Of a stretch of 64,000 bases of DNA, positions 1-64,000 are shown one piece after another. The position numbers were made by a program, and so were the translations under genes. The stretch spans positions 1 to 64,000 of the forward strand of contig CAWFFN010000012.1 of NCBI GenBank assembly GCA_963815115.1, given 5' to 3'. The notes beneath the pieces are model-generated. The model worked only from the letters and a program-made list of their open reading frames with translations, made no database searches and was not told the DNA's origin. Position 1 is the first letter of the stretch. Every line of letters starts with the position of its first letter. The DNA comes from an uncultured delta proteobacterium. Lineage in GTDB: Bacteria > Desulfobacterota > Binatia > DP-6.

Positions 1-47
1 CAGCTTCCCAAGCTGGACGTCGCCGGTTCGACCCCGGTCGCCCGCTC
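1..47 (+). tRNA. 3' part of tRNA-Gly(CCC) (anticodon arm, T arm, acceptor 3' strand); the 5' part would lie before the window
   Basis: CAGC-TTCCCAA-GCTG anticodon stem-loop (CCC), GCCGG-TTCGACC-CCGGT T arm, CGCCCGC-T acceptor strand; CCA not encoded. Cannot tell whether the gene is intact because it is cut by the window edge. Confidence 0.85.
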
Positions 48-288
48 TTTTTTCCGCAGTCGCGCCGCGCAGTTGTGATGGTCTCTTCGGGTTGCCGGCG
101 CGGCGTGCGTTTGATCGATGCCGGTTCTGGTGCCGGTGCGCGCCCCACCGCCTGGCGCAACTCTGGTCCCTCGTGGCGCACCCACTGGATGCGCCGCCGT
201 CGTCGACGGGGCGTACCCGGTACGGCTATTTGAGGCGCTTTCAAGCCGCCAATCTACGGGCTCCGTCGCTGCTCGAGGAGTCGCGCCC

Positions 289-1258
289 ATGAGCTCCCCA
301 CTCCGTCAATGGTTGGAGCGGCTGGGACTCGCCCAGTACGGCGATCGATTCGAAGCCGACGATATCGATCTGGACGTCGCGCCGAGCCTGTCGGAGCAGG
401 ATCTCGAGAAGCTCGGCGTCTCGATGGGCCACCGCAAGCGATTGCTCAAGGCGATTGCGGAGCTGCACGGTGCTCCCGCGTCGCCGGTGGCGTCGGACGG
501 GATGGCTGCTGCGCCGACCCCCCCGAAACGCCTCGCCGACAAGATACCTGCACGCGAAGTCGGCCCTCGAAGGCGAGCGCAAGCAGGTCAGCGTCCTCTT
601 CGCCGACGTGAAGGGCTCGATGGAGCTGGCCGAGCAGATGGACCCCGAGGCCTGGAGCGCGATCATGCAGCGCTTCTTTGCGATCCTGGCCGAAGGCGTG
701 GAGCGTTTCGAGGGCTTCGTCGACAAGTTCACCGGTGATGGCATCATGGCGCTCTTCGGTGCACCGATCGCGCACGAGGACCATGCGCAACGGGCGTGCT
801 TCGCCGCACTGTACCTGCGCGACGAGCTGAAGCGCTATGCGCGAAGGCTCGGTCCGGGCCGAGCTAGCCAGGGCATTGCTCGGGCGCGGCGAGCTGGATC
901 GGGCGGAACAGGAAGCTCATACGGCGGTTACGGTCGCGAGGATGCAGCACTGCCGGTACGACGAGGTGCAGGCGAATCTTGCGGTCGCCCATACCCAGAG
1001 CCGCCGCGCCGATGCGGCGGCTCTGGCGCGCACCGAGCAGGCGCTAGTCCGCGCCCAGGAGCTGATCGACGAAACCGGCGCCTGCGCCTGCCAGCCCGAG
1101 GTGCACGAATGCCACGCTCACGTGGCGCGGCTGCGCGGAGACGCACCGACGCACCCGCCGCACGGCACGAGATCGCAGAGGCCCGACGGCTCTACACCGA
1201 GATGGGCTCGACCGCGCAGACGGAACGACTGGCGAAGGAAATGGACGGCTACGCCTAG
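289..1258 (+). pseudogene. SAM domain + class III adenylate cyclase (N-half) fused to the TPR C-terminus of a STAND ATPase; internal deletion plus frameshifts
   Basis: SAM: LRQWLERLGLAQYGDRFEADDID...GVSMGHRKRLLKAI. Cyclase: EGERKQVSVLFADVKGS...KFTGDGIMALFGAPIAHEDHA. At ~843 it jumps to a helical C-terminus (EARRLYTEMG..ERLAKE). The second cyclase half and the P-loop are missing. Confidence 0.8.
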
Positions 1259-1341
1259 CCCGCGCGAGGCAGCAGGAGTACGTACAGCGACCCAACTTCC
1301 TGGGTCGGGAAGAACCCGGCGAAAGAATGAGGACAGAGCTC

Positions 1342-2061
1342 ATGAGCATCGACTTCAGCGTGAAGGGAAAACATGTACTGATCACCGGTGGCACCGGGGG
1401 GATCGGTGCCGCATTTGCGGAGGCGTTCTCGCAAGCCGGGGCGGTGGTTACGATTGTCGATATCGCACCGCCGCGGGCCGACCAGAAGTCGGATGCCAAA
1501 TACGAACAGGTCGACATGTGCGACGACGCGGCGGTCACCGCGCTCGGTGCCCGCACGGATCGAATGGACGTCGTCATCCATTGCGCGGGCCGCGCCGCGC
1601 TCGACCAGGAATACTCCCCGATCGTCTTCAATCAGATCGTCAACCTGCACCTCACCGGCGCACTTCGCCTCGCCAACGCGTTCCGCCAGCACCTCAAGGC
1701 AAGCCGCGGCTGCATCATCCACATCGCCTCGATGACCTCGTATTTCGCGGCCCCCTATGCCCCGGCCTACGGCGCCGCCAAGACCGGAATCATGTCTCTG
1801 ACCCGCACCCTCGCGGTCGAATTCGCCAGTGACGGCATCCGCGTCAACGCGATTGCGCCGGGCTGGATCGACACGCCCCTCACAAAGGTGGTGCAGGAGC
1901 AGATGCCCGAGATGAACCGGAGGATTCTCGAGCGCCTGCCGTCTGGGCGGTGGAACACGCCGGACGAGTTGGCCGGCCTTGCCGTCTTCCTCGCCTCTCC
2001 GGCATCGAACATCCTTACCGGCGTGACCATCGCCGCCGACGGCGGCTACTCGGTCACCTGA
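1342..2061 (+). CDS. Short-chain dehydrogenase/reductase (SDR)
   Basis: TGGTGGIG Rossmann motif, YGAAK catalytic motif, IRVNAIAPGWIDT, DGG C-terminus. Confidence 0.93.
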   Translation: MSIDFSVKGKHVLITGGTGGIGAAFAEAFSQAGAVVTIVDIAPPRADQKSDAKYEQVDMCDDAAVTALGARTDRMDVVIHCAGRAALDQEYSPIVFNQIVNLHLTGALRLANAFRQHLKASRGCIIHIASMTSYFAAPYAPAYGAAKTGIMSLTRTLAVEFASDGIRVNAIAPGWIDTPLTKVVQEQMPEMNRRILERLPSGRWNTPDELAGLAVFLASPASNILTGVTIAADGGYSVT

Positions 2062-2197
2062 CCCAGGCCGGCTTCGGTGCGCCGTGTAGCTCGCGCTGGA
2101 GGCGTGTCCGGGGATCGCTGCGAGCTCGAACTCTCGGTTGACTCTCGCCGCTGACGGGCCTTTCTTCGGACACGGGCCGGAATGGAGAGGGGCGACC

Positions 2198-3124
2198 ATG
2201 ATCTTTTCGACGCACGAGCATTTCGACAATGCGGCCATCGCGAACGAGCACATCGACGTGCGCCCGATCGCCGCCGCGATGGGGGCGGAGATTGCGGGCG
2301 TCGATTGCGCGAACGTCAGCGACGCCGCGTTTGCCGAGATCGAAGCGGCGCTGTTCCGCCACAAGATGATCTATTTTCGCGGCCAGCAGCGGATGACGCA
2401 TGGTGACCAGTCCGCCTTCAGTCGCCGCTTCGGCCCCTTTGCCGAGGATGCCTATACCCAGGGCGTGCCAGGATTTCCCGAGGTGCAGCCGCTGATCAAG
2501 GAGGCGGACGAGCGCACCGGCCTTCTGTTCGGGTCGGGCTGGCATACCGATTCCGCCTTCCTCCCCGAGCCGCCCGCGATCAGCCTGCTGCGTGCGATCG
2601 AAATACCACCCTTCGGCGGCGATACGATCTGGGCGAACAGCGCGCTGGCGTATCGGGCGTTGAGCCCGACGATGCAGGGTCTGTTGAAGGGCCTCAAGGT
2701 GCACATGTCGATGGGCAACGTACTCGAGTCCGCGCGTGCCTATGCGGCGCCCGTCGACAATCCCATCGGAAGGCTCGCGCAGTCCAAGGGAATGGCCGCG
2801 CTTCCCGACGATCTCGCGCGCAAGGTGCAGGGCAGCTTCCACCCGCTCGTGCGCACCCACCCGCGCACCGGCGAACTGGCGCTCTATTGCGACCAGACCT
2901 ATGCCGCCGGCATCGAGGGGCTGGAGCCGGAAGAGTCCTCGCCGATCCTCGAGTTCCTGAGCGAGCACATCACCCAGCCCGCGTTCACCTGCCGCCTGCG
3001 CTGGGAAGTCGGGATGTTCGTCATGTGGGACAACCGGTTGTGCCTCCATCAAGCGTTCAACGACTACGACGGCCATCGGCGCGAGCTGTATCGCTCGACG
3101 GTCGCTGGCGAGCGTCCGGTGTGA
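2198..3124 (+). CDS. TauD/TfdA family 2-oxoglutarate-dependent dioxygenase
   Basis: GAEIAGVD, WHTD (HxD), GGDTIWAN, HPLVRTHPRTG, WDNRLCLH motifs. Confidence 0.93.
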   Translation: MIFSTHEHFDNAAIANEHIDVRPIAAAMGAEIAGVDCANVSDAAFAEIEAALFRHKMIYFRGQQRMTHGDQSAFSRRFGPFAEDAYTQGVPGFPEVQPLIKEADERTGLLFGSGWHTDSAFLPEPPAISLLRAIEIPPFGGDTIWANSALAYRALSPTMQGLLKGLKVHMSMGNVLESARAYAAPVDNPIGRLAQSKGMAALPDDLARKVQGSFHPLVRTHPRTGELALYCDQTYAAGIEGLEPEESSPILEFLSEHITQPAFTCRLRWEVGMFVMWDNRLCLHQAFNDYDGHRRELYRSTVAGERPV

Positions 3125-3168
3125 GGGTCGCACCAGCGTCGTGACGATTCGCCCCCGCCGGGTTGACG

Positions 3169-6100
3169 TCAGCGCGTCGCGCGCGACTCTTCGAAGCGCG
3201 CCCTCGCGGCGTCGAGGTCGTCGAGCTCGAAGAGCTCCACGCCGGCGAGATCGTCGCGTCCGTACACCATGATCATTGCGTAGACGGAGTCGAAGTCGCC
3301 GCCCTGCGCGAGGGTGCCGAAGCTGCGCGCGATCGAGAGCGTCGCGTGCGGCTCATCGGCGAGGAAGTAGAGCGGCCGGCCGACCATCGCGTCTGGTGAG
3401 AGCTCGAAGAGCGCCACCACCGAGGCGAGGTATGCGTCCGCGCCTTCGAGGCACCCGAGACCGGTGCGCCGATGGTCGCGGAAGAAGAAGTCGTCGGTGA
3501 AGGACGCCCGGAGCCGAGCGAGATCGCGCCCGGCTTCGCGACGCTCCGCGAACTTCCGGACGGTCACTGGCCGGGTGCGGCGGAGGTGGAGTTCCGCGAG
3601 CTCGCCGGATGCGGCGGCACGGTCGTCGGGGTCGAAGCAGATCCACACGACGGCGAGGCCATCGGCAGTCACCTCCGTCAGCGTCAGCAGGTCGATCGCG
3701 AAATCGGCGCCGGACTCCGCTCGGCGCCAGCACCATCGCTCGAGCGCCAGCCGATCGCCAGCGGTGGCGAGGAGCGTGCGCTCGGGGCGCATGCCGTGCG
3801 GCTCCCAGCAGAGCCGCCCGTTCGCAATCGCGAGCTCGCGGTCACCCATCAGGCGAAAGAGGCGACGGCGATCGACGAACGAGAGCGTCGGTCCATAGAG
3901 GGCGGTGAGGCCGTCCCAGTCGCGCGCCTCACCGCACGTCTGCCAGCGGTCGTTCCACCGCGTCGCCGCGTTCGGCGGGATGCGCAGCGGATCGGGACGG
4001 AGCTCCGCCAGGCGTGCCTTCGCCTCGTCGAGGTCTTCGATCTCGAACAGCTCGAGGCGCGTGATGCGGCCGTCGCGGTGCTGAGCCAGAGGTGCTCACT
4101 TTCGAAGGCGCCTCCGTCGGCGAGGGCGCCGGAGCGTCGAAGCAAGGTGATCACGCCATGGCGCTCGACCGCCGGCCAGAACCAGCCGAGCTCCATGCGC
4201 TGGTCCGGCGCGAGATCCCACAGGACCTCGAGGCTCGGGAGGTAGGCGTCGGCGCCCTCGATCCGGCCGAAGCCGGTCCGGCGGTGATCGTCGACGACGA
4301 CGTCGTTCGCGAAGAGCGTCCTCAGGCGTTTCCCGTCCTGCGCGTCGAAGCCGTCGATGGCGGTCCCGATGATCGCCACCCATGGCGCCGCGGCGGGATC
4401 GATCGCGGCCCATCGCGCCCACGCCTCGCGCTGCGCGGCGCGGGCATCGTCGAGGTCGAAGAAGATCATGGCAGTGAACGACCCTGTCTCGTCGATCTCG
4501 ACCACCACGAGGTATTCGACCTCCCAGCGCCCATCGGGTGGACCACCGGACCAGAGCACGCGCGAGACGACGACGCGATCCCCCGCGGTTCCCACGAGCC
4601 GGGATACAGGTCGGCCGCCGCTTCGTGCGCGCTCGCGAGCGGACGCGACCATCATCTCCCTGTCGCCCGAGAGGAGTGCCCGGCGGCGCCGGTCGTCGAA
4701 AACCATCCCCGCGGCGCAGAGGCTGCGCATCGCGGTCCAGTCGTCCGTCGCAGAGCCCTCGTCGAACGCCGCCTGCCAGCGGCTCAGTGCTGCGAACGCC
4801 GCGTTGGATTTGGCGATCGTCGCCAGGGGATCCGTTGGGGCGCCGATGGCCTCGAAGCGCGCGCGCGCCTGGTCGAGCTGGTCGACGTCGTAGAGGTCCC
4901 AGCGCACGATTCGGCCCGCCGCGTCGTGCGCCCCAACGCTGACGAAAGGCGACTCGAACGCACCGCCTTCACGCGTGCCCACCAGCGTTACCTGTATGAG
5001 GTGGACGCGGCCCGAAATGCGGAGGTGTTCGAGGCGATAGTTGCAGTCGGGAGCGAGCTCGACCAGCGCTTGTTGCGCGCGCACGAGCGTACCCGCGTCG
5101 CCGAGCGTCGTGCCCCAGCCAAGCAGCCGGTGATCGTGGAGACCGACGTTCGGGGCGAAGCGCGGCGTAGGCATCCCAGTCGCGTCGCGTGATCACGTCG
5201 CCCATGGAGCGAACGGCTTCGGCCGTGGTCCCGTGCGCCGCCGCCTCGCCCGCGGCCCAGCGCGCGTCGAGCTCGGCCCAGGCGACGACGTCGTCGAGGT
5301 CGTATCGATCGTATGCGACGATCTCGCCGCCCTCATCCGTCTCGATCAAGAGAAGCGAGTCGATCGCGCTCGGGCCGACCGCATCCTCGGCCATGTCCAT
5401 GGTGAATCGCTTGAGGGCGAGCCGCTCGCCGCGCGTCGCGAGCAGCTCCGCCGACGCGCGTACCGCCATGTCGAGCGTCGGGCGCGTGAAGTCGAGGAAT
5501 TGCTCGCGATCGAGATCGAGGTGGAACAGGCGTCGGTGGTCTCGATAGCCGAGCGGGCGCGGGTGGAGGGCCGCGAAGCGCTCGGCGTCGCGCCGTGCCC
5601 AGGCGGCCAGGACATCCAGCCACGCTCGCGACGCGGCGTTGGCGAACGGGGGCTCCGGCGCCGCGGACGCCCGGTCGGTGCTCCCGACGAGCGCATCGTA
5701 GCGTGCGAGCGCTTCGTCCTCCTGCTCGGGCTCGAATAGCTCCCAGCGTGCGAGGCCATCGGCGTCGTGGACGCGGAGCGAGCAGACCGGGCGCTCCCAG
5801 GCGCCGCCGCTCGCGCGGGCGCGGCCGCGCTGGGTCGCGCGCAGGACGCTCGCGTGGTCCGAGAGCGCCAGGACGTCGTCGAGACGCAAGCTGACGTCGT
5901 CCGAGGGATCATGGAGCGCGCGCAGCGCCGCGACCACGGCGTCCCGACCGTGCAGCTCTCCGAATCCGACCGTGCGATGGTCGATGGCGACGATTGCCGG
6001 CGCGAAGGTGGTGCCGTGGCGATCGGGATCGGTGGCGTGGCGAATGAACCCTGCGGTCGCGCGCGCCGCGGCGGCCGCGCGGGCTCGCGCCGAACCGTCG

Positions 6101-9100
6101 GGCAGCAGCTCCGCGTGACGCTCGTAGAGGCGGACGAGAGCATCGCCCAGATGGTCGGCCGCGAAGTACTCGCTCCGGACGGTGAAGCCATCCTCGTCGA
6201 CCTCGCTGACGAGGATCTCCTCCCGCTCGAACGCCGCCACGTCGAACTGCCCGCCGCTGGTGCCGTCCACGAACGTCCAGTGGCGCGTGAGGTCGAGTCG
6301 ATCGCCGAGGTGGCCGAGCGGCTCGAAGCGAAGCCTCGGATTCTTCGCGCGCAGCAGCGAGCGCAGCGACTTGAGCAGGCCGTCGCGGCCGTACACGGCG
6401 CCCGTCGGGTGATCCACCCGTTCCCGGAAGCGGGAGAACAGCTCCTCCAATGCGGCCATGTCGCGCGCGGCCAGCGCGGCGTCGAAACGGGCCTGCATGG
6501 CGCCGCGGGCGGCGGTCGGCAGACGACGGCGGGCCGGGCGCGACGCCGGGGGCCCGGTCGTGAGCGCGGCGAAGCGTGCCAGCGCGTCGGCTTCGCGGTC
6601 GGATTCCCACAGCTCGGCCCGCGTCAAGAGTCCGTCGGGTCCGAAGGCGAAGAGCGCGAGGAGCGGATGATCGAAGAAGCCCCCGGTGGTTCGTTCGTTG
6701 CCGAAATAGGTCTGGCGAACGAGCAAGATGTCGGGCGCGAGGGCGAGCACGTCGTCGTGGCGCACGGACCCGGTGGCGAGGTCGAGCTGGCCGCGCCACT
6801 GTTCGAGGAACTCGTTCGCCCCTCGGGCGCTCCAGAGGTGAAGACTTCGATGATCGACGCATTCCATGAGCGGGGCCGTCGTGGCCGCCACGCGGTCCGG
6901 GTCGATCGATCCGTTCCACACCGCGACCGACCGCGCCGTCGCCACGGCCCGCTCTCGATCCGGGCCGTCGGGCAGCAGCTCGGCGTAGCGTTGGTAGAGC
7001 CGTGCGACGGCGTTGCCGAGGCGGTCATCGGCGAAGACCTCGCTGCGCTTCCGCTGCTCGCGGCCGTCCACCTCGAAGACGGCGAAGTAGTCGCCCTCGA
7101 CGGGTCCAACCGAGCCGAACTTCGCGTCGACGCCGTCGTGCGCGTACGAGGTGCGCAGCAGCGCGAGCGAGTCGCCGAGTGCCCCGAGGGACTCCTGCGC
7201 GAACCTGACGTTCCGGCCCCGCCAGAGCCCGCGATGCAGGGCGAGCACCTCGGCCACTCCATACGTCACGCCGGTCGGGTGGTGGATCACTTCCACCGGA
7301 TCGGCGTGGGCGGCGAGCAGGGCCGCCTCGTCGCACGCCTCGATCGCCGCCCAGACGCGCTCGGCGTTGCGCGTAGCGGCATTCGCACGCACGAGGCGGG
7401 CGGATCGCTTCGGCACCTCACCGGCGACCAGCGCATCGAAGCGCGCGAGCGCCTCGGCTTCGTGATCGGCGTCGAACCATTCGATGCGCGCGAGCCGCCC
7501 CTCGTCGTCGGTGGCGAAGAGCGCGAGGAAGAGCCGCTCGTAGACGCCGCCGCCGAGGCGCTCGTTGCCCGAGTGCATCCTCTCGACGAGCTTTGCGTTC
7601 GGCTCCAGCGCGAGGACCGCGTGGTCCCGGAAGACGATCTCGCTGGCGACCTCCCGCAGGGCACGGAAGTGATCGAGGAACGCGGCGGCGCCCCGGAGCG
7701 ACCAGGTTCCGAGCCGCCGATGATCGATCGACTCGAAGTCGGGGGCGAGCACGGCCGCCCAACGATCGAGATCGGTCTACGCCCGGATCTGCGCGCCCAT
7801 CGCGCGCGCCGTCGCCGCCGCGCGCTCGCGCGCCGGGCCCTCGGGCAGGAGCTCGGCGTAGCGCTCGTAGAGGCGGACTATCGCATCGCCGAGGCGGTTG
7901 GACGCGAACACCTCTGCATGCCGGCAGAGACCGACCTCGTTGACCTCAAAGAGCTGGATCCCCTCGTTCTCGTAGGCGCCGACGTCGTAGCGACCGCTGG
8001 CGGCCCCGGCCGCGTGGTAGCGGCGCCGTATCAGAAGAAGGGACTCACCGAGCGTTGCGAGCGGCTCGACCTCGTAGTGCGAATCACGCGATCGGAACAG
8101 GCGCTGGATGGAGGCCATGCACGCGTCGCGCCCGTAGGTCGATCCCGTCGGATGATCGATCTCCTGATGGCTCTCAGCGAAGACGGCCGCTATCGCATCG
8201 ACGTCGCGGGCGGCGACGGCGGCGTCGAAGCGGGCCTGCATCGCGGTCGCCGCGTTCGGACGCACGCGCCGCCGCCGCGCCGGCGGTGCGGCGATGGGCT
8301 CCTCGGCGGGGACGTCGACCGGCGCGACGCGACCGGCATCGCCTCGCGCGCGCTCCACAAGCAGCGTCGCCCCCTTCGCCTCCCAGAGCTCGATCGCGCG
8401 ACGCTCCTCGGCGTCGGCCTCGGCGCCACGTCCGGCCGCGCGCAGCGCCGCCGCGAGCGCCACGCGCGCGTCGGCGTGGTCGAGGAGCGCGTCGGTGGCG
8501 GCGGCGATGGTCACGGCGGCCTGCGCCAGCGCGACGGCGGCGGCGTGATCGCCGCGCTTCGCCAACGCCTCGGCACGAGCCCCGCGCCAGGCGATCGCGG
8601 CCTGGAGATCGTCGCCGGCGAGCGCCTCGCTCTCGCGCGAGCACGCCTCCGCTTCGTCGATCCGCCCTTGTGCGAGCAGGGCGCGCGCGAGCAAGGCTGC
8701 CGCGCGGGCCGCGTCGATCCCGAGCCCGAGGTCGCGCAGCCCCTCGTATGCACCGCGAAGCGAGCGCTCGGCCGCCGCCGCGTCGCCCTCGAGGAGATCG
8801 ATCCGCCCGGCGAACGCGTCGGCCTCGAAGAGCCGGTGCGCGATGCCGAGCTCCTCCACCATCGTGCGCGCCGACCCGATCATGCGCCGGGCCGCGTCGG
8901 TGCGCCCGCGGAGCGCTTCGAGCACGCCCTGGCAGCTCAGCGCCACCGCCTCGACCGCCGGCGCCCCCTGCGTGATGCGCAGGACGCGCACCACGTCGAG
9001 GCAGCGGCCGCTCGCGCGCGTCACCGGGCTCGGTCCCCAGAGCGCCGCCAGCGGTGCACCCGCCAGGACCGCGTTCGCGCGGCGCCGATCGCCCGCGCGA

Positions 9101-11564
9101 CGAGCGGCGGCGAGCGCCAGATCGAGCGCCGCCTCGCAGGCGCCGACCTTCCCGAGGCGCGCGAGCGCCTGCGCATGGACGAAGTGAGCCTTCGCTTCGC
9201 CAGCGGCATCATCGAGCGCCGCCAGATCCCGCGCCGCGCCGCCGACGCGCTCTGCGGTTGCCTGCAGCGCCTCGGGCGCGGTGAGCACGGTGAGCTGGCC
9301 CGCGAAGCACGTGTGCCAGGCGCGCAGCCGGGCGGAGTCGCCGGCGACGCGACAGAGCTCGTCGATGGCGGCGCCGGCCGGTCCTACGTCGCCGGCCGAG
9401 AGCAGCGCCTCGCACCAATCGAGCGCCAGATCGGCCCGCTCGGGAGCGTCCGGTGCGAGCCGATCGATGGCGCGCCCGAGGAGACTCGCCGCGAGCGGGA
9501 CGTCGTCGCGTGCGAGCGCCCTTCGTCCCGCCGCGGCCAGGCGTTGCGACGCCCGTTCGCCGAGGCGACGTCCGCGCGCATCGAGCGTGCCCAGCTCGCG
9601 CAGGTGCTGGTGCGCCTGCTCGAAGTGCCAGCCGATCATTTCGTCGTGCTCGGGCGCGTCGCCGACTTGCGCCTCTATCCAGTCGGCGAGCCGCTCGTGC
9701 AGTTCGGCGCGTGTCCCCTTGAGCAGGCGCCGGTACGCCGCGTCCCGGATCAGGACGTGGTGGAAGCGCAGCGCCGGCTCGCCGAGGAGCCAGCCCGTGT
9801 CGCGCTCGATGAGCTCGCTCCGGCGGAGCGACTCGAGGCGTGCGTCGAGATCGCTGCCGTTGCGCCCCAGAAGCGCAGCGAGCGCGCTCCGCGAGAAATG
9901 ACGACCCACGACCGCCGCGCGCTCGAGCACGGTCCGGTCTTCGGGCCGCAAGCGCTCGATGCGCGCGGCGAGCAGTGCGTGGATGGTGGGCGGCATCTCC
10001 AGCGCGGCCAGCCCGGCGCCGATCGCCCAGCGGTCGCCCTCTTTGGTGAGCGCGCCTTCCTGCACCAGCATGCGCACCAGCTCGCCCACGAAGAGCGGGT
10101 TGCCCTCGCTCGCTGCGAGCACCTTGACCGCGACCGCCGCAGGCAGGTCGGCCGCACCGATCACGTTCGCCGCGAGCCGCATCGCCGCGCCAGCGTCGAG
10201 GCCGCCGAGCGTCACCACGTCGGCGACGAGCCCGCCGGGCGTCGCGAGCGTCGAGCGGAGATCGCGCAGCTCCGGGCGCGCGCCGACCAGCACGAAGAGC
10301 TGCACGCCGCCGCCCCACTGCACCAGGTGCTCCACCAGGTCGAGGAGGAGCGGTTCCGCCCAGTGCAGGTCGTCGATCACCAGGAACACGGGGCGCGCGC
10401 TGGCGAGACCGGAGAGGAACGGACGACGAAGAACGTCTCCTCGGGCGACGTGGGCGACCCGCCGAGCAGCGCCGCCACGCCGCCGGCGACGCGCACCCGC
10501 TCGGCGTCGTCGACGGCGGACGGGAGGGCGGCGGCGATCGCGGCGCGGGCCGGCTCGCCGGTGGCGCCGTCGTCGAGACCGAGGACCGCTCGAATGGCCT
10601 GGGCGAGCGGCGCGAACGTGGCGCCGCCGGCGGCATCGCAGTGCGCCGTGAGGATCGTCGCCGTCTCCGCGTGGCGGCGCGCGAACTCGTCGATCAGGCG
10701 CGATTTGCCGAGCCCGGGCGAGCCCAGCAGCACGGCGAGCCGCGCGGCCGGGGTCGCGACCGCGGCGTCGTACACGGCGCCGAGCCGCCCGGCCTCGTCG
10801 TCGCGCCCGACGAAGGCCGCGGTCATCGCGCTCGCCGGTTTCTCCAGCGACACGACGCGGTACGCGCCGACGGCTTCGTCGCGGCCCTTGAGGATCACGC
10901 TTCCGAGCGGCTCCAGGGTCACCAGGGTGGCGACGAGGCGCCGGGTGGATTCGCCGATCACGACGTCGCCGTCGCGCGCCTGGTCCTGGAGGCGCGCCGC
11001 GACGTTGACCGGGTCGCCGATCAGCTCGGTCTCGCCCTTGGCGACGACTTCGCCGGTGTTGAGCGCGACGCGCAGACCGACCTTGCCGACGAGATTGCTG
11101 TGGCGTTCGGCGACCTCGCGGAACACGCGCTGCATGTCGACGGCGGCGCGCACGGCGCGTATGGCATCGTCCTCGGCAACCAGCGGAAGACCGAAGACCG
11201 CCATCACGCCGTCGCCGAGCAGCTTGGCTACCCGGCCGCCGTGCTGCTCCACGGCGCCGCCCATCGCGCGGTAATAGCCTTCCATGAAGAGGCGGGCCGA
11301 CTCGGCGTCGAGCCTTTCGTGCAGGGCGGTCGAGCCGGCCAGGTCGGCGAAGACAACGGTGACCACCTTGCGCGTCCCGTCGGCGTCCGCGGCGGGTGTG
11401 GGCACCGGCGCCGCGCCGGTCGCGGTGCCGCACTCGTCGCAGAACTTCGCGGAGGCGCGTAGGTGGGCCCCGCAGCTCGCGCAGGGGCGCGGCAGGGGAG
11501 CCGCGCATTCCTCGCAGAACTTCGCGCCGGAGCGGTTCTCGTGCTGGCAGCGGGGGCAGGTCAT
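3169..11564 (-). CDS. Giant (~2,800 aa) double Zn-ribbon / class III adenylate cyclase / STAND AAA ATPase / TPR protein with 12 C-terminal SnoaL(NTF2)-like repeats; broken by 3 frameshifts and one in-frame TAG
   Basis: MTCPRCQHEN..FCEECA..CASCG..FCDECG; VTVVFADLAGST, KLLGDG, GDPVNVAARLQ; Walker A GSPGLGKS; Walker B LVIDDLHWAE; SEGNPLFVGEL; FHHVLIRDAAY; then repeats with DHPTG/DHRR motifs. Frame breaks near 10420, 5165 and 4075; TAG at 7777-7779. Confidence 0.85.
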
Positions 11565-11805
11565 GGCCTGACTCGCAGGACTACACGGAGGGCAGGGGGT
11601 GAGGACAGGCGGAGTGCAGCCGACGGTGGTTGTTGCGGTCGACGAAACGCCCGATCTCCCGCGATCTTGGTGCCGGTAGCGGTGCCGGTTGAGCGGCGAA
11701 AATGGGCGAGTCTCAGTGAACTCAGTAGAAACCGGAAGTCGCCCTAAGCTCCTGGCGCTTCGCCGATTATGCCCAAGGATCATAGTCTTCCGGGCCTTCG
11801 TCGAA

Positions 11806-11861
11806 CAGCTTCCCAAGCTGGACGTCGCCGGTTCGACCCCGGTCGCCCGCTCTTCTTTCCG
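11806..11861 (+). repeat. Second copy of the tRNA-Gly(CCC) 3' part (att-like direct repeat of 1-56)
   Basis: 55/56 nt identical to 1-56. The upstream sequence (..gccttcgtcgaa) is not a tRNA 5' half, so this is a fragment starting in the anticodon stem. Confidence 0.92.
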
Positions 11862-11866
11862 TCGAG

Positions 11867-12126
11867 GTGCGCGCCGAGCTCGCTCCGTCGCGCGTGCTGC
11901 GCGCCGTCTATGGCACCGGCGCGAGTGCCGACATCGCAGCCGCGCTGGATCGGGCTCAGACGCTGGTGCAGTCGACCGGCGCGCGCCCCTACGAGCCGCA
12001 GGCGCGACGCCGCCCGCGATCTGCTCGCCCCCGGTGTACGCCTGGTTCACCGAAGGCTTCGACACGCGCGACCTGAAGGCAGCGAAAGCACTGCTCGACG
12101 AGCTGGCGGCCCGAGGTCGCGCTTGA
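11867..12126 (+). pseudogene. Relic made of C-terminal pieces of STAND/cyclase-type regulators
   Basis: ..DIAAALDRAQTLVQSTGARPYEPQ joined, with frameshifts, to [30 protein letters not shown], the typical family C-terminus also seen in 25119-28130. Confidence 0.75.
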
Positions 12127-12159
12127 TCGACCGTAGCCTCTAGGCTACGGTCGGCCTGG

Positions 12160-12480
12160 TTGATCGATATCCGCAAGTATCGCCGTGCCGATGGCGTGGT
12201 TCCGTTCGATCGGTGGATGGCAACACTGCGGGACGCGCGTGCGAAGGCGCGGATTCTCGTTCAGCTCGACCGCCTGCGGCTCGGCCTCCCGGGCGACTGG
12301 AAGGCGGTCGGTGCGGGGGTGTTCGAGCTTCGTATCCATGAAGGCAAGGGGTACCGAGTGTACTTCGCACGAGAAGGAGCGACCGTCGTCGTGCTGCTCT
12401 GCGCGGGCGACAAGTCGGGGCAGAGCGGCGACATCGATCAAGCGAAATCGTATTGGCGAGAATATCGGAGGCAAGCATGA
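12160..12480 (+). CDS. RelE/ParE-superfamily addiction module toxin (HI1419-like)
   Basis: FDRWMATLRD.RAKARI..L.GLPGDWKAVGAGVFELRIHEGKGYRVYF..LLCAGDK; ATGA overlap with the antidote gene. Confidence 0.9.
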   Translation: MIDIRKYRRADGVVPFDRWMATLRDARAKARILVQLDRLRLGLPGDWKAVGAGVFELRIHEGKGYRVYFAREGATVVVLLCAGDKSGQSGDIDQAKSYWREYRRQA

Positions 12481-12767
12481 AGGCGGCTGCATACAAGGGT
12501 TCGGACTACCTGAAGACACAGAAAGACGTCGTCGCGTATCTCAACGCGGCGTTGGAGGACGGCGAGCCGGCCGTCTTGTTGGAGGCGCTGCGTAACGTGG
12601 CGATCGCCAAAGGCGGGATGGCCGCTCTTGCGCGCGCTGCGGGTGTGAGCCGCGAGAGTCTCTACCGCACACTGTCGCGTCGGGGGAACCCAAAGATCGA
12701 GACGATCATGGAACTCCTTCGCGCACTGGGTCTCAAGCTGACCGTCGAGCGGGGGCGGGCGGCGTAA
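12477..12767 (+). CDS. Addiction module antidote, Xre-HTH (HI1420-like)
   Basis: DYLKT..VVAYLNAALEDG...GGMAALARAAGVSRESLYRTLSRRGNPKIET. Confidence 0.9.
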   Translation: MKAAAYKGSDYLKTQKDVVAYLNAALEDGEPAVLLEALRNVAIAKGGMAALARAAGVSRESLYRTLSRRGNPKIETIMELLRALGLKLTVERGRAA

Positions 12768-13188
12768 ACGCTTCTCCCATGCGGTCGGTGGCATCGGCCG
12801 CCGTCGTGGGGACCTGTTGGCGATCCACGTCCGGTGGCTGAAGGCGATCTTCCGGGGGAGCCTTCATCAGCTCGACGTCCAGCTCTCTGATCTGGACGTC
12901 ACCCGAATCATCCCAAATCTCGCGCGGCGAGACTGCGACCCGGCAATTCGCGGAAAATCGCGGGCGCAAACGATGGGCCCCGCAGCACGCGGCCGGTCAC
13001 GGGTTCGCGGCATCGTCACCGCGACTGCCGTCGCCGGTGCGGGCGCGAGTGGGCGATCGCCGATCGATTTGCTCCAGGCGATCCGTTCGCGGCCTGGGGC
13101 ACGCGCTCGCTCGTTCCGAGGTCCCCGGGCGGTTCAGCTGAACGGCGCCCGCTCGACATCGGCGTCCTGTACGAGCAGTAGCCGGACG

Positions 13189-13545
13189 TCAGGCTCGCAG
13201 GGTGTCGATCTCGCCGGCACCCGCCTCGCGTTGTGGACGGAGCAGGAAGAGGAGCCATGCGAGGATCATGTTCGGCAGCTCGTACATGGCCAGGCCGACC
13301 TGGTTGTACCGGCCGGGAGCGATCGTGGTGCCGAACGACAAGTAGCTGCTCTCGCCTTCGACGATCATCCCGCCCAGGCGGCACAGCGCGAGCCCGGTGA
13401 GGGCGAGGACGAAGAACACGAATGCGGAGTTGCGATGCTTGGGGCGGAACACTCCGAGGAGCGCGAAGATCCCGATGGCCATTTGCAGGCCGCCGTACAT
13501 CATCACGTCACCCCGGACCGCTGGTACCGTATCCGCAAGGCGCGC
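13189..13545 (-). pseudogene. 5'-truncated DUF4345-like membrane protein
   Basis: MYGGLQMAIG...GLALCRLGG hydrophobic motifs; no convincing N-terminus and flanked by unrelated fragments. Confidence 0.5.
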
Positions 13546-14002
13546 CAGGTCTTCGACCACGTGACCCGCATCTACACGCTCATCCTCGATGGCTTCGAGA
13601 AGTACGTGCCGCTCGGAGACCGTCACGTCACGACGAGTGCCGTCGGACCGAGCGGCCTCTGGCTCGGTGAGCTGTCCGAGCGGCTTCCCGTCGTTCGACG
13701 TCGAGGTGGCCGCGTGTCGATGCTGAGCCATGTTCCGGGCCGCGACCTGCGGACCATGGTCTGGCATCTGGCAAAAACCCAAACACCACGGCACGACCCG
13801 GCCCAGGAGCCGCTCCCCACGTGGGTGAACGAATGGCACGCGGCGTACGAGTCCGGCGCCGACGTGACCACCTACGAAGGCGCACGACTATGAACGCGGC
13901 AACCGAACAGGCGGATCCCGACGGCAACCACGTCGGGTTGATGAGTCCTCGCGAGCCGGCGCGCAGGACGGCGCCTCGCGCAACCGGCGGCCGATTCCCG
14001 CA

Positions 14003-14030
14003 TGTCGATTCCGCTCGTCCCCGACCGACC
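14003..14030 (+). promoter_or_regulatory. Possible ECF-type promoter upstream of the YciI gene
   Basis: TGTCGA-N17-CGAC about 25 nt before the start, resembling TGTC../CGTC-type ECF promoters; inference. Confidence 0.35.
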
Positions 14031-14054
14031 AGGTGACGTAAAGGAGAGACACCC

Positions 14055-14450
14055 ATGAAGTACCTCTGCCTGGCCTACTACGACGAGAAGAAGTTCGAGA
14101 CGCTGACCGAGGCCGAGATGGCGGCGATCGGCCGCGAGTGCCGGCCGCTCGACGAGGACCTGCAACGTAGCGGTCACCTGCTGGAGGTCGGCTCGCTCGC
14201 CGCCACCAAAGACTCGGTCAGCCTGCGGCCCAGGAAGGGCAAGGTCACCGTCACCGACGGCCCGTATGCCGAGACCAAGGAGCAACTCGGGAGCTACTTC
14301 CTGATCGAAGCGCGGGATCTGAACGAGGCCATCCAGGTGGCGTCGAAGCACCCCGCGGCACGGATGAACGAGCACCTGGGCTGGGGCGTGGAGGTGCGGC
14401 CCATCGAGATGTGCCGCGTCGAGGCGGTGACGGAACCCGCCACGCGGTGA
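14055..14450 (+). CDS. YciI/DGPF domain protein
   Basis: MKYLCLAY...VTDGPYAETKEQLGSYFLIEARDLNEA...VEVRPI; RBS AAGGAG. Confidence 0.92.
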   Translation: MKYLCLAYYDEKKFETLTEAEMAAIGRECRPLDEDLQRSGHLLEVGSLAATKDSVSLRPRKGKVTVTDGPYAETKEQLGSYFLIEARDLNEAIQVASKHPAARMNEHLGWGVEVRPIEMCRVEAVTEPATR

Positions 14451-14565
14451 GCGACGCCGCCTGCCGCGCGCGGGCGATGATGGACGCCGGACTCGGCGCC
14501 GGAAGCTGGCGAAGTCCGACCTCGTCGCGCCTTTGGCGGAAGGTCGAAGAAATGGTTGGCGCGGC

Positions 14566-15312
14566 TCAGCGCCTGCCGGTCCCCAGGTCGTCCGAATACC
14601 CGGCCTTCAGGCGAGACCACTGGGCGGTGGGACGTCCATCGGTACGGGTAACTTGCCTGCCTTTGAACCGTTGTGGCCAGCCGGTCGGTGAGTCCTCCCA
14701 CGTCTCCTGCCGCCCGTAGGCGGTCAGGTCGAGCAACCGATAGCTATTGTCCATCGCCTCGACGCCGCGTCTCGTCGTCCAGTAAGTCTCGAAGACGTTG
14801 GATCCTCGTCGCAGGTAGCAAACGATGTGCATCATGCCCACCCGGCGTCCAACCAGGAGAGTGTCGAGCGAGTCCTGGGCCGAGTACCAAGGCATCTCCC
14901 AGCCCATGAAGTCGCGGTACCGGGCACTCTCCTCGTACGGGCCCTGGCAAAACGTGGCGTAGGTGACGTCGCGAGAATGAACATAGGACAGCTCGCGGAC
15001 CTGCGATGTAACCCAGGTGCACCCCTCGCACTGCTCCGGCGCAGGGTCGCCGGTGTGCCACATGAAGTAGTAGGCGATGAGCATCCGGCGTCCCTCGAAC
15101 GCGTCCAATAGTGTCACCGCGCCACGTTCGCCAACGAGCGCCGTGGCCCCATCCACCTCGACCATGGGGAGCCGCCGCCGGGCGGCCGCAATGGCGTCGC
15201 CTTCTCTCGTGTGGGCCTTCTCTCGAACCCGGAGTGCGTCCAGCTCGGCCTGGAAGGTGCTCCGATCGACTATCTCAGGGGCTCCGAGTTCATCGCTCAT
15301 GAAGTCGTCCAT
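14566..15312 (-). CDS. DUF899 family thioredoxin-like protein
   Basis: REKAHTREGDAIAAARRRLPMVEV, FEGRRMLIAYYFMW, CEGC, LDLTAYGRQETWEDSPTGWPQ. Confidence 0.9.
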   Translation of the reverse strand: MDDFMSDELGAPEIVDRSTFQAELDALRVREKAHTREGDAIAAARRRLPMVEVDGATALVGERGAVTLLDAFEGRRMLIAYYFMWHTGDPAPEQCEGCTWVTSQVRELSYVHSRDVTYATFCQGPYEESARYRDFMGWEMPWYSAQDSLDTLLVGRRVGMMHIVCYLRRGSNVFETYWTTRRGVEAMDNSYRLLDLTAYGRQETWEDSPTGWPQRFKGRQVTRTDGRPTAQWSRLKAGYSDDLGTGRR

Positions 15313-15338
15313 CGTTCTCTCCGTTCGCCTCGTCGCCC

Positions 15339-15980
15339 TTACTTCTTTTTCCGCTTGAGCCGGCGGACGATCCGCACCTTGCCGCTGGATCCTCCGCCGC
15401 AGAAGAAGCGATCGCCGCCGTCGGACTCGAGCCCGGACACGGTCACGCCGGTCGGCATCTCGAGCCGCTCAAGGACTTCGCCCGTTCCCGGATCGACGCG
15501 CCGCAGATCGCTCTCGTCACCTTCCCAGGTGCCGTGCCAGAGCTCGCCGTCGACCCAGGTGACGCCGGTGACGAAACGGTCGGACTCGATCGTGCGGCGG
15601 ATCGCGCCCGTCTCGGGATCGATCTGATGGATCTTCCGATCCCGGTACTGTCCCACCCAGAGCGTTCCTTCGGCCCACGTGAGCCCCGAGCCGCCGCCGC
15701 CGGGCGCCGGGATCGTGGCGAGCACACGGCCGGTCTTCGGATCGATCTTCTGGATGCGATCGTCGGCGAGCTGGAACAGGTGCTTACCGTCGAAGGCGGT
15801 TCCGGCATGCGCGGCGACGTCGATCGAGCGCAGCGTCTTTCCGCTCGCCGGGTCGAGCGCTTTCAGCGTGTCGCCGGCGGCGAACCAGACATGCCGGCCG
15901 TCGTACGTGACCCCGTTCACCTGCTCGACACCGGGAAAGGGTCCATACTCCGCGAGGATCTCGGCTGCCGACCGGTGCAT
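15339..15980 (-). CDS. Glutaminyl-cyclotransferase-like beta-propeller protein
   Basis: Repeated GVTYDG/GTAFDG/GLTWAEG/GVTWVDG/GLESDG blades. Confidence 0.8.
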   Translation of the reverse strand: MHRSAAEILAEYGPFPGVEQVNGVTYDGRHVWFAAGDTLKALDPASGKTLRSIDVAAHAGTAFDGKHLFQLADDRIQKIDPKTGRVLATIPAPGGGGSGLTWAEGTLWVGQYRDRKIHQIDPETGAIRRTIESDRFVTGVTWVDGELWHGTWEGDESDLRRVDPGTGEVLERLEMPTGVTVSGLESDGGDRFFCGGGSSGKVRIVRRLKRKKK

Positions 15981-15989
15981 GCGCCCATC

Positions 15990-17210
15990 CTAGCCACTCG
16001 GCAGCGGAGCGGGGAGTAACAAGGTCGTCGTGAATCCCGGCACGGGCGGCGTCATCCAACGCCGCGCGCGCCCGTGACCGAACGCCTGCACCTTGCCTGC
16101 GCCCGCGAGCGCCTCGAGCGCCCGCTGCACGGTGCGCTGGCTCGTGCCGAGCGCGAGCGCCAGGGCCGAGCTCGACCACGATTCGCCGTCGGCGAGCAAG
16201 GCGAGCACCGCCGCGTGCTCCTCCTCGACGGGCCGTCCCAGGACGACGACCTCGCGCGCTCGGCGTGGCGCCAGCGTGAACCCTCGCGGCGTCGCGTTCA
16301 CGTGGGCCAGCATCCCAAGCGCCCTGCGAAGGCGCCCGACTTCGACGCGCAAGCGCGCGCGATGCGATTCGTCGGCGACCCTCGCGCCGAATGCCCGCGC
16401 GAGCAGCACGTCCCTCGGCACGTCGGCCGGCCATGCTTCGCCGAGGGCGCGTGCGAGCGCGAACAACACCGGACGCCGCGCGAGCGGGACGACGCTGCGG
16501 GCATCACGCACGACGTGGCGGCACGCGTCCACGACGAGCGCCTTCGACGCCAGCAACGCTTCGACGTCCTCGAGCAGGAGCGATCGCTCCTCCCCGCGCG
16601 CGATCAGGCGAGCCGCCGGCGTGTCCAGGGCGCGCGCCGCCCGTTCGACCTCCGCCGTCAGCGCCGGGATGCGTGCCCGGCGCGCTGCGCGCCCGGCCCG
16701 AGCGAGCGCCGCGCGCGCGGCCGTCGTCCGGAGGCGCCGTATCGCGATCCCCGCGATCATCAGCTCGTGGACGGTCCGCGACGCGGGCGGGAAGGGCGAG
16801 GGGTCGAGCGCGGCGAGCGTGCCCTCGGCCTCGTCGAGACGTCCGATCAGGAGGAGGTGGCGCACCTCGAGATACCGCGCGTGCGCGGCGTTCACCCGGT
16901 CGCCGTGCGACTCGAGCGTCGTCCGCGCCGCGTCGAGCGTCTTCGCCGACCACCCCAGGTCGCGCGCGGCGAGCGCGATCTCGGCCTCGGCGACGACGCA
17001 CCGCGCGCGGGACACCGCCTCCCTCGGTCCGAAGGCGCGCGCGGCGCGGCGCAGGAGCGTCCTCGCCCAGACGAGATCGCCGAGCTGCGCCATGGCGATA
17101 CCCCGCAGCGCGAGCGCGGGCGCGTCGTCGCGCAGGGCGACCCGCCTCAACGCGCCGAGGGGATCGCCCGCCGCGAGCGCGATCCCGGCGGCCGTGATCA
17201 GCGAATCCAT
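15990..17210 (-). CDS. TPR-like plus C-terminal HTH DNA-binding protein
   Basis: MDSLITAAGIALAAGDPLGALRRVALRDD..; C-terminal WSSSALALALGTSQRTVQRAL HTH. Confidence 0.85.
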   Translation of the reverse strand: MDSLITAAGIALAAGDPLGALRRVALRDDAPALALRGIAMAQLGDLVWARTLLRRAARAFGPREAVSRARCVVAEAEIALAARDLGWSAKTLDAARTTLESHGDRVNAAHARYLEVRHLLLIGRLDEAEGTLAALDPSPFPPASRTVHELMIAGIAIRRLRTTAARAALARAGRAARRARIPALTAEVERAARALDTPAARLIARGEERSLLLEDVEALLASKALVVDACRHVVRDARSVVPLARRPVLFALARALGEAWPADVPRDVLLARAFGARVADESHRARLRVEVGRLRRALGMLAHVNATPRGFTLAPRRAREVVVLGRPVEEEHAAVLALLADGESWSSSALALALGTSQRTVQRALEALAGAGKVQAFGHGRARRWMTPPVPGFTTTLLLPAPLPSG

Positions 17211-17290
17211 CGAAATCCCGTCAAATTTGTCACTCCCACCGTTCGATGGGCGGGGCTAAGACTACTTCACGAAGGGAGGAGAGGAGACCC

Positions 17291-18097
17291 ATGCCGAAGC
17301 ACCGGACCGGGACACGTGAAGAATGGCTGGCCGAGCGTCGCGAGCTGCTCGCGGCGGAGAAGGAGCAGACGCGGCGCGGCGACGAGCTGGCGCGGCGGCG
17401 GCAGGAGCTCCCGTGGGTCCGGATCGACAAGGCATATCGATTCGACACCGATGACGGCGCCGCCTCGCTGGCGGAACTCTTCCGCGGACGCTCGCAGCTC
17501 CTCGTCTACCACTTCATGTTCGGGCCCGACTACACGGCGGGATGCCCGTCCTGCTCTGCGATCGCCGACGGGTTCGACGGCAGCGTCGTCCACCTGGCCA
17601 ACCACGACGTCACGCTGTGTGCGGTGTCGCGGGCGCCGCTCGCGAAGCTGCAGGCGTACAAGCGGCGGATGGGGTGGACGTTCCCCTGGGCGTCCTCGTT
17701 CGGCGGCGACTTCAACGCCGACTTCCACGTCACGTTCACCGAGGCGCAGCAGCGCGAGGGCGGCATCGAGTACAACTTCCGCCGCGAGGCGGGCGCACCG
17801 CTGGTCGGACACGACACGAAGACGTGGAAGGCGAGCGAGCCTGCCCGGGAAGCCGGCGGCGAGGGCCCCGTCGCCCAGATGGCGGCGGCCACCGGAACGG
17901 ACGTGCCGACGTACACCCGGGAGCGGCCGGGCATGAGCGCGTTCGTGCGCGAGGACGGGGTCGTCTACCACACGTACTCCGCGTACGCGCGCGGGGTCGA
18001 CGGCCTCTGGGGCATGTACCAGTGGCTCGACCGCGCGTCCCGCGGCCGCAACGAGACGGGCATCTGGTGGCGTCGCCACGACGAGTACGGGCGCTGA
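17291..18097 (+). CDS. DUF899 family thioredoxin-like protein (second paralog)
   Basis: REEWLAERRELLAAEKE, LFRGRSQLLVYHFMFGP, CPSC, YHTYSAYARG; strong RBS GGAGGAGAGGAG. Confidence 0.92.
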   Translation: MPKHRTGTREEWLAERRELLAAEKEQTRRGDELARRRQELPWVRIDKAYRFDTDDGAASLAELFRGRSQLLVYHFMFGPDYTAGCPSCSAIADGFDGSVVHLANHDVTLCAVSRAPLAKLQAYKRRMGWTFPWASSFGGDFNADFHVTFTEAQQREGGIEYNFRREAGAPLVGHDTKTWKASEPAREAGGEGPVAQMAAATGTDVPTYTRERPGMSAFVREDGVVYHTYSAYARGVDGLWGMYQWLDRASRGRNETGIWWRRHDEYGR

Positions 18098-18105
18098 GCG
18101 ACGTC

Positions 18106-18310
18106 ATGGCGGTCATGGCGCAGGACTCGAGATCGTTGCGACGCATGGCGTTCGAGCGAGACGCCGAGCGAGCGTTCCTCGGCGTTGCGAGTGGCGGCCG
18201 CCGTCACGGCCGAACGGCTCGCACCGGCCGGTGAGCGCGTCGCGCGCGGCGTCGGGGTCGTCGTCATCGGGACAGGGCTGCTCCTGATCGCGCGAGCCGC
18301 CCCCGGATGA
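18106..18310 (+). pseudogene. DUF2182 membrane protein collapsed by internal deletion
   Basis: N-terminal MAFERDAERAFLGVA joined out of frame at ~18190 to C-terminal VAAAVTAERLAPAGERVARGVGVVVIGTGLLLIARAA; DUF2182 usually follows DUF899. Confidence 0.7.
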
Positions 18311-18692
18311 CGGGCGCGCGGCCGCCGAGCTCACCAGGGCACCGGCAGGGGCCGCCGGAACCATGAGGAGGTGCGTCGTTGACGAACGCCGGCCGTGTCA
18401 CGCTGGCGTCCAGGTAAATCTGGCTAGGTTGTGGCACCGTCAGCTCCCTCCCATAGCAGGGGCCTCGGGGTCAAGATCGCTATTGACACATGGCCAGCGG
18501 TCACGAGATGATGCCAGTGTCGGAAGCGAATGAGCGTATCTTCGAGTCTCGCGTGCCCGATTTCCCCTTCGAGCGGCCGGGTCATCATCCACACCGTGAC
18601 ACGCCAGCGATGGACACGCGAGTGATCGGCACGAGCCGCCCCGCAATCAGTCCCTGGCGCGATGAGCGGTGCATACCGACGGAGACGTCCTC

Positions 18693-19256
18693 ATGAAGCG
18701 CCTCGGAAGTGTCTTGCTGCTCGTGCCGTTGCTCGCGATCTCGTCCGGCACCGACGGCGTGTGGACGTTGCGCGAGCACTATTGCATCAAGTTCGACCTC
18801 AAGACGCGGTGCGGTCGCGGCAGCGAGCAGTACATGTTCATCGGCGGCACGGCGTACTACCGCGGCGATACGAGCGAGGAGTGGCTCGAGGCCGGGACCG
18901 TCGGCATCGAGGGTCGCCACGTCCGGGTGGACCTCGATGAAGCGGGCTTCGATCAGCTGGTCGCCTCGCGTACGGGTCTCGACGTCAGCGAGTACATCGA
19001 GACTTTCTCGTTGTCCTACACAGGCACCCTTCGAGGGACGCACATCGTGAAGGGCCACGTGCGCGCAAATGCTTCGCTCGACGTCGAGGGCACGCCGCAC
19101 ACGCTCCGCGCCCGCGGCGGCTTCACCGGGCGGCGCGTCGGCGACCCCGAGCCCGTACCCGTCTCGGCCGAGCTGGCGACGTCTCGACCCGCCGCGGCGG
19201 GAAGCCTGCGTGCCGTGGCGTCGATGATCGCGACGCACGTCCCCGCGCGGCCGTAA
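18693..19256 (+). CDS. Hypothetical secreted protein
   Basis: Signal-peptide-like MKRLGSVLLLVPLLAISS, RBS GGAG, GC3-rich codons; family not recognised. Confidence 0.7.
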   Translation: MKRLGSVLLLVPLLAISSGTDGVWTLREHYCIKFDLKTRCGRGSEQYMFIGGTAYYRGDTSEEWLEAGTVGIEGRHVRVDLDEAGFDQLVASRTGLDVSEYIETFSLSYTGTLRGTHIVKGHVRANASLDVEGTPHTLRARGGFTGRRVGDPEPVPVSAELATSRPAAAGSLRAVASMIATHVPARP

Positions 19257-19359
19257 TCTCCGGGCGCGCCGCATGGCTCGACGCGAGCCTGCCGCTCGAG
19301 CGGCTCCGCGCCGGCGAGGTCGGCGACGAACTTCGCCTCCTGCGCGGCGAAGAACGACC

Positions 19360-19878
19360 TCACGGGGCGACGATGTCGAGAGGCTGCCTTTCTTCGAACG
19401 TTCGCGCGTCGAGGCGCTTGGCGATGAGTCCATCGACGGCGAATGGCCCCGAGCCGCCGATGACGAGGGCTGCGAGACAGGCGAAATAGAGCAGGATGAC
19501 CTCATAACCCACCGGTCCGAACTGCGCTCCCGTCGCGGTCACGGCGAGGAGCTTGATCGAGCTGAACCCATAGGGGAGGTGCACCGTAAACATGGCCACC
19601 GATAGCACCGCCATCATCGGCACGCTGACAATCGTCACGAACGCCCCCAGCAGTACGGCAAGGCCGCCGAGCAATTCGGTGAGTATCGTCGACCATGCCA
19701 TGAAGTGCGGGGCAGGCACGCCCATCGTCTGGAGAATGGCGACGAACGCGTCTGGCCCCCTGGACAGCTTGGCGAACCCGTGTTGCATGAATCCGTAACC
19801 AACAATCAAGCGCAGCGGAATGGGAGACCATCGCGCCATCGGGAATCGGGTCAATAGGTTGAGCACGACATCGCTCAT
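19360..19878 (-). CDS. DoxX family membrane protein
   Basis: LRLIVGYGFMQHGFAKL, ELLGGLAVLLG, GYE, GSGPFAVD. Confidence 0.9.
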   Translation of the reverse strand: MSDVVLNLLTRFPMARWSPIPLRLIVGYGFMQHGFAKLSRGPDAFVAILQTMGVPAPHFMAWSTILTELLGGLAVLLGAFVTIVSVPMMAVLSVAMFTVHLPYGFSSIKLLAVTATGAQFGPVGYEVILLYFACLAALVIGGSGPFAVDGLIAKRLDARTFEERQPLDIVAP

Positions 19879-19999
19879 GACCTGCCTCCGGGTGCGTAGG
19901 AATCGATGTCGGCGGCTGGTCTGAGCCCATGCCGAGAGGGGTTCTCGACGTGTTCTGCTGGAAGCAACGGGCCGCCCTGCAAGCCGTCGGGTCGTCGAT

Positions 20000-20854
20000 T
20001 CAGCGTGCGAAGAAGTCGCGGATCGTTGCCGCGATCTCCTTCGCATGGGTCTCGAGCGCGAAGTGACCCGTGTCGAAGAAATGGACCATCGCACCGGGAA
20101 TGTCGCGTCTGAACGCCTCGGCACCGCGCGGCAGGAAGAAGGGATCGTTCCTTCCCCACACCGCCAGGAAGAGCGGCTTGTGCGTCCGGAAGTAATTTTG
20201 AAAGGTCGGGTAGAGCGCGACGTTGCTCTTGTAGTCGCCGAACAGGTCCAACTGGATCTCGTCGGCGCCCGCGCGAGCCAAATAGAAGTTGTCGAGCGAG
20301 TATCCGTCCGGAGACACTGCGGTCACGTCGGGCACGCCGTGCGTGTACTGCCAGCGCGTCGTTTCGGGAGCGAGGAAGCTGCGGAGCGCCTCTCGGTTGG
20401 CCGGCGACGGCTCTTGCCAATAGGCCCGTATGGGGTTCCAGCCGTCGCTCAACCCTTCCTCATAGGCGTTGCCGTTCTGGGAGATGATTGCGGTGAGGCG
20501 ATCCGGATGTCGGGCGGCGAGGCGGAAGCCGATGGGTGCGCCATAGTCAAAGGCGTAGATCGCGAAGCGCTGAAGGCCGAGCAGCTCGGTGAAGCGATCG
20601 ATGACGTTCGCGATGTTCTCGAACGTGTAGGTGAAGGCGCTGCGCGCCGGCATGTCGGATTGCCCAAACCCCGGTAGGTCGGGAGCGACGAGGCGAAACC
20701 GGTCCGCGAGTTGCGGGATGAGATCGCGGAACATGTGGCCGGCGGTGGGAAAGCCGTGCAACAGCAGGATCGTTCGCGCGTCGTTCGGCCCGGCCTCGCG
20801 ATAGAAGACCTTGACGCCGTCGACATCCAGCTTCCGGAACGTCACCGTGCTCAT
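20000..20854 (-). CDS. Alpha/beta fold hydrolase
   Basis: LLLHGFP, APDLPGFGQS, FDYGAP nucleophile elbow, TGHFALE. Confidence 0.93.
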   Translation of the reverse strand: MSTVTFRKLDVDGVKVFYREAGPNDARTILLLHGFPTAGHMFRDLIPQLADRFRLVAPDLPGFGQSDMPARSAFTYTFENIANVIDRFTELLGLQRFAIYAFDYGAPIGFRLAARHPDRLTAIISQNGNAYEEGLSDGWNPIRAYWQEPSPANREALRSFLAPETTRWQYTHGVPDVTAVSPDGYSLDNFYLARAGADEIQLDLFGDYKSNVALYPTFQNYFRTHKPLFLAVWGRNDPFFLPRGAEAFRRDIPGAMVHFFDTGHFALETHAKEIAATIRDFFAR

Positions 20855-20894
20855 GGGAAATCCTTTCGCTCTGTGGTCAATGGCGCTGATGGAG

Positions 20895-21000
20895 GTTAGA
20901 GTCGACGTCGAGCGTGAAGCCGATCTGATCGACATGGAACCACCGCAGCGCTCGCTCGACATCGCTCACCGGCACCACGACCACTTCGACTGCACGTCCT
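20895..21000 (-). pseudogene. VOC/glyoxalase N-terminal fragment
   Basis: VEVVVVPVSDVERA..F.VDQIGFTLDVD only. Confidence 0.55.
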
Positions 21001-21061
21001 TCGGCGTCAGCAAGGTGCCCACGATGGGAGCGGACTCCGTCGGCGAGCGACGACGGCCAAC

Positions 21062-21964
21062 TCATTCCCGCACGCGTGCCGGAGACTCATTCTCCGGGAG
21101 CCGGATGCCCCCGACTTCGTCCACGCTGAGATTGCGGTCAGGACCGTGCGCGATGACCGCTTGGCCGGGGACAGGCTCCAGCTTCTGACCGTCGATCGTG
21201 ATCTCCACCTGGTCGGGTTCGAAGGAGACCAGGTCGCCGATGCGAGCCATCGCTTCGAAGGGAGCTCGATACGACCAGGCGGCTTTGTGCGCGTCGCCGA
21301 TGTCGTAGTAGGACGCCAGACCCTTGTACGGGCAGAAGGTCTGGCCCTCGACCGGGTGCAGAGCCTCGGAGACCGCGTCGGCGCGGGGAACGTACCAGCG
21401 CGGAGCGAAACCGGACTCGTAGAGCACGAGAGGGGCGCGGGTGTCCGCGACGAGTTGATTGCCCTTCCGCACGACGAGGTGCCGGGAGCTGCGTCGGATG
21501 TCGATCCGGTGATAGGGGTCGGCGGCATGGCCGAGAATGCGCTCGTCCTCTTCGTAGAACGCGTCCATCGCCCGCCATGCGAACGCGACGAAGTCGCGGA
21601 ATGCCGCGGCTTGCGGGGGCGGGTCGACGTGCTGCCAAGCGCCGCGGCGCGCGACGTGGCCCTGACCGACGACCACGTCGAACCATTTCGTTTCACCGAG
21701 GTCCGGGTGCTTGGTCTGGTGGTTCGTGGCCTGCAGAACGCCGTCGGCGACGTCGCCGAGGGGGAAGTACGCGACCGGGTAGCGACCCGGTTCGAACAGG
21801 AGCACGGCGCCGTCGCTTCGAGCGACGAGGCTCCCACCGAGCTCGACGCTCATTCTGCGGCGCAGTGGCTCCGCGAACAGCAGCCGCTCGGGCAGCGGGC
21901 TTGCTGTGAGAAACCTGCCATTTGGATCGCGCCCCAGGGGCCCCTGCTGCCATGAAAGTCCCAT
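21062..21964 (-). CDS. Tandem DUF427 domain protein
   Basis: Two units: LLFEPGRYPVAYFP and LYESGFAPRWYVP..TFCPYKGLASYY..AAWSY. Confidence 0.88.
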   Translation of the reverse strand: MGLSWQQGPLGRDPNGRFLTASPLPERLLFAEPLRRRMSVELGGSLVARSDGAVLLFEPGRYPVAYFPLGDVADGVLQATNHQTKHPDLGETKWFDVVVGQGHVARRGAWQHVDPPPQAAAFRDFVAFAWRAMDAFYEEDERILGHAADPYHRIDIRRSSRHLVVRKGNQLVADTRAPLVLYESGFAPRWYVPRADAVSEALHPVEGQTFCPYKGLASYYDIGDAHKAAWSYRAPFEAMARIGDLVSFEPDQVEITIDGQKLEPVPGQAVIAHGPDRNLSVDEVGGIRLPENESPARVRE

Positions 21965-22244
21965 CGTCGCTCCTATCGTTCGCGGTAGCTGTCCCGCACC
22001 TTTCGTTGCGGGGCAGGCGGCGGTCTTGCCGCATGCGGCGAGCACGGAATCCTCTCACTGCGTGTGAATGGCGCTGATAGATAGAGGGTACCGACGGCGG
22101 CTCGAGAGGAGAAGACCCGAAATGGAGGAAACCGCCCCGAACCCCTCCCGGGAGCACATCGACGGCAGCCGCGCCCTCGAGGTCGAACAGGCTGGGATGG
22201 CGAAGCTGCGGTGGTCTAGCTCGCCAGCGGTCCCTGCCGCACGC

Positions 22245-22829
22245 TCACGGCCGGCTGCCGAGTGCCTCCGGCCGCACGTGGAGGATCAGGGCGCTGCACA
22301 CCAGAACGAAAGCGAGGCGCGGCGCGACGAAAGCAACCAGGATGGCGCTCGCGAAGATCGCAAGAACCGCGAGTGATCGGCGCCTCGCCATGCGCCGCGC
22401 TCGATCGGACACCTGCGAGGCCTCCGCGCCGATCAGGACTTCCCGCTCGAAGACGTTGTAGGCGATGTCCACGCACACGAAGAGGGCCGCGTAAAACGCT
22501 ACAGGGGCCGACGCAAGCCGGGTGCGTGCAATCCATGCCGTTGCAAAGGGCACGAGCGACACCATGAAGAGATGGGCGAAGTTGATCCATATCACCCGCA
22601 GCGTCGGGGGACCCACGAACCGCATGAGATAGTGGTGGTTTGTCCAGATGATGGCGATGAACAGGTAGCTCACCGCATAGCTGATGGCGGTTGGCCACAG
22701 GGACAAGAGAGCGGAGAACGGCGGCTGATCCGGTGCCTTGAGCTCCAGCACCATGACGGTCATGATCACCGCGATCACCGCGTCTGAAAATGCGGCGAGC
22801 CGGTGTGCGGTTGCCATCTCCCCACGCAT
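22245..22829 (-). CDS. TMEM175 (DUF1211) family channel
   Basis: RLAAFSDAVIAVIMTVMVLEL, YAVSYLFIAIIWTNHH. Confidence 0.9.
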   Translation of the reverse strand: MRGEMATAHRLAAFSDAVIAVIMTVMVLELKAPDQPPFSALLSLWPTAISYAVSYLFIAIIWTNHHYLMRFVGPPTLRVIWINFAHLFMVSLVPFATAWIARTRLASAPVAFYAALFVCVDIAYNVFEREVLIGAEASQVSDRARRMARRRSLAVLAIFASAILVAFVAPRLAFVLVCSALILHVRPEALGSRP

Positions 22830-23072
22830 AGCGCGCTCCCCGGACCGTGCAAGACGGCCCTCGGCCTTGCTCGGGTACGCGTGGGCGACACCAGCGCGCG
22901 GGGTGCATGCATGCCCTCGGCTCTCGTCCATCTCACAGGCGGAGAAGACGGTCCCCCGCGCGGTGACGGTGAGAATGCGGACATCGTCACCGGTTCGGCC
23001 GCAGTCGGATCTGAGGGCGGGCCGGTCCCGGCGGGATTGCGCGATGGACCACGCGTCGGCTACGCGTGGCGC

Positions 23073-23531
23073 ATGTCGGACGATGCTGTTGCCCGGCTCA
23101 TCGACGAGCGTGCCTGTGAGCGCCTGATCATCGACTACACCCACCTGGTCGACTTTGGCGAGGCCGGGCGCATCGCCGACCTGTTCACGACGGACGGCGT
23201 GTGGGAAGCCGGCGACCTCCGGATGGACGGGCAGGATGCCATCCGGGCGGGCTTCCTGGCACGCCAGGGGATCGCGCGGCGCACGTCGCGGCACGTCTGC
23301 AGCAACGTCGCGATCACGCTCGTGGGTCCGGCCGAAGCGACCGCGATCTCCTACCTCGTCAACTATCGGCACGATGCCGCGAGCGGTGTGGCGCAGCGGC
23401 CCGCACCGGCGGGCGTTCCGAAGTTCGTCGGCGAGTATCACGACCGCTTCGTGCGGACCCCGGACGGCTGGCGCATCGCGCATCGACGCTGCGAGATGGC
23501 GTTCGTGCGCGCGAGCGCCGCGGGCGCGTGA
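23073..23531 (+). CDS. SnoaL-like / NTF2 family protein
   Basis: LIIDYTHLVD..LFTTDGVW..RHVCSN..GEYHDRFVRTPDGWRIAHR. Confidence 0.88.
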   Translation: MSDDAVARLIDERACERLIIDYTHLVDFGEAGRIADLFTTDGVWEAGDLRMDGQDAIRAGFLARQGIARRTSRHVCSNVAITLVGPAEATAISYLVNYRHDAASGVAQRPAPAGVPKFVGEYHDRFVRTPDGWRIAHRRCEMAFVRASAAGA

Positions 23532-23562
23532 TCCCGGCCGGCGGGGAGGGCGAGGTGGCGCC

Positions 23563-24105
23563 CTACGGGGGACGGGTGTTCGCGGAGGCCCGGTGCATCT
23601 CGATGCGCGGGGGCCGCTTGCTGAACGCCGGGACGCTGGCGGTGAGCGCCGCGATCGCCGCGGCTCGGTCCGCGGCGGTGAAGGTCCCGGTCGTCAAGCA
23701 GAACTCGACGAGGTTCTCGTTGGGATCCTTGGTGTAGATCGAGTGGCACCAGCCATGGTCGATCTCGAGGACGTCGCGATCGGCGGCGAGCCAGCGCTGC
23801 TTCCGGCGAGCGAGCTCATCCGCGCTCGGAACTGCGAAGGCGATGTGGTTCATGAAGTCGGGCACGCCGGCGGCGCGGGAGAGGTTCGTCTCGAGACGCT
23901 CCGTTCCCGGTACGTCGTGCAGCTCCCAGAAGGCGATGAACCGCGAATCGTCGCCGTCCATCCGATAGAAGAAGTGCTTCGCCCACCCGCCGTCGGGGAC
24001 GGGGGCGACCTCGACCTTCACCAGCTCGAAGCCCATCACCTCCTCGTAGAAGTGATGGATTGCGGCCATGTCGCGCGCCGCGAGCGCGAGATGATGGTAG
24101 CCCAT
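23563..24105 (-). CDS. VOC/glyoxalase family protein
   Basis: HHLALAARD..FYEEVMGF, NHIAF, SIYTKDPNENLVE. Confidence 0.9.
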   Translation of the reverse strand: MGYHHLALAARDMAAIHHFYEEVMGFELVKVEVAPVPDGGWAKHFFYRMDGDDSRFIAFWELHDVPGTERLETNLSRAAGVPDFMNHIAFAVPSADELARRKQRWLAADRDVLEIDHGWCHSIYTKDPNENLVEFCLTTGTFTAADRAAAIAALTASVPAFSKRPPRIEMHRASANTRPP

Positions 24106-24130
24106 CTTCGGTCTCCTTTGCGGTCTCCTC

Positions 24131-24763
24131 TCAGGAATCGACCACGCGCATCACATCCATCCCGGCCCCACCCGGCGCGGCGACCTCGGTGACGCGCTCG
24201 TCGATGTCGTCGTACTCGAGGCGCAGCGCCCGGCAGATCGTGGCGTGCATCTCGTAGAGAGTGGTCACGTAGGTGAGCTCGAGGATCTCCTCGTCGCCGA
24301 GGTGGCTCTGCAGGGCGGCGAAGATGCCGTCCGGGGTGCGGCCGCCGTCGAGCACCAGGCAGTCGGTGTAGGCCAGCACGGCACGTTCGGCCGGTGTGAA
24401 CACGTCGGCGGTCTGCCAGTGCGGAATCGCCGCGATCGACGCCTCATCGAGGCCGACCGCGCGCGCCGCCTTGCAGTGCTGCGAGAACACGAACCGCGAG
24501 CCGCGCGCCCAGCCCGCGCGCAGCTGGCCCAGCTCGCGCAGCTTCGGATCGAGCTTGCGGTCGGCGCTGCGGTAGAGCTGGAAGCCGAGCACGGCGTGGC
24601 GGAAGCAGTCCGGCGACAGGGCGAAGACCGTCCACCAGTTGCCCGGCGACCCGGTTTCCGTCCCGGGCTCGCGGACCGGGTCGCGCTCGCCGAAGAGCAT
24701 GCGGTAGATCTGGCGGACGAAGGGATCCGCGTCGTCGCGAGACACCTCACGAAGCCGTGGCAT
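24131..24763 (-). CDS. Carboxymuconolactone decarboxylase/AhpD-like protein
   Basis: LDPKLRELGQLRAGWARGSRFVFSQH, FTPAERAVLAYTD, EILELT. Confidence 0.85.
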   Translation of the reverse strand: MPRLREVSRDDADPFVRQIYRMLFGERDPVREPGTETGSPGNWWTVFALSPDCFRHAVLGFQLYRSADRKLDPKLRELGQLRAGWARGSRFVFSQHCKAARAVGLDEASIAAIPHWQTADVFTPAERAVLAYTDCLVLDGGRTPDGIFAALQSHLGDEEILELTYVTTLYEMHATICRALRLEYDDIDERVTEVAAPGGAGMDVMRVVDS

Positions 24764-25034
24764 CCCCCGGGTGTAGACTACCGCAGCCACGCAGACCAGC
24801 CCGACCACGAGGCCCTGAGACCGGCAGCGCATGAACGACCGGCGACGGCGATGCCGTCGCCGGTCACGAAGTCGGACGAGGACGACGTGCGAGCCGTGCG
24901 GGGAGCCACGTCCCTCCGATGCGTCTGGTTGCGGATGAAGCCAGGCGGCTAGTTGACCCTGTTCGGCGCGAACACGCCGTCGACTGTGCCGGCTGCGCGC
25001 CGCCGGGCCAGCAGCGATGTGTCGACGACGGGGA

Positions 25035-25125
25035 ATCGGTGCCGCTACCGGGACTCGGGGTACTTCAGGGGGAACCGGCGCTGCGGCCGTACCAGTTCAA
25101 TACGGCGACCGCGAAGCACTATCTC
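25035..25125 (+). pseudogene. GFA (CENP-V/Gfa) family fragment
   Basis: LGVLQGEPALRPYQFNTATAKHY resembles the GFA core; the flanking Cys motifs are absent. Confidence 0.45.
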
Positions 25126-28100
25126 TTGCCCGACTTTGCCGATTGCCTTGTCGGAGGTCTCCCGGCGACCAGCCGCCGAGCGTCCTGGAGATCGGCGGTG
25201 TCGAAGCCCTCGGTGAAGGTGGCGAGCAGGCCGGCGAGCCGGGCGCGTACCTGCTCGCCCACAGTCCCCCGCCCGCAGACACGCGCGAGCGTCGTCGTGG
25301 CGCGGAGCTCCAGCGTGCGGGCTCCCTGGTGGGCGGCGCACTCGATGGCCGTCTGGAGCAGCCCCGCCGCGCGCCTGCGGGCCGCGGCCGGCGCTCGGTC
25401 GGCGCCGCCGGCCTCGGCGACGACCAGCTCGGCATCGAGGCGATGGATCTCGGCTTCGTAGTAGCGCTCGGCGGTCGACGCGACCAATGCCTTCGTCCGC
25501 TCGATGAGCGCGCGTGCTTCCTGGAAGCGGCCGGCGCGCATCATGGCCGGAACGAGTTGCGCATGGTACGTCGTCTGTCCGATGCGCGTTCCCAGCGCGG
25601 CGAGCGACGCGAGCCCGCGCTCCATGTCCGCGATCCCGTCCTCGAGCGCGCCTTGCTCCGCGAGCGCCCAGCCACGCAGCAGGAGGCCGCGTGCCATCCA
25701 GTACTCCAGCTCGTGCTGTGTCGCGTACGCGATCACGGCCTCGGCCTCAGCGTCACACGCCTCCGGCTCGCGGCGAAGCATCCGGAGCCAGCCCGCGTGG
25801 ACCAGGACGTAGGCGAAGCTGACGGGATGCCCGAGCGTCCGCGCATGCTCGACGGACTGGCGGTTCACCTCGAGCGCGTGATCGATGCGACCGAAGTTCC
25901 ACAAGATCAGCGAGCGAACGGACATCGCCGTCGCTCTCGCGTCGTGCAGATAGACCAGCGCCGACGTACGATCCGCGTCGGGATCGTAGAGCGGCTCCCC
26001 CTGGTCGATGTGCTGGAGGGCCTTCGTGAAGTCACCACGGACGTAGTGGACGGTCCACAGGCCATGGTGAGCCTGAAGCCGCATGAGCCGGTCGCCGCTC
26101 GCTTCGGCGATCGTCTGGATGCGATCGGCCAGCTGCAGCGCGGAGTCCAGCTCCGAACGCGTGAGGTGTAAAACGTGGTGACCCCAGAGCTCCGGGAAGG
26201 CCGACACCTCGTGCGGGCTCGCGCCCCACAGCTCGAGGGCGCGCGTATAGGCTTGCTCCACCTCGGGCGCGGCGTAGCCCCGTGTCGTCGTCAACACCGC
26301 ACCGAGCGCGCTCTGCAGGGGCAGCTCGAGGCGATCCCGGTCGGGTGATGGAGCGACGTCAGCCAGGAGCGCGAGGCCCTTCTCGAGGTGCGCCTGCGCC
26401 TCGGCGAAGGCGTAGCGGCCGGCCGCGGTCTGCGCGGCAGCCCGTCGATAGCGCGCGGCGCGGGCGCGATCGCCTCCCTCCTCGAAGTGCACGGCCAGCT
26501 CGGCCGCGAGCTCGGAGGAGCGCCCTCCGAAGGCGTGCTCGAGCAGCTCCCCGATCCGCAGCTGCAGATGCTCCCGGCGATGCCGGGGCACTGCTCCTGC
26601 GAGCGTCTCGCGGTACAGGGGATGCCGGAAGGCGAAGCGGCCAGCGGCCGTGCCGTCGGGCCATGTCGCGAGACCCGCGTGGCGGACGAAGCGACCGGCG
26701 CGTGCCAGGCGATCGCAGCGGTCTTCCGCCTCCGCCGCCGAGCAGTCCGTTCCGACGGCGGCGAGAACGGACGAGAACTCGACTCCCGCCAGGCTGGCCC
26801 CCTCGAGGAGTCGGCGGTCCTCGACGTCCAGATGATCGAGCTCCCGCTCGATCATCAACCGCAGGCTCTCGGGCACGGCGGCCAGCTCGCGCCGGAACTC
26901 GGTGGTCACCGTCCAATGCTGGTCCCGCTCGACGATCGCCCCGCGGGCGAGCAGATGATCGACCAGGGTCACCAGGAAAAGCGGGTTGCCGCCGGTTCGT
27001 TCGTGGAGGAGGCCTGCCACGTCGGGCGCGAATCGGCCTTGCGCGAATCGTCGTCGCAGGTACTCCGTCACGGATTCGACCCCGAGATCGTCGAGGGCGA
27101 TCTCGGTGCAACGCCGGCCCGCCGCCAGCCTCCGCGCGACCTCACGCAGCGGGTGGCGCGCGAGGATCAGCTCCACGGGGCGGTAGGTGGCGAGCACGAG
27201 GAGCCGCGCCGGCTCGCGCCGTACGGCAATCAGCGACAACAGGTCCACGGTCGAAGGATCGCTCCAGTGGAGATCCTCGATGACGAGGACGAGGGGAATC
27301 TCCGCGCCGAGCGCCTCCACGAACTCCGCCATTTCACGCAGCATGCGCTCGCGGGCGGCGCCCACCAGCTCGCGCCCGAGCCGATCCCGGTCCTCCTCCG
27401 CGATCAGCCAGGGAAGCTGCGCGAACCACGTCGGGGCGTAGCGCCGCAGCAGCGTCGCGATCGCGCCGTCTTCGCGCACCAGCCGGCCGATCGCCTCGAG
27501 GATGGGCATGTAGGCTTCCGCGGAGCCGAACTGCTCGAGACACTGGCTGCCCGTGATCGCCAGCGTCCGGTCCCGCGCCGCGCCGGCGACGAAATGCTCG
27601 ACCAGGGCCGTCTTGCCCGCACCGGGTTCGCCCGTGACGAACACGATTCGCCGCTCTCCGCCGAGCGCCCGCGCGAGATGCTCGTCGAGCTGCTCGAGCT
27701 CGCTGCCCCGGCCGACGAGCACCGGGGCTCCGTCGGCAGACGAGCTCGGCCGCCAGGCCAGCAGGGACTGCGTTCGCAGAGCATCGCTCACGCCGCGCGC
27801 CGCTGGAGCCTCGGCGGAATCCGCCGCCGTGAGCTCGGCGACGAAGCGGTAGCCACGGCGGTGAACGGTCTCGATGAAGCGCGGTGCGGCCGCCGAGTCG
27901 CCGAGAGCCTTGCGGATCTCGGCCATGCAGACCTTGAGCACGCCATCGGCCACGTGCGTATCGGGCCACACTTGGTCGAGAAGCTGGGCCTTCGAGACGA
28001 ACTGACCGGCTCGCTCGATCAGCGCCAGCAGGACGTCGAAGGCCTTGGGATTCAGCCGGATCGCACCGGCGGCTCCCTCGATTCGCCGGTTGGCGCCGTC

Positions 28101-28130
28101 GAACCGGAAGCGGTCGAAGTGAAGGATCAT
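25119..28130 (-). CDS. Winged-helix (OmpR/Trans_reg_C) + STAND AAA ATPase + TPR regulator
   Basis: LNPKAFDVL..IRKALGD..FIETVHRRGYRF; GEPGAGKT; LVIEDLHWSD; TGGNPLF; C-terminal FTEGFDTADL. Confidence 0.93.
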   Translation of the reverse strand: MILHFDRFRFDGANRRIEGAAGAIRLNPKAFDVLLALIERAGQFVSKAQLLDQVWPDTHVADGVLKVCMAEIRKALGDSAAAPRFIETVHRRGYRFVAELTAADSAEAPAARGVSDALRTQSLLAWRPSSSADGAPVLVGRGSELEQLDEHLARALGGERRIVFVTGEPGAGKTALVEHFVAGAARDRTLAITGSQCLEQFGSAEAYMPILEAIGRLVREDGAIATLLRRYAPTWFAQLPWLIAEEDRDRLGRELVGAARERMLREMAEFVEALGAEIPLVLVIEDLHWSDPSTVDLLSLIAVRREPARLLVLATYRPVELILARHPLREVARRLAAGRRCTEIALDDLGVESVTEYLRRRFAQGRFAPDVAGLLHERTGGNPLFLVTLVDHLLARGAIVERDQHWTVTTEFRRELAAVPESLRLMIERELDHLDVEDRRLLEGASLAGVEFSSVLAAVGTDCSAAEAEDRCDRLARAGRFVRHAGLATWPDGTAAGRFAFRHPLYRETLAGAVPRHRREHLQLRIGELLEHAFGGRSSELAAELAVHFEEGGDRARAARYRRAAAQTAAGRYAFAEAQAHLEKGLALLADVAPSPDRDRLELPLQSALGAVLTTTRGYAAPEVEQAYTRALELWGASPHEVSAFPELWGHHVLHLTRSELDSALQLADRIQTIAEASGDRLMRLQAHHGLWTVHYVRGDFTKALQHIDQGEPLYDPDADRTSALVYLHDARATAMSVRSLILWNFGRIDHALEVNRQSVEHARTLGHPVSFAYVLVHAGWLRMLRREPEACDAEAEAVIAYATQHELEYWMARGLLLRGWALAEQGALEDGIADMERGLASLAALGTRIGQTTYHAQLVPAMMRAGRFQEARALIERTKALVASTAERYYEAEIHRLDAELVVAEAGGADRAPAAARRRAAGLLQTAIECAAHQGARTLELRATTTLARVCGRGTVGEQVRARLAGLLATFTEGFDTADLQDARRLVAGRPPTRQSAKSGKR

Positions 28131-28152
28131 CGGTCACACCGAGCTGTCCACT

Positions 28153-28174
28153 TCTAACTGGGCTCTAACCGGGC
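28153..28174. promoter_or_regulatory. 11-bp tandem direct repeat TCTAACYGGGC x2 overlapping a possible ECF promoter (TAACC-N17-CGAA)
   Basis: TCTAACTGGGC TCTAACCGGGC lies in the short intergenic gap between the divergent wHTH-STAND and ECF genes. Confidence 0.5.
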
Positions 28175-28216
28175 TCGAAGGACTGCCCGAACTCCGCGCG
28201 CTATCCCACGCAGCGA

Positions 28217-28936
28217 ATGAGCGTGCAATCCGACGGCTTCGAAGGCGGAAGGAACCGGCGGTCCGATCATGCCATGACGACGAGGTCGGGCGATCACGCG
28301 ATCGGGTCGGCGGCGCTCGGCGCCGATCGAGGCGAAGGCGTGCTCGACGCGACCGGCACGAGGGCCGCCGGTGACCTCGCAATGGAGCGGTACGCCGCGG
28401 GCGATGACGACGCATTCGCGGCGGTCTACGACGCGCTCGCGGCCCGGGTTCGGGGCTACCTCCGCCGCCATGTGCGTGACGCGCACCGGTGTGACGACCT
28501 GCTCCAGGAGACCTTTCTCCGCATGCACCGGGCACGCGGGACCTTCGTGAAGGGCGGGGCCGTGCTGCCGTGGGCGCTCGCCATCGCGCGACGGCTCATG
28601 CTCGATCAGGTGCGCCGGGACCGCCGCGCGTCCTGCCTCGTGAGCGACGCCATCTCCAGTCGGTCGCTCACCCCCAGCCCCGTTGCCCATCCGGAACACC
28701 TCGTCGAAGCTCGTGAGCTCGCGGGCCGGTTGGCCGACGCGGTCGCGCGCTTGCCGGATTCACAACGCAGCGCGTTCGAGCTCCTCAAGCGGGAGGGGTT
28801 GACGCTGACCGAGGCGGCAGGGGTACTGGGCGTCACCGTGACGGCCGTCAAGCTGCGCGCCCACCGGGCATACACGTCGGTGCGCGGTACCATCCGGCAG
28901 TATCTGGGCGGTCTCAAGGAGACCGTGGGCTCATGA
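28217..28936 (+). CDS. ECF RNA polymerase sigma factor (start uncertain)
   Basis: DDLLQETFLRMH..PWALAIARR region 2; LPDSQRSAFEL..GVTVTAVKLRAHRA region 4. Confidence 0.92.
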   Translation: MSVQSDGFEGGRNRRSDHAMTTRSGDHAIGSAALGADRGEGVLDATGTRAAGDLAMERYAAGDDDAFAAVYDALAARVRGYLRRHVRDAHRCDDLLQETFLRMHRARGTFVKGGAVLPWALAIARRLMLDQVRRDRRASCLVSDAISSRSLTPSPVAHPEHLVEARELAGRLADAVARLPDSQRSAFELLKREGLTLTEAAGVLGVTVTAVKLRAHRAYTSVRGTIRQYLGGLKETVGS

Positions 28937-29601
28937 CATCTTCCTGGCCGCCTCAGGATCCGGCGCCCGCGCTCAGACGACGCCTGCTGGCGGCCATACG
29001 GTCCGAACCGGCGCCGACCCGCCAGGCGGTCCGGCGCCGCGCTTGGCTGCTGATCGGCCTCGGCATCACGGTCGCTCTCGCCACCTTCGTCCAGGTCGGC
29101 GGTATCAGGCGGTACGATCGGCCGGCGATGCTCGTGGTGGGGACGTGCCTCGGCTGGAGCGCGATCGCGAGCGTGGCCGCGTGGATCGGAGTGGCCCGAG
29201 GCGGCTCGACGCTGGGGCGCTCGACCGCGACGCTGGTCACGCTGATCGTCGCCACTCCTCTCGCGCTGCTCGCGTGGAAGGTCGGCGTGACGGCTTCGTT
29301 CGGTCGGCAGATGCTGGCACCGTGGCCCACCCGGCCGGGCTTCCGCTGCCTCTGGCTGTCCCTCGCGATGGCCGTCCCTCTGCTCGTGGCGTTCGTCGCG
29401 GTCCGTCGCCGAAGCGACCCCGTGCATCCCGGGATCGCGGGCGCCGCGCTCGGTGTCACGGCAGGCGCCGCCGCGGGCACGCTCGTGGATCTGTGGTGCC
29501 CCGTGGGGTTCGTCCCGCACGTGCTGCTCGGCCACATCCTTCCGCTCCTCGTCGTGGCCGCGCTCGGTGCATGGGCAGGGCGGCGATTCCTCGGGCCGTA
29601 G
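28933..29601 (+). CDS. NrsF/DUF1109-type membrane anti-sigma factor
   Basis: ATGA overlap with the ECF gene, multiple TM helices, CL..SL, LWCP....HVLLGH. Confidence 0.8.
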   Translation: MTSSWPPQDPAPALRRRLLAAIRSEPAPTRQAVRRRAWLLIGLGITVALATFVQVGGIRRYDRPAMLVVGTCLGWSAIASVAAWIGVARGGSTLGRSTATLVTLIVATPLALLAWKVGVTASFGRQMLAPWPTRPGFRCLWLSLAMAVPLLVAFVAVRRRSDPVHPGIAGAALGVTAGAAAGTLVDLWCPVGFVPHVLLGHILPLLVVAALGAWAGRRFLGP

Positions 29602-29635
29602 GGGCGGCGCCCGAGCGCCCGGCGTCGGTCACTCA

Positions 29636-29885
29636 GTAGCAATGTCGGCGTGGGAGTCGGCGTGCGTGTCGGTGGGAACGACAGGCTGGCCTCACCTCCA
29701 TCCTTCCCGACGTGAATCGAGACGCTCACCTCGCAACTTCCCCGATCGGAGTGTCTGATGAAGCCGTCGCCGTGAAAGTAGACGCGCGCATAGCTGTAGG
29801 TCGGCACGAGGTGATACCCCGAGATCGCTTCGATCCGTGGCCGCAGGTCCAGCAGCAGCGCGTCGGTCAGCGGTTCGAGAGCGTC
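29636..29885 (-). pseudogene. 2OG-Fe(II) oxygenase fragment
   Basis: LVPTYSYARVYFHGDGFIRHSDRGSCEVSVSI (HxD) with no intact N- or C-terminus; abuts vapC. Confidence 0.6.
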
Positions 29886-30276
29886 AGTACCGCGTGATGG
29901 CCAGCCGCGTAGCACGCAGCTGCCGGATCAGTTCTGCGTCGGTCGTGTGCAAGCGGGCGCCCAGCTCCTGTGCGGTCGCGGCCGCAAAACCATCGGCCAG
30001 CGACGTCGGGAGCTTTGCAACGCGCCACGCGATCGCCTCGTCGGGTTGATGGACGCGGACCCGACTGGCCGTGAGGAGCGCCACGGTATCGACTCCGGTC
30101 GCACGCGCCAGGTCGGCTGTATGCAGGAGCACCTCGGCGAGGTTGACGACCGAGATCAGCAACTCGATTCGTCCGCTCCGACCAGCGCGAAGGAGTCGAT
30201 CCAACTTCGCGAGCGAACGATGGCGGCCCTGCATCCAGCCGATCGCAATGCCGGCATCGATGACCGCAACGCTCAT
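29884..30276 (-). CDS. vapC: VapC/PIN domain toxin
   Basis: VIDAG, SVVNLAEV, SLADGFAAATA, LHTTD acidic PIN motifs. Confidence 0.88.
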   Translation of the reverse strand: MSVAVIDAGIAIGWMQGRHRSLAKLDRLLRAGRSGRIELLISVVNLAEVLLHTADLARATGVDTVALLTASRVRVHQPDEAIAWRVAKLPTSLADGFAAATAQELGARLHTTDAELIRQLRATRLAITRY

Positions 30277-30554
30277 CAGCTCCTGCCCTCGCGGGCACGT
30301 TCACGCCGCCTGCGATCATGCAGCTCCTCCACCAAATCCCGCCGGCGTGCCCCCGCCCACCCGCGTGCCCGATCGAGCATCGCCTCGAAGCCGAGCGAGT
30401 CCTCCTCCGTGGGACTGAGCACGATCTCCCGCCGGGTGCCGGTGCGGACCGCCAGGGCTTGGCCCGTCTTGAGACCGAGCTGCCGGCGAAGCGGCGCAGG
30501 AATGACGAGTTGACCCTTCGAGCTCAGGCGGACGACGTTTGCACGACGCGGCAT
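30276..30554 (-). CDS. AbrB/MazE/SpoVT family antitoxin
   Basis: RLSSKGQLVIPAPLRRQLGLKTG; overlaps the vapC start. Confidence 0.88.
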   Translation of the reverse strand: MPRRANVVRLSSKGQLVIPAPLRRQLGLKTGQALAVRTGTRREIVLSPTEEDSLGFEAMLDRARGWAGARRRDLVEELHDRRRRERAREGRS

Positions 30555-30751
30555 GCTTGTAAGTCTACCACGCCTTACATCGTCCTCAAGTGGAAATGAA
30601 CTGAAACCTCACTGTCGGCCGCTGCCCTCTCTGACTCCGGCCCGCCGTTCCCCCGCCCGGCAGTCCACCATGAGCCGCTCCAGGTAGCGTCCGCGTCACG
30701 GACACTGACCCGGCTCCAGTGTCGTCCGGCTTCGCGCTAGACTATCGCGCC

Positions 30752-31318
30752 ATGAGCAAGGCGTTCACCAAGGAATCCGACGCCGACGCCGAGGACGACG
30801 TCGAGCGCGATCTCGCCGCCGGCGCCGGCATGCCCGGCGGGTTCACCAACTACATCACCCCCGCCGGGCGCCAGCGACTGAACGACGAGCTGGCCCGCCT
30901 GTGGAAGGTCGACCGGCCGCAGCTCGTCGACACGATCGCCTGGGCCGCCAGCAACGGCGATCGCTCGGAGAACGGCGACTACATCTACGGCAAGCGGAAG
31001 CTGCGCGAGATCGACCGCCGGATCCGGTTCCTGTCGAAGCGGCTCGACAGTGCGGTGGTGGTGGACAATGCCGGCAAAGACCACGACCGGGTCTACTTCG
31101 GCGCGACGGTCACCGTGGCCGATGAATCCGGCGCCGAACGGACCGTCAGCATCGTGGGGGCCGACGAGTCGGATCCCGGGCGCGGGCGCGTATCGTGGAT
31201 CTCCCCCATCGCCACGGCCCTGCTCAAGGCCTCGCTCGGTGACGTCGTCATGCTGCGAACGCCCCGTGGAACCGAAAAGCTGGAGATCGTCGCCATTCGC
31301 TACGAGGCGCTTCCATGA
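30752..31318 (+). CDS. greB: Transcription elongation factor GreB
   Basis: NYITPAG, WAASNGDRSENGDYIYGKRKLREIDRRIRFL, VSWISPIA. Confidence 0.96.
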   Translation: MSKAFTKESDADAEDDVERDLAAGAGMPGGFTNYITPAGRQRLNDELARLWKVDRPQLVDTIAWAASNGDRSENGDYIYGKRKLREIDRRIRFLSKRLDSAVVVDNAGKDHDRVYFGATVTVADESGAERTVSIVGADESDPGRGRVSWISPIATALLKASLGDVVMLRTPRGTEKLEIVAIRYEALP

Positions 31319-31409
31319 TGAGGGCACCGGAGCGGATCGTCGCCGCGCTGCGACCGACGTCGCCGCCCGCGTGTTCACGGCGCCGCAAGGGTAGCGCGAA
31401 GATCACCTC

Positions 31410-33080
31410 ATGTTGACGATCGCGGACGTGGCGGCGGTTCCCCTGTTTTCCGGACTGCCGGCCGCCGAGCTGGAACGGCTCGCTCGCACGTCCGCGGACC
31501 TCCACCTCGGTGCCGGAGAATTCGCCGTCCCCGAAGGCGGCGAGCGCGCGCTGTTTGCCGTCCTCGCCGGCAAGATCGAGGTCGTGAAGACGATCGACGG
31601 CGTCGAACGCAGGCTCGGCTGGCGGCTCCCCGGCACGATCTTCGGCGAGGTACCCATGGCCCTGGGGACGCCGTTTCCCGGCGGATACCGTGCGGTCGAG
31701 CCGTCGCGCGTGATCCGGATCGATCCCCAGCAGTACTACGCGGTCGCCGCGGTCTCGCAGGACATCTCGCTCAAGGTGAGCGCGCTGGCGCGCGAGCGGA
31801 TCGGAGGGCTCCAGAGCATCGCCGCCGAACCGCCCACGCCGCGCGTGACGGTCGTCGGCCACCGCTGGGACACGGCGTGCGGCGACCTGCGCCGGTTTCT
31901 CGCTCGCAACCAGATTTCCCTCAACTGGGTGACGCCCGATTCTCCGGAGCTCTCGACGATCTGGCCCGGGCCGCGTCCAGCCGACAGCGAGTGTCCGGTG
32001 CTCCGGCTCGCGGACGGACAGGTGCTCGTTCGGCCCGAGGTGCGCGATCTGGCCAATCGCCTCGGCTTGCAGACGAGCGCCCGCGCGGACGAATACGACG
32101 TCGCGATCATCGGCGGGGGGCCGGCCGGCCTTGCGGCCGCGGTCTACGGCGCATCCGAGGGGCTGCGCACGATCGTCATCGAGCGCGAGGCCCCCGGTGG
32201 ACAGGCCGGGACGTCCGCGCGGATCGAGAACTATCTCGGATTTCCCGGCGGGGTCTCGGGCGACGAGCTGGCCAGTCGCGCACTCCAGCAAGCGCGGCGC
32301 CTCGGGGCGGAGATCGTGGTCACGCGCTCCGTCGCTCGCATCGATCCGAGGACGCGCGAAGTATTTCTCGACGGTGGCGACGTCGTCCGGGCCCGAACGC
32401 TCATTCTCGCCACCGGCGTCACGTGGCGGCGCCTCACCGTCGGCGGCCTCGATCGGCTGATCGGCAAGGGCGTCTACTACGGGGCCGCGCGCAGCGAGGT
32501 GGGCGCCACTCATGGACTCGACATCCACCTGGTCGGCGCCGGCAACTCGGCCGGTCAGGCGGCCCTCAATTGCGCCAACCATGCACGCCAGGTGACCCTG
32601 GTCGTCCGGGGCGGGTCCCTGGACAGGACCATGTCGCACTATCTGATCGAGAAGCTCCAGGGAACATCGAACGTGGAGGTGAGGCTGGGGTCGGAGGTGC
32701 ACGCGGTCCACGGCGACACCCACCTGACGGCGATCGACATTCGCGACACCGGCACCGAGGAAGTGCGCCGGCATGATTGCGGCGGCCTGTTCATCTTCAT
32801 CGGCGCCGACGCGGAGACCGGGTGGCTGCCGGCGGACATCGTCCGCGACGCACGCGGATATGTCCTGACGGGCGAGGATCTCAAGAAGGCCGGACGCTGG
32901 TCGCACCGGCGTGATCCCTACCTTCTCGAAACCAGTGTCCCCGGCGTGTTCGCGTGCGGCGACGTGCGGTTGAGCCCGGTCAAGCGTGTGGCGTCTGCGG
33001 TCGGCGAGGGAAGCATGGCGATCGCGCTCGTCCGGCAATACCTGGCGTACGAAGGGCACTCCGACGCCAGCCGGGCCTAA
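31410..33080 (+). CDS. cNMP-binding domain + thioredoxin-reductase-like FAD oxidoreductase
   Basis: PGTIFGEV cNMP fold; IIGGGPAGL, GGQAGTSARIENYLGFP, VGAGNSAGQ, TSVPGVFACGD; YYGA where TrxR has CxxC. Confidence 0.9.
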   Translation: MLTIADVAAVPLFSGLPAAELERLARTSADLHLGAGEFAVPEGGERALFAVLAGKIEVVKTIDGVERRLGWRLPGTIFGEVPMALGTPFPGGYRAVEPSRVIRIDPQQYYAVAAVSQDISLKVSALARERIGGLQSIAAEPPTPRVTVVGHRWDTACGDLRRFLARNQISLNWVTPDSPELSTIWPGPRPADSECPVLRLADGQVLVRPEVRDLANRLGLQTSARADEYDVAIIGGGPAGLAAAVYGASEGLRTIVIEREAPGGQAGTSARIENYLGFPGGVSGDELASRALQQARRLGAEIVVTRSVARIDPRTREVFLDGGDVVRARTLILATGVTWRRLTVGGLDRLIGKGVYYGAARSEVGATHGLDIHLVGAGNSAGQAALNCANHARQVTLVVRGGSLDRTMSHYLIEKLQGTSNVEVRLGSEVHAVHGDTHLTAIDIRDTGTEEVRRHDCGGLFIFIGADAETGWLPADIVRDARGYVLTGEDLKKAGRWSHRRDPYLLETSVPGVFACGDVRLSPVKRVASAVGEGSMAIALVRQYLAYEGHSDASRA

Positions 33081-33113
33081 TGCTGATCGAGCGGCTTCTC
33101 TACCCAAGCCCCG

Positions 33114-33446
33114 TCACGCCGCCAGCCGCCGGTGGCGAAGATTCAGGTCGAGCGTTTCGCGGACGACCGAGGGATCGAGGTCGAGCACCGCGCAGACGTG
33201 CCGGAAGGTGAAGACCCGCGACGGCGGCTCGTCGGAGGCGATCCAGTCTTGCGTCTTCGAGAGGAGGTCCCGCTCGTCGCGGCTCCTCGCCCGCTCGGGA
33301 TGGCAATGCACCGAGCACGCGTCGTCCAGCACGGCCGCCATCAGCCGCTGCTCCGGCGACCGGGAGGTCGCGTGCATCGTCGTCGAGAGTCGTTCGTGCA
33401 GGGCGTCCACGGGGTCACGCGGCGTGGCGGCATGCGGCGATCTCAT
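33114..33446 (-). CDS. Small conserved-looking hypothetical protein (110 aa)
   Basis: PEQRLMAAVLDDA...DWIAS...FTFRHVCAVLDLDPSVVR; sigma54 motif directly upstream. Confidence 0.7.
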   Translation of the reverse strand: MRSPHAATPRDPVDALHERLSTTMHATSRSPEQRLMAAVLDDACSVHCHPERARSRDERDLLSKTQDWIASDEPPSRVFTFRHVCAVLDLDPSVVRETLDLNLRHRRLAA

Positions 33447-33459
33447 GCTGAGCCCTTCG

Positions 33460-33475
33460 AGCAAGACCGGGGCCA
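33460..33475 (-). promoter_or_regulatory. sigma54 -24/-12 promoter
   Basis: TGGCCCCGGTCTTGCT (GG-N10-GC); the -12 C is 15 nt from ATG 33446. Confidence 0.75.
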
Positions 33476-33615
33476 GATGCTCGTGCGAGAATGTGGCCGG
33501 GACACCGCGCGAGACCATTCGAAAGTTGGGAATCGCCGGCCGCTGGATTCTCGAGGACGACAAAGGCTCAGGGGGTTGCCGGCCGACGATGTCGAACGCG
33601 ATTGCTGCACCACAC

Positions 33616-34014
33616 TCAGGTGGACGCATGCAGCTCGTGCACCAGCGTGTGAAGCAGCTCGTAGTCGAACGGCTTGGACAGGACGACGAGAAACGGGCGG
33701 GCAGCCGCCTCCGCGTCGATGGCGTGCGTCCGGTAGGCGGTCACCAGGACGATCGGCACGCCCGGGCGTGCGGCATGGAACCGGTCGGCGAACGCAACGC
33801 CGTTCTCTCCCGGCATCTCGTAGTCCGTGATGAGCAGCGTGGTGTCGAGGAGCGGCCCCTCTTGGGGGACCTCCCCCGGAAAGGCATAGGCAAACACCTC
33901 GTGACCATCGTCACCCAGCGCCCCGGCGAGGCCCAGGCGAAGGGACGGGTCATCCTCGACCAGGAGGATCGGCAGCTCGCTGCACCTGGGGAGGGGAGGC
34001 GGGGAGTTCGACAC
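33616..34014 (-). CDS. Single-domain response regulator (start uncertain)
   Basis: ILLVEDD, LLITDYEMPGENG, LVTAY, LSKPFD. Confidence 0.88.
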   Translation of the reverse strand: MSNSPPPLPRCSELPILLVEDDPSLRLGLAGALGDDGHEVFAYAFPGEVPQEGPLLDTTLLITDYEMPGENGVAFADRFHAARPGVPIVLVTAYRTHAIDAEAAARPFLVVLSKPFDYELLHTLVHELHAST

Positions 34015-36133
34015 GGAAGGCCGTTCCACCTCCCACGACGCGTGCAAGATCGATACCTCCGCCGTGAGCCTGGACGATCTGCTTGGCGATCGCCAATCCG
34101 AGCCCCGTCCCCTCGGGTTTCGTCGTCTCGAAGAGGCCGAAGGGCCGCAGATGGTCGGGGAATCCGGGTCCGGTGTCCGTCACGGTGAATCGCACTTTCT
34201 CGCGGGTGGGAAACTCGACCGACATTCTGATCTCTCCGGGGCCCTGACCGATCGCCTCCAGTGCATTCTTGAGGAGATTGTCGAAAACACGACGCAGCTT
34301 GTCGACGTCGGCGGTGATGGGTGCGATCGTCGAGCTCAGGTGGCCGACGAGTGCGATGCCGCGATGCTGCGCGTCGGGCCGCCAGGCCGCCAGGGACTGC
34401 TCCAGGAAGGCGGGCAGCTCGACGGTGCTCAGCTCCAGCCGCTGCTCGCGCGCGAAGCTCTTGAAGTCGCGAATCATGCCGTCGAGCCGCCGCGTGGTCT
34501 GGGTCAGTTGTTCGATGGCGTCACGCACGCTGCCGAGGGGCTGGTCCGGATCCCGCTCCAGCCGACGGGCGATGCGTTGCGTGAGCATCGAGAGGCCGGC
34601 CAGGGGATTGCCGATGTCGTGGACGATGCGCGCGGAGAGCGCGCCGATGTCCGCCAGGCGCTCGCGCTGGCGAGCGAGCGACTCGGCCTGCCGCAGCTCC
34701 TCCTCGATCTCCTTGCGCATCACGAACTCGCCGATCTGCTGGCTCAGGGCGTCGAAGAGGCCCAGAAGCGCGCGGCCCGGCGCCCGGAGAGCCGAGCTGA
34801 AGCAGACCACCGCGCCGATCACCCCTTCGCGGCTCCGCACCGGGAAGCCGAAGCCGCTCGTGACATGCGTCCCCAACCCGGGTCGCAGCGATCGCCTGGC
34901 AGCGGGATCATTGCCGAGATCGAGCACGTACTCGGGCTTGCCGCTGGCCCAGATGCGGCCGGGAAGCCATTCGCCCCGGACCAGAGTAATCGCGGGAGCG
35001 AGGGCCGTCTGGGCCCCCGACGACAGGGCGGCAGCATGCCACGAGCCGTGGCGGAGCAGGACCGAGTCTCGACGATCGACGAGCCACAGCTCGCTCGCCT
35101 CCAACCCGAGGCGCTCGCAGATGGCGCGGAGCAGCTCGGGCGCGGTGTCCTCCAGCGTGTCGGAGCCGGTCGTGATTCGTGTCACCCCGTACTGGATCGC
35201 CGTGTACTGCTCGGCCTGCCATCGTTCGATCGCTTCGCCCACGATGTGGGCGATCGCCTGGAGGAAGAGCGTATCGTCGGTGGAGAAGGTGCGGTGGTGC
35301 ACGGTGTGGGCGTCGAGCACCCCGTAGGGCCGCTCGAGGAGCGCGATCATGGTGCTGAGGCCCGACACGACCCCGTGCTCGCGGAGAAGCGGGGAGCCCT
35401 CGAAGCGCGTCTCGGTGCGGAGTTCGTCGACCACGACCGGCGTCCTGGTGAGCAGCGTGTAGCCCGCCTGGGAATCCGCTCCCGCGGGAACCAGCGCGCT
35501 CCCGACCACCCTGTCCGTCCAGCCCACGCCGGCGCGGACCAGGAGCGCCGCCTCGTCGGGCAGCAGCTCGGATATCTTGCAGAACTCGACGTCGAGGGTA
35601 CGGGCGACCAGCTCGACCGCCTTCTGGAGGAGGACGTCGAGATCGCTGCCGAGCGCGGCGATTCCCAGCTCGGCGACCGCCTCCTGCTGGCGCACGCGGT
35701 CATGCAGCGTGGCTTCCATACGCGCGCGCTCGCTGACGTCGCGGATGATTGCCGAGTAGCAGACCGTGTCGCCCACCCGTGCTTCCGACACGGACAGCTC
35801 GATGGGAAACGTCTCGCCGCTCTTGCGTCGGGCTTCGACGTGCCGAATGCGGCCGATCGCCTTGGCCTCGCCGGTGTCCCGGTAGTTCGTGAGGAACCGG
35901 TCGTGCTGCTCGCGGTAAGGCGAGGGCATGAGCATCGCGACGTTCTGCTGCAGCACCTCGTCGGCCCGGTAGCCGAAGATCGCCTCCGCGCCGCGATTGA
36001 ACAGCGTGACCCGGCCGCGTGGATCGATGCTGATGATGGCATCCTGCGCGCTGTCGAGCACCGCTTGCCAGCGCGTCGCCTCCAGCTCGAGGAGACGCAG
36101 GGCACGGGTAGCACTCGAGTCCTCGAGAGTCAT
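33950..36133 (-). CDS. FixL-like heme-PAS + GAF + GAF histidine kinase
   Basis: PAS LMPSPYREQHDRFLTNYRDTGEAKAIGRIRHVEARRKSGETFP, with His and Arg at positions matching the FixL heme ligand and distal Arg; H-box VHDIGNPL; NLLKNALEA, DTGPG, GTGLGL. Confidence 0.9.
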   Translation of the reverse strand: MTLEDSSATRALRLLELEATRWQAVLDSAQDAIISIDPRGRVTLFNRGAEAIFGYRADEVLQQNVAMLMPSPYREQHDRFLTNYRDTGEAKAIGRIRHVEARRKSGETFPIELSVSEARVGDTVCYSAIIRDVSERARMEATLHDRVRQQEAVAELGIAALGSDLDVLLQKAVELVARTLDVEFCKISELLPDEAALLVRAGVGWTDRVVGSALVPAGADSQAGYTLLTRTPVVVDELRTETRFEGSPLLREHGVVSGLSTMIALLERPYGVLDAHTVHHRTFSTDDTLFLQAIAHIVGEAIERWQAEQYTAIQYGVTRITTGSDTLEDTAPELLRAICERLGLEASELWLVDRRDSVLLRHGSWHAAALSSGAQTALAPAITLVRGEWLPGRIWASGKPEYVLDLGNDPAARRSLRPGLGTHVTSGFGFPVRSREGVIGAVVCFSSALRAPGRALLGLFDALSQQIGEFVMRKEIEEELRQAESLARQRERLADIGALSARIVHDIGNPLAGLSMLTQRIARRLERDPDQPLGSVRDAIEQLTQTTRRLDGMIRDFKSFAREQRLELSTVELPAFLEQSLAAWRPDAQHRGIALVGHLSSTIAPITADVDKLRRVFDNLLKNALEAIGQGPGEIRMSVEFPTREKVRFTVTDTGPGFPDHLRPFGLFETTKPEGTGLGLAIAKQIVQAHGGGIDLARVVGGGTAFRVELPASPPQVQRAADPPGRG

Positions 36134-36332
36134 CGGTGACCAGGTGGCGACGAAGCCGGCGCTACCATGCCCTCGCACGGACGGTCAAGATTGCCACTGG
36201 CGCCGCCCGATCCCGCTGTCGACGGGGTCGACCCGCAGGCCGAAAAGGCGGCTCCGCTATCACGGACCGGAATCCTCCCACGGATGGTTCCGACATCCGG
36301 GAAAGGGAACGAGGCGTCGTCGTCATCTCGCC

Positions 36333-36348
36333 TGGCCGGCGGCTTGCT
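36333..36348 (+). promoter_or_regulatory. sigma54 -24/-12 promoter for the usp-bEBP-globin kinase operon
   Basis: TGGCCGGCGGCTTGCT; palindrome TTCCGA-N4-CGGGAA at 36288-36303. Confidence 0.72.
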
Positions 36349-36387
36349 TGGGGACGTTTCGCACCACTGCAAGAGAGGGGAGCATAG

Positions 36388-36867
36388 ATGCCTGGAGGCC
36401 TCTTCCGTCACATTCTCGTCCCTCACGACTTCTCCGGCCAGGCGACGGTTGCGCTGAAGACGGCGGCCCAGCTCGCCCAGCAGCAGGGGGGAAAGCTCAC
36501 GGTTCTCTACGTCCTGGTGCCCTTCTACCTGCCGGCCGACGTGCCGTTCGGCATGCCGGCACCAGGCGACCTGATTCCCGAGCAACGACGCACGCTCGAG
36601 AGGCTGGTGACCAAGACTCTGGGCGCCGCGCGCCCGCCGGTGACGATCCGCGTCGACATCGGGGACGCGGCCCAGCGCATCCTCGACGCGGCTCGCGGAA
36701 CCGACAGCATCGTCATGGCGACGTCGGGGCGCACTGGCGTGGCTCACTTTCTCATCGGGAGCGTCGCGGAGAAGGTGGTCCGACACGCCCCGGTACCCGT
36801 GCTCACCATCCGGGTGCCCATCTCCAAGCGTCAATCCAGACGCAGGAAGATTGGCGCGGCTTGTTAG
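36388..36867 (+). CDS. Universal stress protein
   Basis: HILVPHDFS, IVMATSGRTG..LIGSVAEKVVRHAPVPVLTI. Confidence 0.95.
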   Translation: MPGGLFRHILVPHDFSGQATVALKTAAQLAQQQGGKLTVLYVLVPFYLPADVPFGMPAPGDLIPEQRRTLERLVTKTLGAARPPVTIRVDIGDAAQRILDAARGTDSIVMATSGRTGVAHFLIGSVAEKVVRHAPVPVLTIRVPISKRQSRRRKIGAAC

Positions 36868-36897
36868 ACCAGGGATCACTAGGCTAGAGAAGGAACG

Positions 36898-38225
<1,328 letters not shown>

Positions 38226-38251
<26 letters not shown>

Positions 38252-39542
38252 CGGTCCTCCGCGACCACCGCTGCTCCGCGAGCTGACCGGCCTCGACGCC
38301 GGACAGCAGGCCGAGAGGCTGGCGTACTTCGACATCGGTCCGGCCGACCGGCAGCTCCTGCACGATCTCGCGCCCCTTGCCCGGCAAACCGTCGACGGGA
38401 TCGTCGCGGAGTTCTACGACCACCTGCTCCGATTCCCCGAGCTCGCGCGGTTGCTGCACGAGGAGCCGGGACGGCTCGAGCGGCTCGAGGCGGCCCAGCG
38501 CGCGTACTTCCTGGGCCTCACCGAAGGGCGCTTCGACGAGGACTACTTCGAGACGCGACTTCGCGTGGGAGACGCTCACCAGCGAATCGGTCTCCCTCCG
38601 GCGTGGTATCTCGGCGGCTTCGCGCTCTACCTGCGCCTGTCGTTGCGGGCGCTGATCCGGGAGATCGGCGAAGGCGAGCGGCTGCTGCCGGTCCTCGAGG
38701 CTCTGATCAAGGCGATCTTCCTCGACGTCTCGCTGGCCATGAACACCTACATCTACGGCGGCTTCGTGCAGCGCGAGATGGCGAGCGAGCTGGAGCGCGC
38801 GGCGCAGGTGGCCGAGGAGGCGCTGCGTGCCCACGCCAAGGTCGAGCAGGCGAGGGACGAACTGAGCCGAATGGTGGTACACGATCTGAAGAACCCCGTG
38901 AGCGGGATCGCGATGCTGACCCAGCTCGCGCTCCGCAAGGGTCCGGACCTTCCCGAGGCGCACCGCGGCTATCTCCGCCAGATCGACCGCACCTGCAGCG
39001 AGATGATGCGGCTCATCCAGAACCTCCTCGAGATCGCGAAGATCGAGGAGGAAAGGATGCCCGTCCTGCCCGAGCCGGTGTCGCTGGCCGAGCTCGCGGG
39101 CGAGGTCGTGGAGGAATATGCCGTCGTCGAGCAGGGCCAGCAGGCGGTCCGAACCAACGTGCGGCGCGACGTGCCGCCAGCGTTCGCGGACCGCTGGCTC
39201 CTGCGCCGGGTACTGTCCAACCTGGTGGTCAACGCCATGCGGCACGGCGGCAGCCGCGACGTGCGGGTGGACGCGGCCGAGGGGCCGCAACCGGGAGAGG
39301 TCACCCTGCTCGTCGCCGACTCGGGTCACGGCATCGCGCTCGAGGATCAGGCGCGCATCTTCGAGAAGTTCCCGGGCGGGGGGCGGTCGGCGGTCGACGA
39401 CCCGGCCACGGACCCGGGGCTCGGGCTGGCATTCTGCAAGCTCGCGGTCGAGCTCATGGGCGGTCGGATCGCGCTCACCAGCCGCCCCGGAGAGACGGTG
39501 TTCGTGGTCACGCTGCCGGCCCGCGATCCCGCAGCCCCCTGA
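38226..39542 (+). CDS. Globin-coupled (protoglobin-domain) sensor histidine kinase
   Basis: IVAEFYDHL..F...RLEAAQRAYF...YFETRLRVGDAHQRIGLPPAWYLG sensor-globin pattern; VHDLKNP; NLVVNAMRH; DSGHG; GLGL. Confidence 0.9.
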
Positions 39543-39646
39543 GGCCGCCTCGCCCGGAGCGCCGGACGGATTCCGATTCCTGAGAAGGAAGCTGCCACGG
39601 CCGCCGCGACGTTCGGAATTCGCCTCGTGCTGCCGTGCTCCTTGCG

Positions 39647-39662
39647 TGGCAAGGTATTTGCC
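39647..39662 (+). promoter_or_regulatory. sigma54 -24/-12 promoter
   Basis: TGGCAAGGTATTTGCC; -12 C is 14 nt from ATG 39675; palindrome TTCCGA-N4-TGAGAA at 39571-39586. Confidence 0.8.
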
Positions 39663-39674
39663 GATGCCAGATGC

Positions 39675-40097
39675 ATGCGAGTACGCCAGTGGATGAAGCT
39701 TCCCGTGATCAGCGTGAAGCCGCGCGATTCGGTGGCCCGGGCCCGCGCGGTCATGGAGGAGCATCGGATCAACCAGCTGCCGGTGCTCGAGGGCGCACGC
39801 CTCGCCGGGATCGTCACCGATCGTGACCTCCGCGACGCCTTCCCCTCCCTGGCCCAGAGCATGGACCTCGCGTCGCGGGAGCGCGCGGCGCCGGATGAGG
39901 TGCCGGTCGAGGACGTCATGACCCGCGACGTCCTCACCGTCGATCCGGAGACCAGCCTCGCCGAGGCGGCCCGCGTGTTGCGCCGGGAACGCATCGGGGC
40001 GCTGCCCGTCGTCAGCGGTGGCCACCTGGTGGGCGTGCTCGCGCGGAGCGACCTGCTCGAGGCTCTCGTGCAACTGCTCGACGACGATCGGGAGTAG
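39675..40097 (+). CDS. CBS domain pair protein
   Basis: MRVRQWM..VISV, INQLPV..GIVTDRDL, VEDVMTRDV, IGALPVV..GVL.RSDLL. Confidence 0.92.
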   Translation: MRVRQWMKLPVISVKPRDSVARARAVMEEHRINQLPVLEGARLAGIVTDRDLRDAFPSLAQSMDLASRERAAPDEVPVEDVMTRDVLTVDPETSLAEAARVLRRERIGALPVVSGGHLVGVLARSDLLEALVQLLDDDRE

Positions 40098-40114
40098 GAG
40101 CGGCGCGCCGCGCT

Positions 40115-40984
40115 TCAGCGCGGCTTCCGCTCCGGCTCCGACCGCAGGTACTCGACGATGGCCTCGACCTCCGACTCGTCGAGGACGGGCGCGAAGTGTG
40201 GCATGTGCGGCTTCTTCTCGTCCAGCATGTGCCAGATGGCGGTCTCCAGAACCTGGCGGTCGACGGCCGAGAAGTAGGCGGCGTCGAACACCACGTGCGG
40301 CCGGCGAATCCCGACCGAGAGCGTCTCGGGCGGGTGCCCGTCGTCGCCATGACATGGAGCGCAGTAGCGACGATAGGTCAGGAACCCTGGCGAGAGCACA
40401 CGCACGAAGGTCACCAGATCTCGCTCCTGGTCCCGGGTCAGTGCTTCGGCGAGCGGCGGCATTCCCCCATGACCGCGGTGCACGACCGCAAGGATGGTCG
40501 CATCGTCCAATCGCTGCTGCAGGGCGGGGCTGGCGAGGTCGAGCGTCCGGTCGGCCGTCTCGCCGAAGGGACCGTGGCAACGCTCGCAGTGCGCGGCATA
40601 CGGCGCCGTTCCCCGGCGCGCGGCCTTCCAGTCGACGGTGGGCAGTCGGCGCAGATGGGTCTCGAGGGCGTCCAGCTCGCGCAGGCGCGCACGCAGCGCC
40701 GCCGGGTCGAGCGGCAGGGCAAGGGCCCGCCCTTCACGGATGCGGCGCACCATGGCGGCGGTGTCGTAGCGGCCGAGCGCCGGGTCGCGCAGATTGCGCG
40801 GACGCTCGGCGAAGAGATCCGCGTCGGGGCCGTCGCCGCGACCGTCGGCGCCGTGGCAGGGAGCGCAGTGATGGAGAAAGAGCTGCGCGCCATCCGGAGG
40901 CGCCTCCTTCGCAGTCGCCGCGTGCGACCCCGCGAGGAGTGTCGCCATCACCACGGCCACGAGCAATCCCTCCGACCGTGGCAT
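40115..40984 (-). CDS. Periplasmic triheme c-type cytochrome
   Basis: Signal peptide; three CxxCH motifs (CAPCH, CERCH, CAPCH); GMP/HMP distal-Met-like motifs. Confidence 0.88.
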   Translation of the reverse strand: MPRSEGLLVAVVMATLLAGSHAATAKEAPPDGAQLFLHHCAPCHGADGRGDGPDADLFAERPRNLRDPALGRYDTAAMVRRIREGRALALPLDPAALRARLRELDALETHLRRLPTVDWKAARRGTAPYAAHCERCHGPFGETADRTLDLASPALQQRLDDATILAVVHRGHGGMPPLAEALTRDQERDLVTFVRVLSPGFLTYRRYCAPCHGDDGHPPETLSVGIRRPHVVFDAAYFSAVDRQVLETAIWHMLDEKKPHMPHFAPVLDESEVEAIVEYLRSEPERKPR

Positions 40985-40992
40985 GAAGCGAT

Positions 40993-41008
40993 AGCACGTC
41001 ACGTGCCA
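40993..41008 (-). promoter_or_regulatory. sigma54 -24/-12 promoter
   Basis: TGGCACGTGACGTGCT; -12 C is 10 nt from ATG 40984. Confidence 0.75.
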
Positions 41009-41094
41009 TTGATCCGGCGCCTGCGGCGAGACGGGAATTCGCACGCGTCGGAAAATCTCCCGACCGGGATCGCGCGATTCCGGGAATCGCTTCC

Positions 41095-41110
41095 TGGCAC
41101 GGCACTTGGA
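41095..41110 (+). promoter_or_regulatory. sigma54-like promoter (GG instead of GC at -12)
   Basis: TGGCACGGCACTTGGA, 15 nt from ATG 41124; palindromes TTCGCA-N4-TCGGAA (41038-41053) and GCGATTCC-G-GGAATCGC (41074-41090) upstream. Confidence 0.65.
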
Positions 41111-41123
41111 GTAGCGAATCACC

Positions 41124-41570
41124 ATGTTGATCCGCGATCTGATGCAGCGTGAGGTGGCGACGCTCGGGATCAACGATACCCTGGGCCTCGCCGACGACGT
41201 CATGCAGCTCGGCCGCATCCGCCACCTTCCCGTGCTGTCCAACGGGGTCGTGGTCGGGATCGTGTCGCAGCGCGATCTCTATCGTTCGGCGGTCTCTTCC
41301 ATGCTCCAGATGCCACGCGCGACGGAGCGCGAGTGGCTCGGCAAGATTCCCGTGCGCAGCGCGATGTCGTCGAACGTGGTCACGGTTGCGCCCGGAGCCA
41401 CGGTTCACCAGGCCGTCGACCTCATGCTGGCGCACCGGATCGGTTGTCTACCCGTGGTCGAGCGCGGCCAGCTGGTCGGACTCGTGAGCGAGACGGATTG
41501 CCTGCGCCATCTCGCACACCTCCTGGGCATCGCGGAGCAGAAGGCCGCCCTGCCGGAGCTCTCGCAGTAG
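41124..41570 (+). CDS. CBS domain pair protein
   Basis: IRDLMQREV, IRHLPV..GIVSQRDL, IGCLPVV..GLVSETD. Confidence 0.92.
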   Translation: MLIRDLMQREVATLGINDTLGLADDVMQLGRIRHLPVLSNGVVVGIVSQRDLYRSAVSSMLQMPRATEREWLGKIPVRSAMSSNVVTVAPGATVHQAVDLMLAHRIGCLPVVERGQLVGLVSETDCLRHLAHLLGIAEQKAALPELSQ

Positions 41571-41594
41571 GGTCCGCCGATCGTCTCGGGCACC

Positions 41595-42804
41595 ATGGAC
41601 TTCGCCATCCCCGAAGAGATCGAGCACCTCTGTGACGGCGTACGCCGGTTCATGGAGGAGCACGTCTACCCGCTCGAGCGCGCGGCGCGTGGCTGGAAGC
41701 TGGAGGTCGGCGGCCCGGCCTATCCGCCGCTGATCAGGGAGGTGCAGCGCGCAGGCGAAGGCGCTGGGATACTGGGCATTCCACCTCCCGGCCGAAGCCG
41801 GCGGCGCCGGCATCCCGTTCATGTACTACGTGCTCGTGAACGAGATCCTCGGACGCAGCCCGCTCGCCCCGGTGTGCGTCGGCTCGCAGGCGCCCGACTC
41901 CGGCAACGCCGAGATCCTCTGGCGCCACGGCACCGCGCAGCAGAAGGCAGCGCTGGCTCCGGCCGCTGGTCGACGGCGAGATCCGCAGCTGCTTCTCGAT
42001 GACCGAGCCCGAGGTGGCCGGTTCCGATCCGCAGCTGCTGCGCACGACCGCCGTGCGCGACGGCGATCGACTAGGTGATCAACGGTCACAAGTGGTTCAC
42101 CAGCGGCGCGCACGGCGCGGCGTTCGCCATCGTCATGGCGATGACGAACCCCGAGCACGCGAACCCGTACCTCCGCTTCAGCCAGATCATCGTGCCGACC
42201 GACACGCCCGGCTTCCGCATCGAGCGCGGCATCCCGGTGATGGGCGACGACGACAACCATCACGCCGAGATCCGGTACGAGGACTGCCGCGTGCCGGTCG
42301 ACCAACCTCCTCGGCCGCGAGGGCATGGGCTTCGTGATCGCGCAGGAGCGCCTGGGACCGGGTCGGATCCATCACTGCATGCGCTGGCTCGGCGTGGCCC
42401 AGCGCGCGTTCGAGATGATGTGCAGCTACGCCAACGAGCGCGAGATGTTCGGCAGCACGCTGGCGCGCAAGGCGAACATCCAGGACTGGGTCGCCGAGAG
42501 CCCGCGCGGACATCCAGGCGGCGCGGCTGATGACGTTGCACGCGGCGTGGAAGATCGACACCGAGGGCGCCGGCGCGGCGCGCGAGGAGATCGCCCTCAT
42601 CAAGTTCTTCGGCGCCAAGCGTGCTGCACGGCGTCGTCGACAGGGCCATCCAGGTCTTCGGCGCCGCCGGGAGTGACCGAGGATCACCCGCTCTCGATGT
42701 TCTACCGCCAGGCGCGCCTCGCGCGCATCTACGACGGCCCCGACGAGGTGCACAAGATGGTGGTCGCCCGCCGCATCCTGGCGCGCCATGCCTCCCGGGG
42801 CTGA
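41595..42804 (+). pseudogene. Acyl-CoA dehydrogenase with several frameshifts (real decay or sequencing error)
   Basis: QAPDSGNAEIL, MTEPEVAGSDP, INGHKWFTSGA, AQERLGPGRIHHCMR, RIYDGPDEVH found in different frames. Confidence 0.85.
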
Positions 42805-43817
42805 GGCCCTCCCTGAGCCCGGCGCGTCGCATCGCGGTGGCCCTCGTCACCCTGGGCTTCGTCACGGTGATCGGAACGCTCGGCTACATGCTGCTCGAGA
42901 AGCTCTCCGTCGCGGACGCGCTCTATCTCACCGTCATCACCCTCACCACCGTCGGCTACGGCGATCTGGTCCCGCACACGGGAGCCGGCCGGATGTTCAC
43001 CGTCCTGCTGATCCTGTCCGGGGTGGGCAGTGCGCTCTACCTGTTCACCGTCGGGGCCCAGCTCGTGCTGGAAGGACAGCTGCGCGACGTCTTCGGGAGG
43101 AGCGCGATGCAACGACGGGCGGATCAACTCGAGCGGCACGTCATCGTCTGCGGCTACGGCCGCTTCGGACGCGCCGTCGCCGACGAGCTCGAGCGCAACG
43201 GTGTCGAGATCGTCGTCATCGACGCCGATCCGGCGCGCGAGGAGGAGCTGCAACGACGCGGCGCTCCCTACGTCATCGGATCCGCCGACGTCGACGACGT
43301 GCTCGAGCGCGCGGGGATCGGCCGCGCACGCGCCATCGTGGTTGCCACCCCCTCCGACCCGGACAACGTGTTCATCACGCTCTCCGCGCGGGAGAAGAAT
43401 CCCCACGTCCGCATCCACGCCCGCGGCGAGACGGAAGCCGGCCTGCGGCGCCTCCGGCTGGCGGGGGCCGATCAGGCGCTCTCGGCCTACCACAGCGGCG
43501 GGGTGCGCATGGCGGAGTCGATCCTGCGGCCGTCGGTGGTCGACTTCCTGGAGCTCTCCGCGCCGGGTCGCCGCACCGGGTTTGCGCTGGAGGAGATGCG
43601 GATCGCGCCGCGCTGCGGGCTGGAGGGGCGCACGATCCGGCAGATAGAGGAGGCCTGGAGCCGTCTGCGCGTCGTGGTGCTCGAGCGCAACGGCGAGGCG
43701 TCCCTGATCGTGCCCGATCCGACGACGGTCCTGGCGGCCGGCGATCTCCTGGTGGCGGTCGGCGAGCGCGACACGCTCGCGCGGCTGGCGCAGGCGGCGT
43801 CGAGCGAGACGGCGTGA
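42801..43817 (+). CDS. Potassium channel protein with RCK (TrkA-N/TrkA-C) domains; start uncertain
   Basis: TTVGYGD selectivity filter, HVIVCGYGRFG. Confidence 0.9.
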   Translation: MRPSLSPARRIAVALVTLGFVTVIGTLGYMLLEKLSVADALYLTVITLTTVGYGDLVPHTGAGRMFTVLLILSGVGSALYLFTVGAQLVLEGQLRDVFGRSAMQRRADQLERHVIVCGYGRFGRAVADELERNGVEIVVIDADPAREEELQRRGAPYVIGSADVDDVLERAGIGRARAIVVATPSDPDNVFITLSAREKNPHVRIHARGETEAGLRRLRLAGADQALSAYHSGGVRMAESILRPSVVDFLELSAPGRRTGFALEEMRIAPRCGLEGRTIRQIEEAWSRLRVVVLERNGEASLIVPDPTTVLAAGDLLVAVGERDTLARLAQAASSETA

Positions 43818-43949
43818 TGGTGCTCGGGCTCCTCCTTGCTCGGGTGACAAAACGTGCGAGATTCGATGAAATCGAGAGAAAGGGGCGATCGCGATTCCGA
43901 TGGGTAGGAAGGAGCGTTCGAGCGGCCGTCGCGGCCGACCCGGAGCCGG

Positions 43950-43965
43950 TGGCGGGTCGGTTGCT
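43950..43965 (+). promoter_or_regulatory. sigma54 -24/-12 promoter
   Basis: TGGCGGGTCGGTTGCT; palindrome TTCCGA-N4-TAGGAA at 43895-43910. Confidence 0.72.
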
Positions 43966-44039
43966 ACGTGGTCGATCGCGCGAGCTGCGAACCGGATGAA
44001 CGACGCGCCGGCGTCGCCCTCCTCCACGTCGGAGAAGCC

Positions 44040-45248
44040 ATGAACGCCCAGGCCGATCCCATGCGGAGGTCGCCCACCGGCCTCGTGCTCTCCGGCGGCG
44101 GCGCGCGGGCGGCCTATCAGGCGGGCGTCCTGCGCGGCCTGATCGACCTCGGGGTCGCGTCCGGCGGTCCTACGAGCTTCGACATCGTGGTGGGGTCGAG
44201 CGCGGGCGCGATCAACGCCGGCGCGCTCGCCGCGTTCGCGGACCGCTTCGGTGAAGGCGTCGACGGCCTCGAGCGGGTGTGGGGAGCGATCCGTCCCGAG
44301 CAGGTCTTCCGCACCGACCTGCAGTCGCTGGGCAAGATTGGCTTCAAGTGGATCCGCGACCTGTCGTTCGGCGGCGTGCTCCGGCGTACCTCGCCCAAAT
44401 CGCTGCTCGACACCGGTCCGCTGCGCGCATTTCTCGCCGAGCACGTTCCCCTCGCTCGGATCGGTGCGCACGTCGAGAGCGGCGCACTCCGCGCGCTGGC
44501 GATCCTCGCGACCAACCTCTACACCGCCGACGGCGTCGTCTTCGTCCAGGCCGGCCCCGATGTTGCGCTCTGGCGGCGGAGGCGCTGGAGCATCGAGCGA
44601 GCGACCATCGGGGTCGATCATCTCGTGGCCTCGAGCGCGATCCCCATCTTCTTCCCCACCGCCGAGATCGAGGGCCGGCACTTCGGTGACGGGGCGGTCC
44701 GCAACACGGCGCCGCTCAGCCCCGCGATCAACCTGGGAGCGGATCGCATCGTGGCCATCGGCGTCAGCCATGGGCACGCTCCCGAGACGACCACCGGCGC
44801 CGGCCACGAGCGGCCCCCGACGGTGGCTCAGGTGGCCGCGGCGTTGCTCGACGCCGTCCTGCTCGACGCGATCGAGGTGGACGTCGAGCACAGTGGGCGG
44901 GTGAACCACGGCATCGTGGCGGTGCCCTGCGACGACACCCGGGCGCCGCTGCGATGGATCGACGTCCTCTGGATCGCCCCGTCCCGCTCGATCGGCGCGA
45001 TCGCCGCGGAGCACGCGCACCGCATCCCGGCCGTCGTCCGGTATCTGATGCGTGGCCTGGGAGACGACGAATCGACCGTCGAGCTCGCGAGCTACCTGCT
45101 CTTCGACGCCGACTTCTGCCGGTGCCTGATGGAGCTCGGCCGGGCCGACGTCGCCGCGCGCGCGGCCGAGATCGAGGCCTTCTTCGCGGGACGATCGATG
45201 CACCCGGTGACCGAGGCGACGGCGCGCGGCGTGCCCTTGGTGCTCTAG
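44040..45248 (+). CDS. Patatin-like phospholipase
   Basis: LSGGGARAAYQAG, GSSAG, DGA. Confidence 0.93.
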   Translation: MNAQADPMRRSPTGLVLSGGGARAAYQAGVLRGLIDLGVASGGPTSFDIVVGSSAGAINAGALAAFADRFGEGVDGLERVWGAIRPEQVFRTDLQSLGKIGFKWIRDLSFGGVLRRTSPKSLLDTGPLRAFLAEHVPLARIGAHVESGALRALAILATNLYTADGVVFVQAGPDVALWRRRRWSIERATIGVDHLVASSAIPIFFPTAEIEGRHFGDGAVRNTAPLSPAINLGADRIVAIGVSHGHAPETTTGAGHERPPTVAQVAAALLDAVLLDAIEVDVEHSGRVNHGIVAVPCDDTRAPLRWIDVLWIAPSRSIGAIAAEHAHRIPAVVRYLMRGLGDDESTVELASYLLFDADFCRCLMELGRADVAARAAEIEAFFAGRSMHPVTEATARGVPLVL

Positions 45249-45281
45249 CTCCGTGAGGGAGCGGCACCTTCACGCATCCGA

Positions 45282-46178
45282 TCACGTGTGCGTCGCGCGT
45301 CCAGGGCGGACGACTCCGGCACTGGCGCGCGGCACGATCCACACCGGGCACCCCGCGTCGTGGATGATCGCTCGAGTGGTGTCGGGGGTGAACAGACGTC
45401 GCCAAACGTCACGGGCGTGCTCTCCGAGGACGGCGAACTGCGGCTGCACCGCCCGCAGATGCGAGAGGATCTCGGTCGGGGGCTGGCCGTGGCGGACGCA
45501 AGTGCTGGCCCGGCCGCGGAGCTCCGCGGGCACGGCGGCGTCGAGCCGCTCGCGTGCGGCGCGTTCCGCGCCTTCGGTCCGGTGCGATTCGCCCGGCAGC
45601 ACGTGAAGCAGCTCGAGATGGATGGGAAGCTCGTGCGCGAGGGCGCATGCGTAGTCGATGGCATGCTGCGCGGTGGGCGAGAAATCAGTCGGGACCACCG
45701 CCCGTGGCGCCGCCGCGCCGGGCTCGGCGGCGAGGCGCAGCGGCTCCTGCCGTCCCTCGTGCAGGCACAGTACCGGGCAGGGCGTCTTCGTGATCACGCG
45801 CTCCGTCACCGATGCGTGCTCCGGCGTGCTCCACCCGTGCGAGCCGAGCACGATCAGATCCGCCGGCAGCCGTTCGGCGAGGGAAAGCACGACCTGCCCG
45901 ATCGGGCCGGCGCTGAGCACTCCCTCGACGACCACGGACGTCGGCACCGCGGCGAGGGCGTCGTGCATCTGCCGCTCCGCCTCCGCTTCCGGAAGGCATT
46001 CGCGGTAGTGCGTCGATTCCCAATCCCAGGAGCGCGAGAGGCCAGGAGCGATGGTCATCCGGTTGTAGTGCAGCACGAGGCGGGCCCTGAACGCGCGAGC
46101 CACCTCGACCGCGGAGTCGAGCGCACGAGCGGACAGGGCCGAGAAGTCGATCGGACAGAGGATGGTGCGGATGTTCAT
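45282..46178 (-). CDS. Tandem universal stress protein
   Basis: ILCPIDFS..LIVLGSHG..SVTERVI..PCPVL; VVPTDFS..AGCPVWIV. Confidence 0.92.
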   Translation of the reverse strand: MNIRTILCPIDFSALSARALDSAVEVARAFRARLVLHYNRMTIAPGLSRSWDWESTHYRECLPEAEAERQMHDALAAVPTSVVVEGVLSAGPIGQVVLSLAERLPADLIVLGSHGWSTPEHASVTERVITKTPCPVLCLHEGRQEPLRLAAEPGAAAPRAVVPTDFSPTAQHAIDYACALAHELPIHLELLHVLPGESHRTEGAERAARERLDAAVPAELRGRASTCVRHGQPPTEILSHLRAVQPQFAVLGEHARDVWRRLFTPDTTRAIIHDAGCPVWIVPRASAGVVRPGRATHT

Positions 46179-46876
46179 GACGCCTCCCCGGCGTGCCCCC
46201 TGCCACGACCCACGGTCCGGGCCGGGTGGGACGGCATCCTCGCGCGCGCACGCGCGAGCAGCGCGATCACCTCGCCGTCGGAGGCCGGCGGGAAGTCGCG
46301 GTACAAGGCCCCGACCGCGTCGAATTGGCGCGGCGCGCGGAGGCATACTATCTCGTCGACGCACGGTCTGAGTCGCGCGAGGGCATCGAAGGCCGCAATG
46401 GGCGTCGCCACCACGAGGCGGCGCGGGCGGGCCCGCCCCACGACGTGCGCCGCGGCACACATGGTGTTGCCGGTCGCGATGCCGTCGTCGACCAGGATGA
46501 CGGTCCGATCCGCGAGCGGGGCGGGGCGTTGTCCCTCGCGCAGCAGGGCCTCGCGCAGGCGTGCCGCCGCGAGCTGCCGGGCGACTTCGCCGCACAGGTA
46601 GTCGGGCAGCACCCCGAGGATCGCGATGGCGCTGTCGTCCAGGGCAACCTCCGGCACGGCGCCGACGACCACGGCGCCGATTCCGAGCTCGGCGTCCGCC
46701 GGGGCGCGGAGCTTCCGCACCACCAGGGCCTCGAGCGGTGCACCCAGGCCTGCGGCGACCTCGTCCGCCACCACCACCCCTCCTCGTGGCACCCCGACGA
46801 CGACGCAATCGGTCCCCCGGTAGTGGCCGAGCTTGGCCGCCAGCTGGCGTCCGGCGTCCCGTCTGTCTGCAAACAT
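46175..46876 (-). CDS. Phosphoribosyltransferase-like protein (Rv0571c/Rv2030c N-domain type)
   Basis: MFADRRDAGRQLA, GVPRGGVVVA, VRKLRAP, VILVDDGIATG, AVGALYRDF. Confidence 0.92.
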   Translation of the reverse strand: MFADRRDAGRQLAAKLGHYRGTDCVVVGVPRGGVVVADEVAAGLGAPLEALVVRKLRAPADAELGIGAVVVGAVPEVALDDSAIAILGVLPDYLCGEVARQLAAARLREALLREGQRPAPLADRTVILVDDGIATGNTMCAAAHVVGRARPRRLVVATPIAAFDALARLRPCVDEIVCLRAPRQFDAVGALYRDFPPASDGEVIALLARARARMPSHPARTVGRGRGHAGEAS

Positions 46877-46888
46877 GCCGAAATCCGC

Positions 46889-46904
46889 TGCATCCGACGT
46901 GCCA
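46889..46904 (-). promoter_or_regulatory. sigma54 -24/-12 promoter
   Basis: TGGCACGTCGGATGCA; -12 C is 14 nt from ATG 46876; palindrome-like GTCGCA-N4-TGAGAA at 46924-46939. Confidence 0.78.
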
Positions 46905-47121
46905 GCATGATCGCCACGCATTCGTCGCAGCGATGAGAATGTGCTGCTCTCCGTTCGCATCACTCGTTGGCTCGGCGGGCGGACGCGCCCACCGGACTCG
47001 GGCGCGCCGGATCGCCGTACCGCGGGCCGAGCCCGACTCAGAAATCGGATCGAAGCGAGCAGGCGGTCGCAGATGTGGGAACGCTTTCCTGCGTTCGTCT
47101 GGCAGGAGCGTCGCCGCGCCC

Positions 47122-47137
47122 TGGCAAGATCCTTGCT
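47122..47137 (+). promoter_or_regulatory. sigma54 -24/-12 promoter
   Basis: TGGCAAGATCCTTGCT; palindrome-like sites at 47035-47050 and 47066-47081. Confidence 0.8.
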
Positions 47138-47225
47138 ACCGATGATGACGGGACGTGCGCTCGCCGGGAGGGGCGGGGTGCCTCTGCAGCGACCGATCGG
47201 GCGCAAGAAGCCTCGCGGAGGGTTC

Positions 47226-48914
47226 ATGCTCACTGCTTCCGGGGATGCGACGAGAGTGCGGCGGCCGCCCCTCGCGCTGGGCCGCGACGAGACCGTGGCC
47301 GCCGACCAGGCAGCGCTCGTGCGCGCGCTCACGGATCCATCATTCTACCCGCATGGCCCCTCGCGGGTTGAGCACGTGCAGACGCACATCTCCCACGTCT
47401 TCCTGGCCGGGCCGTACGCCTACAAGCTCAAGAAAGCGGTGCGGTTCCCGTTCCTCGACGCCAGCACGGCGGCGCGGCGGTGCACCCTGTGCGAGGACGA
47501 GCTCCGGCTCAACGGCCGCCTCGCGGCTCCCATCTACCTCGGCGTGCTGCCGATCACGCGCGAGCCGGACGGTCGCCTGGCGCTCGACGGAAGCGGCCCG
47601 GTGGTCGATCGGGTCGTCTGGATGCGGCGCCTCCCCGACGGGCGCATGCTCGATCGCCTGGTCGCGGGCACGGCGGTCGACGCCGACATGATGGGAAGGC
47701 TCGCACGCATGCTGGCCGACTTCCACGCCGGCGCACCGGCTGGCCCGGAGGTCGCGGCCCATGGTGCGCCCGAGGCCCTCCTCGCCGCCTGGCGTCAGGT
47801 ACTCGGGCTCGCGGCTCCGCTCGTCGGCGGTCCGCTACCTCCGGCGGCGCACACCATTCTCGCGGCCTTCGGTCCCGCCTTCGTCACGCGTCACGATGCC
47901 CTGCTGCGAGGTCGCCAGGCCGCCCGCCACATCCGCGAGGGACACGGCGATCTGCGTGCGGAACACGTCTGTGCCATCGACACGCCCGTGCCTGCTGCCC
48001 CGCCGCACGCCCCGCTCATGCCGGGCATCTACGTCATCGATTGCGTCGAATTCTCGCAGCCGCTGCGCTGCAATGACGTGGCCTCGGAGGTCGCGTTCCT
48101 CGCCATGGATCTCGGCCGGCTCGGCCGGCCCGACCTGGCGGAGGCGTTCGTCGACGCCTACGTCGTCGCGAGCGGCGACCGGCAGCTGCGCGCGTTGCTC
48201 CCCTACTATTGTGCCTACCGGGCGTGCGTCCGCGGGGCGATCGAGGGACTCAAGTCCGTCGAACCGGAAGTCGAGCCGGCCGAGCGCGCGGCCGCGACGG
48301 CGCGCGCCAGGGTGTACTTCGGGCGGGCGCTTCGCCACGCCTGGGAAGCGCAGCTGCCGGCGGTGCTCGTCTGCTGCGGACTCAGCGGCAGTGGCAAGAC
48401 GGCGCTCGCCGCCGCGTTGTCGGAAGCGACGGGCTTCGTCCATCTCAGCACCGACGGGCTGCGGAAGCAGCAGGCATCCGGTGCGACCGCTGCGCCCTAC
48501 GGCGCCGGCCGCTACACCCGGGCGGCACGAGCGGCAGTCTACGCCCGCCTGTGCGCCCAGGCGGACGCCGCGCTCGCGTCGGGAAGCGGCGTCGTGGCGG
48601 ATGCGACGTTCATCCGTCGGCAGGACCGTCAGGCCCTCGCGGCCGTTGCCGCCCGGCACCGCCGTCCGGTGCTCTTCCTCGAGTGCGAGGCCGATCCGCA
48701 CACGATCCGCCGGCGGCTGGAGGCCCGGCGCGGCGGCCTCTCGGACGCGCGCTGGGCAACACACCTCCGCCAGCGCGAGGAGCGCGAGCCATTCGGCCCG
48801 CAGGAGACGCACCGCACCCTCGACACCGGACGCGACCTGCACGACGTGCTCGAGGAGCACCTACCGGCCATCTGGCGGTGGAGTGCGGCGCACGCGGCGA
48901 GCGCCAGGCCGTGA
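47226..48914 (+). CDS. Aminoglycoside-phosphotransferase-like + AAA_33 kinase fusion (Rv2004c-like)
   Basis: QTHISHVFLAG..YKLKKAV.FPFLD, EGHGDLR, DCVEF, GLSGSGKT, DATF; RBS GGAGG. Confidence 0.92.
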   Translation: MLTASGDATRVRRPPLALGRDETVAADQAALVRALTDPSFYPHGPSRVEHVQTHISHVFLAGPYAYKLKKAVRFPFLDASTAARRCTLCEDELRLNGRLAAPIYLGVLPITREPDGRLALDGSGPVVDRVVWMRRLPDGRMLDRLVAGTAVDADMMGRLARMLADFHAGAPAGPEVAAHGAPEALLAAWRQVLGLAAPLVGGPLPPAAHTILAAFGPAFVTRHDALLRGRQAARHIREGHGDLRAEHVCAIDTPVPAAPPHAPLMPGIYVIDCVEFSQPLRCNDVASEVAFLAMDLGRLGRPDLAEAFVDAYVVASGDRQLRALLPYYCAYRACVRGAIEGLKSVEPEVEPAERAAATARARVYFGRALRHAWEAQLPAVLVCCGLSGSGKTALAAALSEATGFVHLSTDGLRKQQASGATAAPYGAGRYTRAARAAVYARLCAQADAALASGSGVVADATFIRRQDRQALAAVAARHRRPVLFLECEADPHTIRRRLEARRGGLSDARWATHLRQREEREPFGPQETHRTLDTGRDLHDVLEEHLPAIWRWSAAHAASARP

Positions 48915-49358
48915 ACAGAGACCGAGGCCCCGGACCCACCGCCGCGCCCTGTGCACGACCCCGGCAATCGCTCGCGCCGCCTCCCGGGAGGGTGCGCTCG
49001 AGGGCGCACCGATCTCGATGCCGAGCAGCCGGCCGTGCGCCGGCAGCCGACCGAGCGCGTCCGCGAGCTGCAGGGCCTCCGCGACTCCCAGGTCGTGCGA
49101 CGAGACCGGCCGAAGGAAGGAGCCCGGCAGCTTCCGGAGGTCGAGATCGTGAATGGTTCCGGGCGGAGCGCCCGAGCGCACGGCGTCGATGACGAGGGCC
49201 GCCTCGACGCCGTCCAGGAGCTCGATCAGGCCGGCGCCGGGACGATCGGCGACCACCACCTCCACGCCGGGCGGGGGGTCCTCGGCGAGTTGGCGCGCCG
49301 CCGCGAGACCGCAGGCGTCGTCCCCGAACGGGCTGCCGGTGCCGATGATGCGGATCAT
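48861..49358 (-). CDS. Hydrogenase maturation protease
   Basis: IIGTGSPFGDDACG, VIDAV, SSHDLG. Confidence 0.9.
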   Translation of the reverse strand: MIRIIGTGSPFGDDACGLAAARQLAEDPPPGVEVVVADRPGAGLIELLDGVEAALVIDAVRSGAPPGTIHDLDLRKLPGSFLRPVSSHDLGVAEALQLADALGRLPAHGRLLGIEIGAPSSAPSREAARAIAGVVHRARRWVRGLGLCSRPGARRVRRTPPPDGR

Positions 49359-50659
49359 CGCCGCTCGATCGTGAGATCGAGAAAGTGCGTCGCGCACGAG
49401 ATGCAGGGGTCGTAGCTGCGGATGACCATCTCGCACCGGCGGGTCGCCTCCGCACGGGAGAGCGGCAGGATGGCGGGGACGAGGGCGCGCAGGTCGGCTT
49501 CGATCTGCGCCTGGTTCTGGGCCGTGGGTGGCACGATGTGCGCGCTGCGGATCATCCCGCGCTCGTCCGTCTCGTAGGCGTGGTAGAGGCTGCCGCGGGG
49601 GGCCTCGGTGACGGCGCGGCCGACGCCGGCACGGGGCGTCCAGCTCGCCGCCGGAGCGACGGGTGGCTCATAGGTGTCGATGATCCGGATGGCCTCCTCC
49701 ACGCCGTAGAAGATCTCCAGCGCGCGCGCCACGATGCTGACGGAGGGATTGCTGCTCGGCCAGGCGACGTGTGTCTCGCGTGCGACCTCCGTCACGGCGG
49801 GGCCGAGCTCTTCGAAGTTGAGGTTCACGCGAGCGAGCGGACCGAGGAGGTAGGGGCCACGGCCCTTCACCGTCGCATGCAGCGCGTTGGAGTACGGAAC
49901 CTGGTGCTCCGCGAAGACGTCCCCGAACTCGTCCTGGGCGCAGTCGATGCCCTTGTTCGACACCATCCGGCCCTCGTTCATGGGGTATTCCCCGGGCTGG
50001 CGAAGCGACACGAATTCGATGTCCAGGTCGCGATCGGGGAGATCGAAGCCGGAGACCCAGCGGACGGCGGCCCGGGCGTCCTCGCGGGCGCGCTCGAGAT
50101 CGGCACGCGTTCCGGCGAGCTCCGCGGGCCGCGGCGCGCGCGTGAACCCGCCGATGCAGGCGCTGACCGGGTGCACCGAGCGTCCTCCCAGGAGCGCGAT
50201 GATCGCATTGCCCGCCTTGCGCAGGCGGAGTCCGCGCTCGACGGCTGCGCGATCCTTCTGGGCCAGCGTGATGGCGCTCTCGCAGCCGAGGAAATCGGGC
50301 GCCGCCAGCATGAACACGTGGAGCGCGTGGCTCTCGATCCACTCGCCGCAGTAGTAGAGGCGGCGTAGAGCGCGCACCGCCGGGTCGATCGCGACGCCGA
50401 ACAGCCGCTCCAGGGCATGCACCGCGCTCATCTGGTACGCCACCGGACAGATGCCGCAGATGCGAGCCGTGAGGTCGGGGGCCTCGGCGGCGTGTCGGCC
50501 GCGCAGCAGGGCATCGAAGAAACGCGGCGGCTCGAAGAGCGCGAGGCGCAGGTCGACGACCCGGTCGCCCTCGACGGCGAGGTGCAGCGAGCCGCCACCC
50601 TCGACCCGGGAGAGCGTGTCGACGCGGACGATCCTACGCTTTGCCCTTGTCGATGGCAT
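49355..50659 (-). CDS. hyhL: Group 3b [NiFe]-hydrogenase large subunit
   Basis: RVEG, L1 RICGICP, EAPRGSLYH, L2 DPCISCATH plus cleavable C-terminal tail. Confidence 0.95.
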   Translation of the reverse strand: MPSTRAKRRIVRVDTLSRVEGGGSLHLAVEGDRVVDLRLALFEPPRFFDALLRGRHAAEAPDLTARICGICPVAYQMSAVHALERLFGVAIDPAVRALRRLYYCGEWIESHALHVFMLAAPDFLGCESAITLAQKDRAAVERGLRLRKAGNAIIALLGGRSVHPVSACIGGFTRAPRPAELAGTRADLERAREDARAAVRWVSGFDLPDRDLDIEFVSLRQPGEYPMNEGRMVSNKGIDCAQDEFGDVFAEHQVPYSNALHATVKGRGPYLLGPLARVNLNFEELGPAVTEVARETHVAWPSSNPSVSIVARALEIFYGVEEAIRIIDTYEPPVAPAASWTPRAGVGRAVTEAPRGSLYHAYETDERGMIRSAHIVPPTAQNQAQIEADLRALVPAILPLSRAEATRRCEMVIRSYDPCISCATHFLDLTIERR

Positions 50660-51410
50660 CGCCGCTCTCGCGCCACGGCTGCACGTACCCGTTGATGGCG
50701 CGCAGGCGCTGGACCGCGTCCGTCCGATCCAGCCCCTGGGCGTGCAGCAGGCCCGTGAAGGCCGGCATGTTGGGATCGTCGGCCGGGCCGAAGCAGCCGT
50801 AGCACCCGCGGCCCAGACGAGGACACAGCGCGCCGCAGCCGGTCCGTGTCACCGGGCCGAGGCAGGGTTCGCCGCGCGCCACGACGACACACACGTTTCC
50901 GGCTCGCTTGCACTCCATGCACACGCTGAAGGCGGGCAAGAACGGGCGCGCTCCCGACAGCAGGGACCGGACCACGGCGAGGAGTTGCTGGGTGTCGATC
51001 GGGCAGCCCCAGATCTCGAAGTCCACGCGGACGTGTTCCGAGATGGGGGTGGACGTGGAAAGCGTCTCGACGAACTCGGGGCTGGGATACATGGCGCGCT
51101 TGTACTCCTCGACGTCGGACCAGTTTCGCAATGCCTGGATGCCGCCGGCGGTGGCGCACGCGCCGATGGTGACGAGATATCGGCTCTCCGCCCGCACCTC
51201 GAGTATGCGGCGCGCGTCGTGCGCGGTGGTGATGCTGCCCTCGACGAAGGCGATGTCGTAGGGGCCGTGCAGCGCACGGCTGCGCACCTCCGGGAAATAC
51301 GCGACGTCCACCTGGCGCGCGAGGGTGAGCAGTGCTGCCTCCGCGTTGACGAACTGCAGCTGGCAGCCGTCGCAGGACGCGAACTTGAAGACGGCCAGGC
51401 GCGGCTTCAT
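50634..51410 (-). CDS. hyhS: Group 3b hydrogenase small (delta) subunit
   Basis: KFASCDGCQL, VEGS, GACATAGG, GCP, CLGPVTRTGCGALCP..CYGCFG. Confidence 0.95.
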   Translation of the reverse strand: MKPRLAVFKFASCDGCQLQFVNAEAALLTLARQVDVAYFPEVRSRALHGPYDIAFVEGSITTAHDARRILEVRAESRYLVTIGACATAGGIQALRNWSDVEEYKRAMYPSPEFVETLSTSTPISEHVRVDFEIWGCPIDTQQLLAVVRSLLSGARPFLPAFSVCMECKRAGNVCVVVARGEPCLGPVTRTGCGALCPRLGRGCYGCFGPADDPNMPAFTGLLHAQGLDRTDAVQRLRAINGYVQPWRESGDAIDKGKA

Positions 51411-52234
51411 AGATTGCCGATCCCGAACAGTCGCTTCACCGCCGTGTACTGGAACACCGGCCCGTCCTTGCAGACGAAGTGCGGGCCGAACTGACAGTGC
51501 CCGCAGAGCCCGATCGCGCACTGCATGTGACGCTCCATGGACAGGTACACGTTCTCCTCGCTGATCCCCTTGGCGCACAACGCGCGCACGGCGTAGCGCA
51601 TCATCACCTCCGGGCCGCACATCATGACGACCGCGGATGGCTGGGCCGTGACCTCGTCGAAGAGGTTGGTCACCACGCCGACGCGGTAGCGCCAGTTCGC
51701 GTCGGGCCGGTCGGCGGTCAGGTAGACCTTCGTGCGCGGGTGCCGGCGCCAGGCCTCGAAGCGCTCGCGGTAGAGGAGATCGCGGGGCGTCTTCACCCCG
51801 TGCAGGATGTGGAGCGTCCCGTAGTCGTCGCGGCGGCGGAAGATGTACTCGATGACGCCGACCGCGGGGGCGCAGCCGAGGCCGCCCGTGACGATGACCA
51901 CGTCCCGCCCGCGGGCGGCCTCCATCGGCCAGCCCCGGCCGTACGGGCCGCGCACCCCGGCCACGTCGCCGACCTTCCAGCGTCCCATCACGCTCGTCAC
52001 CCGGCCGACGGCGCTGATCGTGTGCTCGAGCACCGTCGGCTCGTCGGGGTCCGAGACGATCGAGATCGGCACCTCGCCCACGCCGTAGGCGTACAGCATG
52101 TTGAACTGGCCGGCGGCGAAGCGATAGGCGCGCCTCACCGCGGGATCGACGAAGCGCATGGTGAAGGTGTGGATGTGCTCCGCCTCGACACGATGCGCGA
52201 CGATGCGCGCCGGATGAAAGGCATACGGGGTCAT
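51407..52234 (-). CDS. hyhG: Group 3b hydrogenase gamma subunit (FAD/NAD(P)-binding, 2Fe-2S)
   Basis: GQFNML, RGPYG, GGLGCAP, CGPEVMM, MQCAIGLCGHC..CKDGPVF. Confidence 0.95.
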   Translation of the reverse strand: MTPYAFHPARIVAHRVEAEHIHTFTMRFVDPAVRRAYRFAAGQFNMLYAYGVGEVPISIVSDPDEPTVLEHTISAVGRVTSVMGRWKVGDVAGVRGPYGRGWPMEAARGRDVVIVTGGLGCAPAVGVIEYIFRRRDDYGTLHILHGVKTPRDLLYRERFEAWRRHPRTKVYLTADRPDANWRYRVGVVTNLFDEVTAQPSAVVMMCGPEVMMRYAVRALCAKGISEENVYLSMERHMQCAIGLCGHCQFGPHFVCKDGPVFQYTAVKRLFGIGNL

Positions 52235-53376
52235 CCGCCGTGCCGCCGGTCGCGTTCGGCGCGGATGGCTGCCACCTCCTCGGTGAGATCGATGCCCACG
52301 GGGCACCAGGTGATGCAGCGGCCACAGCCGACGCACCCGGAGGTGCCGAACTGGTCGATCCACGAGGCGAGCTTGTGCGTCAGCCACTGGCGGTAGCGGT
52401 CGTGGATGCGCGGGCGGAAATTCTTGCCGTGGATGTGGGAGTGCTCCAGGGAGAAGCACGAGTCCCACTGGCGAACCCGCTGGCTCATGTTGCCGTCGAG
52501 CTCGGTCTGATCGACCACCGTGTGACAGAAGCAGGTGGGACAGACCATGGTGCAGTTCGTGCAGGAGAGGCAGCGCTGGGCGACGTGGTCCCAGCGCGGG
52601 CTCTCGGCCTCGTCGTAGAGCAGCCCGGGAAGGTCCGAGGTGTCGAGGCGACGCTGCATGCTCGCGGCGCAGCTCGCGATGCGCGCCCTTGCCTCGGCGG
52701 CCTCGGCCGCGGCCGGCGTCTCGGGCACGAGGGCTGCAAGGATCGCGTCGCCTGCCGGCGACCCGCTCTCGACCAGGAACGCGTCCTCCAGCTCGGTCAG
52801 CGCGAGGTCATGGCCGCGGGTGGCCTCGGGGCCGGTGCCCATCGACGTGCAGAAGCAGGTCGCCGCCGCGCGCGTGCAGTTGACGGCGATCAGCACGACG
52901 TGCTCCCGGCGGGCGGCGTAGTGGGCGTCGCGGACGCGATCGTGCAGGAAGATGCGGTCCTGGACGGCCAGCGCCGCGAGATCGCACGCTCGCACCCCGA
53001 TGAAGGCCAGCGGCGCGGGAGAGGGCATCACCTCGTCGACGACGAAACCGCGCCGCTGCTTGCGCACCTCGAGCAGCGGCTCCTCCGGCGCGAAGAACGA
53101 CGGCTTCAGCGACCCGGGCCCGTTGACGACGCCGAAGACCTCGCCCGCGACGCCCGCCACCAGCCGGTAGCGGCCCGGTTGCTGCTGCTCACGCAGCCCG
53201 ACCGGCAGGTCCGCCACCTTGCGGACCTCGTCGAAGACGACGCCGCCGTCGCGGGGCACCGGACCGAGGACGCGGAAGCCTCGTTCCCAGAGGTGCTCGA
53301 TCAGGTCCTCGAGCCGCGCTTTCGCCAGCCGCCACACCGTCCGGGATCGATCGTCGTTCTCGGTGGGGGAATTCAT
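52231..53376 (-). CDS. hyhB: Group 3b hydrogenase beta subunit (4Fe-4S dicluster)
   Basis: GVRACD, CFCTSM, CLSCTNCTMVCPTCFC, CVGCGRCITWCP. Confidence 0.95.
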   Translation of the reverse strand: MNSPTENDDRSRTVWRLAKARLEDLIEHLWERGFRVLGPVPRDGGVVFDEVRKVADLPVGLREQQQPGRYRLVAGVAGEVFGVVNGPGSLKPSFFAPEEPLLEVRKQRRGFVVDEVMPSPAPLAFIGVRACDLAALAVQDRIFLHDRVRDAHYAARREHVVLIAVNCTRAAATCFCTSMGTGPEATRGHDLALTELEDAFLVESGSPAGDAILAALVPETPAAAEAAEARARIASCAASMQRRLDTSDLPGLLYDEAESPRWDHVAQRCLSCTNCTMVCPTCFCHTVVDQTELDGNMSQRVRQWDSCFSLEHSHIHGKNFRPRIHDRYRQWLTHKLASWIDQFGTSGCVGCGRCITWCPVGIDLTEEVAAIRAERDRRHGG

Positions 53377-53523
53377 GGTGGCCCGCGTCGGCGCACTCTA
53401 TACCATATACCATTCGCGAATCGTCTCGAACACGAAGAGAGCCCGTGTGGTGTGGCCGTCGGCTGCCCTCCTTGACCCGACTCGGACCGTACGGGGATAA
53501 GCTCACGGAGTGGTACGGCATAG

Positions 53524-56217
53524 ATGATGGAGAGTCGCGCCGCAGCTTCCTATTCCGCCATGGCCGTCCTTCGCGACGGCGGCTCGATCTTCATTCGCGA
53601 TCTCCGGCCGGATGACAAGGCGCGACTCCTGGCTCATTTTCAGGGGCTCAGCCCGGAGGCGCGCTATCTTCGCTTCCATGCCGTGAAGAAATCGCTCAGC
53701 GTTGGCGAGCTGCGCGAGTTCACCGAGCTCGACTTTCCGTGTCGGGCGGCGCTGGTCGCGACCCTCAGCCACGACGGCGACGAGCGCATCATCGGCGTCG
53801 CGCGCTATACGGTGGACCCGGAGGCACCCGAGCGCGCCGAGGTCGGCTTCGCGGTACTCGACGAGCACCAGGGGCGCGGCGTCGGCACGGTTCTCCTCGA
53901 GCATCTGGCGACCATCGCCCGCGCGAACGGCATCACGGAGTTCGAGGCCTACGTGCTGGGAGAGAACAACCGGATGCTGCACGTCTTCGCCGACAGCGGC
54001 TTCACGGCGAAGCGCTCGCTCGAGGGGGGCGTGTTCCGGGTCGCGTTTTCCACCGAGGCGACGACGGCCTACGTGGAGGCGCACGACCGGCGCGACCGGC
54101 ACGCAGCGGCGGAAAGCCTCCGCTTCGTGCTCGAGCCGCGTGCGGTCGCCGTCATCGGAGCCTCGCGGGAGCCCGGCTCGATCGGTTCGGCACTGGTCGA
54201 GAATCTCGCGCGCTGCGGCTTCCGGGGGCCGATCTATCCGGTCAACCCGGCGGCGCGGGAGATCGCGGGCCTGCCGGCGTACCCCAGCGTGGGCGCGATC
54301 GGGAAGCCAGTGGATCTCGCGGTGATCGCGGTTCCCGCCGTGCGCGTCGAGGAGGTCGTCGCGGAGTGCGCGTGCGCCGGGGTGCACGCCGTGGTGGTGA
54401 TCTCGGCGGGGTTCGCGGAGGTGGTCGGCTCGGGACGCGCGGCGGAGGCGCGGCTGGTCGCCCTCGCCCGCGGCTCGGGCATGCGGATGGTGGGCCCCAA
54501 CTGCATGGGCGTGCTGAACACCGATCCCGCCGTGTCGTTGAATGCCACGTTCGCGGCCACCTGGCCGCCCGCGGGCAACATCGGGATGTTCACGCAGAGC
54601 GGTGCGCTCGGCCTGGCGATCCTCGACTACGTTCGCGCGCTCAACGTCGGCATGTCGAGCTTCGTCTCCGCCGGCAACAAGGCCGACGTGTCGGGTAACG
54701 ACCTCCTGTCGTACTGGGCCGAGGATCCACGGACCCGCGTGATCGTCCTCTACCTCGAGAGCTTCGGGAACCCGCGGAAGTTCGCCCGTGTGGCCCCGGC
54801 GGTCGCCCGCGAGAAGCCGATCGTCGTCGTCAAGTCGGGCCGCTCCGCGGCGGGATCCCGGGCCGCGTCCAGTCACTCGGCCGCGCTGGCGAGCCTCGAC
54901 GTCGCGGTCGATGCGCTCTTCGAGCAGGCCGGCGTCATCCGCACCACCACCCTCGAGGAGCTCTTCGACGTCGCGGTCCTGCTGTCCACCCAGCCGGTGC
55001 CCGCCGGGCCCAAGGTCGGGATCGTCACCAACGGCGGTGGCGCCGGCATCCTGCTCGCGGATGCATGTGCCGCCCACGGCCTCGGCGTCCCGTCCCTCGC
55101 CGACCCGACCACCGCCGCGCTGCGCAGCTTCCTGCCGCCGGCGGCCGCCGTGGGCAATCCGGTCGACATGATCGCGTCGGCGACGCCCGAGCAGTTCGCG
55201 CGCGCCATCGAGATCCTCGGCGCCGATCCCGCGGTGGACGCCCTGGTCGTGATCTACGTCCCCCCCAACGTGACGGACCCGGAGCAGATCGCGGCGGCCA
55301 TCGCGCGCGGCGCCGGGACGATCCCGTCGCACAAGCCGGTTCTCACCGTCTTCATGTCCGCCCGCGGCGCGCCCGCGCTCCTCGGCTCGGGTCCGCGCGG
55401 CCCGCTGCCCTCCTACACCTTCCCGGAGAACGCGGCGCAGGCGCTCGCCGCCGCGGAACGCTACGGCCGCTGGCGCGACCGCCCCCGGGGAAGCGCGCTC
55501 AGCCTCGGGCGCTTCGAGCGCGAAGCCGTCCGTGCCGTCGTCGACCGCGTCCTCGCCAAGGCGGCCGGGCCGGTGTGGCTGGAACCGGACGACCTGTGGA
55601 CGATGCTGCGCGCGGCGGGCATCGAGTTCGCGGCCAGCGAGCTCGCCCGACCCGACGAGGCAGCGGCGACCGCGGAGCGCCTGGGCTACCCGCTGGTCGC
55701 CAAGGCGGTCGCGCCCGGACTCGTCCACAAGAGCGACGTCGGTGGCGTGATCCTCGGCCTCGACTCGGCTGCTGCGGTGGAAGCCGCGGTCCAGACGCTC
55801 GCTGCCCGGCTCGACGCGGTCGACCTCGCGCTCGAGCGCGTGCTCCTCCAGCGCCAGGTCGAGGAGGGGATCGAGGCACTCGTCGGCGTCACGACCGACC
55901 CGACCTTCGGCCCGCTGCTCGTGTGCGGCCTTGGCGGCGTGCTGGTCGAGCTCCTCCACGACGTCGTCTATCACCTGACGCCGGTGACGGACGTCGATGC
56001 CACCGCCATGATCGCCAGGCTGCGCGCGGCCCGGCTCCTCGATGGCTATCGCGGCCAGCCACCCGGCGACCGCGAGGCGCTCGCACTCGTCATCCAGCGG
56101 GTCTCCGCGCTGGTCGAGGCGGTCCCCGAGATCCGCGAGCTCGACCTGAACCCCGTGAAGGTGCTCCCGCCCGGTCGCGGGGCGATCGTCGTCGACGGGC
56201 GGATGCGCCTCGGGTGA
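53524..56217 (+). CDS. GNAT + NDP-forming acyl-CoA synthetase-like protein (Pat-type protein acetyltransferase)
   Basis: N-terminal GNAT (HQGRGVGTVLL); CoA-binding VAVIGAS, GPNCMG, GNKADV, LYLES, NPVD; ATP-grasp-like HKSDVGGV, ELDLNP. Confidence 0.93.
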   Translation: MMESRAAASYSAMAVLRDGGSIFIRDLRPDDKARLLAHFQGLSPEARYLRFHAVKKSLSVGELREFTELDFPCRAALVATLSHDGDERIIGVARYTVDPEAPERAEVGFAVLDEHQGRGVGTVLLEHLATIARANGITEFEAYVLGENNRMLHVFADSGFTAKRSLEGGVFRVAFSTEATTAYVEAHDRRDRHAAAESLRFVLEPRAVAVIGASREPGSIGSALVENLARCGFRGPIYPVNPAAREIAGLPAYPSVGAIGKPVDLAVIAVPAVRVEEVVAECACAGVHAVVVISAGFAEVVGSGRAAEARLVALARGSGMRMVGPNCMGVLNTDPAVSLNATFAATWPPAGNIGMFTQSGALGLAILDYVRALNVGMSSFVSAGNKADVSGNDLLSYWAEDPRTRVIVLYLESFGNPRKFARVAPAVAREKPIVVVKSGRSAAGSRAASSHSAALASLDVAVDALFEQAGVIRTTTLEELFDVAVLLSTQPVPAGPKVGIVTNGGGAGILLADACAAHGLGVPSLADPTTAALRSFLPPAAAVGNPVDMIASATPEQFARAIEILGADPAVDALVVIYVPPNVTDPEQIAAAIARGAGTIPSHKPVLTVFMSARGAPALLGSGPRGPLPSYTFPENAAQALAAAERYGRWRDRPRGSALSLGRFEREAVRAVVDRVLAKAAGPVWLEPDDLWTMLRAAGIEFAASELARPDEAAATAERLGYPLVAKAVAPGLVHKSDVGGVILGLDSAAAVEAAVQTLAARLDAVDLALERVLLQRQVEEGIEALVGVTTDPTFGPLLVCGLGGVLVELLHDVVYHLTPVTDVDATAMIARLRAARLLDGYRGQPPGDREALALVIQRVSALVEAVPEIRELDLNPVKVLPPGRGAIVVDGRMRLG

Positions 56218-56220
56218 TCC

Positions 56221-57255
56221 TCACCGGGCGTCGCGCCGTGCCATCAGCTCGAGCAGGTCGACGCAGCGCGTGGCGTACCCCGCCTCGTTGTCGTACCAGC
56301 TCACCACCTTGAAGAAGCGGCGGTTGAGCTGGATGCCCGCAGCGGAGTCGAAGATGCTGCTCCGCCGGTCGCCGACGAAGTCGCTCGACACCACCTGCTC
56401 GTCCGTGTAGCCGAGGATGCCCCGCATCGGCCCCTCGGCCGCTCCCCGCATGGCGGCGTTGATCTCGGCCAGATCGGTGTCGCGCGCGCTCCGGAAGGTG
56501 AGGTCCACGACCGACACGGTCGCCGTCGGAACGCGCAACGCCATGCCCGTCAGACGCCCCTTGAGCGCCGGGATGCACAGCGTGACCGCCTTGGCGGCGC
56601 CGGTGCTCGCCGGGATGATGTTCAGGTAGGCGTTCCGCCCGCCCCGCCAGTCCTTCTTGCTCGGTCCGTCCTGCGTGGGCTGCGTCGGCGTGACTGCGTG
56701 GACCGTCGTCATGAGGCCTTCCTCGAGCCCGACGCTCTCGTGGAGCACCTTTGCCACCGGCGCGAGGCAGTTGGTCGTACAGCTGGCGTTGCTGATGACG
56801 CCGTGCTTCGCAGGGTCGTAGGCGTCGTCGTTGACTCCCAGGCAGACGGTGGGCACCTGGGCCGGGTCGCTCTTGGTGGGCGCCGAGATGACGACCCGCT
56901 TGGCTCCCGCCTTCAGATGGCCGCTCGCCTTCTCGAGATCGGTGAAGAGCCCGGTCGATTCGAGCACGTAGGCCACTCCCTCGCTCTTCCACGGCACCTC
57001 GGCCGGATCTCGAACCGAGAAGACGCGGGTCTTCCGTCCGTCGACCGCGAAGCCGTCACCGGTGACCGTGATCTCCGCCGGCCTGCCGGCGAGTCTGAAC
57101 GGCCCTTGCATGGTGTCGTGGCCCAGCAGGTAGGCCAGGTTGTCTGCGGGGACCAGATCGTTGACCGCCGCGACCTCGAGGCCCCGTTCGCTCGCGATGC
57201 GGTGGACCAGGCGCCCGATGCGCCCGAAGCCGTTGATGCCGATACGGATCGCCAT
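56221..57255 (-). CDS. gap: Type I glyceraldehyde-3-phosphate dehydrogenase
   Basis: [38 protein letters not shown]. Confidence 0.97.
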
Positions 57256-57272
57256 GATGCTCTCCTTCCTAC

Positions 57273-57950
57273 CTATGCCGGCGTGGGGGCGCGCAGACCG
57301 CCGGCCGCCTCCCTGCGCGCGAAGAACCACTGCTTCACCACCTCGACCGCGACGAGGTAGACGGCCGTCATCGCCGCGATGATGGCGTAGAGCCCGATGG
57401 GCGGCTGCACGAACCCGAACGCCCGCCCGATCGGCGTGAGCGGCAGAAGCGCCGCGATCGCCACGACCGCGAGCGAGGTCGCCGCCAACCACGGACTCGG
57501 GATGCTCCGCCACGGGCGGCCGCGCGTGCGGATGACGAAGATCACGAGGATCTGGGTCGCCATCGACTCGATGAACCACCCGGTCTGGAACAGCGCCTCG
57601 TGCGCGTGCAGCCAGAGGATCAGGAGGGCGAAGGTCGCGAAGTCGAAGACCGAGCTCACCGGACCGATCGTCCACATGAAGTCGCGCACGAACCGCATGT
57701 CCCACTGCCGCGGGCGGGCGACCTCGCCCTCGTCCACCTGGTCCATGGGGATCGGCACCTCGGAGACGTCGTAGAGCATGTTGTTGAGCAGGATCTGCAC
57801 GGGCAGCATGGGCAGGAAGGGCAGGAAGACCGCGGCGGCGGCCATGCTGAACATGTTCCCGAAGTTGGAGCGCGCGTCGAGATCCGCGAGGGTGCGCCCG
57901 AGCGGCGTGCACCACCAGGCGTCTTCCGGCTCGGGGAGCGCGTCGGCCAT
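57273..57950 (-). pseudogene. mgtA: Mg2+-type P-type ATPase with an in-frame internal deletion (27 N-terminal aa fused to the C-terminal TM domain)
   Basis: [20 protein letters not shown]|[52 protein letters not shown]; TGES and DKTGT motifs absent. Confidence 0.85.
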
Positions 57951-58029
57951 CGCGTCCTCGCCCTGGCCAGCCCCGAGACGGCTCCAGCGGCCCGGCCGGT
58001 GTCGAGGCCGGGTCGCGCTGGCGCCGGCG

Positions 58030-59493
58030 TCAGCCGCCACCTGGCACCGCCGCGCCGGCGGCCGCAGGTTCCGGCGCGTGGCTCGCGGCATCTCGCAGCA
58101 ACGCGAACTCCGCGTCGACCGCGTCCACCAGCTCGTGGAGATCGGGGACGGCATCCCAGTCGGCGTTGAATCCCCACTCCACGCGGCCATCGTAGCTGAA
58201 CAGCGCGACTCCGAGCGCCTGGTTCGGGAAGAGGGGGACCAGGGGATGGCAGGCGACCATGCGCGCGCCCTCGACGTAGACCGGAAACTGCGGACCCGGC
58301 ACGTTCGTGACCACCAGGTTGTAGGGCTGCGCACGCGCCGCAAGCCGGGCGAACTGGGTAAGCAACGTCGTGAAGGTGCGATCGCTCAGCTCCTCCAGCG
58401 TCTGCATCCCGAGTGCCTGCTGCGATTGCTTCGCCGCGCGCGTCTCGGCGACCACGCGCTCCAGCCGCCGGCAGGGGTCGCGCTCGTCGAGCGGCAGGCG
58501 GGTCACCAGCATCGCCACCCGGTTTCCCAGCTCCCGCCGGTCGGCATCGCTACGAACGTTCACGGGCAGCATGGCGCGGAAGTCCATCCCGTCGACGGAG
58601 ATGCCGCGCCGGCGCAGGAAGCGCCGGAGCGCTCCCGACAGGACGGCCAGGACGACGTCGTTCACGGTGCCGCCGAGGCGCGCGCGGATGGCGCGCATCT
58701 CGGCCAGCTCCATGGTGGTCCAGTCGAACCGCCGGTGGGGCCCGATCTCGACGTTGAACGGCGTCGGCGACGAGGCGGAGACGCCGGCGCCGACGGCCTC
58801 GGCGATCGCGGTCAGGGCGCCCGCCGCGCGCGCCAGCGTGGCGCGGGGCGCGCGCACCGTCTCGCTCGTGGTCGCGAGCACGCTCAGCGGGGCCACGCCG
58901 CGATGAGAGAGCTCGTCCATGAGCAGCCGGAAGCCGCCGGGCGCCGGGCGGGGCAGCCAGCGCGGTGGCGGCTCCGCGAGGGCCGGATCGGGCTCGGGGC
59001 TCGGGCGCATGACGGAGGCCATCAGCTCGACGCTGCCCACGCCGTCGATCATGCAGTGGTGCACCTTCGTTATGATGGCGAATCGCCCCTCGTCGAGCCC
59101 CTCGACCACCCACATCTCCCAGAGCGGCTTCCCGCGATCGAGCTGCTGGGACATCAGGCGGCCGGCGAGCCGTTTGAGCTGCCGCTCGTCGCCCGGCCGC
59201 GGCAGATGGGTGTGGCGCACATGGTAGGCGAGGTTGAAGTGGGCGTCATCCACCCACACGGGATGGTCGAACAGCGGCACCCGCGCGATGCGCTGGCGGT
59301 AGCGCGGCATGCGATGGAGCCCGGCCTCCATGAGCCCGCGCACCCGCTCGATCTCGACGCCGCCCTCCCCGGTGCCGAGCGGCCCGGGCTCGAAGATCGC
59401 GACCGAGCCGATGTGCATGTGGCTGCTGGGATCCTCGAGCGCGAGAAAGCTCGCGTCCAGGGCCGAGAGGCGATCTGCATGTGTGTACGGCAT
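58030..59493 (-). CDS. Wax ester synthase/diacylglycerol acyltransferase (WS/DGAT)
   Basis: RLSALDASFL, LDRGKPLWE, HHCMIDG, TVNDVVL, TNVPGP. Confidence 0.96.
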   Translation of the reverse strand: MPYTHADRLSALDASFLALEDPSSHMHIGSVAIFEPGPLGTGEGGVEIERVRGLMEAGLHRMPRYRQRIARVPLFDHPVWVDDAHFNLAYHVRHTHLPRPGDERQLKRLAGRLMSQQLDRGKPLWEMWVVEGLDEGRFAIITKVHHCMIDGVGSVELMASVMRPSPEPDPALAEPPPRWLPRPAPGGFRLLMDELSHRGVAPLSVLATTSETVRAPRATLARAAGALTAIAEAVGAGVSASSPTPFNVEIGPHRRFDWTTMELAEMRAIRARLGGTVNDVVLAVLSGALRRFLRRRGISVDGMDFRAMLPVNVRSDADRRELGNRVAMLVTRLPLDERDPCRRLERVVAETRAAKQSQQALGMQTLEELSDRTFTTLLTQFARLAARAQPYNLVVTNVPGPQFPVYVEGARMVACHPLVPLFPNQALGVALFSYDGRVEWGFNADWDAVPDLHELVDAVDAEFALLRDAASHAPEPAAAGAAVPGGG

Positions 59494-59502
59494 GGGAGGG
59501 AT

Positions 59503-59518
59503 AGCACGCGGCATGCCC
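59503..59518 (-). promoter_or_regulatory. sigma54 -24/-12 promoter
   Basis: GGGCATGCCGCGTGCT; -12 C is 11 nt from ATG 59493. Confidence 0.65.
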
Positions 59519-59614
59519 CCCGGCGGGAGCCCATGGACGAGAATCGACCGCGTGCCCGTTCTCAGTCCTCGGAATGGGATGCCCCGGACGTTCGCAGCGT
59601 CAACGCGGCGGCCA

Positions 59615-59630
59615 TGGCACGGTGCCTGCT
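59615..59630 (+). promoter_or_regulatory. sigma54 -24/-12 promoter
   Basis: TGGCACGGTGCCTGCT, 20 nt from ATG 59649; palindrome TTCTCA-N4-TCGGAA at 59559-59574, midway between the divergent promoters. Confidence 0.75.
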
Positions 59631-59648
59631 CTTCAGGCGCGAGCCGAA

Positions 59649-61325
59649 ATGGCCCTCGATCACGAGACGCTGGACGCGAGCATCGCGGCCCTTCGCGAGT
59701 TCGCGTCGCGCAGGCTCCCTGACGGGATCCTCCTCGATCTCGATGCCCGCGACGAGTTTCCGGGCGATCTGATCCGGGCGATGTACGGTCCGGAGCTGGG
59801 CATCCACCTCTTCTTCATTCCCGAAAACCATCACGGCATGGGGGCCAGCGCGTTCGATCTCTCCCGTATCTGTGAAGAGCTGGCCCGCATCGACCTCGGA
59901 ATCGCGACCGGTGTCCTGGCAACCTTCCTCGGCAGCGAGCCGCTCCGCGTCGGCGGTACGCCGGAGCAGCAGGCCCGCTGGATGACCCGCATCGCCGACG
60001 AGGGCCTGTTGATGGCCTATGCCGCGACCGAGCCGGCGGCGGGCAGCGACCTGGCAGCGCTCCGCAGCACTGCGGCGCGGGTCGAGCGGGACGGCGTCGT
60101 GGTCGGCTACCGGATCACGGGCAGCAAGCAGTGGATCAGCAACGGCGGGGTCGCCGATCTCTACTGCGTCCTCGCCAGCGCGCCTGGCGGTCCGTCATGG
60201 TTCGTGGTCGAGCGCGGTGTCGATGGGCTGGCGCAGGGCAAGCCGGAGGACAAGCACGGCATCCGCGCCAGCAATACCGCCGCGCTCACCTTCGAGGACG
60301 TCTTCGTCGACGCGGACCGGCTGATCGGAGGCGTGGAGGGGCAGGGGCTGCTCCAGGCCCAGGCGGTGTTCGGCTACACCCGGCTGATGGTGGCCGCTTT
60401 CGGACTGGGTGCCGGGTGGGCGGCGCTCGACCGCGCGATTCCCTACTCGACGCAGCGGGTCCAGGCCGGCAGCCCGCTCAGCGAGAAGCAGGGCTATACC
60501 CACAAGCTCATCGTGCCGCACGTGGTCCGCCTGGAGGCGGCACGCGCCTACATCGAGGAGGTCGCCACCCGCCTTGACGCCGGCGGCGGCACGCTCATTA
60601 CAGAGGGTGCCATCGCCAAGTATCTCGCCACCGAGGCCGGTAACGCAGCGGCGGATGCCTCCATCCAGGCGCTCGGCGGCTATGGCTATACCCGCGAGTA
60701 TGTGGTCGAGAAGATCAAGCGCGACGTGCGCATCACCACAATCTACGAAGGCACCTCCGAGATCATGGAGATGACCATCGGCCGCGACCGCTGGCAGGAG
60801 CATCTGAAGACGCGCGGTGAACACTATCATCGCGCGGGCCGCGATCTGGAGGCCCTGCACGGCCGGCAGCCGGCGGTGGGCGCCGGCATGGCGGCGCTCG
60901 CGCTCCACGCCCTCGCCGAGGTCCTCGAGCGGGCGCGGCTGGCCCGCCTCACCCGCCACCAGCACGTCCTGCTGCGCCTGGGCGAGCTCATCGCTCACGC
61001 CGAGTGCTGCGCGAGTGCCGCGGGCCGGGCCGCGGCCGCGGCCGCGGGGACCCTCGACCCCCGTGCGCACGTCCGCTTCGACGCCGCCACGCAGGCCGCG
61101 ATCGCCCGGATCTACGCCCGGGAGACGGCGCTCAGGATCGCGAGCGACGGCCTCCGCCTGGTCTGCGGCGCGAGTCCGAACGGCGCCGCCGAGGCCGGTC
61201 CGCTCGCCGCCGCGCTCCGGCTGCCGACGATCCACGCCGCCCAGGCAGGGCTGCTGGTCGATCTCGGTCTGGTCGCGGATTCGCTCTACGGGCGGGGCGG
61301 CGTGCCGGCCCAGGCAACCGCCTGA
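59649..61325 (+). CDS. Acyl-CoA dehydrogenase with C-terminal extension
   Basis: [50 protein letters not shown]. Confidence 0.93.
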
Positions 61326-61345
61326 CGGAAAGGCGGGGAGGATCG

Positions 61346-64000
61346 ATGGACGACACGGCTCACCGCGCCATCGCCGTCGTGGGGCTCGGCGCGATCCTCC
61401 CGGACGCCCCCAGCGTCGCGGCGTTCTGGCAGAATCTCTGCGACGGCCGCTACAGCATCGGGGCGGTCCCGGAAGGTCGCTGGGACCCGGGCCTGTACTA
61501 CGATCCCGATCCCGCCGTTCCCGACAAGACCTACTCGAAGATCGGCGGCTGGGTGCGCGAGGCGCCGTGGGCCCCCGTCGAGTGGAAGCTGCCCATCCCT
61601 CCGCGGGTCAGCGACGCCATGGACGAGGGCCAGAAGTGGGCCATCGCCTGCACCCGCCAGGCTCTGGACGATCTGGCCGAGTCGGGGCACGGCCTCGATC
61701 CCGAGCGCACGGCGGTGGTGCTCGGCAACGCCATGGCGGGGGAGAAGCACTACCTCACGGTGTTGCGCATCCAGTTCCCGGAGTTTGCCGACGAGCTGGC
61801 GAAGGCGCCGAGCTTCGGCGCGCTGCCTCGCGCGGCGCGCGACGCCATCCTGCGCGAGCTCCACGCCGGGGTCGCGCACCGGCTCCCGGAGATCACCGAG
61901 GACACCATGCCGGGCGAGCTCGCCAACTGCATCGCCGGGCGGATCGCCAACCTGTTCAACTTCCGCGGCCCGAACTACGTGGTCGATGCGGCCTGTGCGT
62001 CCGCGCTCGCCGCCATCAGCGCCGCCGCCGAGGGGCTCATCGAGGGCGAGTACGACGCCGTCGTCGCCGGCGGCATCGATCGCAACATGGGCGCGTCGTC
62101 GTTCACCAAGTTCTGCAAGATCGGTGCGCTCTCCGCGACGGGCACGCGGCCCTACGCCGACGGCGCGGACGGCTTCGTCATGGGTGAAGGCGCGGCGGTC
62201 TTCGTGCTGAAGCGGCTCGCCGACGCCGAGCGTGCGGGCAACCGCGTCTATGCGGTCATCCGCGGCCTCGGCGGCTCGAGCGACGGCAAGGGCAAGGGCA
62301 TCACTGCGCCGAATCCGGTCGGACAGCGTCTGTCCATCGAGCGCGCCTGGCGCAATGCCGGACTCGCCCCGGCGACGGCGACCTACGTCGAGGGGCACGG
62401 CACCTCCACCCGAGTCGGCGACCTCGTCGAGGTGCAGAGCCTGAGCGAGGTGTTCGCGGCGGCGGGAGCGGCGCCGGGGACGATCGCGCTCGGCTCGGTG
62501 AAGTCGAACATCGGCCACCTGAAGGCCGCCGCCGGCGCGGCCGGGCTGCTCAAGACGGTCCTCGCCCTGCATCACGAGATGCTGCCGCCGAGCCTGCACT
62601 GCGAACGTCCGAACCCCGGCATCGACTTCGCGGCTTCGCCGTTCCGTGTGAACACCGCGGGGCGCCCGTGGGAGGTCCGGAGCGACGAGGTCCGCCGCGC
62701 CGGGATCAGCGCCTTCGGGTTCGGGGGCACCAACTTCCACGCCGTCGTGGAGCAGTTCGTCCCCGGGCGACTCGACGGCACGAGTCGCCGGAGTCGCGTG
62801 GTCAGCGCCGGCGTGCCGGCGGCGCCCCCGGATGCCGCGATGCCCAGGCCTCCGCTGCGCGGAGCGCTGGTGCTGGGCGCGCCGTCGGTGGCGGCGCTCG
62901 CCGAGCGCGTGCGCACGGTCGCCGGCGAGGCCGGTGCCGGCGTCGCGCCGGCGCCCGCACCGCCGGAGGAGGTCGACCTGCGCCAGCCCGAGCGCCTCGC
63001 GATCGACTACGGCGACGCGGCCGAGCTCGCCGACCGGGCGGCCAGGGCACTCGACGCCCTCGCCAGCGATGCGCCCGCGGCCTGGAAGGCGCTCCGCGCC
63101 CAGGGGATCTTCCGCGGCCACGGTGCCGCGCCCAAGGTCGCCTTTCTCTATACCGGGCAGGGCTCGCAGTACGTGAACATGCTGAAGGGGCTGCGCGCGG
63201 CCGAGCCGATCGTCGCCGACACCTTCGCGCTCGCCGACCGCGTGATGAGCCCGCTGCTGGGCCGGCCGCTCACCGATTACATCTTCGCCGCCGAAGACGC
63301 CGAAAGCATCGCGAGCGCCGAGGAGGCGCTCAAGCAGACAGCGGTGACGCAACCCGCCGTGCTGGCAGCCGACGCCGCGCTCACGCGCCTGCTCGCTGCC
63401 TACGGCATCGTGCCCGATCTGGTGATGGGACACAGCCTCGGCGAGTACGGCGCACTGGTCGCGGCGGGTGCCTTGCCGTTCGAGGATGCCCTCGAGGCGG
63501 TGAGCGCGCGCGGCCGCGAGATGACGAGCCTCACGATCGAGGACTGCGGTGCGATGGCCGCCGTGCTGGCACCCCTGGACGAGGTGGAGCGCATCCTCGG
63601 AGGCGTCGAGGGGTACGTCGAGATCGCGAACCTGAACAGCACCAAGCAGTGCGTGATCGGCGGCGCGACGGCGGCCGTCGAGCGCGCGATCGCCGCGGTG
63701 CAGGCCGCGGAGTACACGGCCATCCCGCTGCCGGTGAGCCACGCCTTCCACACCCGCATCGTGGCGCCGGCGAGCGAGCCGCTGCGCCTCGTGCTCGGGC
63801 GGCTCCGGCTCCAGTCGCCGACGCTGCCCATCGTTGCCAACGTGAGCGGCGAGTTCTACCCCATGGGCCCCGGGGTGGCGGCCGAGATGGTCGACATCCT
63901 CGGCCGCCAGGTGGCCTCGCCGGTCCAGTTCGTGAAGGGGCTGGAGACGCTGTATGCGGCCGGCGCGCGCGTCTTCGTCGAGGTCGGCCCCAAGCGCGCG
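61346..64000 (+). CDS. Type I polyketide/PUFA-synthase-like megasynthase (KS-AT..., runs off the window)
   Basis: Open frame from ATG 61346 (absent from the ORF track because it has no stop): KS DAACASAL, EGHGTST, KSNIGHLK; AT YTGQGSQY, GHSLG, VSHAFH. Confidence 0.94.
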   Translation, partial: MDDTAHRAIAVVGLGAILPDAPSVAAFWQNLCDGRYSIGAVPEGRWDPGLYYDPDPAVPDKTYSKIGGWVREAPWAPVEWKLPIPPRVSDAMDEGQKWAIACTRQALDDLAESGHGLDPERTAVVLGNAMAGEKHYLTVLRIQFPEFADELAKAPSFGALPRAARDAILRELHAGVAHRLPEITEDTMPGELANCIAGRIANLFNFRGPNYVVDAACASALAAISAAAEGLIEGEYDAVVAGGIDRNMGASSFTKFCKIGALSATGTRPYADGADGFVMGEGAAVFVLKRLADAERAGNRVYAVIRGLGGSSDGKGKGITAPNPVGQRLSIERAWRNAGLAPATATYVEGHGTSTRVGDLVEVQSLSEVFAAAGAAPGTIALGSVKSNIGHLKAAAGAAGLLKTVLALHHEMLPPSLHCERPNPGIDFAASPFRVNTAGRPWEVRSDEVRRAGISAFGFGGTNFHAVVEQFVPGRLDGTSRRSRVVSAGVPAAPPDAAMPRPPLRGALVLGAPSVAALAERVRTVAGEAGAGVAPAPAPPEEVDLRQPERLAIDYGDAAELADRAARALDALASDAPAAWKALRAQGIFRGHGAAPKVAFLYTGQGSQYVNMLKGLRAAEPIVADTFALADRVMSPLLGRPLTDYIFAAEDAESIASAEEALKQTAVTQPAVLAADAALTRLLAAYGIVPDLVMGHSLGEYGALVAAGALPFEDALEAVSARGREMTSLTIEDCGAMAAVLAPLDEVERILGGVEGYVEIANLNSTKQCVIGGATAAVERAIAAVQAAEYTAIPLPVSHAFHTRIVAPASEPLRLVLGRLRLQSPTLPIVANVSGEFYPMGPGVAAEMVDILGRQVASPVQFVKGLETLYAAGARVFVEVGPKRA

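Follow-up and report, generated by a model that had tools for sequence, protein, structure and literature searches.

A cyclase-STAND protein from an uncultured Binatia bacterium with an ordered array of twelve NTF2-like units and a predicted docking site on its TPR region

The sensor of a STAND protein is typically one solenoid of the TPR, WD40 or LRR type, and the SWACOS clade of STAND NTPases, reportedly defined by Leipe in 2004, is said to include the animal soluble adenylate cyclase (sAC). According to one account, no regulator specific to full-length sAC has been found (PMC12802110). In MalT and PH0952, the NOD-arm-TPR portion is autoinhibited until an inducer releases it, and oligomerisation follows (PMC6468293, PMC4381067). 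In mycobacteria, a cyclase is joined to a STAND module in Mclx and Rv0386, the latter with about 20% guanylyl side activity (PMC4452763), and AfsR has a SARP-NOD-TPR architecture (PMC10936776). The SnoaL_2 domain fused to the M. tuberculosis regulator sigma-J/ECF41 was proposed to be the receptor for an unidentified ligand (PMC5766207), and the fungal NLRs het-d and het-e carry shuffled WD40 repeats with high internal conservation (PMC12222747). A survey of STAND proteins lists TPR-like, WD40 and FGE sensors as defence-associated, and its main text names neither NTF2 nor SnoaL (bioRxiv 10.64898/2026.01.04.697583).

The gene described here lies in a stretch of 64,000 nucleotides (the window) from an uncultured member of the Binatia. 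It runs on the minus strand from an ATG at 11564 to a TGA at 3169-3171, in five pieces, and its read-through product places a zinc ribbon, a class III cyclase, a STAND NTPase, a TPR region and 12 NTF2/SnoaL units in this order:

3169..11564, minus strand: whole gene, DZR-cyclase-STAND-TPR-(AB)3(CD)3, about 2,800 aa with breaks read through
11427..11558, minus strand: double zinc ribbon with four CxxC (Pfam PF12773, DZR; aa 3-46)
10872..11366, minus strand: class III nucleotide cyclase (Pfam Guanylate_cyc; aa 67-231)
9646..10820, minus strand: STAND NTPase with helical and winged-helix parts (Pfam AAA_16 and motifs); break at 10420-10421
8341..9645, minus strand: arm/TPR region, about 435 aa, co-inherited with the array (Pfam TPR matches and comparison with homologues)
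8974..9021, minus strand: nearly invariant TPR helix, aa 849-864, predicted docking site for the B-unit pocket mouth (complex model)
7831..8256, minus strand: unit A1 (unit comparison)
7384..7830, minus strand: unit B1, with the in-frame TAG at 7777-7779 (unit comparison; Glu in homologue P0033)
6958..7383, minus strand: unit A2 (unit comparison and structure model)
6517..6957, minus strand: unit B2, docked on the TPR in the complex model (unit comparison and models)
6088..6516, minus strand: unit A3 (unit comparison and structure model)
5641..6087, minus strand: unit B3 (unit comparison and structure model)
5239..5640, minus strand: unit C1 (unit comparison)
4806..5238, minus strand: unit D1, frameshift at about 5160 (unit comparison)
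4395..4805, minus strand: unit C2 (unit comparison)
3973..4394, minus strand: unit D2, frameshift at about 4075-4086 (unit comparison)
3580..3972, minus strand: unit C3 (unit comparison and ESM Atlas search)
3172..3579, minus strand: unit D3, C-terminal (unit comparison and ESM Atlas search)

Three frameshifts (10420-10421, about 5160 and 4075-4086) and the TAG inside unit B1 interrupt the frame. An unbroken homologue of 2,789 aa, P0033, is 66% identical to the product over aa 1-2796. Because this protein matches end to end, the fusion of head and array is real, and the giant cyclase-STAND protein with 12 ordered units (AB)3(CD)3 proposed in a preliminary description of this DNA is upheld. The same description had asked whether the segments are separate genes in homologues; they were found as single fused genes, which rules that reading out. 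Stop-codon readthrough and programmed frameshifting found no support either, homologues having Glu or a full frame at these sites. We regard the four breaks as probably assembly errors rather than decay. That the copy is a recent pseudogene seems rather unlikely, even if its frame is broken by multi-base deletions and a nonsense codon, in contrast to the breaks of an acyl-CoA dehydrogenase gene (41.6-42.8 kb), which resemble single-base insertions, and even if the adjoining SAM-cyclase gene has lost about 800 aa and is a genuine remnant. Against it, missense decay is absent, with one of 417 conserved head columns deviating (rank 8 of 95) and the units at the family median, and further genes in the same window are also broken. 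Among related loci, breaks occur in none of 17 isolate genomes, in 8 of 18 MAGs presumed to be long-read and in 5 of 37 other MAGs. Promoter and terminator searches gave no signal above chance.

In the head, the zinc-ribbon Cys residues are kept in 73-79 of the 95 heads of the family alignment. As claimed previously, the cyclase retains its catalytic residues: both metal Asp (D74 and D118), the substrate Lys (K114), N187 and R191 are all there, together with the acidic E180 at the Asp/Thr position, which is preceded by a hairpin 7 residues shorter than in CyaB-type enzymes. The product thus has the residues of a class III cyclase and is predicted to form cAMP. Across the 95 family heads, however, the substrate Lys position is K in 35, Q in 58 and H in 2, and therefore the pure cAMP output assumed in the preliminary description is not assured family-wide. 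The NTPase has Walker A at aa 281-288, Walker B at D398/D399 and a GNP motif at aa 488-490; the Walker A Gly/Lys/Ser, the Walker B DD and the GNP are present in 95/95 heads, and a GxP motif has been described for STAND NTPases (PMC6468293). These P-loop motifs and the effector-NTPase-arm/sensor architecture point to membership of the STAND superfamily. The partial match to TIGR03903 reached 212 bits against a cut-off of 706, and the NTPase tree was built without reference SWACOS members; the architecture is consistent with that clade. A LuxR HTH is absent from the C-terminus, where the protein terminates in unit D3, and a PDB sequence search with P0033 returned cyclase matches only.

The 12 units, of 131-149 aa each, follow the order ABABABCDCDCD and share 32-48% identity within a class; B and D are related (38-67 bits in most pairs), while A and C stand apart. 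Pfam SnoaL_2/DUF4440 matches occur in all four repeat-holding pieces of the gene, and DNA repeats recur at a spacing of 816-873 nt. The expected NTF2-like fold was recovered in AlphaFold models with pLDDT 92.2 and 94.6, in which ABAB was modelled directly from the window and CDCD from the homologue L002, and which resemble KSI-like domains (TM 0.7-0.8; Z 15.8, rmsd 2.2 over 120 residues). In these models each unit would be an NTF2 cone with its outer face capped by its own last helix, and covariation likewise places this helix on the face used for sheet packing in Lsd19/MonB-type pairs. C and D are predicted to form a rigid module, with flexible linkers between modules, and A and B probably do likewise. 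A canonical NTF2 pseudo-dimer was rejected for the unit pairs (rmsd 12-15 A over both domains), also on covariation. A survey of homologues suggested earlier revealed that repeat number and order both change within one constant grammar: of 94 full-length homologues, which show 55 different strings, 70 keep strictly to (AB)m(CD)n, and the first unit is A in 94/94 and the last D in 84/94. Binatia/Myxococcota-type proteins have 6-26 units in the (AB)m(CD)n order, and the mycobacterial relatives mentioned in the preliminary description do exist: in them, as many as 41 C/D units follow another head, wHTH-BTAD-cyclase-STAND. The family comprises 1,805 clusters (50% identity) at E<=1e-30, fragments counted in, and several paralogues per genome occur. 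An ESM Atlas search gave unnamed SnoaL_2 clusters only, mostly from Actinomycetota. No description was found in the papers searched, and the array-bearing cyclase-STAND family is apparently undescribed.

The units are mosaic between proteins, exchanging as cassettes. The nearest relative lies within the same protein for 34/484 A, 47/492 B, 28/431 C and 17/409 D units; B2 of the window is 83% identical to P0035 and 44% to P0033, and B1 is 86% identical to P0033. Recent tandem duplication is ruled out, one pair exceeding 80% identity across eight long arrays, and paralogues of one genome share no close units (at most 0.63 in six locus pairs). In line with the pocket library proposed in the preliminary description, pocket positions are diversified: in all four classes, pocket-facing columns, chosen after the entropies were known, are the most variable of the units, with 3.1-3.3 bits versus 2.0-2.3 on helix surfaces (p <= 3e-5), and 66-74% hydrophobic. 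A blind period-2 test of strand alternation in entropy over predicted strands was not significant (p 0.22, 0.23). Entropy correlates with coupling to pocket-side helices (rho 0.60 in C, 0.35 in D). Within subtypes, pockets are more conserved than the surface in class C (p 0.022, uncorrected), an effect not seen in A, B, D or actinobacterial units. From 57 independent A, C and D pairs, the dN/dS of pocket columns came to 0.27-0.40, similar to the surface; the single B pair was uninformative. Arms-race positive selection on pockets was not seen, dN/dS being nowhere above 1. B, C and D units retain, in 94-98% of cases, an Asp that aligns with KSI residue 38. This residue and the closest folds (KSI, limonene epoxide hydrolase and polyether epoxide hydrolases) would suit an array of KSI-, epoxide-hydrolase- or cyclase-like enzymes that are linked to the STAND head through their turnover or product. 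We hold such a catalytic role to be quite improbable, because the Asp is found in only 49% of A units, the unit alignments have no second conserved polar pocket column, the array comes after the same TPR type in 51/51 representatives with a long N-terminus, and not after biosynthetic domains, and pathway context is absent among the scanned neighbour ORFs. The KSI oxyanion hole consists of a Tyr and a second Asp; neither has a conserved counterpart in the unit pockets, and a TIGR02096 match reached 43.6 bits against a cut-off of 97.

It had been supposed that the TPR is short and that the array replaces it as sensor. Neither holds, since the arm/TPR region is full-length and conserved and is probably the docking site of the array. 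It is 52-59% identical to that of mycobacterial array proteins, compared with only 27-28% for the NTPase, and is the best-conserved part between the Binatia/Myxococcota-type and mycobacterial heads. The NTPase tree rejects the grouping of all array-bearing proteins in one clade (p-AU 0.0099), and array-less neighbours share 27-34% identity in cyclase and NTPase, with no significant match in the TPR. A complex model covering the TPR and a single unit, B2, scored 0.81, the best of 3 controls scoring 0.00; the score mark is met by 116/157 solved complexes versus 2/215 mismatched pairs. The runs share at least 96% of contacts, with a partner pLDDT of at least 90, and put the pocket mouth of B2 on the TPR helix at aa 849-864. 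Interface columns of the TPR are 0.90 conserved versus 0.75 elsewhere (p 6e-6), with 19/27 invariant in 54 sequences; the aromatic docking residue is shifted in D units of actinobacteria. It is conceivable that the units are non-binding scaffolds with filled cores, serving as spacers or competing autoinhibitory caps, and that the TPR itself senses the signal as in MalT. The full-length, highly conserved TPR, the mostly hydrophobic pocket columns and the equal dN/dS of pocket and surface fit this, and the open pocket of the units is a predicted feature. We nevertheless consider it unlikely: a structural core is expected to be more conserved than the surface and the pocket columns are less so, up to 41 units are kept per protein with almost none more than 80% alike, and the modelled TPR contact is at the pocket mouth.

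The gene lies between two copies of a 56-nt repeat, 98% identical, that corresponds to the 3' half of tRNA-Gly(CCC):

1..56, plus strand: left repeat copy, tRNA-Gly(CCC) 3' half (repeat and tRNA match)
1327..2061, plus strand: SDR inside the islet, not conserved (domain match)
2138..3124, plus strand: TauD dioxygenase, convergent neighbour (domain match; 90% identical copy at the same position in locus L030)
11806..11861, plus strand: right repeat copy, likely att site, with no 5' tRNA half upstream (repeat and tRNA match)

A 22-nt probe from the repeat gave 2 matches versus 0.01 expected, consistent with an islet bounded by likely att repeats derived from the tRNA-Gly 3' end. The left copy is cut by the window edge, so that the whole tRNA may lie just beyond; Rfam and ARAGORN found nothing over the window, and no integrase was recognised among the called genes in 57-11805. 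Of the mobile islet with SDR and TauD described previously, the islet stands, but the two genes do not hold as conserved partners: each was found in 1/70 scanned neighbour ORFs, which rules out a conserved operon. L030 is the exception, having this TauD next to an array with units no more than 52% identical. Nor are tRNA-linked islands a family trait, a tRNA being present at 5/60 loci. Among the neighbour ORFs scanned (70/70 non-actinobacterial, 75/105 actinobacterial), no conserved neighbour hints at the ligand. The tRNA-anchored islet, several paralogues per genome, a STAND whose variable C-terminal repertoire is shuffled, and toxin-antitoxin-like genes (AbiEii, Fic, MNT-HepT, PemK, PIN) adjoining 5 related loci recall an anti-phage or conflict NLR, in which the array binds foreign proteins or peptides or serves as a decoy and the cyclic nucleotide triggers defence, as in Avs or Pycsar. 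We judge this improbable, given that the same scan revealed no conserved effector gene, PADLOC matched the cyclase domain only, weakly, to PycC (best E 3e-14) and gave no Avs match, dN/dS is below 1, the variable face is the cone interior and not the surface, phage and plasmid collections searched for the family held no match, and the mycobacterial form has a transcription-activator head.

We hypothesize, at about even odds, that the product is a one-component, soluble STAND receptor whose small-molecule pockets form a library that is read out at one docking site. Every B/D unit would compete for the single TPR site, and a ligand in any one unit, either gluing or displacing it, would alter docking, which amounts to OR logic. 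Altered docking would release the arm/TPR autoinhibition and, as in MalT and PH0952, allow ADP/ATP exchange and oligomerisation. Class III cyclase domains need dimers, and oligomerisation would pair them to yield cAMP; cyclases with the Gln variant may also produce some cGMP, and in mycobacteria the same sensor may additionally drive a SARP-type DNA-binding head. Hydrophobic metabolites from soil, or xenobiotics, are the likeliest ligands. More tentatively, and at somewhat less than even odds, soil bacteria may hold a recombining receptor repertoire in single proteins, with at most about 40 exchangeable NTF2 pockets that dock in turn on one invariant TPR helix, any recognised chemical firing the STAND switch and the TPR-plus-array being a portable sensor on different cyclase and transcription-factor heads. 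If true, this would amount to a naturally occurring OR gate for many ligands and to a large, still untapped collection of diversified NTF2 pockets, and the fold matches include designed small-molecule binders on the NTF2 scaffold (8uqf, 8vfq). Intact genes in culturable environmental mycobacteria make the family directly testable.

Compared with described systems, SWACOS-type adenylate cyclase-STAND-TPR proteins likewise place the cyclase N-terminal to the STAND NTPase and helical repeats, whereas here a distinct TPR type is followed by 6-41 NTF2 units; the array receptor may offer a bacterial model of a STAND tail controlling a soluble cyclase. The TPR-sensor STANDs MalT and PH0952 are the template for the proposed switch, but the output here is a cyclase and the TPR appears, from the model, to dock a tethered pocket domain instead of binding the inducer directly. 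Unlike Mclx, the array receptor has no LuxR domain; AfsR resembles the mycobacterial array-protein head, and neither it nor Mclx/Rv0386 has NTF2 arrays. The SnoaL_2 of sigma-J/ECF41 is one domain on a sigma factor, in contrast to a shuffled array on a STAND. The top fold matches, KSI and the tandem NTF2 epoxide hydrolases Lsd19 and MonBI/BII, include proteins that also have two NTF2 domains per chain (Lsd19/MonB), but their pairs pack differently and their catalytic sets are not conserved here. Like het-d and het-e, this is a STAND whose sensor repertoire changes via repeat exchange, although its units are no more alike within than between proteins and each is a whole pocket domain. The sensor is a string of such domains that obeys a grammar, exchanges cassettes and has a proposed one-site readout open to testing.

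The gene under study runs on the minus strand from an ATG at 11564 to a TGA at 3169 in five pieces, and reading-frame analysis placed the breaks as follows.

near 10420, near 5160 and at 4075-4086, minus strand: frameshifts
7777, minus strand: in-frame TAG

The read-through protein, with X at the breaks, has 2,799 aa and aligned end to end with an unbroken homologue (P0033, 2,789 aa) at 66% identity; many other homologues were 48-65% identical to it. Pfam recovered a double zinc ribbon, a class III cyclase, AAA_16, TPR and SnoaL_2/DUF4440, and the array comprises 12 units of 131-149 aa in the class order ABABABCDCDCD, with 32-48% identity within classes and with B similar to D. Pfam, the unit comparison and the P0033 alignment thus agree with the overall anatomy of the preliminary description, a cyclase-STAND receptor with 12 SnoaL/NTF2-like pockets, but not with its short TPR, since this region spans about 435 aa.

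Assembly errors are the probable cause of the four breaks, because the protein shows no missense decay, further genes are broken elsewhere in the window, the window is a piece of a 908-kb contig, and broken loci numbered 0 among 17 isolates, 8 among 18 MAGs that bear MFD titles and are presumably long-read, and 5 among 37 other MAGs (the related loci L003 and L024, not scored as broken in these counts, also look split). That this copy is a pseudogene is less likely, although its lesions are multi-base deletions plus a nonsense codon and a truly decayed cyclase gene adjoins it. Among the other window genes, an acyl-CoA dehydrogenase (41595-42805, plus strand) has about seven frame breaks resembling single-base insertions, probably consensus errors; an NtrC-like regulator (36898-38251, plus) has one frameshift close to its end, and a Mg-transporting P-type ATPase (57273-57968, minus) is a lone C-terminal fragment.

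A 56-nt repeat matching the 3' half of tRNA-Gly(CCC) flanks 57-11805, within which no integrase was recognised. The mobile islet proposed earlier stands as a repeat-bounded segment, but its SDR and TauD genes do not stand as recurrent neighbours (each domain in 1 of the 70 ORFs beside non-actinobacterial loci). Both repeats are trailed by what remains of array-less cyclase-STAND-TPR genes, relatives without NTF2 units:

289-1258, plus strand: frameshifted SAM-cyclase gene that has lost about 800 aa, behind the left tRNA-Gly repeat
11864-12125, plus strand: lone TPR C-terminus, behind the right tRNA-Gly repeat

Genes of this kind seem to have a hotspot at the tRNA-Gly site. A direct repeat (11669-11690, GGTGCCGGT twice, 12 nt apart), which we take to resemble integrase arm sites, lies within the islet some 120 nt from the right att copy; a similar motif occurs near 128-138. 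Just beyond the right repeat is a RelE/HigB-like toxin and HI1420-type antitoxin pair (12160-12767, plus), and DUF899-like genes lie near the array gene at 14566-15312 (minus) and 17246-18097 (plus). Six actinobacterial array genes (L037, L039, L050, L055, L062 and L069) have DNA downstream of them that matches the former at 71-75%, and these matches often adjoin an HTH-AHSA1 gene, a recurrence that may reflect chance or mycobacterial synteny. The window also holds a second, array-less STAND gene of wHTH-AAA-TPR type (25119-28130, minus) and a cluster that by eye resembles an operon for a sulfhydrogenase-type NiFe hydrogenase and its maturation protease (49011-53376, minus).

The repeat-region search returned 387 proteins of 1,522-4,345 aa, and the best 120 were analysed, 94 of which have a full head, the part ahead of the array. 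Unit number and order both vary, mostly under one grammar: in these 94 proteins the array always opens with A, closes with D in 84, follows a strict (AB)m(CD)n in 70 and has 6 to at least 22 units, with 55 differing strings, and across all 120 there were 124 B-to-C joins vs 9 D-to-A joins. In one homologue (P0280) several C-like units follow one another, and fewer units were detected than its length allows. In the genome scan, 72 loci were kept from at least 216 confirmed stretches, and the matches listed include Binatia, Myxococcota, uncultured deltaproteobacteria, Eisenbacteria, Spirochaetales and Oceanococcus, with up to 26 units in a non-actinobacterial array, together with other Actinomycetota and many mycobacteria, the last being the group in which the preliminary description placed similar regulators. 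The named relatives nearest to the window are probably Binatia-like or uncultured deltaproteobacteria. The mycobacterial-type heads scanned were all wHTH-BTAD-cyclase-STAND-TPR (11/11), with arrays of the form CC(DC)n; the longest, with 41 units, belongs to a gene open at either end. Two array genes stand in tandem at L013 (6680-23481), and several genomes have two to three array paralogues without closely shared units. Database names of the homologues are domain names only, and the literature searched contained no description of a cyclase-STAND-array family; within that literature, the sensor design is without a description, the STAND kind itself being known.

Of 95 heads (the 94 and the window), 93 have the cyclase residue D74, 93 have N187, all 95 have D118 and 89 have R191. 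Position 114 varies, with Lys in 35, Gln in 58 and His in 2, and no head lacks Walker A, Walker B or GNP; by the motifs tested, the window protein is a STAND protein. Its cyclase would be expected to dimerise poorly on its own, because it lacks 7 hairpin residues that lengthen the hairpin of CyaB-type enzymes. Cyclase and NTPase are 27-31% identical to those of mycobacterial array proteins, no nearer than to array-less paralogues; the TPR is 52-59% identical, and array-less proteins gave no significant match to it. In an NTPase tree of 19 rows, with one array-less row on a long branch, array-bearing heads fell into two clades, and a single clade of them was rejected (p-AU 0.0099). On sequence grounds, the TPR and the array are a portable block, since the TPR is conserved, the heads are so divergent and the NTPase clades are split. 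Searching 1.84 billion representatives with a profile yielded 1,805 matches at E<=1e-30; among 137 new matches examined, 51 have over 250 residues ahead of the array, and each of these carries the same TPR. Conversely, 57 of 82 proteins reaching the end of this TPR run on into units, and many of the remaining 25 appear by eye truncated or frameshifted; P0166 and P0224 are among the few that stop after one D unit. In one protein (P0359) a BTAD-cyclase front is fused to the other NTPase type, which may represent an intermediate stage of head swapping, and the NTPase of the Oceanococcus (Pseudomonadota) loci L029 and L034, nested among Binatia/Myxococcota-type rows, was possibly acquired by transfer.

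AlphaFold2 models of window A2B2A3B3 (pLDDT 92.2, pTM 0.62, with pLDDT under 50 in linker 281-286) and of CDCD from a homologue (pLDDT 94.6, pTM 0.73) showed the NTF2 pattern in every modelled unit, in support of the predicted fold. The fold search pointed to KSI-like domains (TM 0.7-0.8; Z 15.8 with an rmsd of 2.2 over 120 residues); the two-domain Lsd19/MonB matches to unit pairs differ by an rmsd of 12-15 A. Covariation in 824 CD pairs placed the last helix of each unit on the conserved sheet face and revealed the C-D interface, with D-to-next-C contacts nearly absent; the signal was weaker in 580 AB pairs. Units are no more similar inside one protein than across proteins, and the closest relative lies in a different protein in 90-96% of cases. 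The window array itself reads as a mosaic: B1 is 86% identical to P0033, B2 is 83% identical to the homologue P0035 vs 44% to P0033, and A1 is 80% identical to P0035. At L030, TauD is 90% identical and in the same position, the head is 68-75% identical and no unit exceeds 52%.

Pocket-facing columns, picked after the profile had been seen, are about 70% hydrophobic and in every class exceed the outer-face and helix-surface columns in variability; a blind alternation test of strand variability was not significant (p ~0.2). Column entropy tracks coupling to pocket-side helices, subtype-specific pocket conservation was significant in class C only, and dN/dS in close unit pairs was 0.27-0.40. It is unlikely that the units are a non-binding scaffold, and still more so that the array is catalytic, although one Asp at the KSI-38 position is retained in B, C and D. 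That the array senses phage or protein in defence is also improbable, slightly more so than the scaffold; its support is thin, because the only matches were weak ones to PycC, the neighbour ORFs scanned held no conserved genes, and phage and plasmid collections held no copies.

When the window TPR (54-row alignment) was folded with the module A2B2 (60 rows), the only unit pair modelled with it, the complex scored 0.81, with 0.00 for the best of three controls; 116 of 157 solved complexes came up to the score mark, as did 2 of 215 mismatched pairs, rates only approximate for the alignments used here. Contact agreement between runs was at least 96% and partner pLDDT at least 90. In the model, unit B alone contacts the TPR, where B2 is predicted to dock on the helix at aa 849-864 and neighbouring elements. 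The contacting parts of B are helix 3 and two hairpins, the first one and GGx[FY]E, which we read as the cone rim. The TPR interface columns are 0.90 conserved vs 0.75 elsewhere (p 6e-6; Binatia-type and mycobacterial proteins). On the unit side, B and non-actinobacterial D retain the interface Gly and aromatic residues, which are shifted in actinobacterial D and have no conserved counterpart in A and C units.

We propose as the best reading, giving it an even chance, that differing pockets are rivals for one TPR site and that a bound ligand alters docking and releases cyclase output. Several different pockets would vie for the single site; ligand in any one of them would alter docking and lift arm/TPR autoinhibition, upon which the NTPase would oligomerise and the cyclase domains pair. 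Such arm/TPR autoinhibition is described for MalT and PH0952 (PMC6468293), and sigma-J is an earlier case of a SnoaL domain with a regulatory role and an unidentified ligand (PMC5766207). The window protein would thus work much as MalT-type STAND receptors do, but with a different sensor design.

Follow-up and report, generated by a model that had tools for sequence, protein, structure and literature searches.

A sigma54-type promoter cluster with a shared upstream palindrome around a putative haem-sensor-controlled activator in Candidatus Binatia

The region from 33 to 64 kb of the window (the whole 64,000-nucleotide stretch of DNA that was analysed) raises the question of whether otherwise unrelated genes are held together there by one regulatory system and, if so, which signal that system would answer. 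The source is an uncultured soil bacterium of Candidatus Binatia. Using a GC3/codon-based gene caller and Pfam domain matches, we found genes for two kinases in the region, one of the FixL haem-PAS type and one globin-coupled, and for an NtrC-type activator with a GAFTGA motif, together with ten -24/-12-like sites (Table 1).

Haem-sensor kinases and the activator operon

When PDB sequences were searched with the FixL-type kinase, PAS residues 35 to 159 matched FixL haem domains (E value of 9e-24) and DosP (5e-14), and a His aligned with the haem-ligand residue of FixL; the DosS/DosT GAF domain was absent among its 64 PDB matches. The second kinase has a globin domain, and no further one occurs in the genome; this domain matched HemAT (3e-13) and AfGcHK (1e-9) with the His and Tyr aligned, and also GsGCS. 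Since the FixL, HemAT, and AfGcHK matches came with their ligand residues aligned, both kinases look haem-based, as the original prediction had proposed. The pairing of the FixL-type kinase with a REC-only response regulator is repeated by a paralogous kinase and REC pair at C8:557-559 kb.

The predicted GAFTGA motif was found in the REC-AAA+ gene of a USP-activator-globin kinase operon. USP adjoins the activator in seven of the eight Binatia loci that hold the activator, and the FixL-type kinase was not beside this operon in the examined loci of relatives. Frame analysis placed a 1-base frameshift in the assembly near 38115-38117 of the activator gene, which the gene caller had given as 36898-38166. 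The orthologue is 449 aa in frame in six relatives, and one short-read contig (run X1, depth 5) lacks one base at 38117, which restores the frame, so an assembly indel is the probable cause of the frameshift. The activator is single-copy (its next best match in the genome is 47% identical), and the genome has a single rpoN and 49 Sigma54_activat matches, read as about 40 activator genes.

Table 1. Positions of genes, -24/-12 sites, and palindromes in the window
Feature	Coordinates	Strand	Evidence or remark
110-aa ORF	33114..33446	-	3' of the next site; family none known (no Pfam match at E<=1)
-24/-12-like site	33460-33475	-	Start 33475; score 10; inside stretch called weakly coding
Weak palindrome	33517-33532		PWM 6.9; gap 41 to site 33475
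REC-only response regulator	33616..34047	-	Pfam Response_reg 5e-14; directly 3' of FixL-type kinase
FixL-type PAS-GAF-GAF-HisKA-HATPase sensor kinase	33950..36178	-	742 aa; Pfam
UAS palindrome TTCCGACATCCGGGAA	36288..36303	.	29 nt upstream of USP-operon -24 element
sigma54 promoter, USP-activator-globin kinase operon	36333..36348	+	Start 36333; 9/11; 40 nt before USP start
USP, first gene of core operon	36388..36867	+	Pfam Usp 2.7e-30
NtrC-type enhancer-binding protein	36898..38250	+	Pfam; REC, AAA+ with GAFTGA, HTH_8
Globin-coupled histidine kinase	38226..39542	+	Pfam Protoglobin 7e-36; HisKA, HATPase
UAS palindrome	39571..39586	.	PWM 14.6; 60 nt upstream of CBS1 promoter
sigma54 promoter, CBS1	39647..39662	+	Start 39647
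CBS-pair protein 1 (CBS1)	39693..40097	+	Pfam CBS 4e-32
Multi-haem c-type cytochrome	40115..40984	-	Pfam Cytochrome_CBB3 x3; likely signal peptide; true start falls 3' of its promoter (start analysis)
sigma54 promoter, cytochrome c gene	40993..41008	-	Start 41008; 10/11
UAS palindrome	41038..41053	.	PWM 19.0; common to divergent cytochrome c (gap 29) and CBS2 (gap 41) promoters
-24/-12-like site before CBS2	41095..41110	+	Start 41095; non-canonical, GG replaces GC at -12 (TTGG)
CBS-pair protein 2 (CBS2)	41124..41570	+	Pfam CBS 1e-27
Acyl-CoA dehydrogenase reading frame	41595..42804	+	Split over several frames; related contigs one base shorter at each of 41946, 42501, 42617, 42667
UAS palindrome	43895..43910	.	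PWM 17.0; 39 nt upstream of patatin promoter
sigma54 promoter, patatin gene	43950..43965	+	Start 43950
Patatin-like phospholipase	44040..45248	+	Pfam Patatin 1e-24; likely start ATG 44040, preceded by GGAGAA ribosome site
PRTase (46175-46876) and tandem-USP protein (45282-46178), two-gene unit	45282..46876	-	Pfam
sigma54 promoter, PRTase-USP	46889..46904	-	Start 46904; 10/11
Weak palindrome	46924-46939		PWM 8.0; gap 19 to promoter 46904
UAS palindrome	47066..47081	.	PWM 13.4; 40 nt upstream of AAA_33 promoter
sigma54 promoter, AAA_33 gene	47122..47137	+	Start 47122; 10/11
Protein with C-terminal AAA_33 kinase domain	47226..48914	+	~560 aa; Pfam AAA_33 3e-26
Group 3b-type NiFe hydrogenase operon	48861..53376	-	beta, gamma, delta/small, alpha/large, HycI
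WS/DGAT (58030-59493), MgtA-type C-terminal fragment (57273-57950), GAPDH (56221-57255)	56221..59493	-	Pfam; intergene gaps 79 and 17 nt
Weaker -24/-12 site before WS/DGAT	59503..59518	-	Start 59518; 8/11
UAS palindrome	59559..59574	.	PWM 14.6; symmetric, 40 nt from divergent WS/DGAT and ACAD promoters
sigma54 promoter, ACAD-megasynthase operon	59615..59630	+	Start 59615; 10/11
Acyl-CoA dehydrogenase (ACAD) and start of KS-AT megasynthase	59649..64000	+	Pfam

Promoter-like sites and a shared upstream palindrome

All ten of the predicted -24/-12 motifs were located, and seven of them score at least 9 of 11, are intergenic, and point toward a gene. Genome-wide, 216 promoter-like sites reach this score, so that the seven in the locus compare with an expectation of about 0.97 (31 kb, 0.45% of the genome); the motif density is thus higher inside the locus than outside it, and only two other regions (C7:5-45 kb and C5:25-85 kb) equal or exceed it. 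Sites scoring at least 10 fall in promoter-like intergenic positions in 84 of 159 cases, whereas intergenic DNA makes up only 14.5% of the genome. The raw count in the window at up to two mismatches was only modestly above shuffles (25 versus 16.2 +/- 3.5, a value reached by 1 of 100 shuffles). GG-N10-GC elements were seen by eye at the place of the USP-operon promoter in five of six relatives, and the CBS1 promoter 16-mer is identical at the same place in the relative L010.

New in this analysis is a shared 16-bp palindrome (TTCSCA-N4-TGSGAA), which lies upstream of nine of the ten window sites in helical phase. Its gaps to the -24 element are 19, 29, 39-41, or 60, seven score a PWM value of at least 13, and divergent promoter pairs share a palindrome in two cases. 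The significance of this element comes only from its position relative to sigma54 sites, as the raw palindrome count in the window is at chance (4 versus 2.8 expected); a k-mer enrichment test was suggestive only. When palindromes with a PWM score of at least 13 at a gap of 20-95 were sought at 644 sigma54-like sites across the genome, they were found at 26, whereas the two control windows gave 1 and 0 of 644; building of the PWM had left out 11 of these 26 sites. Around the 216 sites (+/-200 nt), 21 strict matches were counted, of which 15 sit 28-82 nt upstream. The palindrome is also conserved in Binatia relatives, being present at 19 of 231 sigma54-like sites in 11 Binatia loci versus 2 and 1 in the control windows, and the same analysis showed the gaps to be phased at 10.5 bp (Rayleigh P of about 3e-10, n = 45). 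An equivalent palindrome precedes the orthologous USP-activator-kinase operon in L010, L012, L014, and L016. With one rpoN, a single-copy GAFTGA activator, enriched sites, and a phased upstream palindrome, the proposed sigma54 wiring is real in silico, and these comparisons indicate that the conserved regulon is real as well.

Regulon members and known analogues

The predicted regulon comprises about 25-30 promoters, of which nine or ten lie at 33-60 kb of the window; others lie at C12:76-98 kb and at the two ends of contig C5, and the rest are scattered. Members outside the window include Hsp20-CBS-BON, a USP followed by a REC gene, M50-CBS, and a PCMT fused to erythromycin esterase. One outside unit carries CBS, tandem USP, NAPRTase, AAA_33, and glucoamylase, and another carries cytochrome c, PFOR, a DHO_dh-like gene, and TreT. 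Further outside members are a WS/DGAT fused to CBS, another WS/DGAT, and rubrerythrin, along with members that have no obvious O2 tie (DUF1329, a beta-lactamase-like protein, and a retropepsin-like protease).

The idea that storage lipids form part of the output gained support past the end of the window, where the ACAD operon, with its megasynthase (2,729 aa by the gene map; the KS-AT part was identified by Pfam), continues into a single-chain acetyl-CoA carboxylase and a PPTase and then several WS/DGAT genes. Within the window, WS/DGAT, the MgtA-type fragment, and GAPDH possibly form a single transcription unit. The fragment is what had been taken for a ctpF-like P-type ATPase, and it amounts to no more than the C-terminal ~190 residues of an MgtA-type pump; an intact pump was rejected on an NCBIfam match that spans just 670-862 in the MgtA model of 867 positions.

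The 3b hydrogenase, which had been counted among the regulon members, did not hold that place at this locus: neither a -24/-12 site nor a palindrome is present in its upstream region (53377-53523), although one relative, G012, does have both signals preceding this hydrogenase. Its first subunit was detected in only 10 of 40 relatives. For all four subunits the best matches are to sulfhydrogenase families, with scores under the equivalog cut-offs, and the top PDB hits are to sulfhydrogenase I alpha (7e-62). The locus also encodes, by Pfam, a GNAT-ACS gene, which has neither site nor palindrome in front of it here, and a TrkA K+ channel gene, for which the signal is likewise absent at this locus.

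Relative to the mycobacterial dormancy (DosR) regulon, the same protein families occur here under different wiring. The outside members (Hsp20, M50-CBS, erythromycin esterase, NAPRTase, a second AAA_33 protein, and additional WS/DGAT genes) make the DosR-like cargo broader than was first seen, although the likeness is at the level of Pfam families only; for example, CBS2 matches Rv2626c over its full length (2.4e-7) at rank 25 of 27 PDB hits. In the proposed APH/AAA_33 kinase, the AAA_33 domain was found by Pfam, whereas APH gave no Pfam match at E<=1, and the unassigned N-terminal ~375 aa are APH-like by language-model features (the nearest Atlas clusters are APH-like, with a score of 0.97).

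A published analogue of the wiring is the NmpRSTU system of Myxococcus xanthus (2025), in which a protoglobin kinase acts through an NtrC-like regulator and sigma54 on CBS, USP, and P-type-ATPase/cbb3 genes during hypoxia; NmpR becomes active under these conditions, and the CBS, USP, and cbb3 genes that it controls have sigma54 promoters (PMC11841059). Given that NmpRSTU already couples a protoglobin kinase to sigma54, calling the programme "undescribed" was too strong, even though the Binatia system is not its orthologue.

Activator and signal

We favor, with moderate confidence, the explanation that this locus forms the core, and the most closely packed part, of a Candidatus Binatia regulon that depends on sigma54 and a haem-sensor-controlled activator and that this regulon serves as a low-O2/redox persistence programme. 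The activator, from the conserved USP-activator-globin kinase operon, would have its phosphorylation controlled by haem-based gas sensors, namely, the globin-coupled kinase of the same operon, joined in this genome by the divergent FixL-type kinase with its REC-only partner. An activator dimer would bind one palindrome per promoter, located on one helix face at a distance of 19-82 bp before the -24 element, and would open sigma54 promoters, its own included. The cargo would cover stress proteins (nucleotide-sensing USP, CBS, Hsp20, and BON), lipid turnover and storage (patatin, several WS/DGAT, ACAD, megasynthase, and ACC), anaerobic-type redox proteins (PFOR, rubrerythrin, and cytochromes c), and trehalose synthesis. 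As the signal, a drop in O2 or in redox state would be the likeliest candidate, and as the output, a non-growing persistence state with carbon stored as neutral lipid. A low-oxygen survival programme is likely, for which we infer O2 as the signal, the direction in which the system responds, and the physiology.

It is possible, though clearly less probable, that this account holds for the regulon and its activator and that the signal is not low O2 but the presence of O2, NO/CO, redox, or energy starvation/desiccation. The conserved co-operonic partner is the globin kinase, the FixL-type kinase not being kept beside the operon, and the Myxococcus report describes AfGcHK-type kinases as active with O2 bound (PMC11841059). 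A directly coupled globin kinase of this type would therefore turn the regulon on in air, unless its main activity is that of a phosphatase or the activating input comes from the FixL-type kinase. The cargo is also largely generic to stress and storage (USP, CBS, Hsp20, BON, trehalose, and neutral lipid), and the sigma54 island at C7:5-40 kb, which is separate and holds classic general-stress and desiccation genes, implies a broad role for sigma54 in the stress responses of this genome. Against a signal other than low O2, the typical low-O2 enzymes PFOR and rubrerythrin both lie behind palindrome-bearing promoters, the 3b hydrogenase lies behind both signals in one relative, and kinases of the FixL class are active in the absence of O2. 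The Myxococcus analogue, moreover, is hypoxia-induced (PMC11841059).

We consider it unlikely that some other protein, whether a co-regulator or a different member of the ~40 enhancer-binding proteins, reads the palindrome, with the local activator limited to its own operon or a few neighbors. Described NtrC-type sites are mostly paired, whereas one palindrome is found per promoter here, and composite palindrome-promoter matches occur in some genomes without an activator orthologue (six in G034, four in G039, and three in G031). Over all 17 such genomes, however, composite matches were barely above reversed-pattern controls (23 versus 16), compared with 76 versus 10 in the 24 genomes with an orthologue of at least 60% identity, a co-occurrence that draws on related, non-independent genomes. 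The activator is also single-copy, its gene is surrounded by the densest set of sites, and the palindrome is conserved before its own operon in five genomes, a pattern that would be typical of autoregulation. We infer from these observations that the local activator binds the palindrome.

An explanation without any regulon, in which the -24/-12 strings and palindromes are chance features of a GC-rich genome and the families accidental neighbors, is already disfavoured and very improbable, since the modest raw motif count, the chance-level palindrome count, and the merely suggestive k-mer test are set against the palindrome's excess over control windows in this genome and its relatives, its helical phasing, the bias of the sites to intergenic and correctly oriented positions, and their retention at orthologous positions, including the identical 16-mer in L010.

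Sigma54-like promoters and a phased palindrome

Analysis in silico established the region from 33 to 64 kb as the site of a sigma54 regulon that is real and conserved and whose cis-element is defined here for the first time; the promoters, the palindrome, its spacing rule, its conservation and its co-occurrence with an NtrC-type activator were all observed at this level. This bears out the original observation and strengthens it; the interpretation was supported in part and gave way at three points: the group 3b hydrogenase carries no recognisable regulon signal, the ATPase gene is a fragment, and the principle of the circuit is already known.

G000, the genome under study, comprises 6.89 Mb in 12 contigs (70% GC; rated 100% complete with 3% contamination), and the window corresponds to the initial 64 kb of its contig C12. 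The proteins of G000 have their nearest public relatives in MAGs labelled Candidatus Binatia. Since raw ORF lists were useless at so high a GC content, genes were called with a codon-usage model trained on G000 and named by Pfam and NCBIfam. Between 33 and 64 kb, a gene for a 742-aa PAS-GAF-GAF histidine kinase is followed by a REC-only gene, and a divergent operon encodes a USP, the NtrC-type activator and a protoglobin kinase. The locus also has two CBS-pair genes and genes for a multi-haem cytochrome c, a K+ channel, a patatin, a PRTase with a tandem USP and an AAA_33 protein; further genes encode a four-subunit NiFe hydrogenase with HycI, a GNAT-ACS (Pat-like), a GAPDH, a WS/DGAT, an acyl-CoA dehydrogenase (ACAD) and a KS-AT megasynthase. 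Upstream of the locus, 25119-33080 encodes a 1003-aa OmpR-type winged-helix and AAA_16 STAND regulator, an ECF sigma factor with an NrsF-type anti-sigma factor, GreA, and a cyclic-nucleotide-binding domain fused to a pyridine-nucleotide disulphide oxidoreductase.

Overall, this gene content is as originally described, with three corrections. The reported P-type ATPase is only a C-terminal piece of 225 aa, matching positions 670-862 of the 867 in the MgtA model; the space upstream of it is occupied by the WS/DGAT gene, and it represents either what remains of a gene or a small membrane protein in its own right. An acyl-CoA dehydrogenase gene at 41595-42804 is split over several frames by four single-base breaks. 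In the activator gene, HTH_8 sits in the +1 frame after ~38115, with the frame break within 38112-38118. Given that the activator orthologues of six Binatia relatives are 449 aa long in a single frame, that a short-read contig from a public soil run (depth 5, 37976-38205) has one base fewer at 38117 and G>A at 38115, is otherwise identical and puts the HTH back in frame, and that the assembly also splits three other activator genes and one USP gene into adjacent pieces, the frameshift is a probable assembly or strain indel, a reading that rests on one low-depth contig, and the activator was taken as functional. Public short-read contigs have one base fewer at each break of the activator and acyl-CoA dehydrogenase genes; the three DNA runs were shallow and patchy over the locus, and stretches that they leave uncovered carry no information. 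The split genes across the assembly suggest residual indel errors or strain mixing. The sequence of contig C6 repeats that at the beginning of C7, down to identical palindrome sites at corresponding offsets, and C5:12460 and C5:1780453 carry one and the same 280-aa USP frame. Either the assembly duplicated these sequences or they are real repeats near contig ends.

G000 has one rpoN (Sigma54_DBD match at C9:663902, 208 bits) and 49 Sigma54_activat matches, which we read as ~40 activator genes. GG-N10-GC sites were scored against TGGCAC-N5-TTGCW, which we take to be the sigma54 -24/-12 consensus (maximum score, 11). At a score of ≥10, 84 of 159 sites in the genome were intergenic and ≤250 nt upstream of a co-oriented gene, although intergenic sequence makes up only 14.5% of G000, which clearly shows that the motif functions in this organism. 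At a score of ≥9, the locus held 7 of the 216 promoter-like sites of the genome, compared with ~0.97 expected, and 31-kb sliding windows reached or exceeded this density in only two other regions, C7:5-45 kb (up to 13) and C5:25-85 kb (up to 9). All seven (≥9/11) are intergenic and gene-oriented; with 33475(-) at 10/11, 59518(-) at 8/11 and 41095(+), which has a non-canonical -12 element, they make up the ten sites first reported. Shuffling the whole window gave a control that was weak alone (25 matches versus 16.2 ± 3.5).

A TTCS-N8-SGAA palindrome recurred in the regions upstream of the USP operon when the window and six relatives were compared. The strict pattern occurs 275 times in G000 (93 intergenic); 21 palindromes lie within ±200 nt of the 216 promoter-like sites, 15 of them 28 to 82 nt upstream of the -24 element, at gaps that cluster near 29, 40, 52, 61, 72 and 82 nt. 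A symmetrised position weight matrix (PWM) built from these 15 sites gave the consensus TTCSCA-N4-TGSGAA. Matches scoring ≥13 at a gap of 20 to 95 nt accompanied 26 of 644 sigma54-like sites (score ≥8), 11 of which were outside the training set, compared with 1 and 0 in equal-sized control windows further upstream and downstream, respectively. Each promoter region of the locus has exactly one palindrome above a low threshold (see the table). The evidence is positional, since the plain palindrome count in the window (4 versus 2.8 by chance) is not above chance and was set aside. K-mer enrichment in seven intergenic regions was only suggestive (best P = 4e-5, uncorrected), and the analysis of palindrome and position was used instead.

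Promoters with a palindrome and other located features (positions without a contig name are those of the window; gap, nt from the palindrome to the -24 element)
Position	Feature or downstream genes	Gap (nt)
36898-38250(+)	NtrC-type REC-AAA+ activator	
41595-42804	acyl-CoA dehydrogenase, split	
57273-57950(-)	C-terminal membrane part of an MgtA-type P-type ATPase, between WS/DGAT and GAPDH	
	USP operon promoter	29
	CBS1 promoter	60
	cytochrome c / CBS2, single palindrome common to both	29 / 41
	patatin promoter	39
	AAA_33 promoter	40
	WS/DGAT / ACAD, single palindrome common to both	40 / 40
	PRTase-USP promoter, weak palindrome	19
33475	site with weak palindrome	41
C12:76329	cytochrome c, PFOR, DHO_dh-like gene, trehalose synthase TreT	
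C12:95506/95623	beta-lactamase-like hydrolase; divergent WS/DGAT-CBS fusion	
C12:97706	123-aa ORF, then rubrerythrin	
C5:14647	USP, then REC/AAA-lid gene	
C5:16956	Hsp20, CBS, BON	
	PlsC-type acyltransferase	
	M50 protease with CBS pair	
C5:74819	PCMT-erythromycin esterase fusion	
C5:1794884	CBS, tandem USP, NAPRTase, second AAA_33 protein, glucoamylase	
	two FabH-like genes	
C9:1928456	another WS/DGAT	
	two DUF1329 genes, retropepsin-like protease, ORFs without known family	

The same spacing classes appeared in 11 loci of relatives, none of which had contributed to the matrix: a palindrome lay at a gap of 20 to 95 nt from 19 of 231 sigma54-like sites, versus 2 and 1 in controls. When the gaps of G000 and its relatives were pooled (n = 45, not all independent), a 10.5-bp period was supported with a Rayleigh P of ~3e-10. 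At locus L010, the site that follows the kinase gene repeats the 16-mer of the window's 39647 site exactly. One palindrome serving two divergent sigma54 promoters at fixed, phased distances amounts to a compact enhancer design, which should be useful for studying enhancer-binding proteins at short range.

Three further observations concern sigma54-like sites elsewhere in the genome. A divergent pair at C12:84709(-)/84797(+) (locus L008), upstream of a pyruvate-kinase-like gene and a methyltransferase gene, shares a degenerate palindrome (PWM 9.5) at gaps of 30 and 41 nt, arranged as in the cytochrome c/CBS2 pair. The locus lacks a second palindrome, TGCCGA-N4-TCGGCA, which is nonetheless enriched upstream of sigma54-like sites genome-wide (7 of 216 versus 2 of 1163 control regions; examples include C5:1771117-1771150, C8:33394 and C9:1862375); it is probably the mark of a regulon under a different activator. 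Nowhere in G000 are sigma54-like sites denser than in an island at C7:5000-40000 (loci L001 and L002; up to 13 sites scoring ≥9 per 31 kb). This island includes two more activators (C7:17682-18698 and C7:37386-38744), and its sites precede genes of general-stress and desiccation type, for CsbD, YflT, Ku, LigD, a phasin-like protein, DUF748, a CBS pair, a cytochrome c and a stand-alone receiver, with a phosphoketolase and a glycogen-debranching enzyme encoded in the same stretch. Since the scan of 644 sigma54-like sites found no TTCS-N8-SGAA palindrome with a PWM score of ≥13 at the sites of this island, it looks like a separate sigma54 stress regulon.

Predicted haem-sensor kinases and the candidate reader of the palindrome

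Both of the predicted haem-sensor kinases were supported at the sequence level. Residues 35-159 of the 742-aa kinase matched the haem PAS domains of FixL from Bradyrhizobium (E = 9e-24) and Sinorhizobium (E = 1.4e-23), as well as that of E. coli DosP; the alignment to 1dp6 (E = 9e-24, 125 residues) covers the full-length haem domain and pairs a His with the His that serves FixL as haem ligand. None of the 64 PDB hits of this kinase was a DosS/DosT-type haem-GAF domain. In the second kinase, a Pfam Protoglobin domain (7e-36) is fused to HisKA-HATPase; its globin has matches to HemAT (3e-13), to AfGcHK (1e-9) and to a sensor globin from Geobacter, and both the proximal His and the distal Tyr align. 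Pfam recognised REC, Sigma54_activat and AAA_lid domains in the activator, which contains GAFTGA and whose HTH_8 is in frame in the six relatives and the one short-read contig.

The activator and the globin kinase stay together in relatives, as the synteny comparison showed: the pair is kept in all 8 Binatia loci that hold the activator, with the USP gene adjoining in 7. Among 41 genomes (G000 and 40 relatives), 24 have an activator orthologue with ≥60% identity and 17 have the globin domain; 16 of these 17 also have the activator, nearly always adjacent. We then counted a composite pattern (palindrome, 27 to 43 nt, TGGC-N8-TGC), with the reversed pattern as the control. It occurred 76 times versus 10 for the control in the 24 genomes with an orthologue and 23 times versus 16 in the 17 genomes without one. 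These counts include related, non-independent genomes, some of them incomplete, and among those lacking an orthologue one has 6 composite hits. Given this conservation and co-occurrence, together with the facts that the activator has no close paralogue in G000 (next best, 47% identity) and that the globin domain is unique in the genome, the local activator is, judging from sequence, likely to be the best candidate for reading the palindrome.

Three links are inferred: binding of the palindrome by the activator, control of the activator by the kinases, and O2 as the signal. Kinases of the FixL type are active when O2 is absent. AfGcHK-type kinases, according to McAllister et al. (PMC11841059), are reported to be active with O2 bound, and these opposite behaviours would allow a response in either direction. 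The cargo favours induction at low O2, as it includes PFOR, rubrerythrin, Hsp20/USP/CBS proteins, neutral-lipid synthesis and, in one relative, the 3b hydrogenase. Plausibly, the two kinases would work in a reciprocal design, as in Nmp, and the REC-only protein could act as a putative phosphate sink.

Cargo of the regulon and the hydrogenase

Promoters with the palindrome extend well beyond the window (see the table). The ACAD operon also continues past the window end, with genes for a 2729-aa KS-AT megasynthase, a 1853-aa single-chain (eukaryote-like) acetyl-CoA carboxylase and a PPTase (C12:61346-75806, locus L007). Three more WS/DGAT genes lie at C12:85-94 kb, and C12:58-98 kb holds five WS/DGAT genes, one of them fused to a CBS pair. 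In the AAA_33 protein of the window, the N-terminal ~375 residues are without a Pfam match and resemble APH-like clusters by language-model features (score, 0.97); the AAA_33 proteins gave no APH Pfam match at E ≤ 1.

The original prediction counted the hydrogenase as a member of the sigma54 regulon, which is not supported in this genome: a scan of the upstream region found neither a sigma54 site nor the palindrome before the operon, and no sigma54 site was found by scan or by eye before the hydrogenase or GNAT-ACS genes. The enzyme itself is best matched, by sequence, to the group 3b type of the archaeal sulfhydrogenase family. For its four subunits the best or near-best NCBIfam models are Shy/Hyd sulfhydrogenase models, at scores far below the equivalog cut-offs (e.g., 239 versus 700 bits); the top match of the gamma subunit is a related cytochrome-c3 hydrogenase gamma model, the top PDB hits are to sulfhydrogenase I alpha, and the HycI maturation protease is present. 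Of 40 relatives, only 10 yielded the first subunit; within the genus, it was found in 1 of 4 genomes. In one relative, G012 (locus L102, contig C35), a homologous 3b operon lies behind a sigma54 site and a palindrome (PWM 15.4, gap 29 nt), whereas no such combination was found upstream of the homologous operon of another relative, G002. Given this patchiness, the lack of a signal here and its presence before the G012 operon but not that of G002, H2 evolution is at most an optional, lineage-specific part of the programme. The divergent hydrogenase/GNAT-ACS intergenic region (53377-53523) is locally AT-rich and contains the direct repeat TGGTATA twice on the minus strand, together with a short ATTCGCGAAT palindrome.

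In M. smegmatis, where H2 is evolved under hypoxia and carbon is stored, the group 3b hydrogenase Hyh is activated by DosS/T-DosR, as stated in the introduction of a 2026 preprint. The hydrogenase studied here resembles Hyh in being a four-subunit enzyme of 3b type and in the neighbourhood of neutral-lipid synthesis genes; it differs in its patchy distribution and in being coupled to the palindrome only in G012.

The likeness of the cargo to the mycobacterial DosR regulon proved wider than originally proposed once members outside the window were included, and it was seen at the level of Pfam families and probably falls short of orthology. In both systems haem-based kinases control, or here would control, a large gene set, and the two share the USP, CBS-pair, Hsp20, M50 protease, PRTase, AAA_33, esterase and WS/DGAT families as well as trehalose metabolism. 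The genes tgs1 and pncB2 are members of the DosR regulon, and we take its proteins to include a CBS pair (Rv2626c), an M50 protease (Rv2625c), a PRTase (Rv0571c), an AAA_33 protein (Rv2004c) and an esterase (Rv2030c). The table of a DosR-regulon review gives Rv2626c, Rv2004c, Rv0571c, Rv2625c, Rv2030c, Rv1997, Rv2005c and Rv2028c as members, several of which are USPs. CBS2 matched Rv2626c with an E value of 2.4e-7 (rank 25 of 27 PDB hits), the tandem USP had no PDB relative at 1e-6, and the genes examined included no nitrate, nitroreductase or nrdZ members. The regulators differ: an NtrC-type AAA+ activator with sigma54 and sensors of the globin and FixL PAS types here, in contrast to the NarL/LuxR-type DosR with sigma70 and the haem-GAF domains of DosS/DosT. 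The locus genes scanned included no DosR-type (NarL/LuxR HTH) regulator. The cargo of the regulon converges on that of the mycobacterial dormancy regulon.

Relation to described oxygen-responsive systems

The circuit is a variant of a recently described oxygen-responsive kind, of which the closest described system is NmpRSTU of M. xanthus (PMC11841059, McAllister et al. 2025). It comprises a haem-dependent protoglobin kinase, NmpU, the REC protein NmpT, the hybrid kinase NmpS and the NtrC-like NmpR, which activates sigma54 promoters via paired GCGCA-N5-TGCGC sites. According to the same paper, its known targets are the nmpR-containing CBS operon, a USP gene, a P-type ATPase gene with the cbb3 oxidase, hemN with a hemerythrin gene, and nmpU; one target is hypoxia-induced, and the regulon was named for "oxygen utilization." Since this is the same chain, from globin kinase through NtrC-type activator and sigma54 to CBS and USP genes, the principle is already published, and describing the programme as undescribed goes too far on this point.

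Both systems combine a kinase of protoglobin histidine kinase architecture with an NtrC-like regulator that acts, or is predicted here to act, on sigma54 promoters, its own operon included, and the four-part list of two kinases, a REC-only protein and an activator is shared with the system described in that source. The first Myxococcota loci examined had no globin domains; Nmp-type loci were located separately, in Archangium and Anaeromyxobacter, where CBS and USP genes lie on either side of those for a globin kinase, REC protein(s), a REC-kinase and an activator. The globin domains are only 32% identical between the Binatia kinase and a Myxococcota protein in an Nmp-type locus, and the activators are 46 to 48% identical, no more than paralogues. 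The NmpR-like proteins of two Myxococcota match other G000 activators better (397 to 416 bits, C12:709 kb) than the window's, which scores 327 to 335 bits against its own closest paralogues; it is not a reciprocal best hit of these NmpR-like proteins, and orthology was rejected on this ground. A FixL-type haem-PAS-GAF-GAF kinase takes the place of the NmpS hybrid, and the Pfam scan of the 33-64 kb genes gave no REC-HisKA hybrid kinase of the NmpS type. In contrast to the two GCGCA-N5-TGCGC copies described for NmpR, each promoter here has one phased TTCSCA-N4-TGSGAA; neither the full NmpR site nor its GCA-N5-TGC core occurs in eight intergenic regions of the locus, and the DNA-reading helices look unlike by eye. 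The Binatia cargo is also much larger and centred on storage lipid, with no cbb3 oxidase or hemN seen among the regulon members examined. What is new here, then, is the Binatia activator lineage, its binding site, the architecture of a single phased palindrome and the large, lipid-centred cargo. Our search, which left most subscription journals outside its range, found no published description of this Binatia system and, among the papers listed, none that links globin-coupled kinases or DosR cargo to sigma54 or deals with hypoxia in Binatia.

As a tentative reading, to which we give somewhat less than even weight, the class Binatia may have independently built a dormancy regulon from DosR families, under a globin/haem-PAS kinase, an NtrC-type activator, sigma54 and a single phased palindrome serving two divergent promoters. 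Under O2 limitation, its core output would then be a flow of pyruvate-derived reducing power, through PFOR, into de novo fatty-acid and neutral-lipid synthesis (megasynthase, single-chain ACC, at least five WS/DGATs), with H2 evolution as an optional, lineage-specific add-on. If true, this would represent convergent evolution of a whole regulon rather than of one gene and would provide a predictive DNA code by which soil metagenomes could be searched for the hypoxia programme. What is known of the physiology of Binatia, uncultured bacteria widespread in soil, comes from genomes only, and the promoter, palindrome and spacing rule give a definition at the DNA level that predicts which genes should respond together. 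A common dozen protein families is found here, under DosR in mycobacteria and in part under NmpR in Myxococcus, each time with a different regulator, which suggests a shared modular toolkit for O2-free survival in aerobic soil bacteria and gives a functional context to families that are still poorly understood, namely the USP, CBS-pair, Rv2004c-like AAA_33, PRTase-like and erythromycin-esterase-like families.

The sensors can each be set beside a known relative. The globin kinase shares the sensor globin-HisKA-HATPase order and the aligned His and Tyr with AfGcHK (Anaeromyxobacter sp. Fw109-5, PDB 5ohe), although that relationship is distant and weaker than the one to HemAT, and the partner here is a co-operonic NtrC-type activator. 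The 742-aa kinase resembles FixL in its PAS domain and in being followed by a receiver gene, but differs in having two GAF domains between the PAS and the kinase core; unlike FixJ, the adjacent REC-only protein has no DNA-binding domain by Pfam. The output of this FixL-type kinase is probably routed via the sigma54 activator rather than via FixJ/FixK. A paralogous FixL-type haem-PAS kinase (PAS, 63% identity) with a REC-only gene (49% identity) is encoded at C8:557592-559127.
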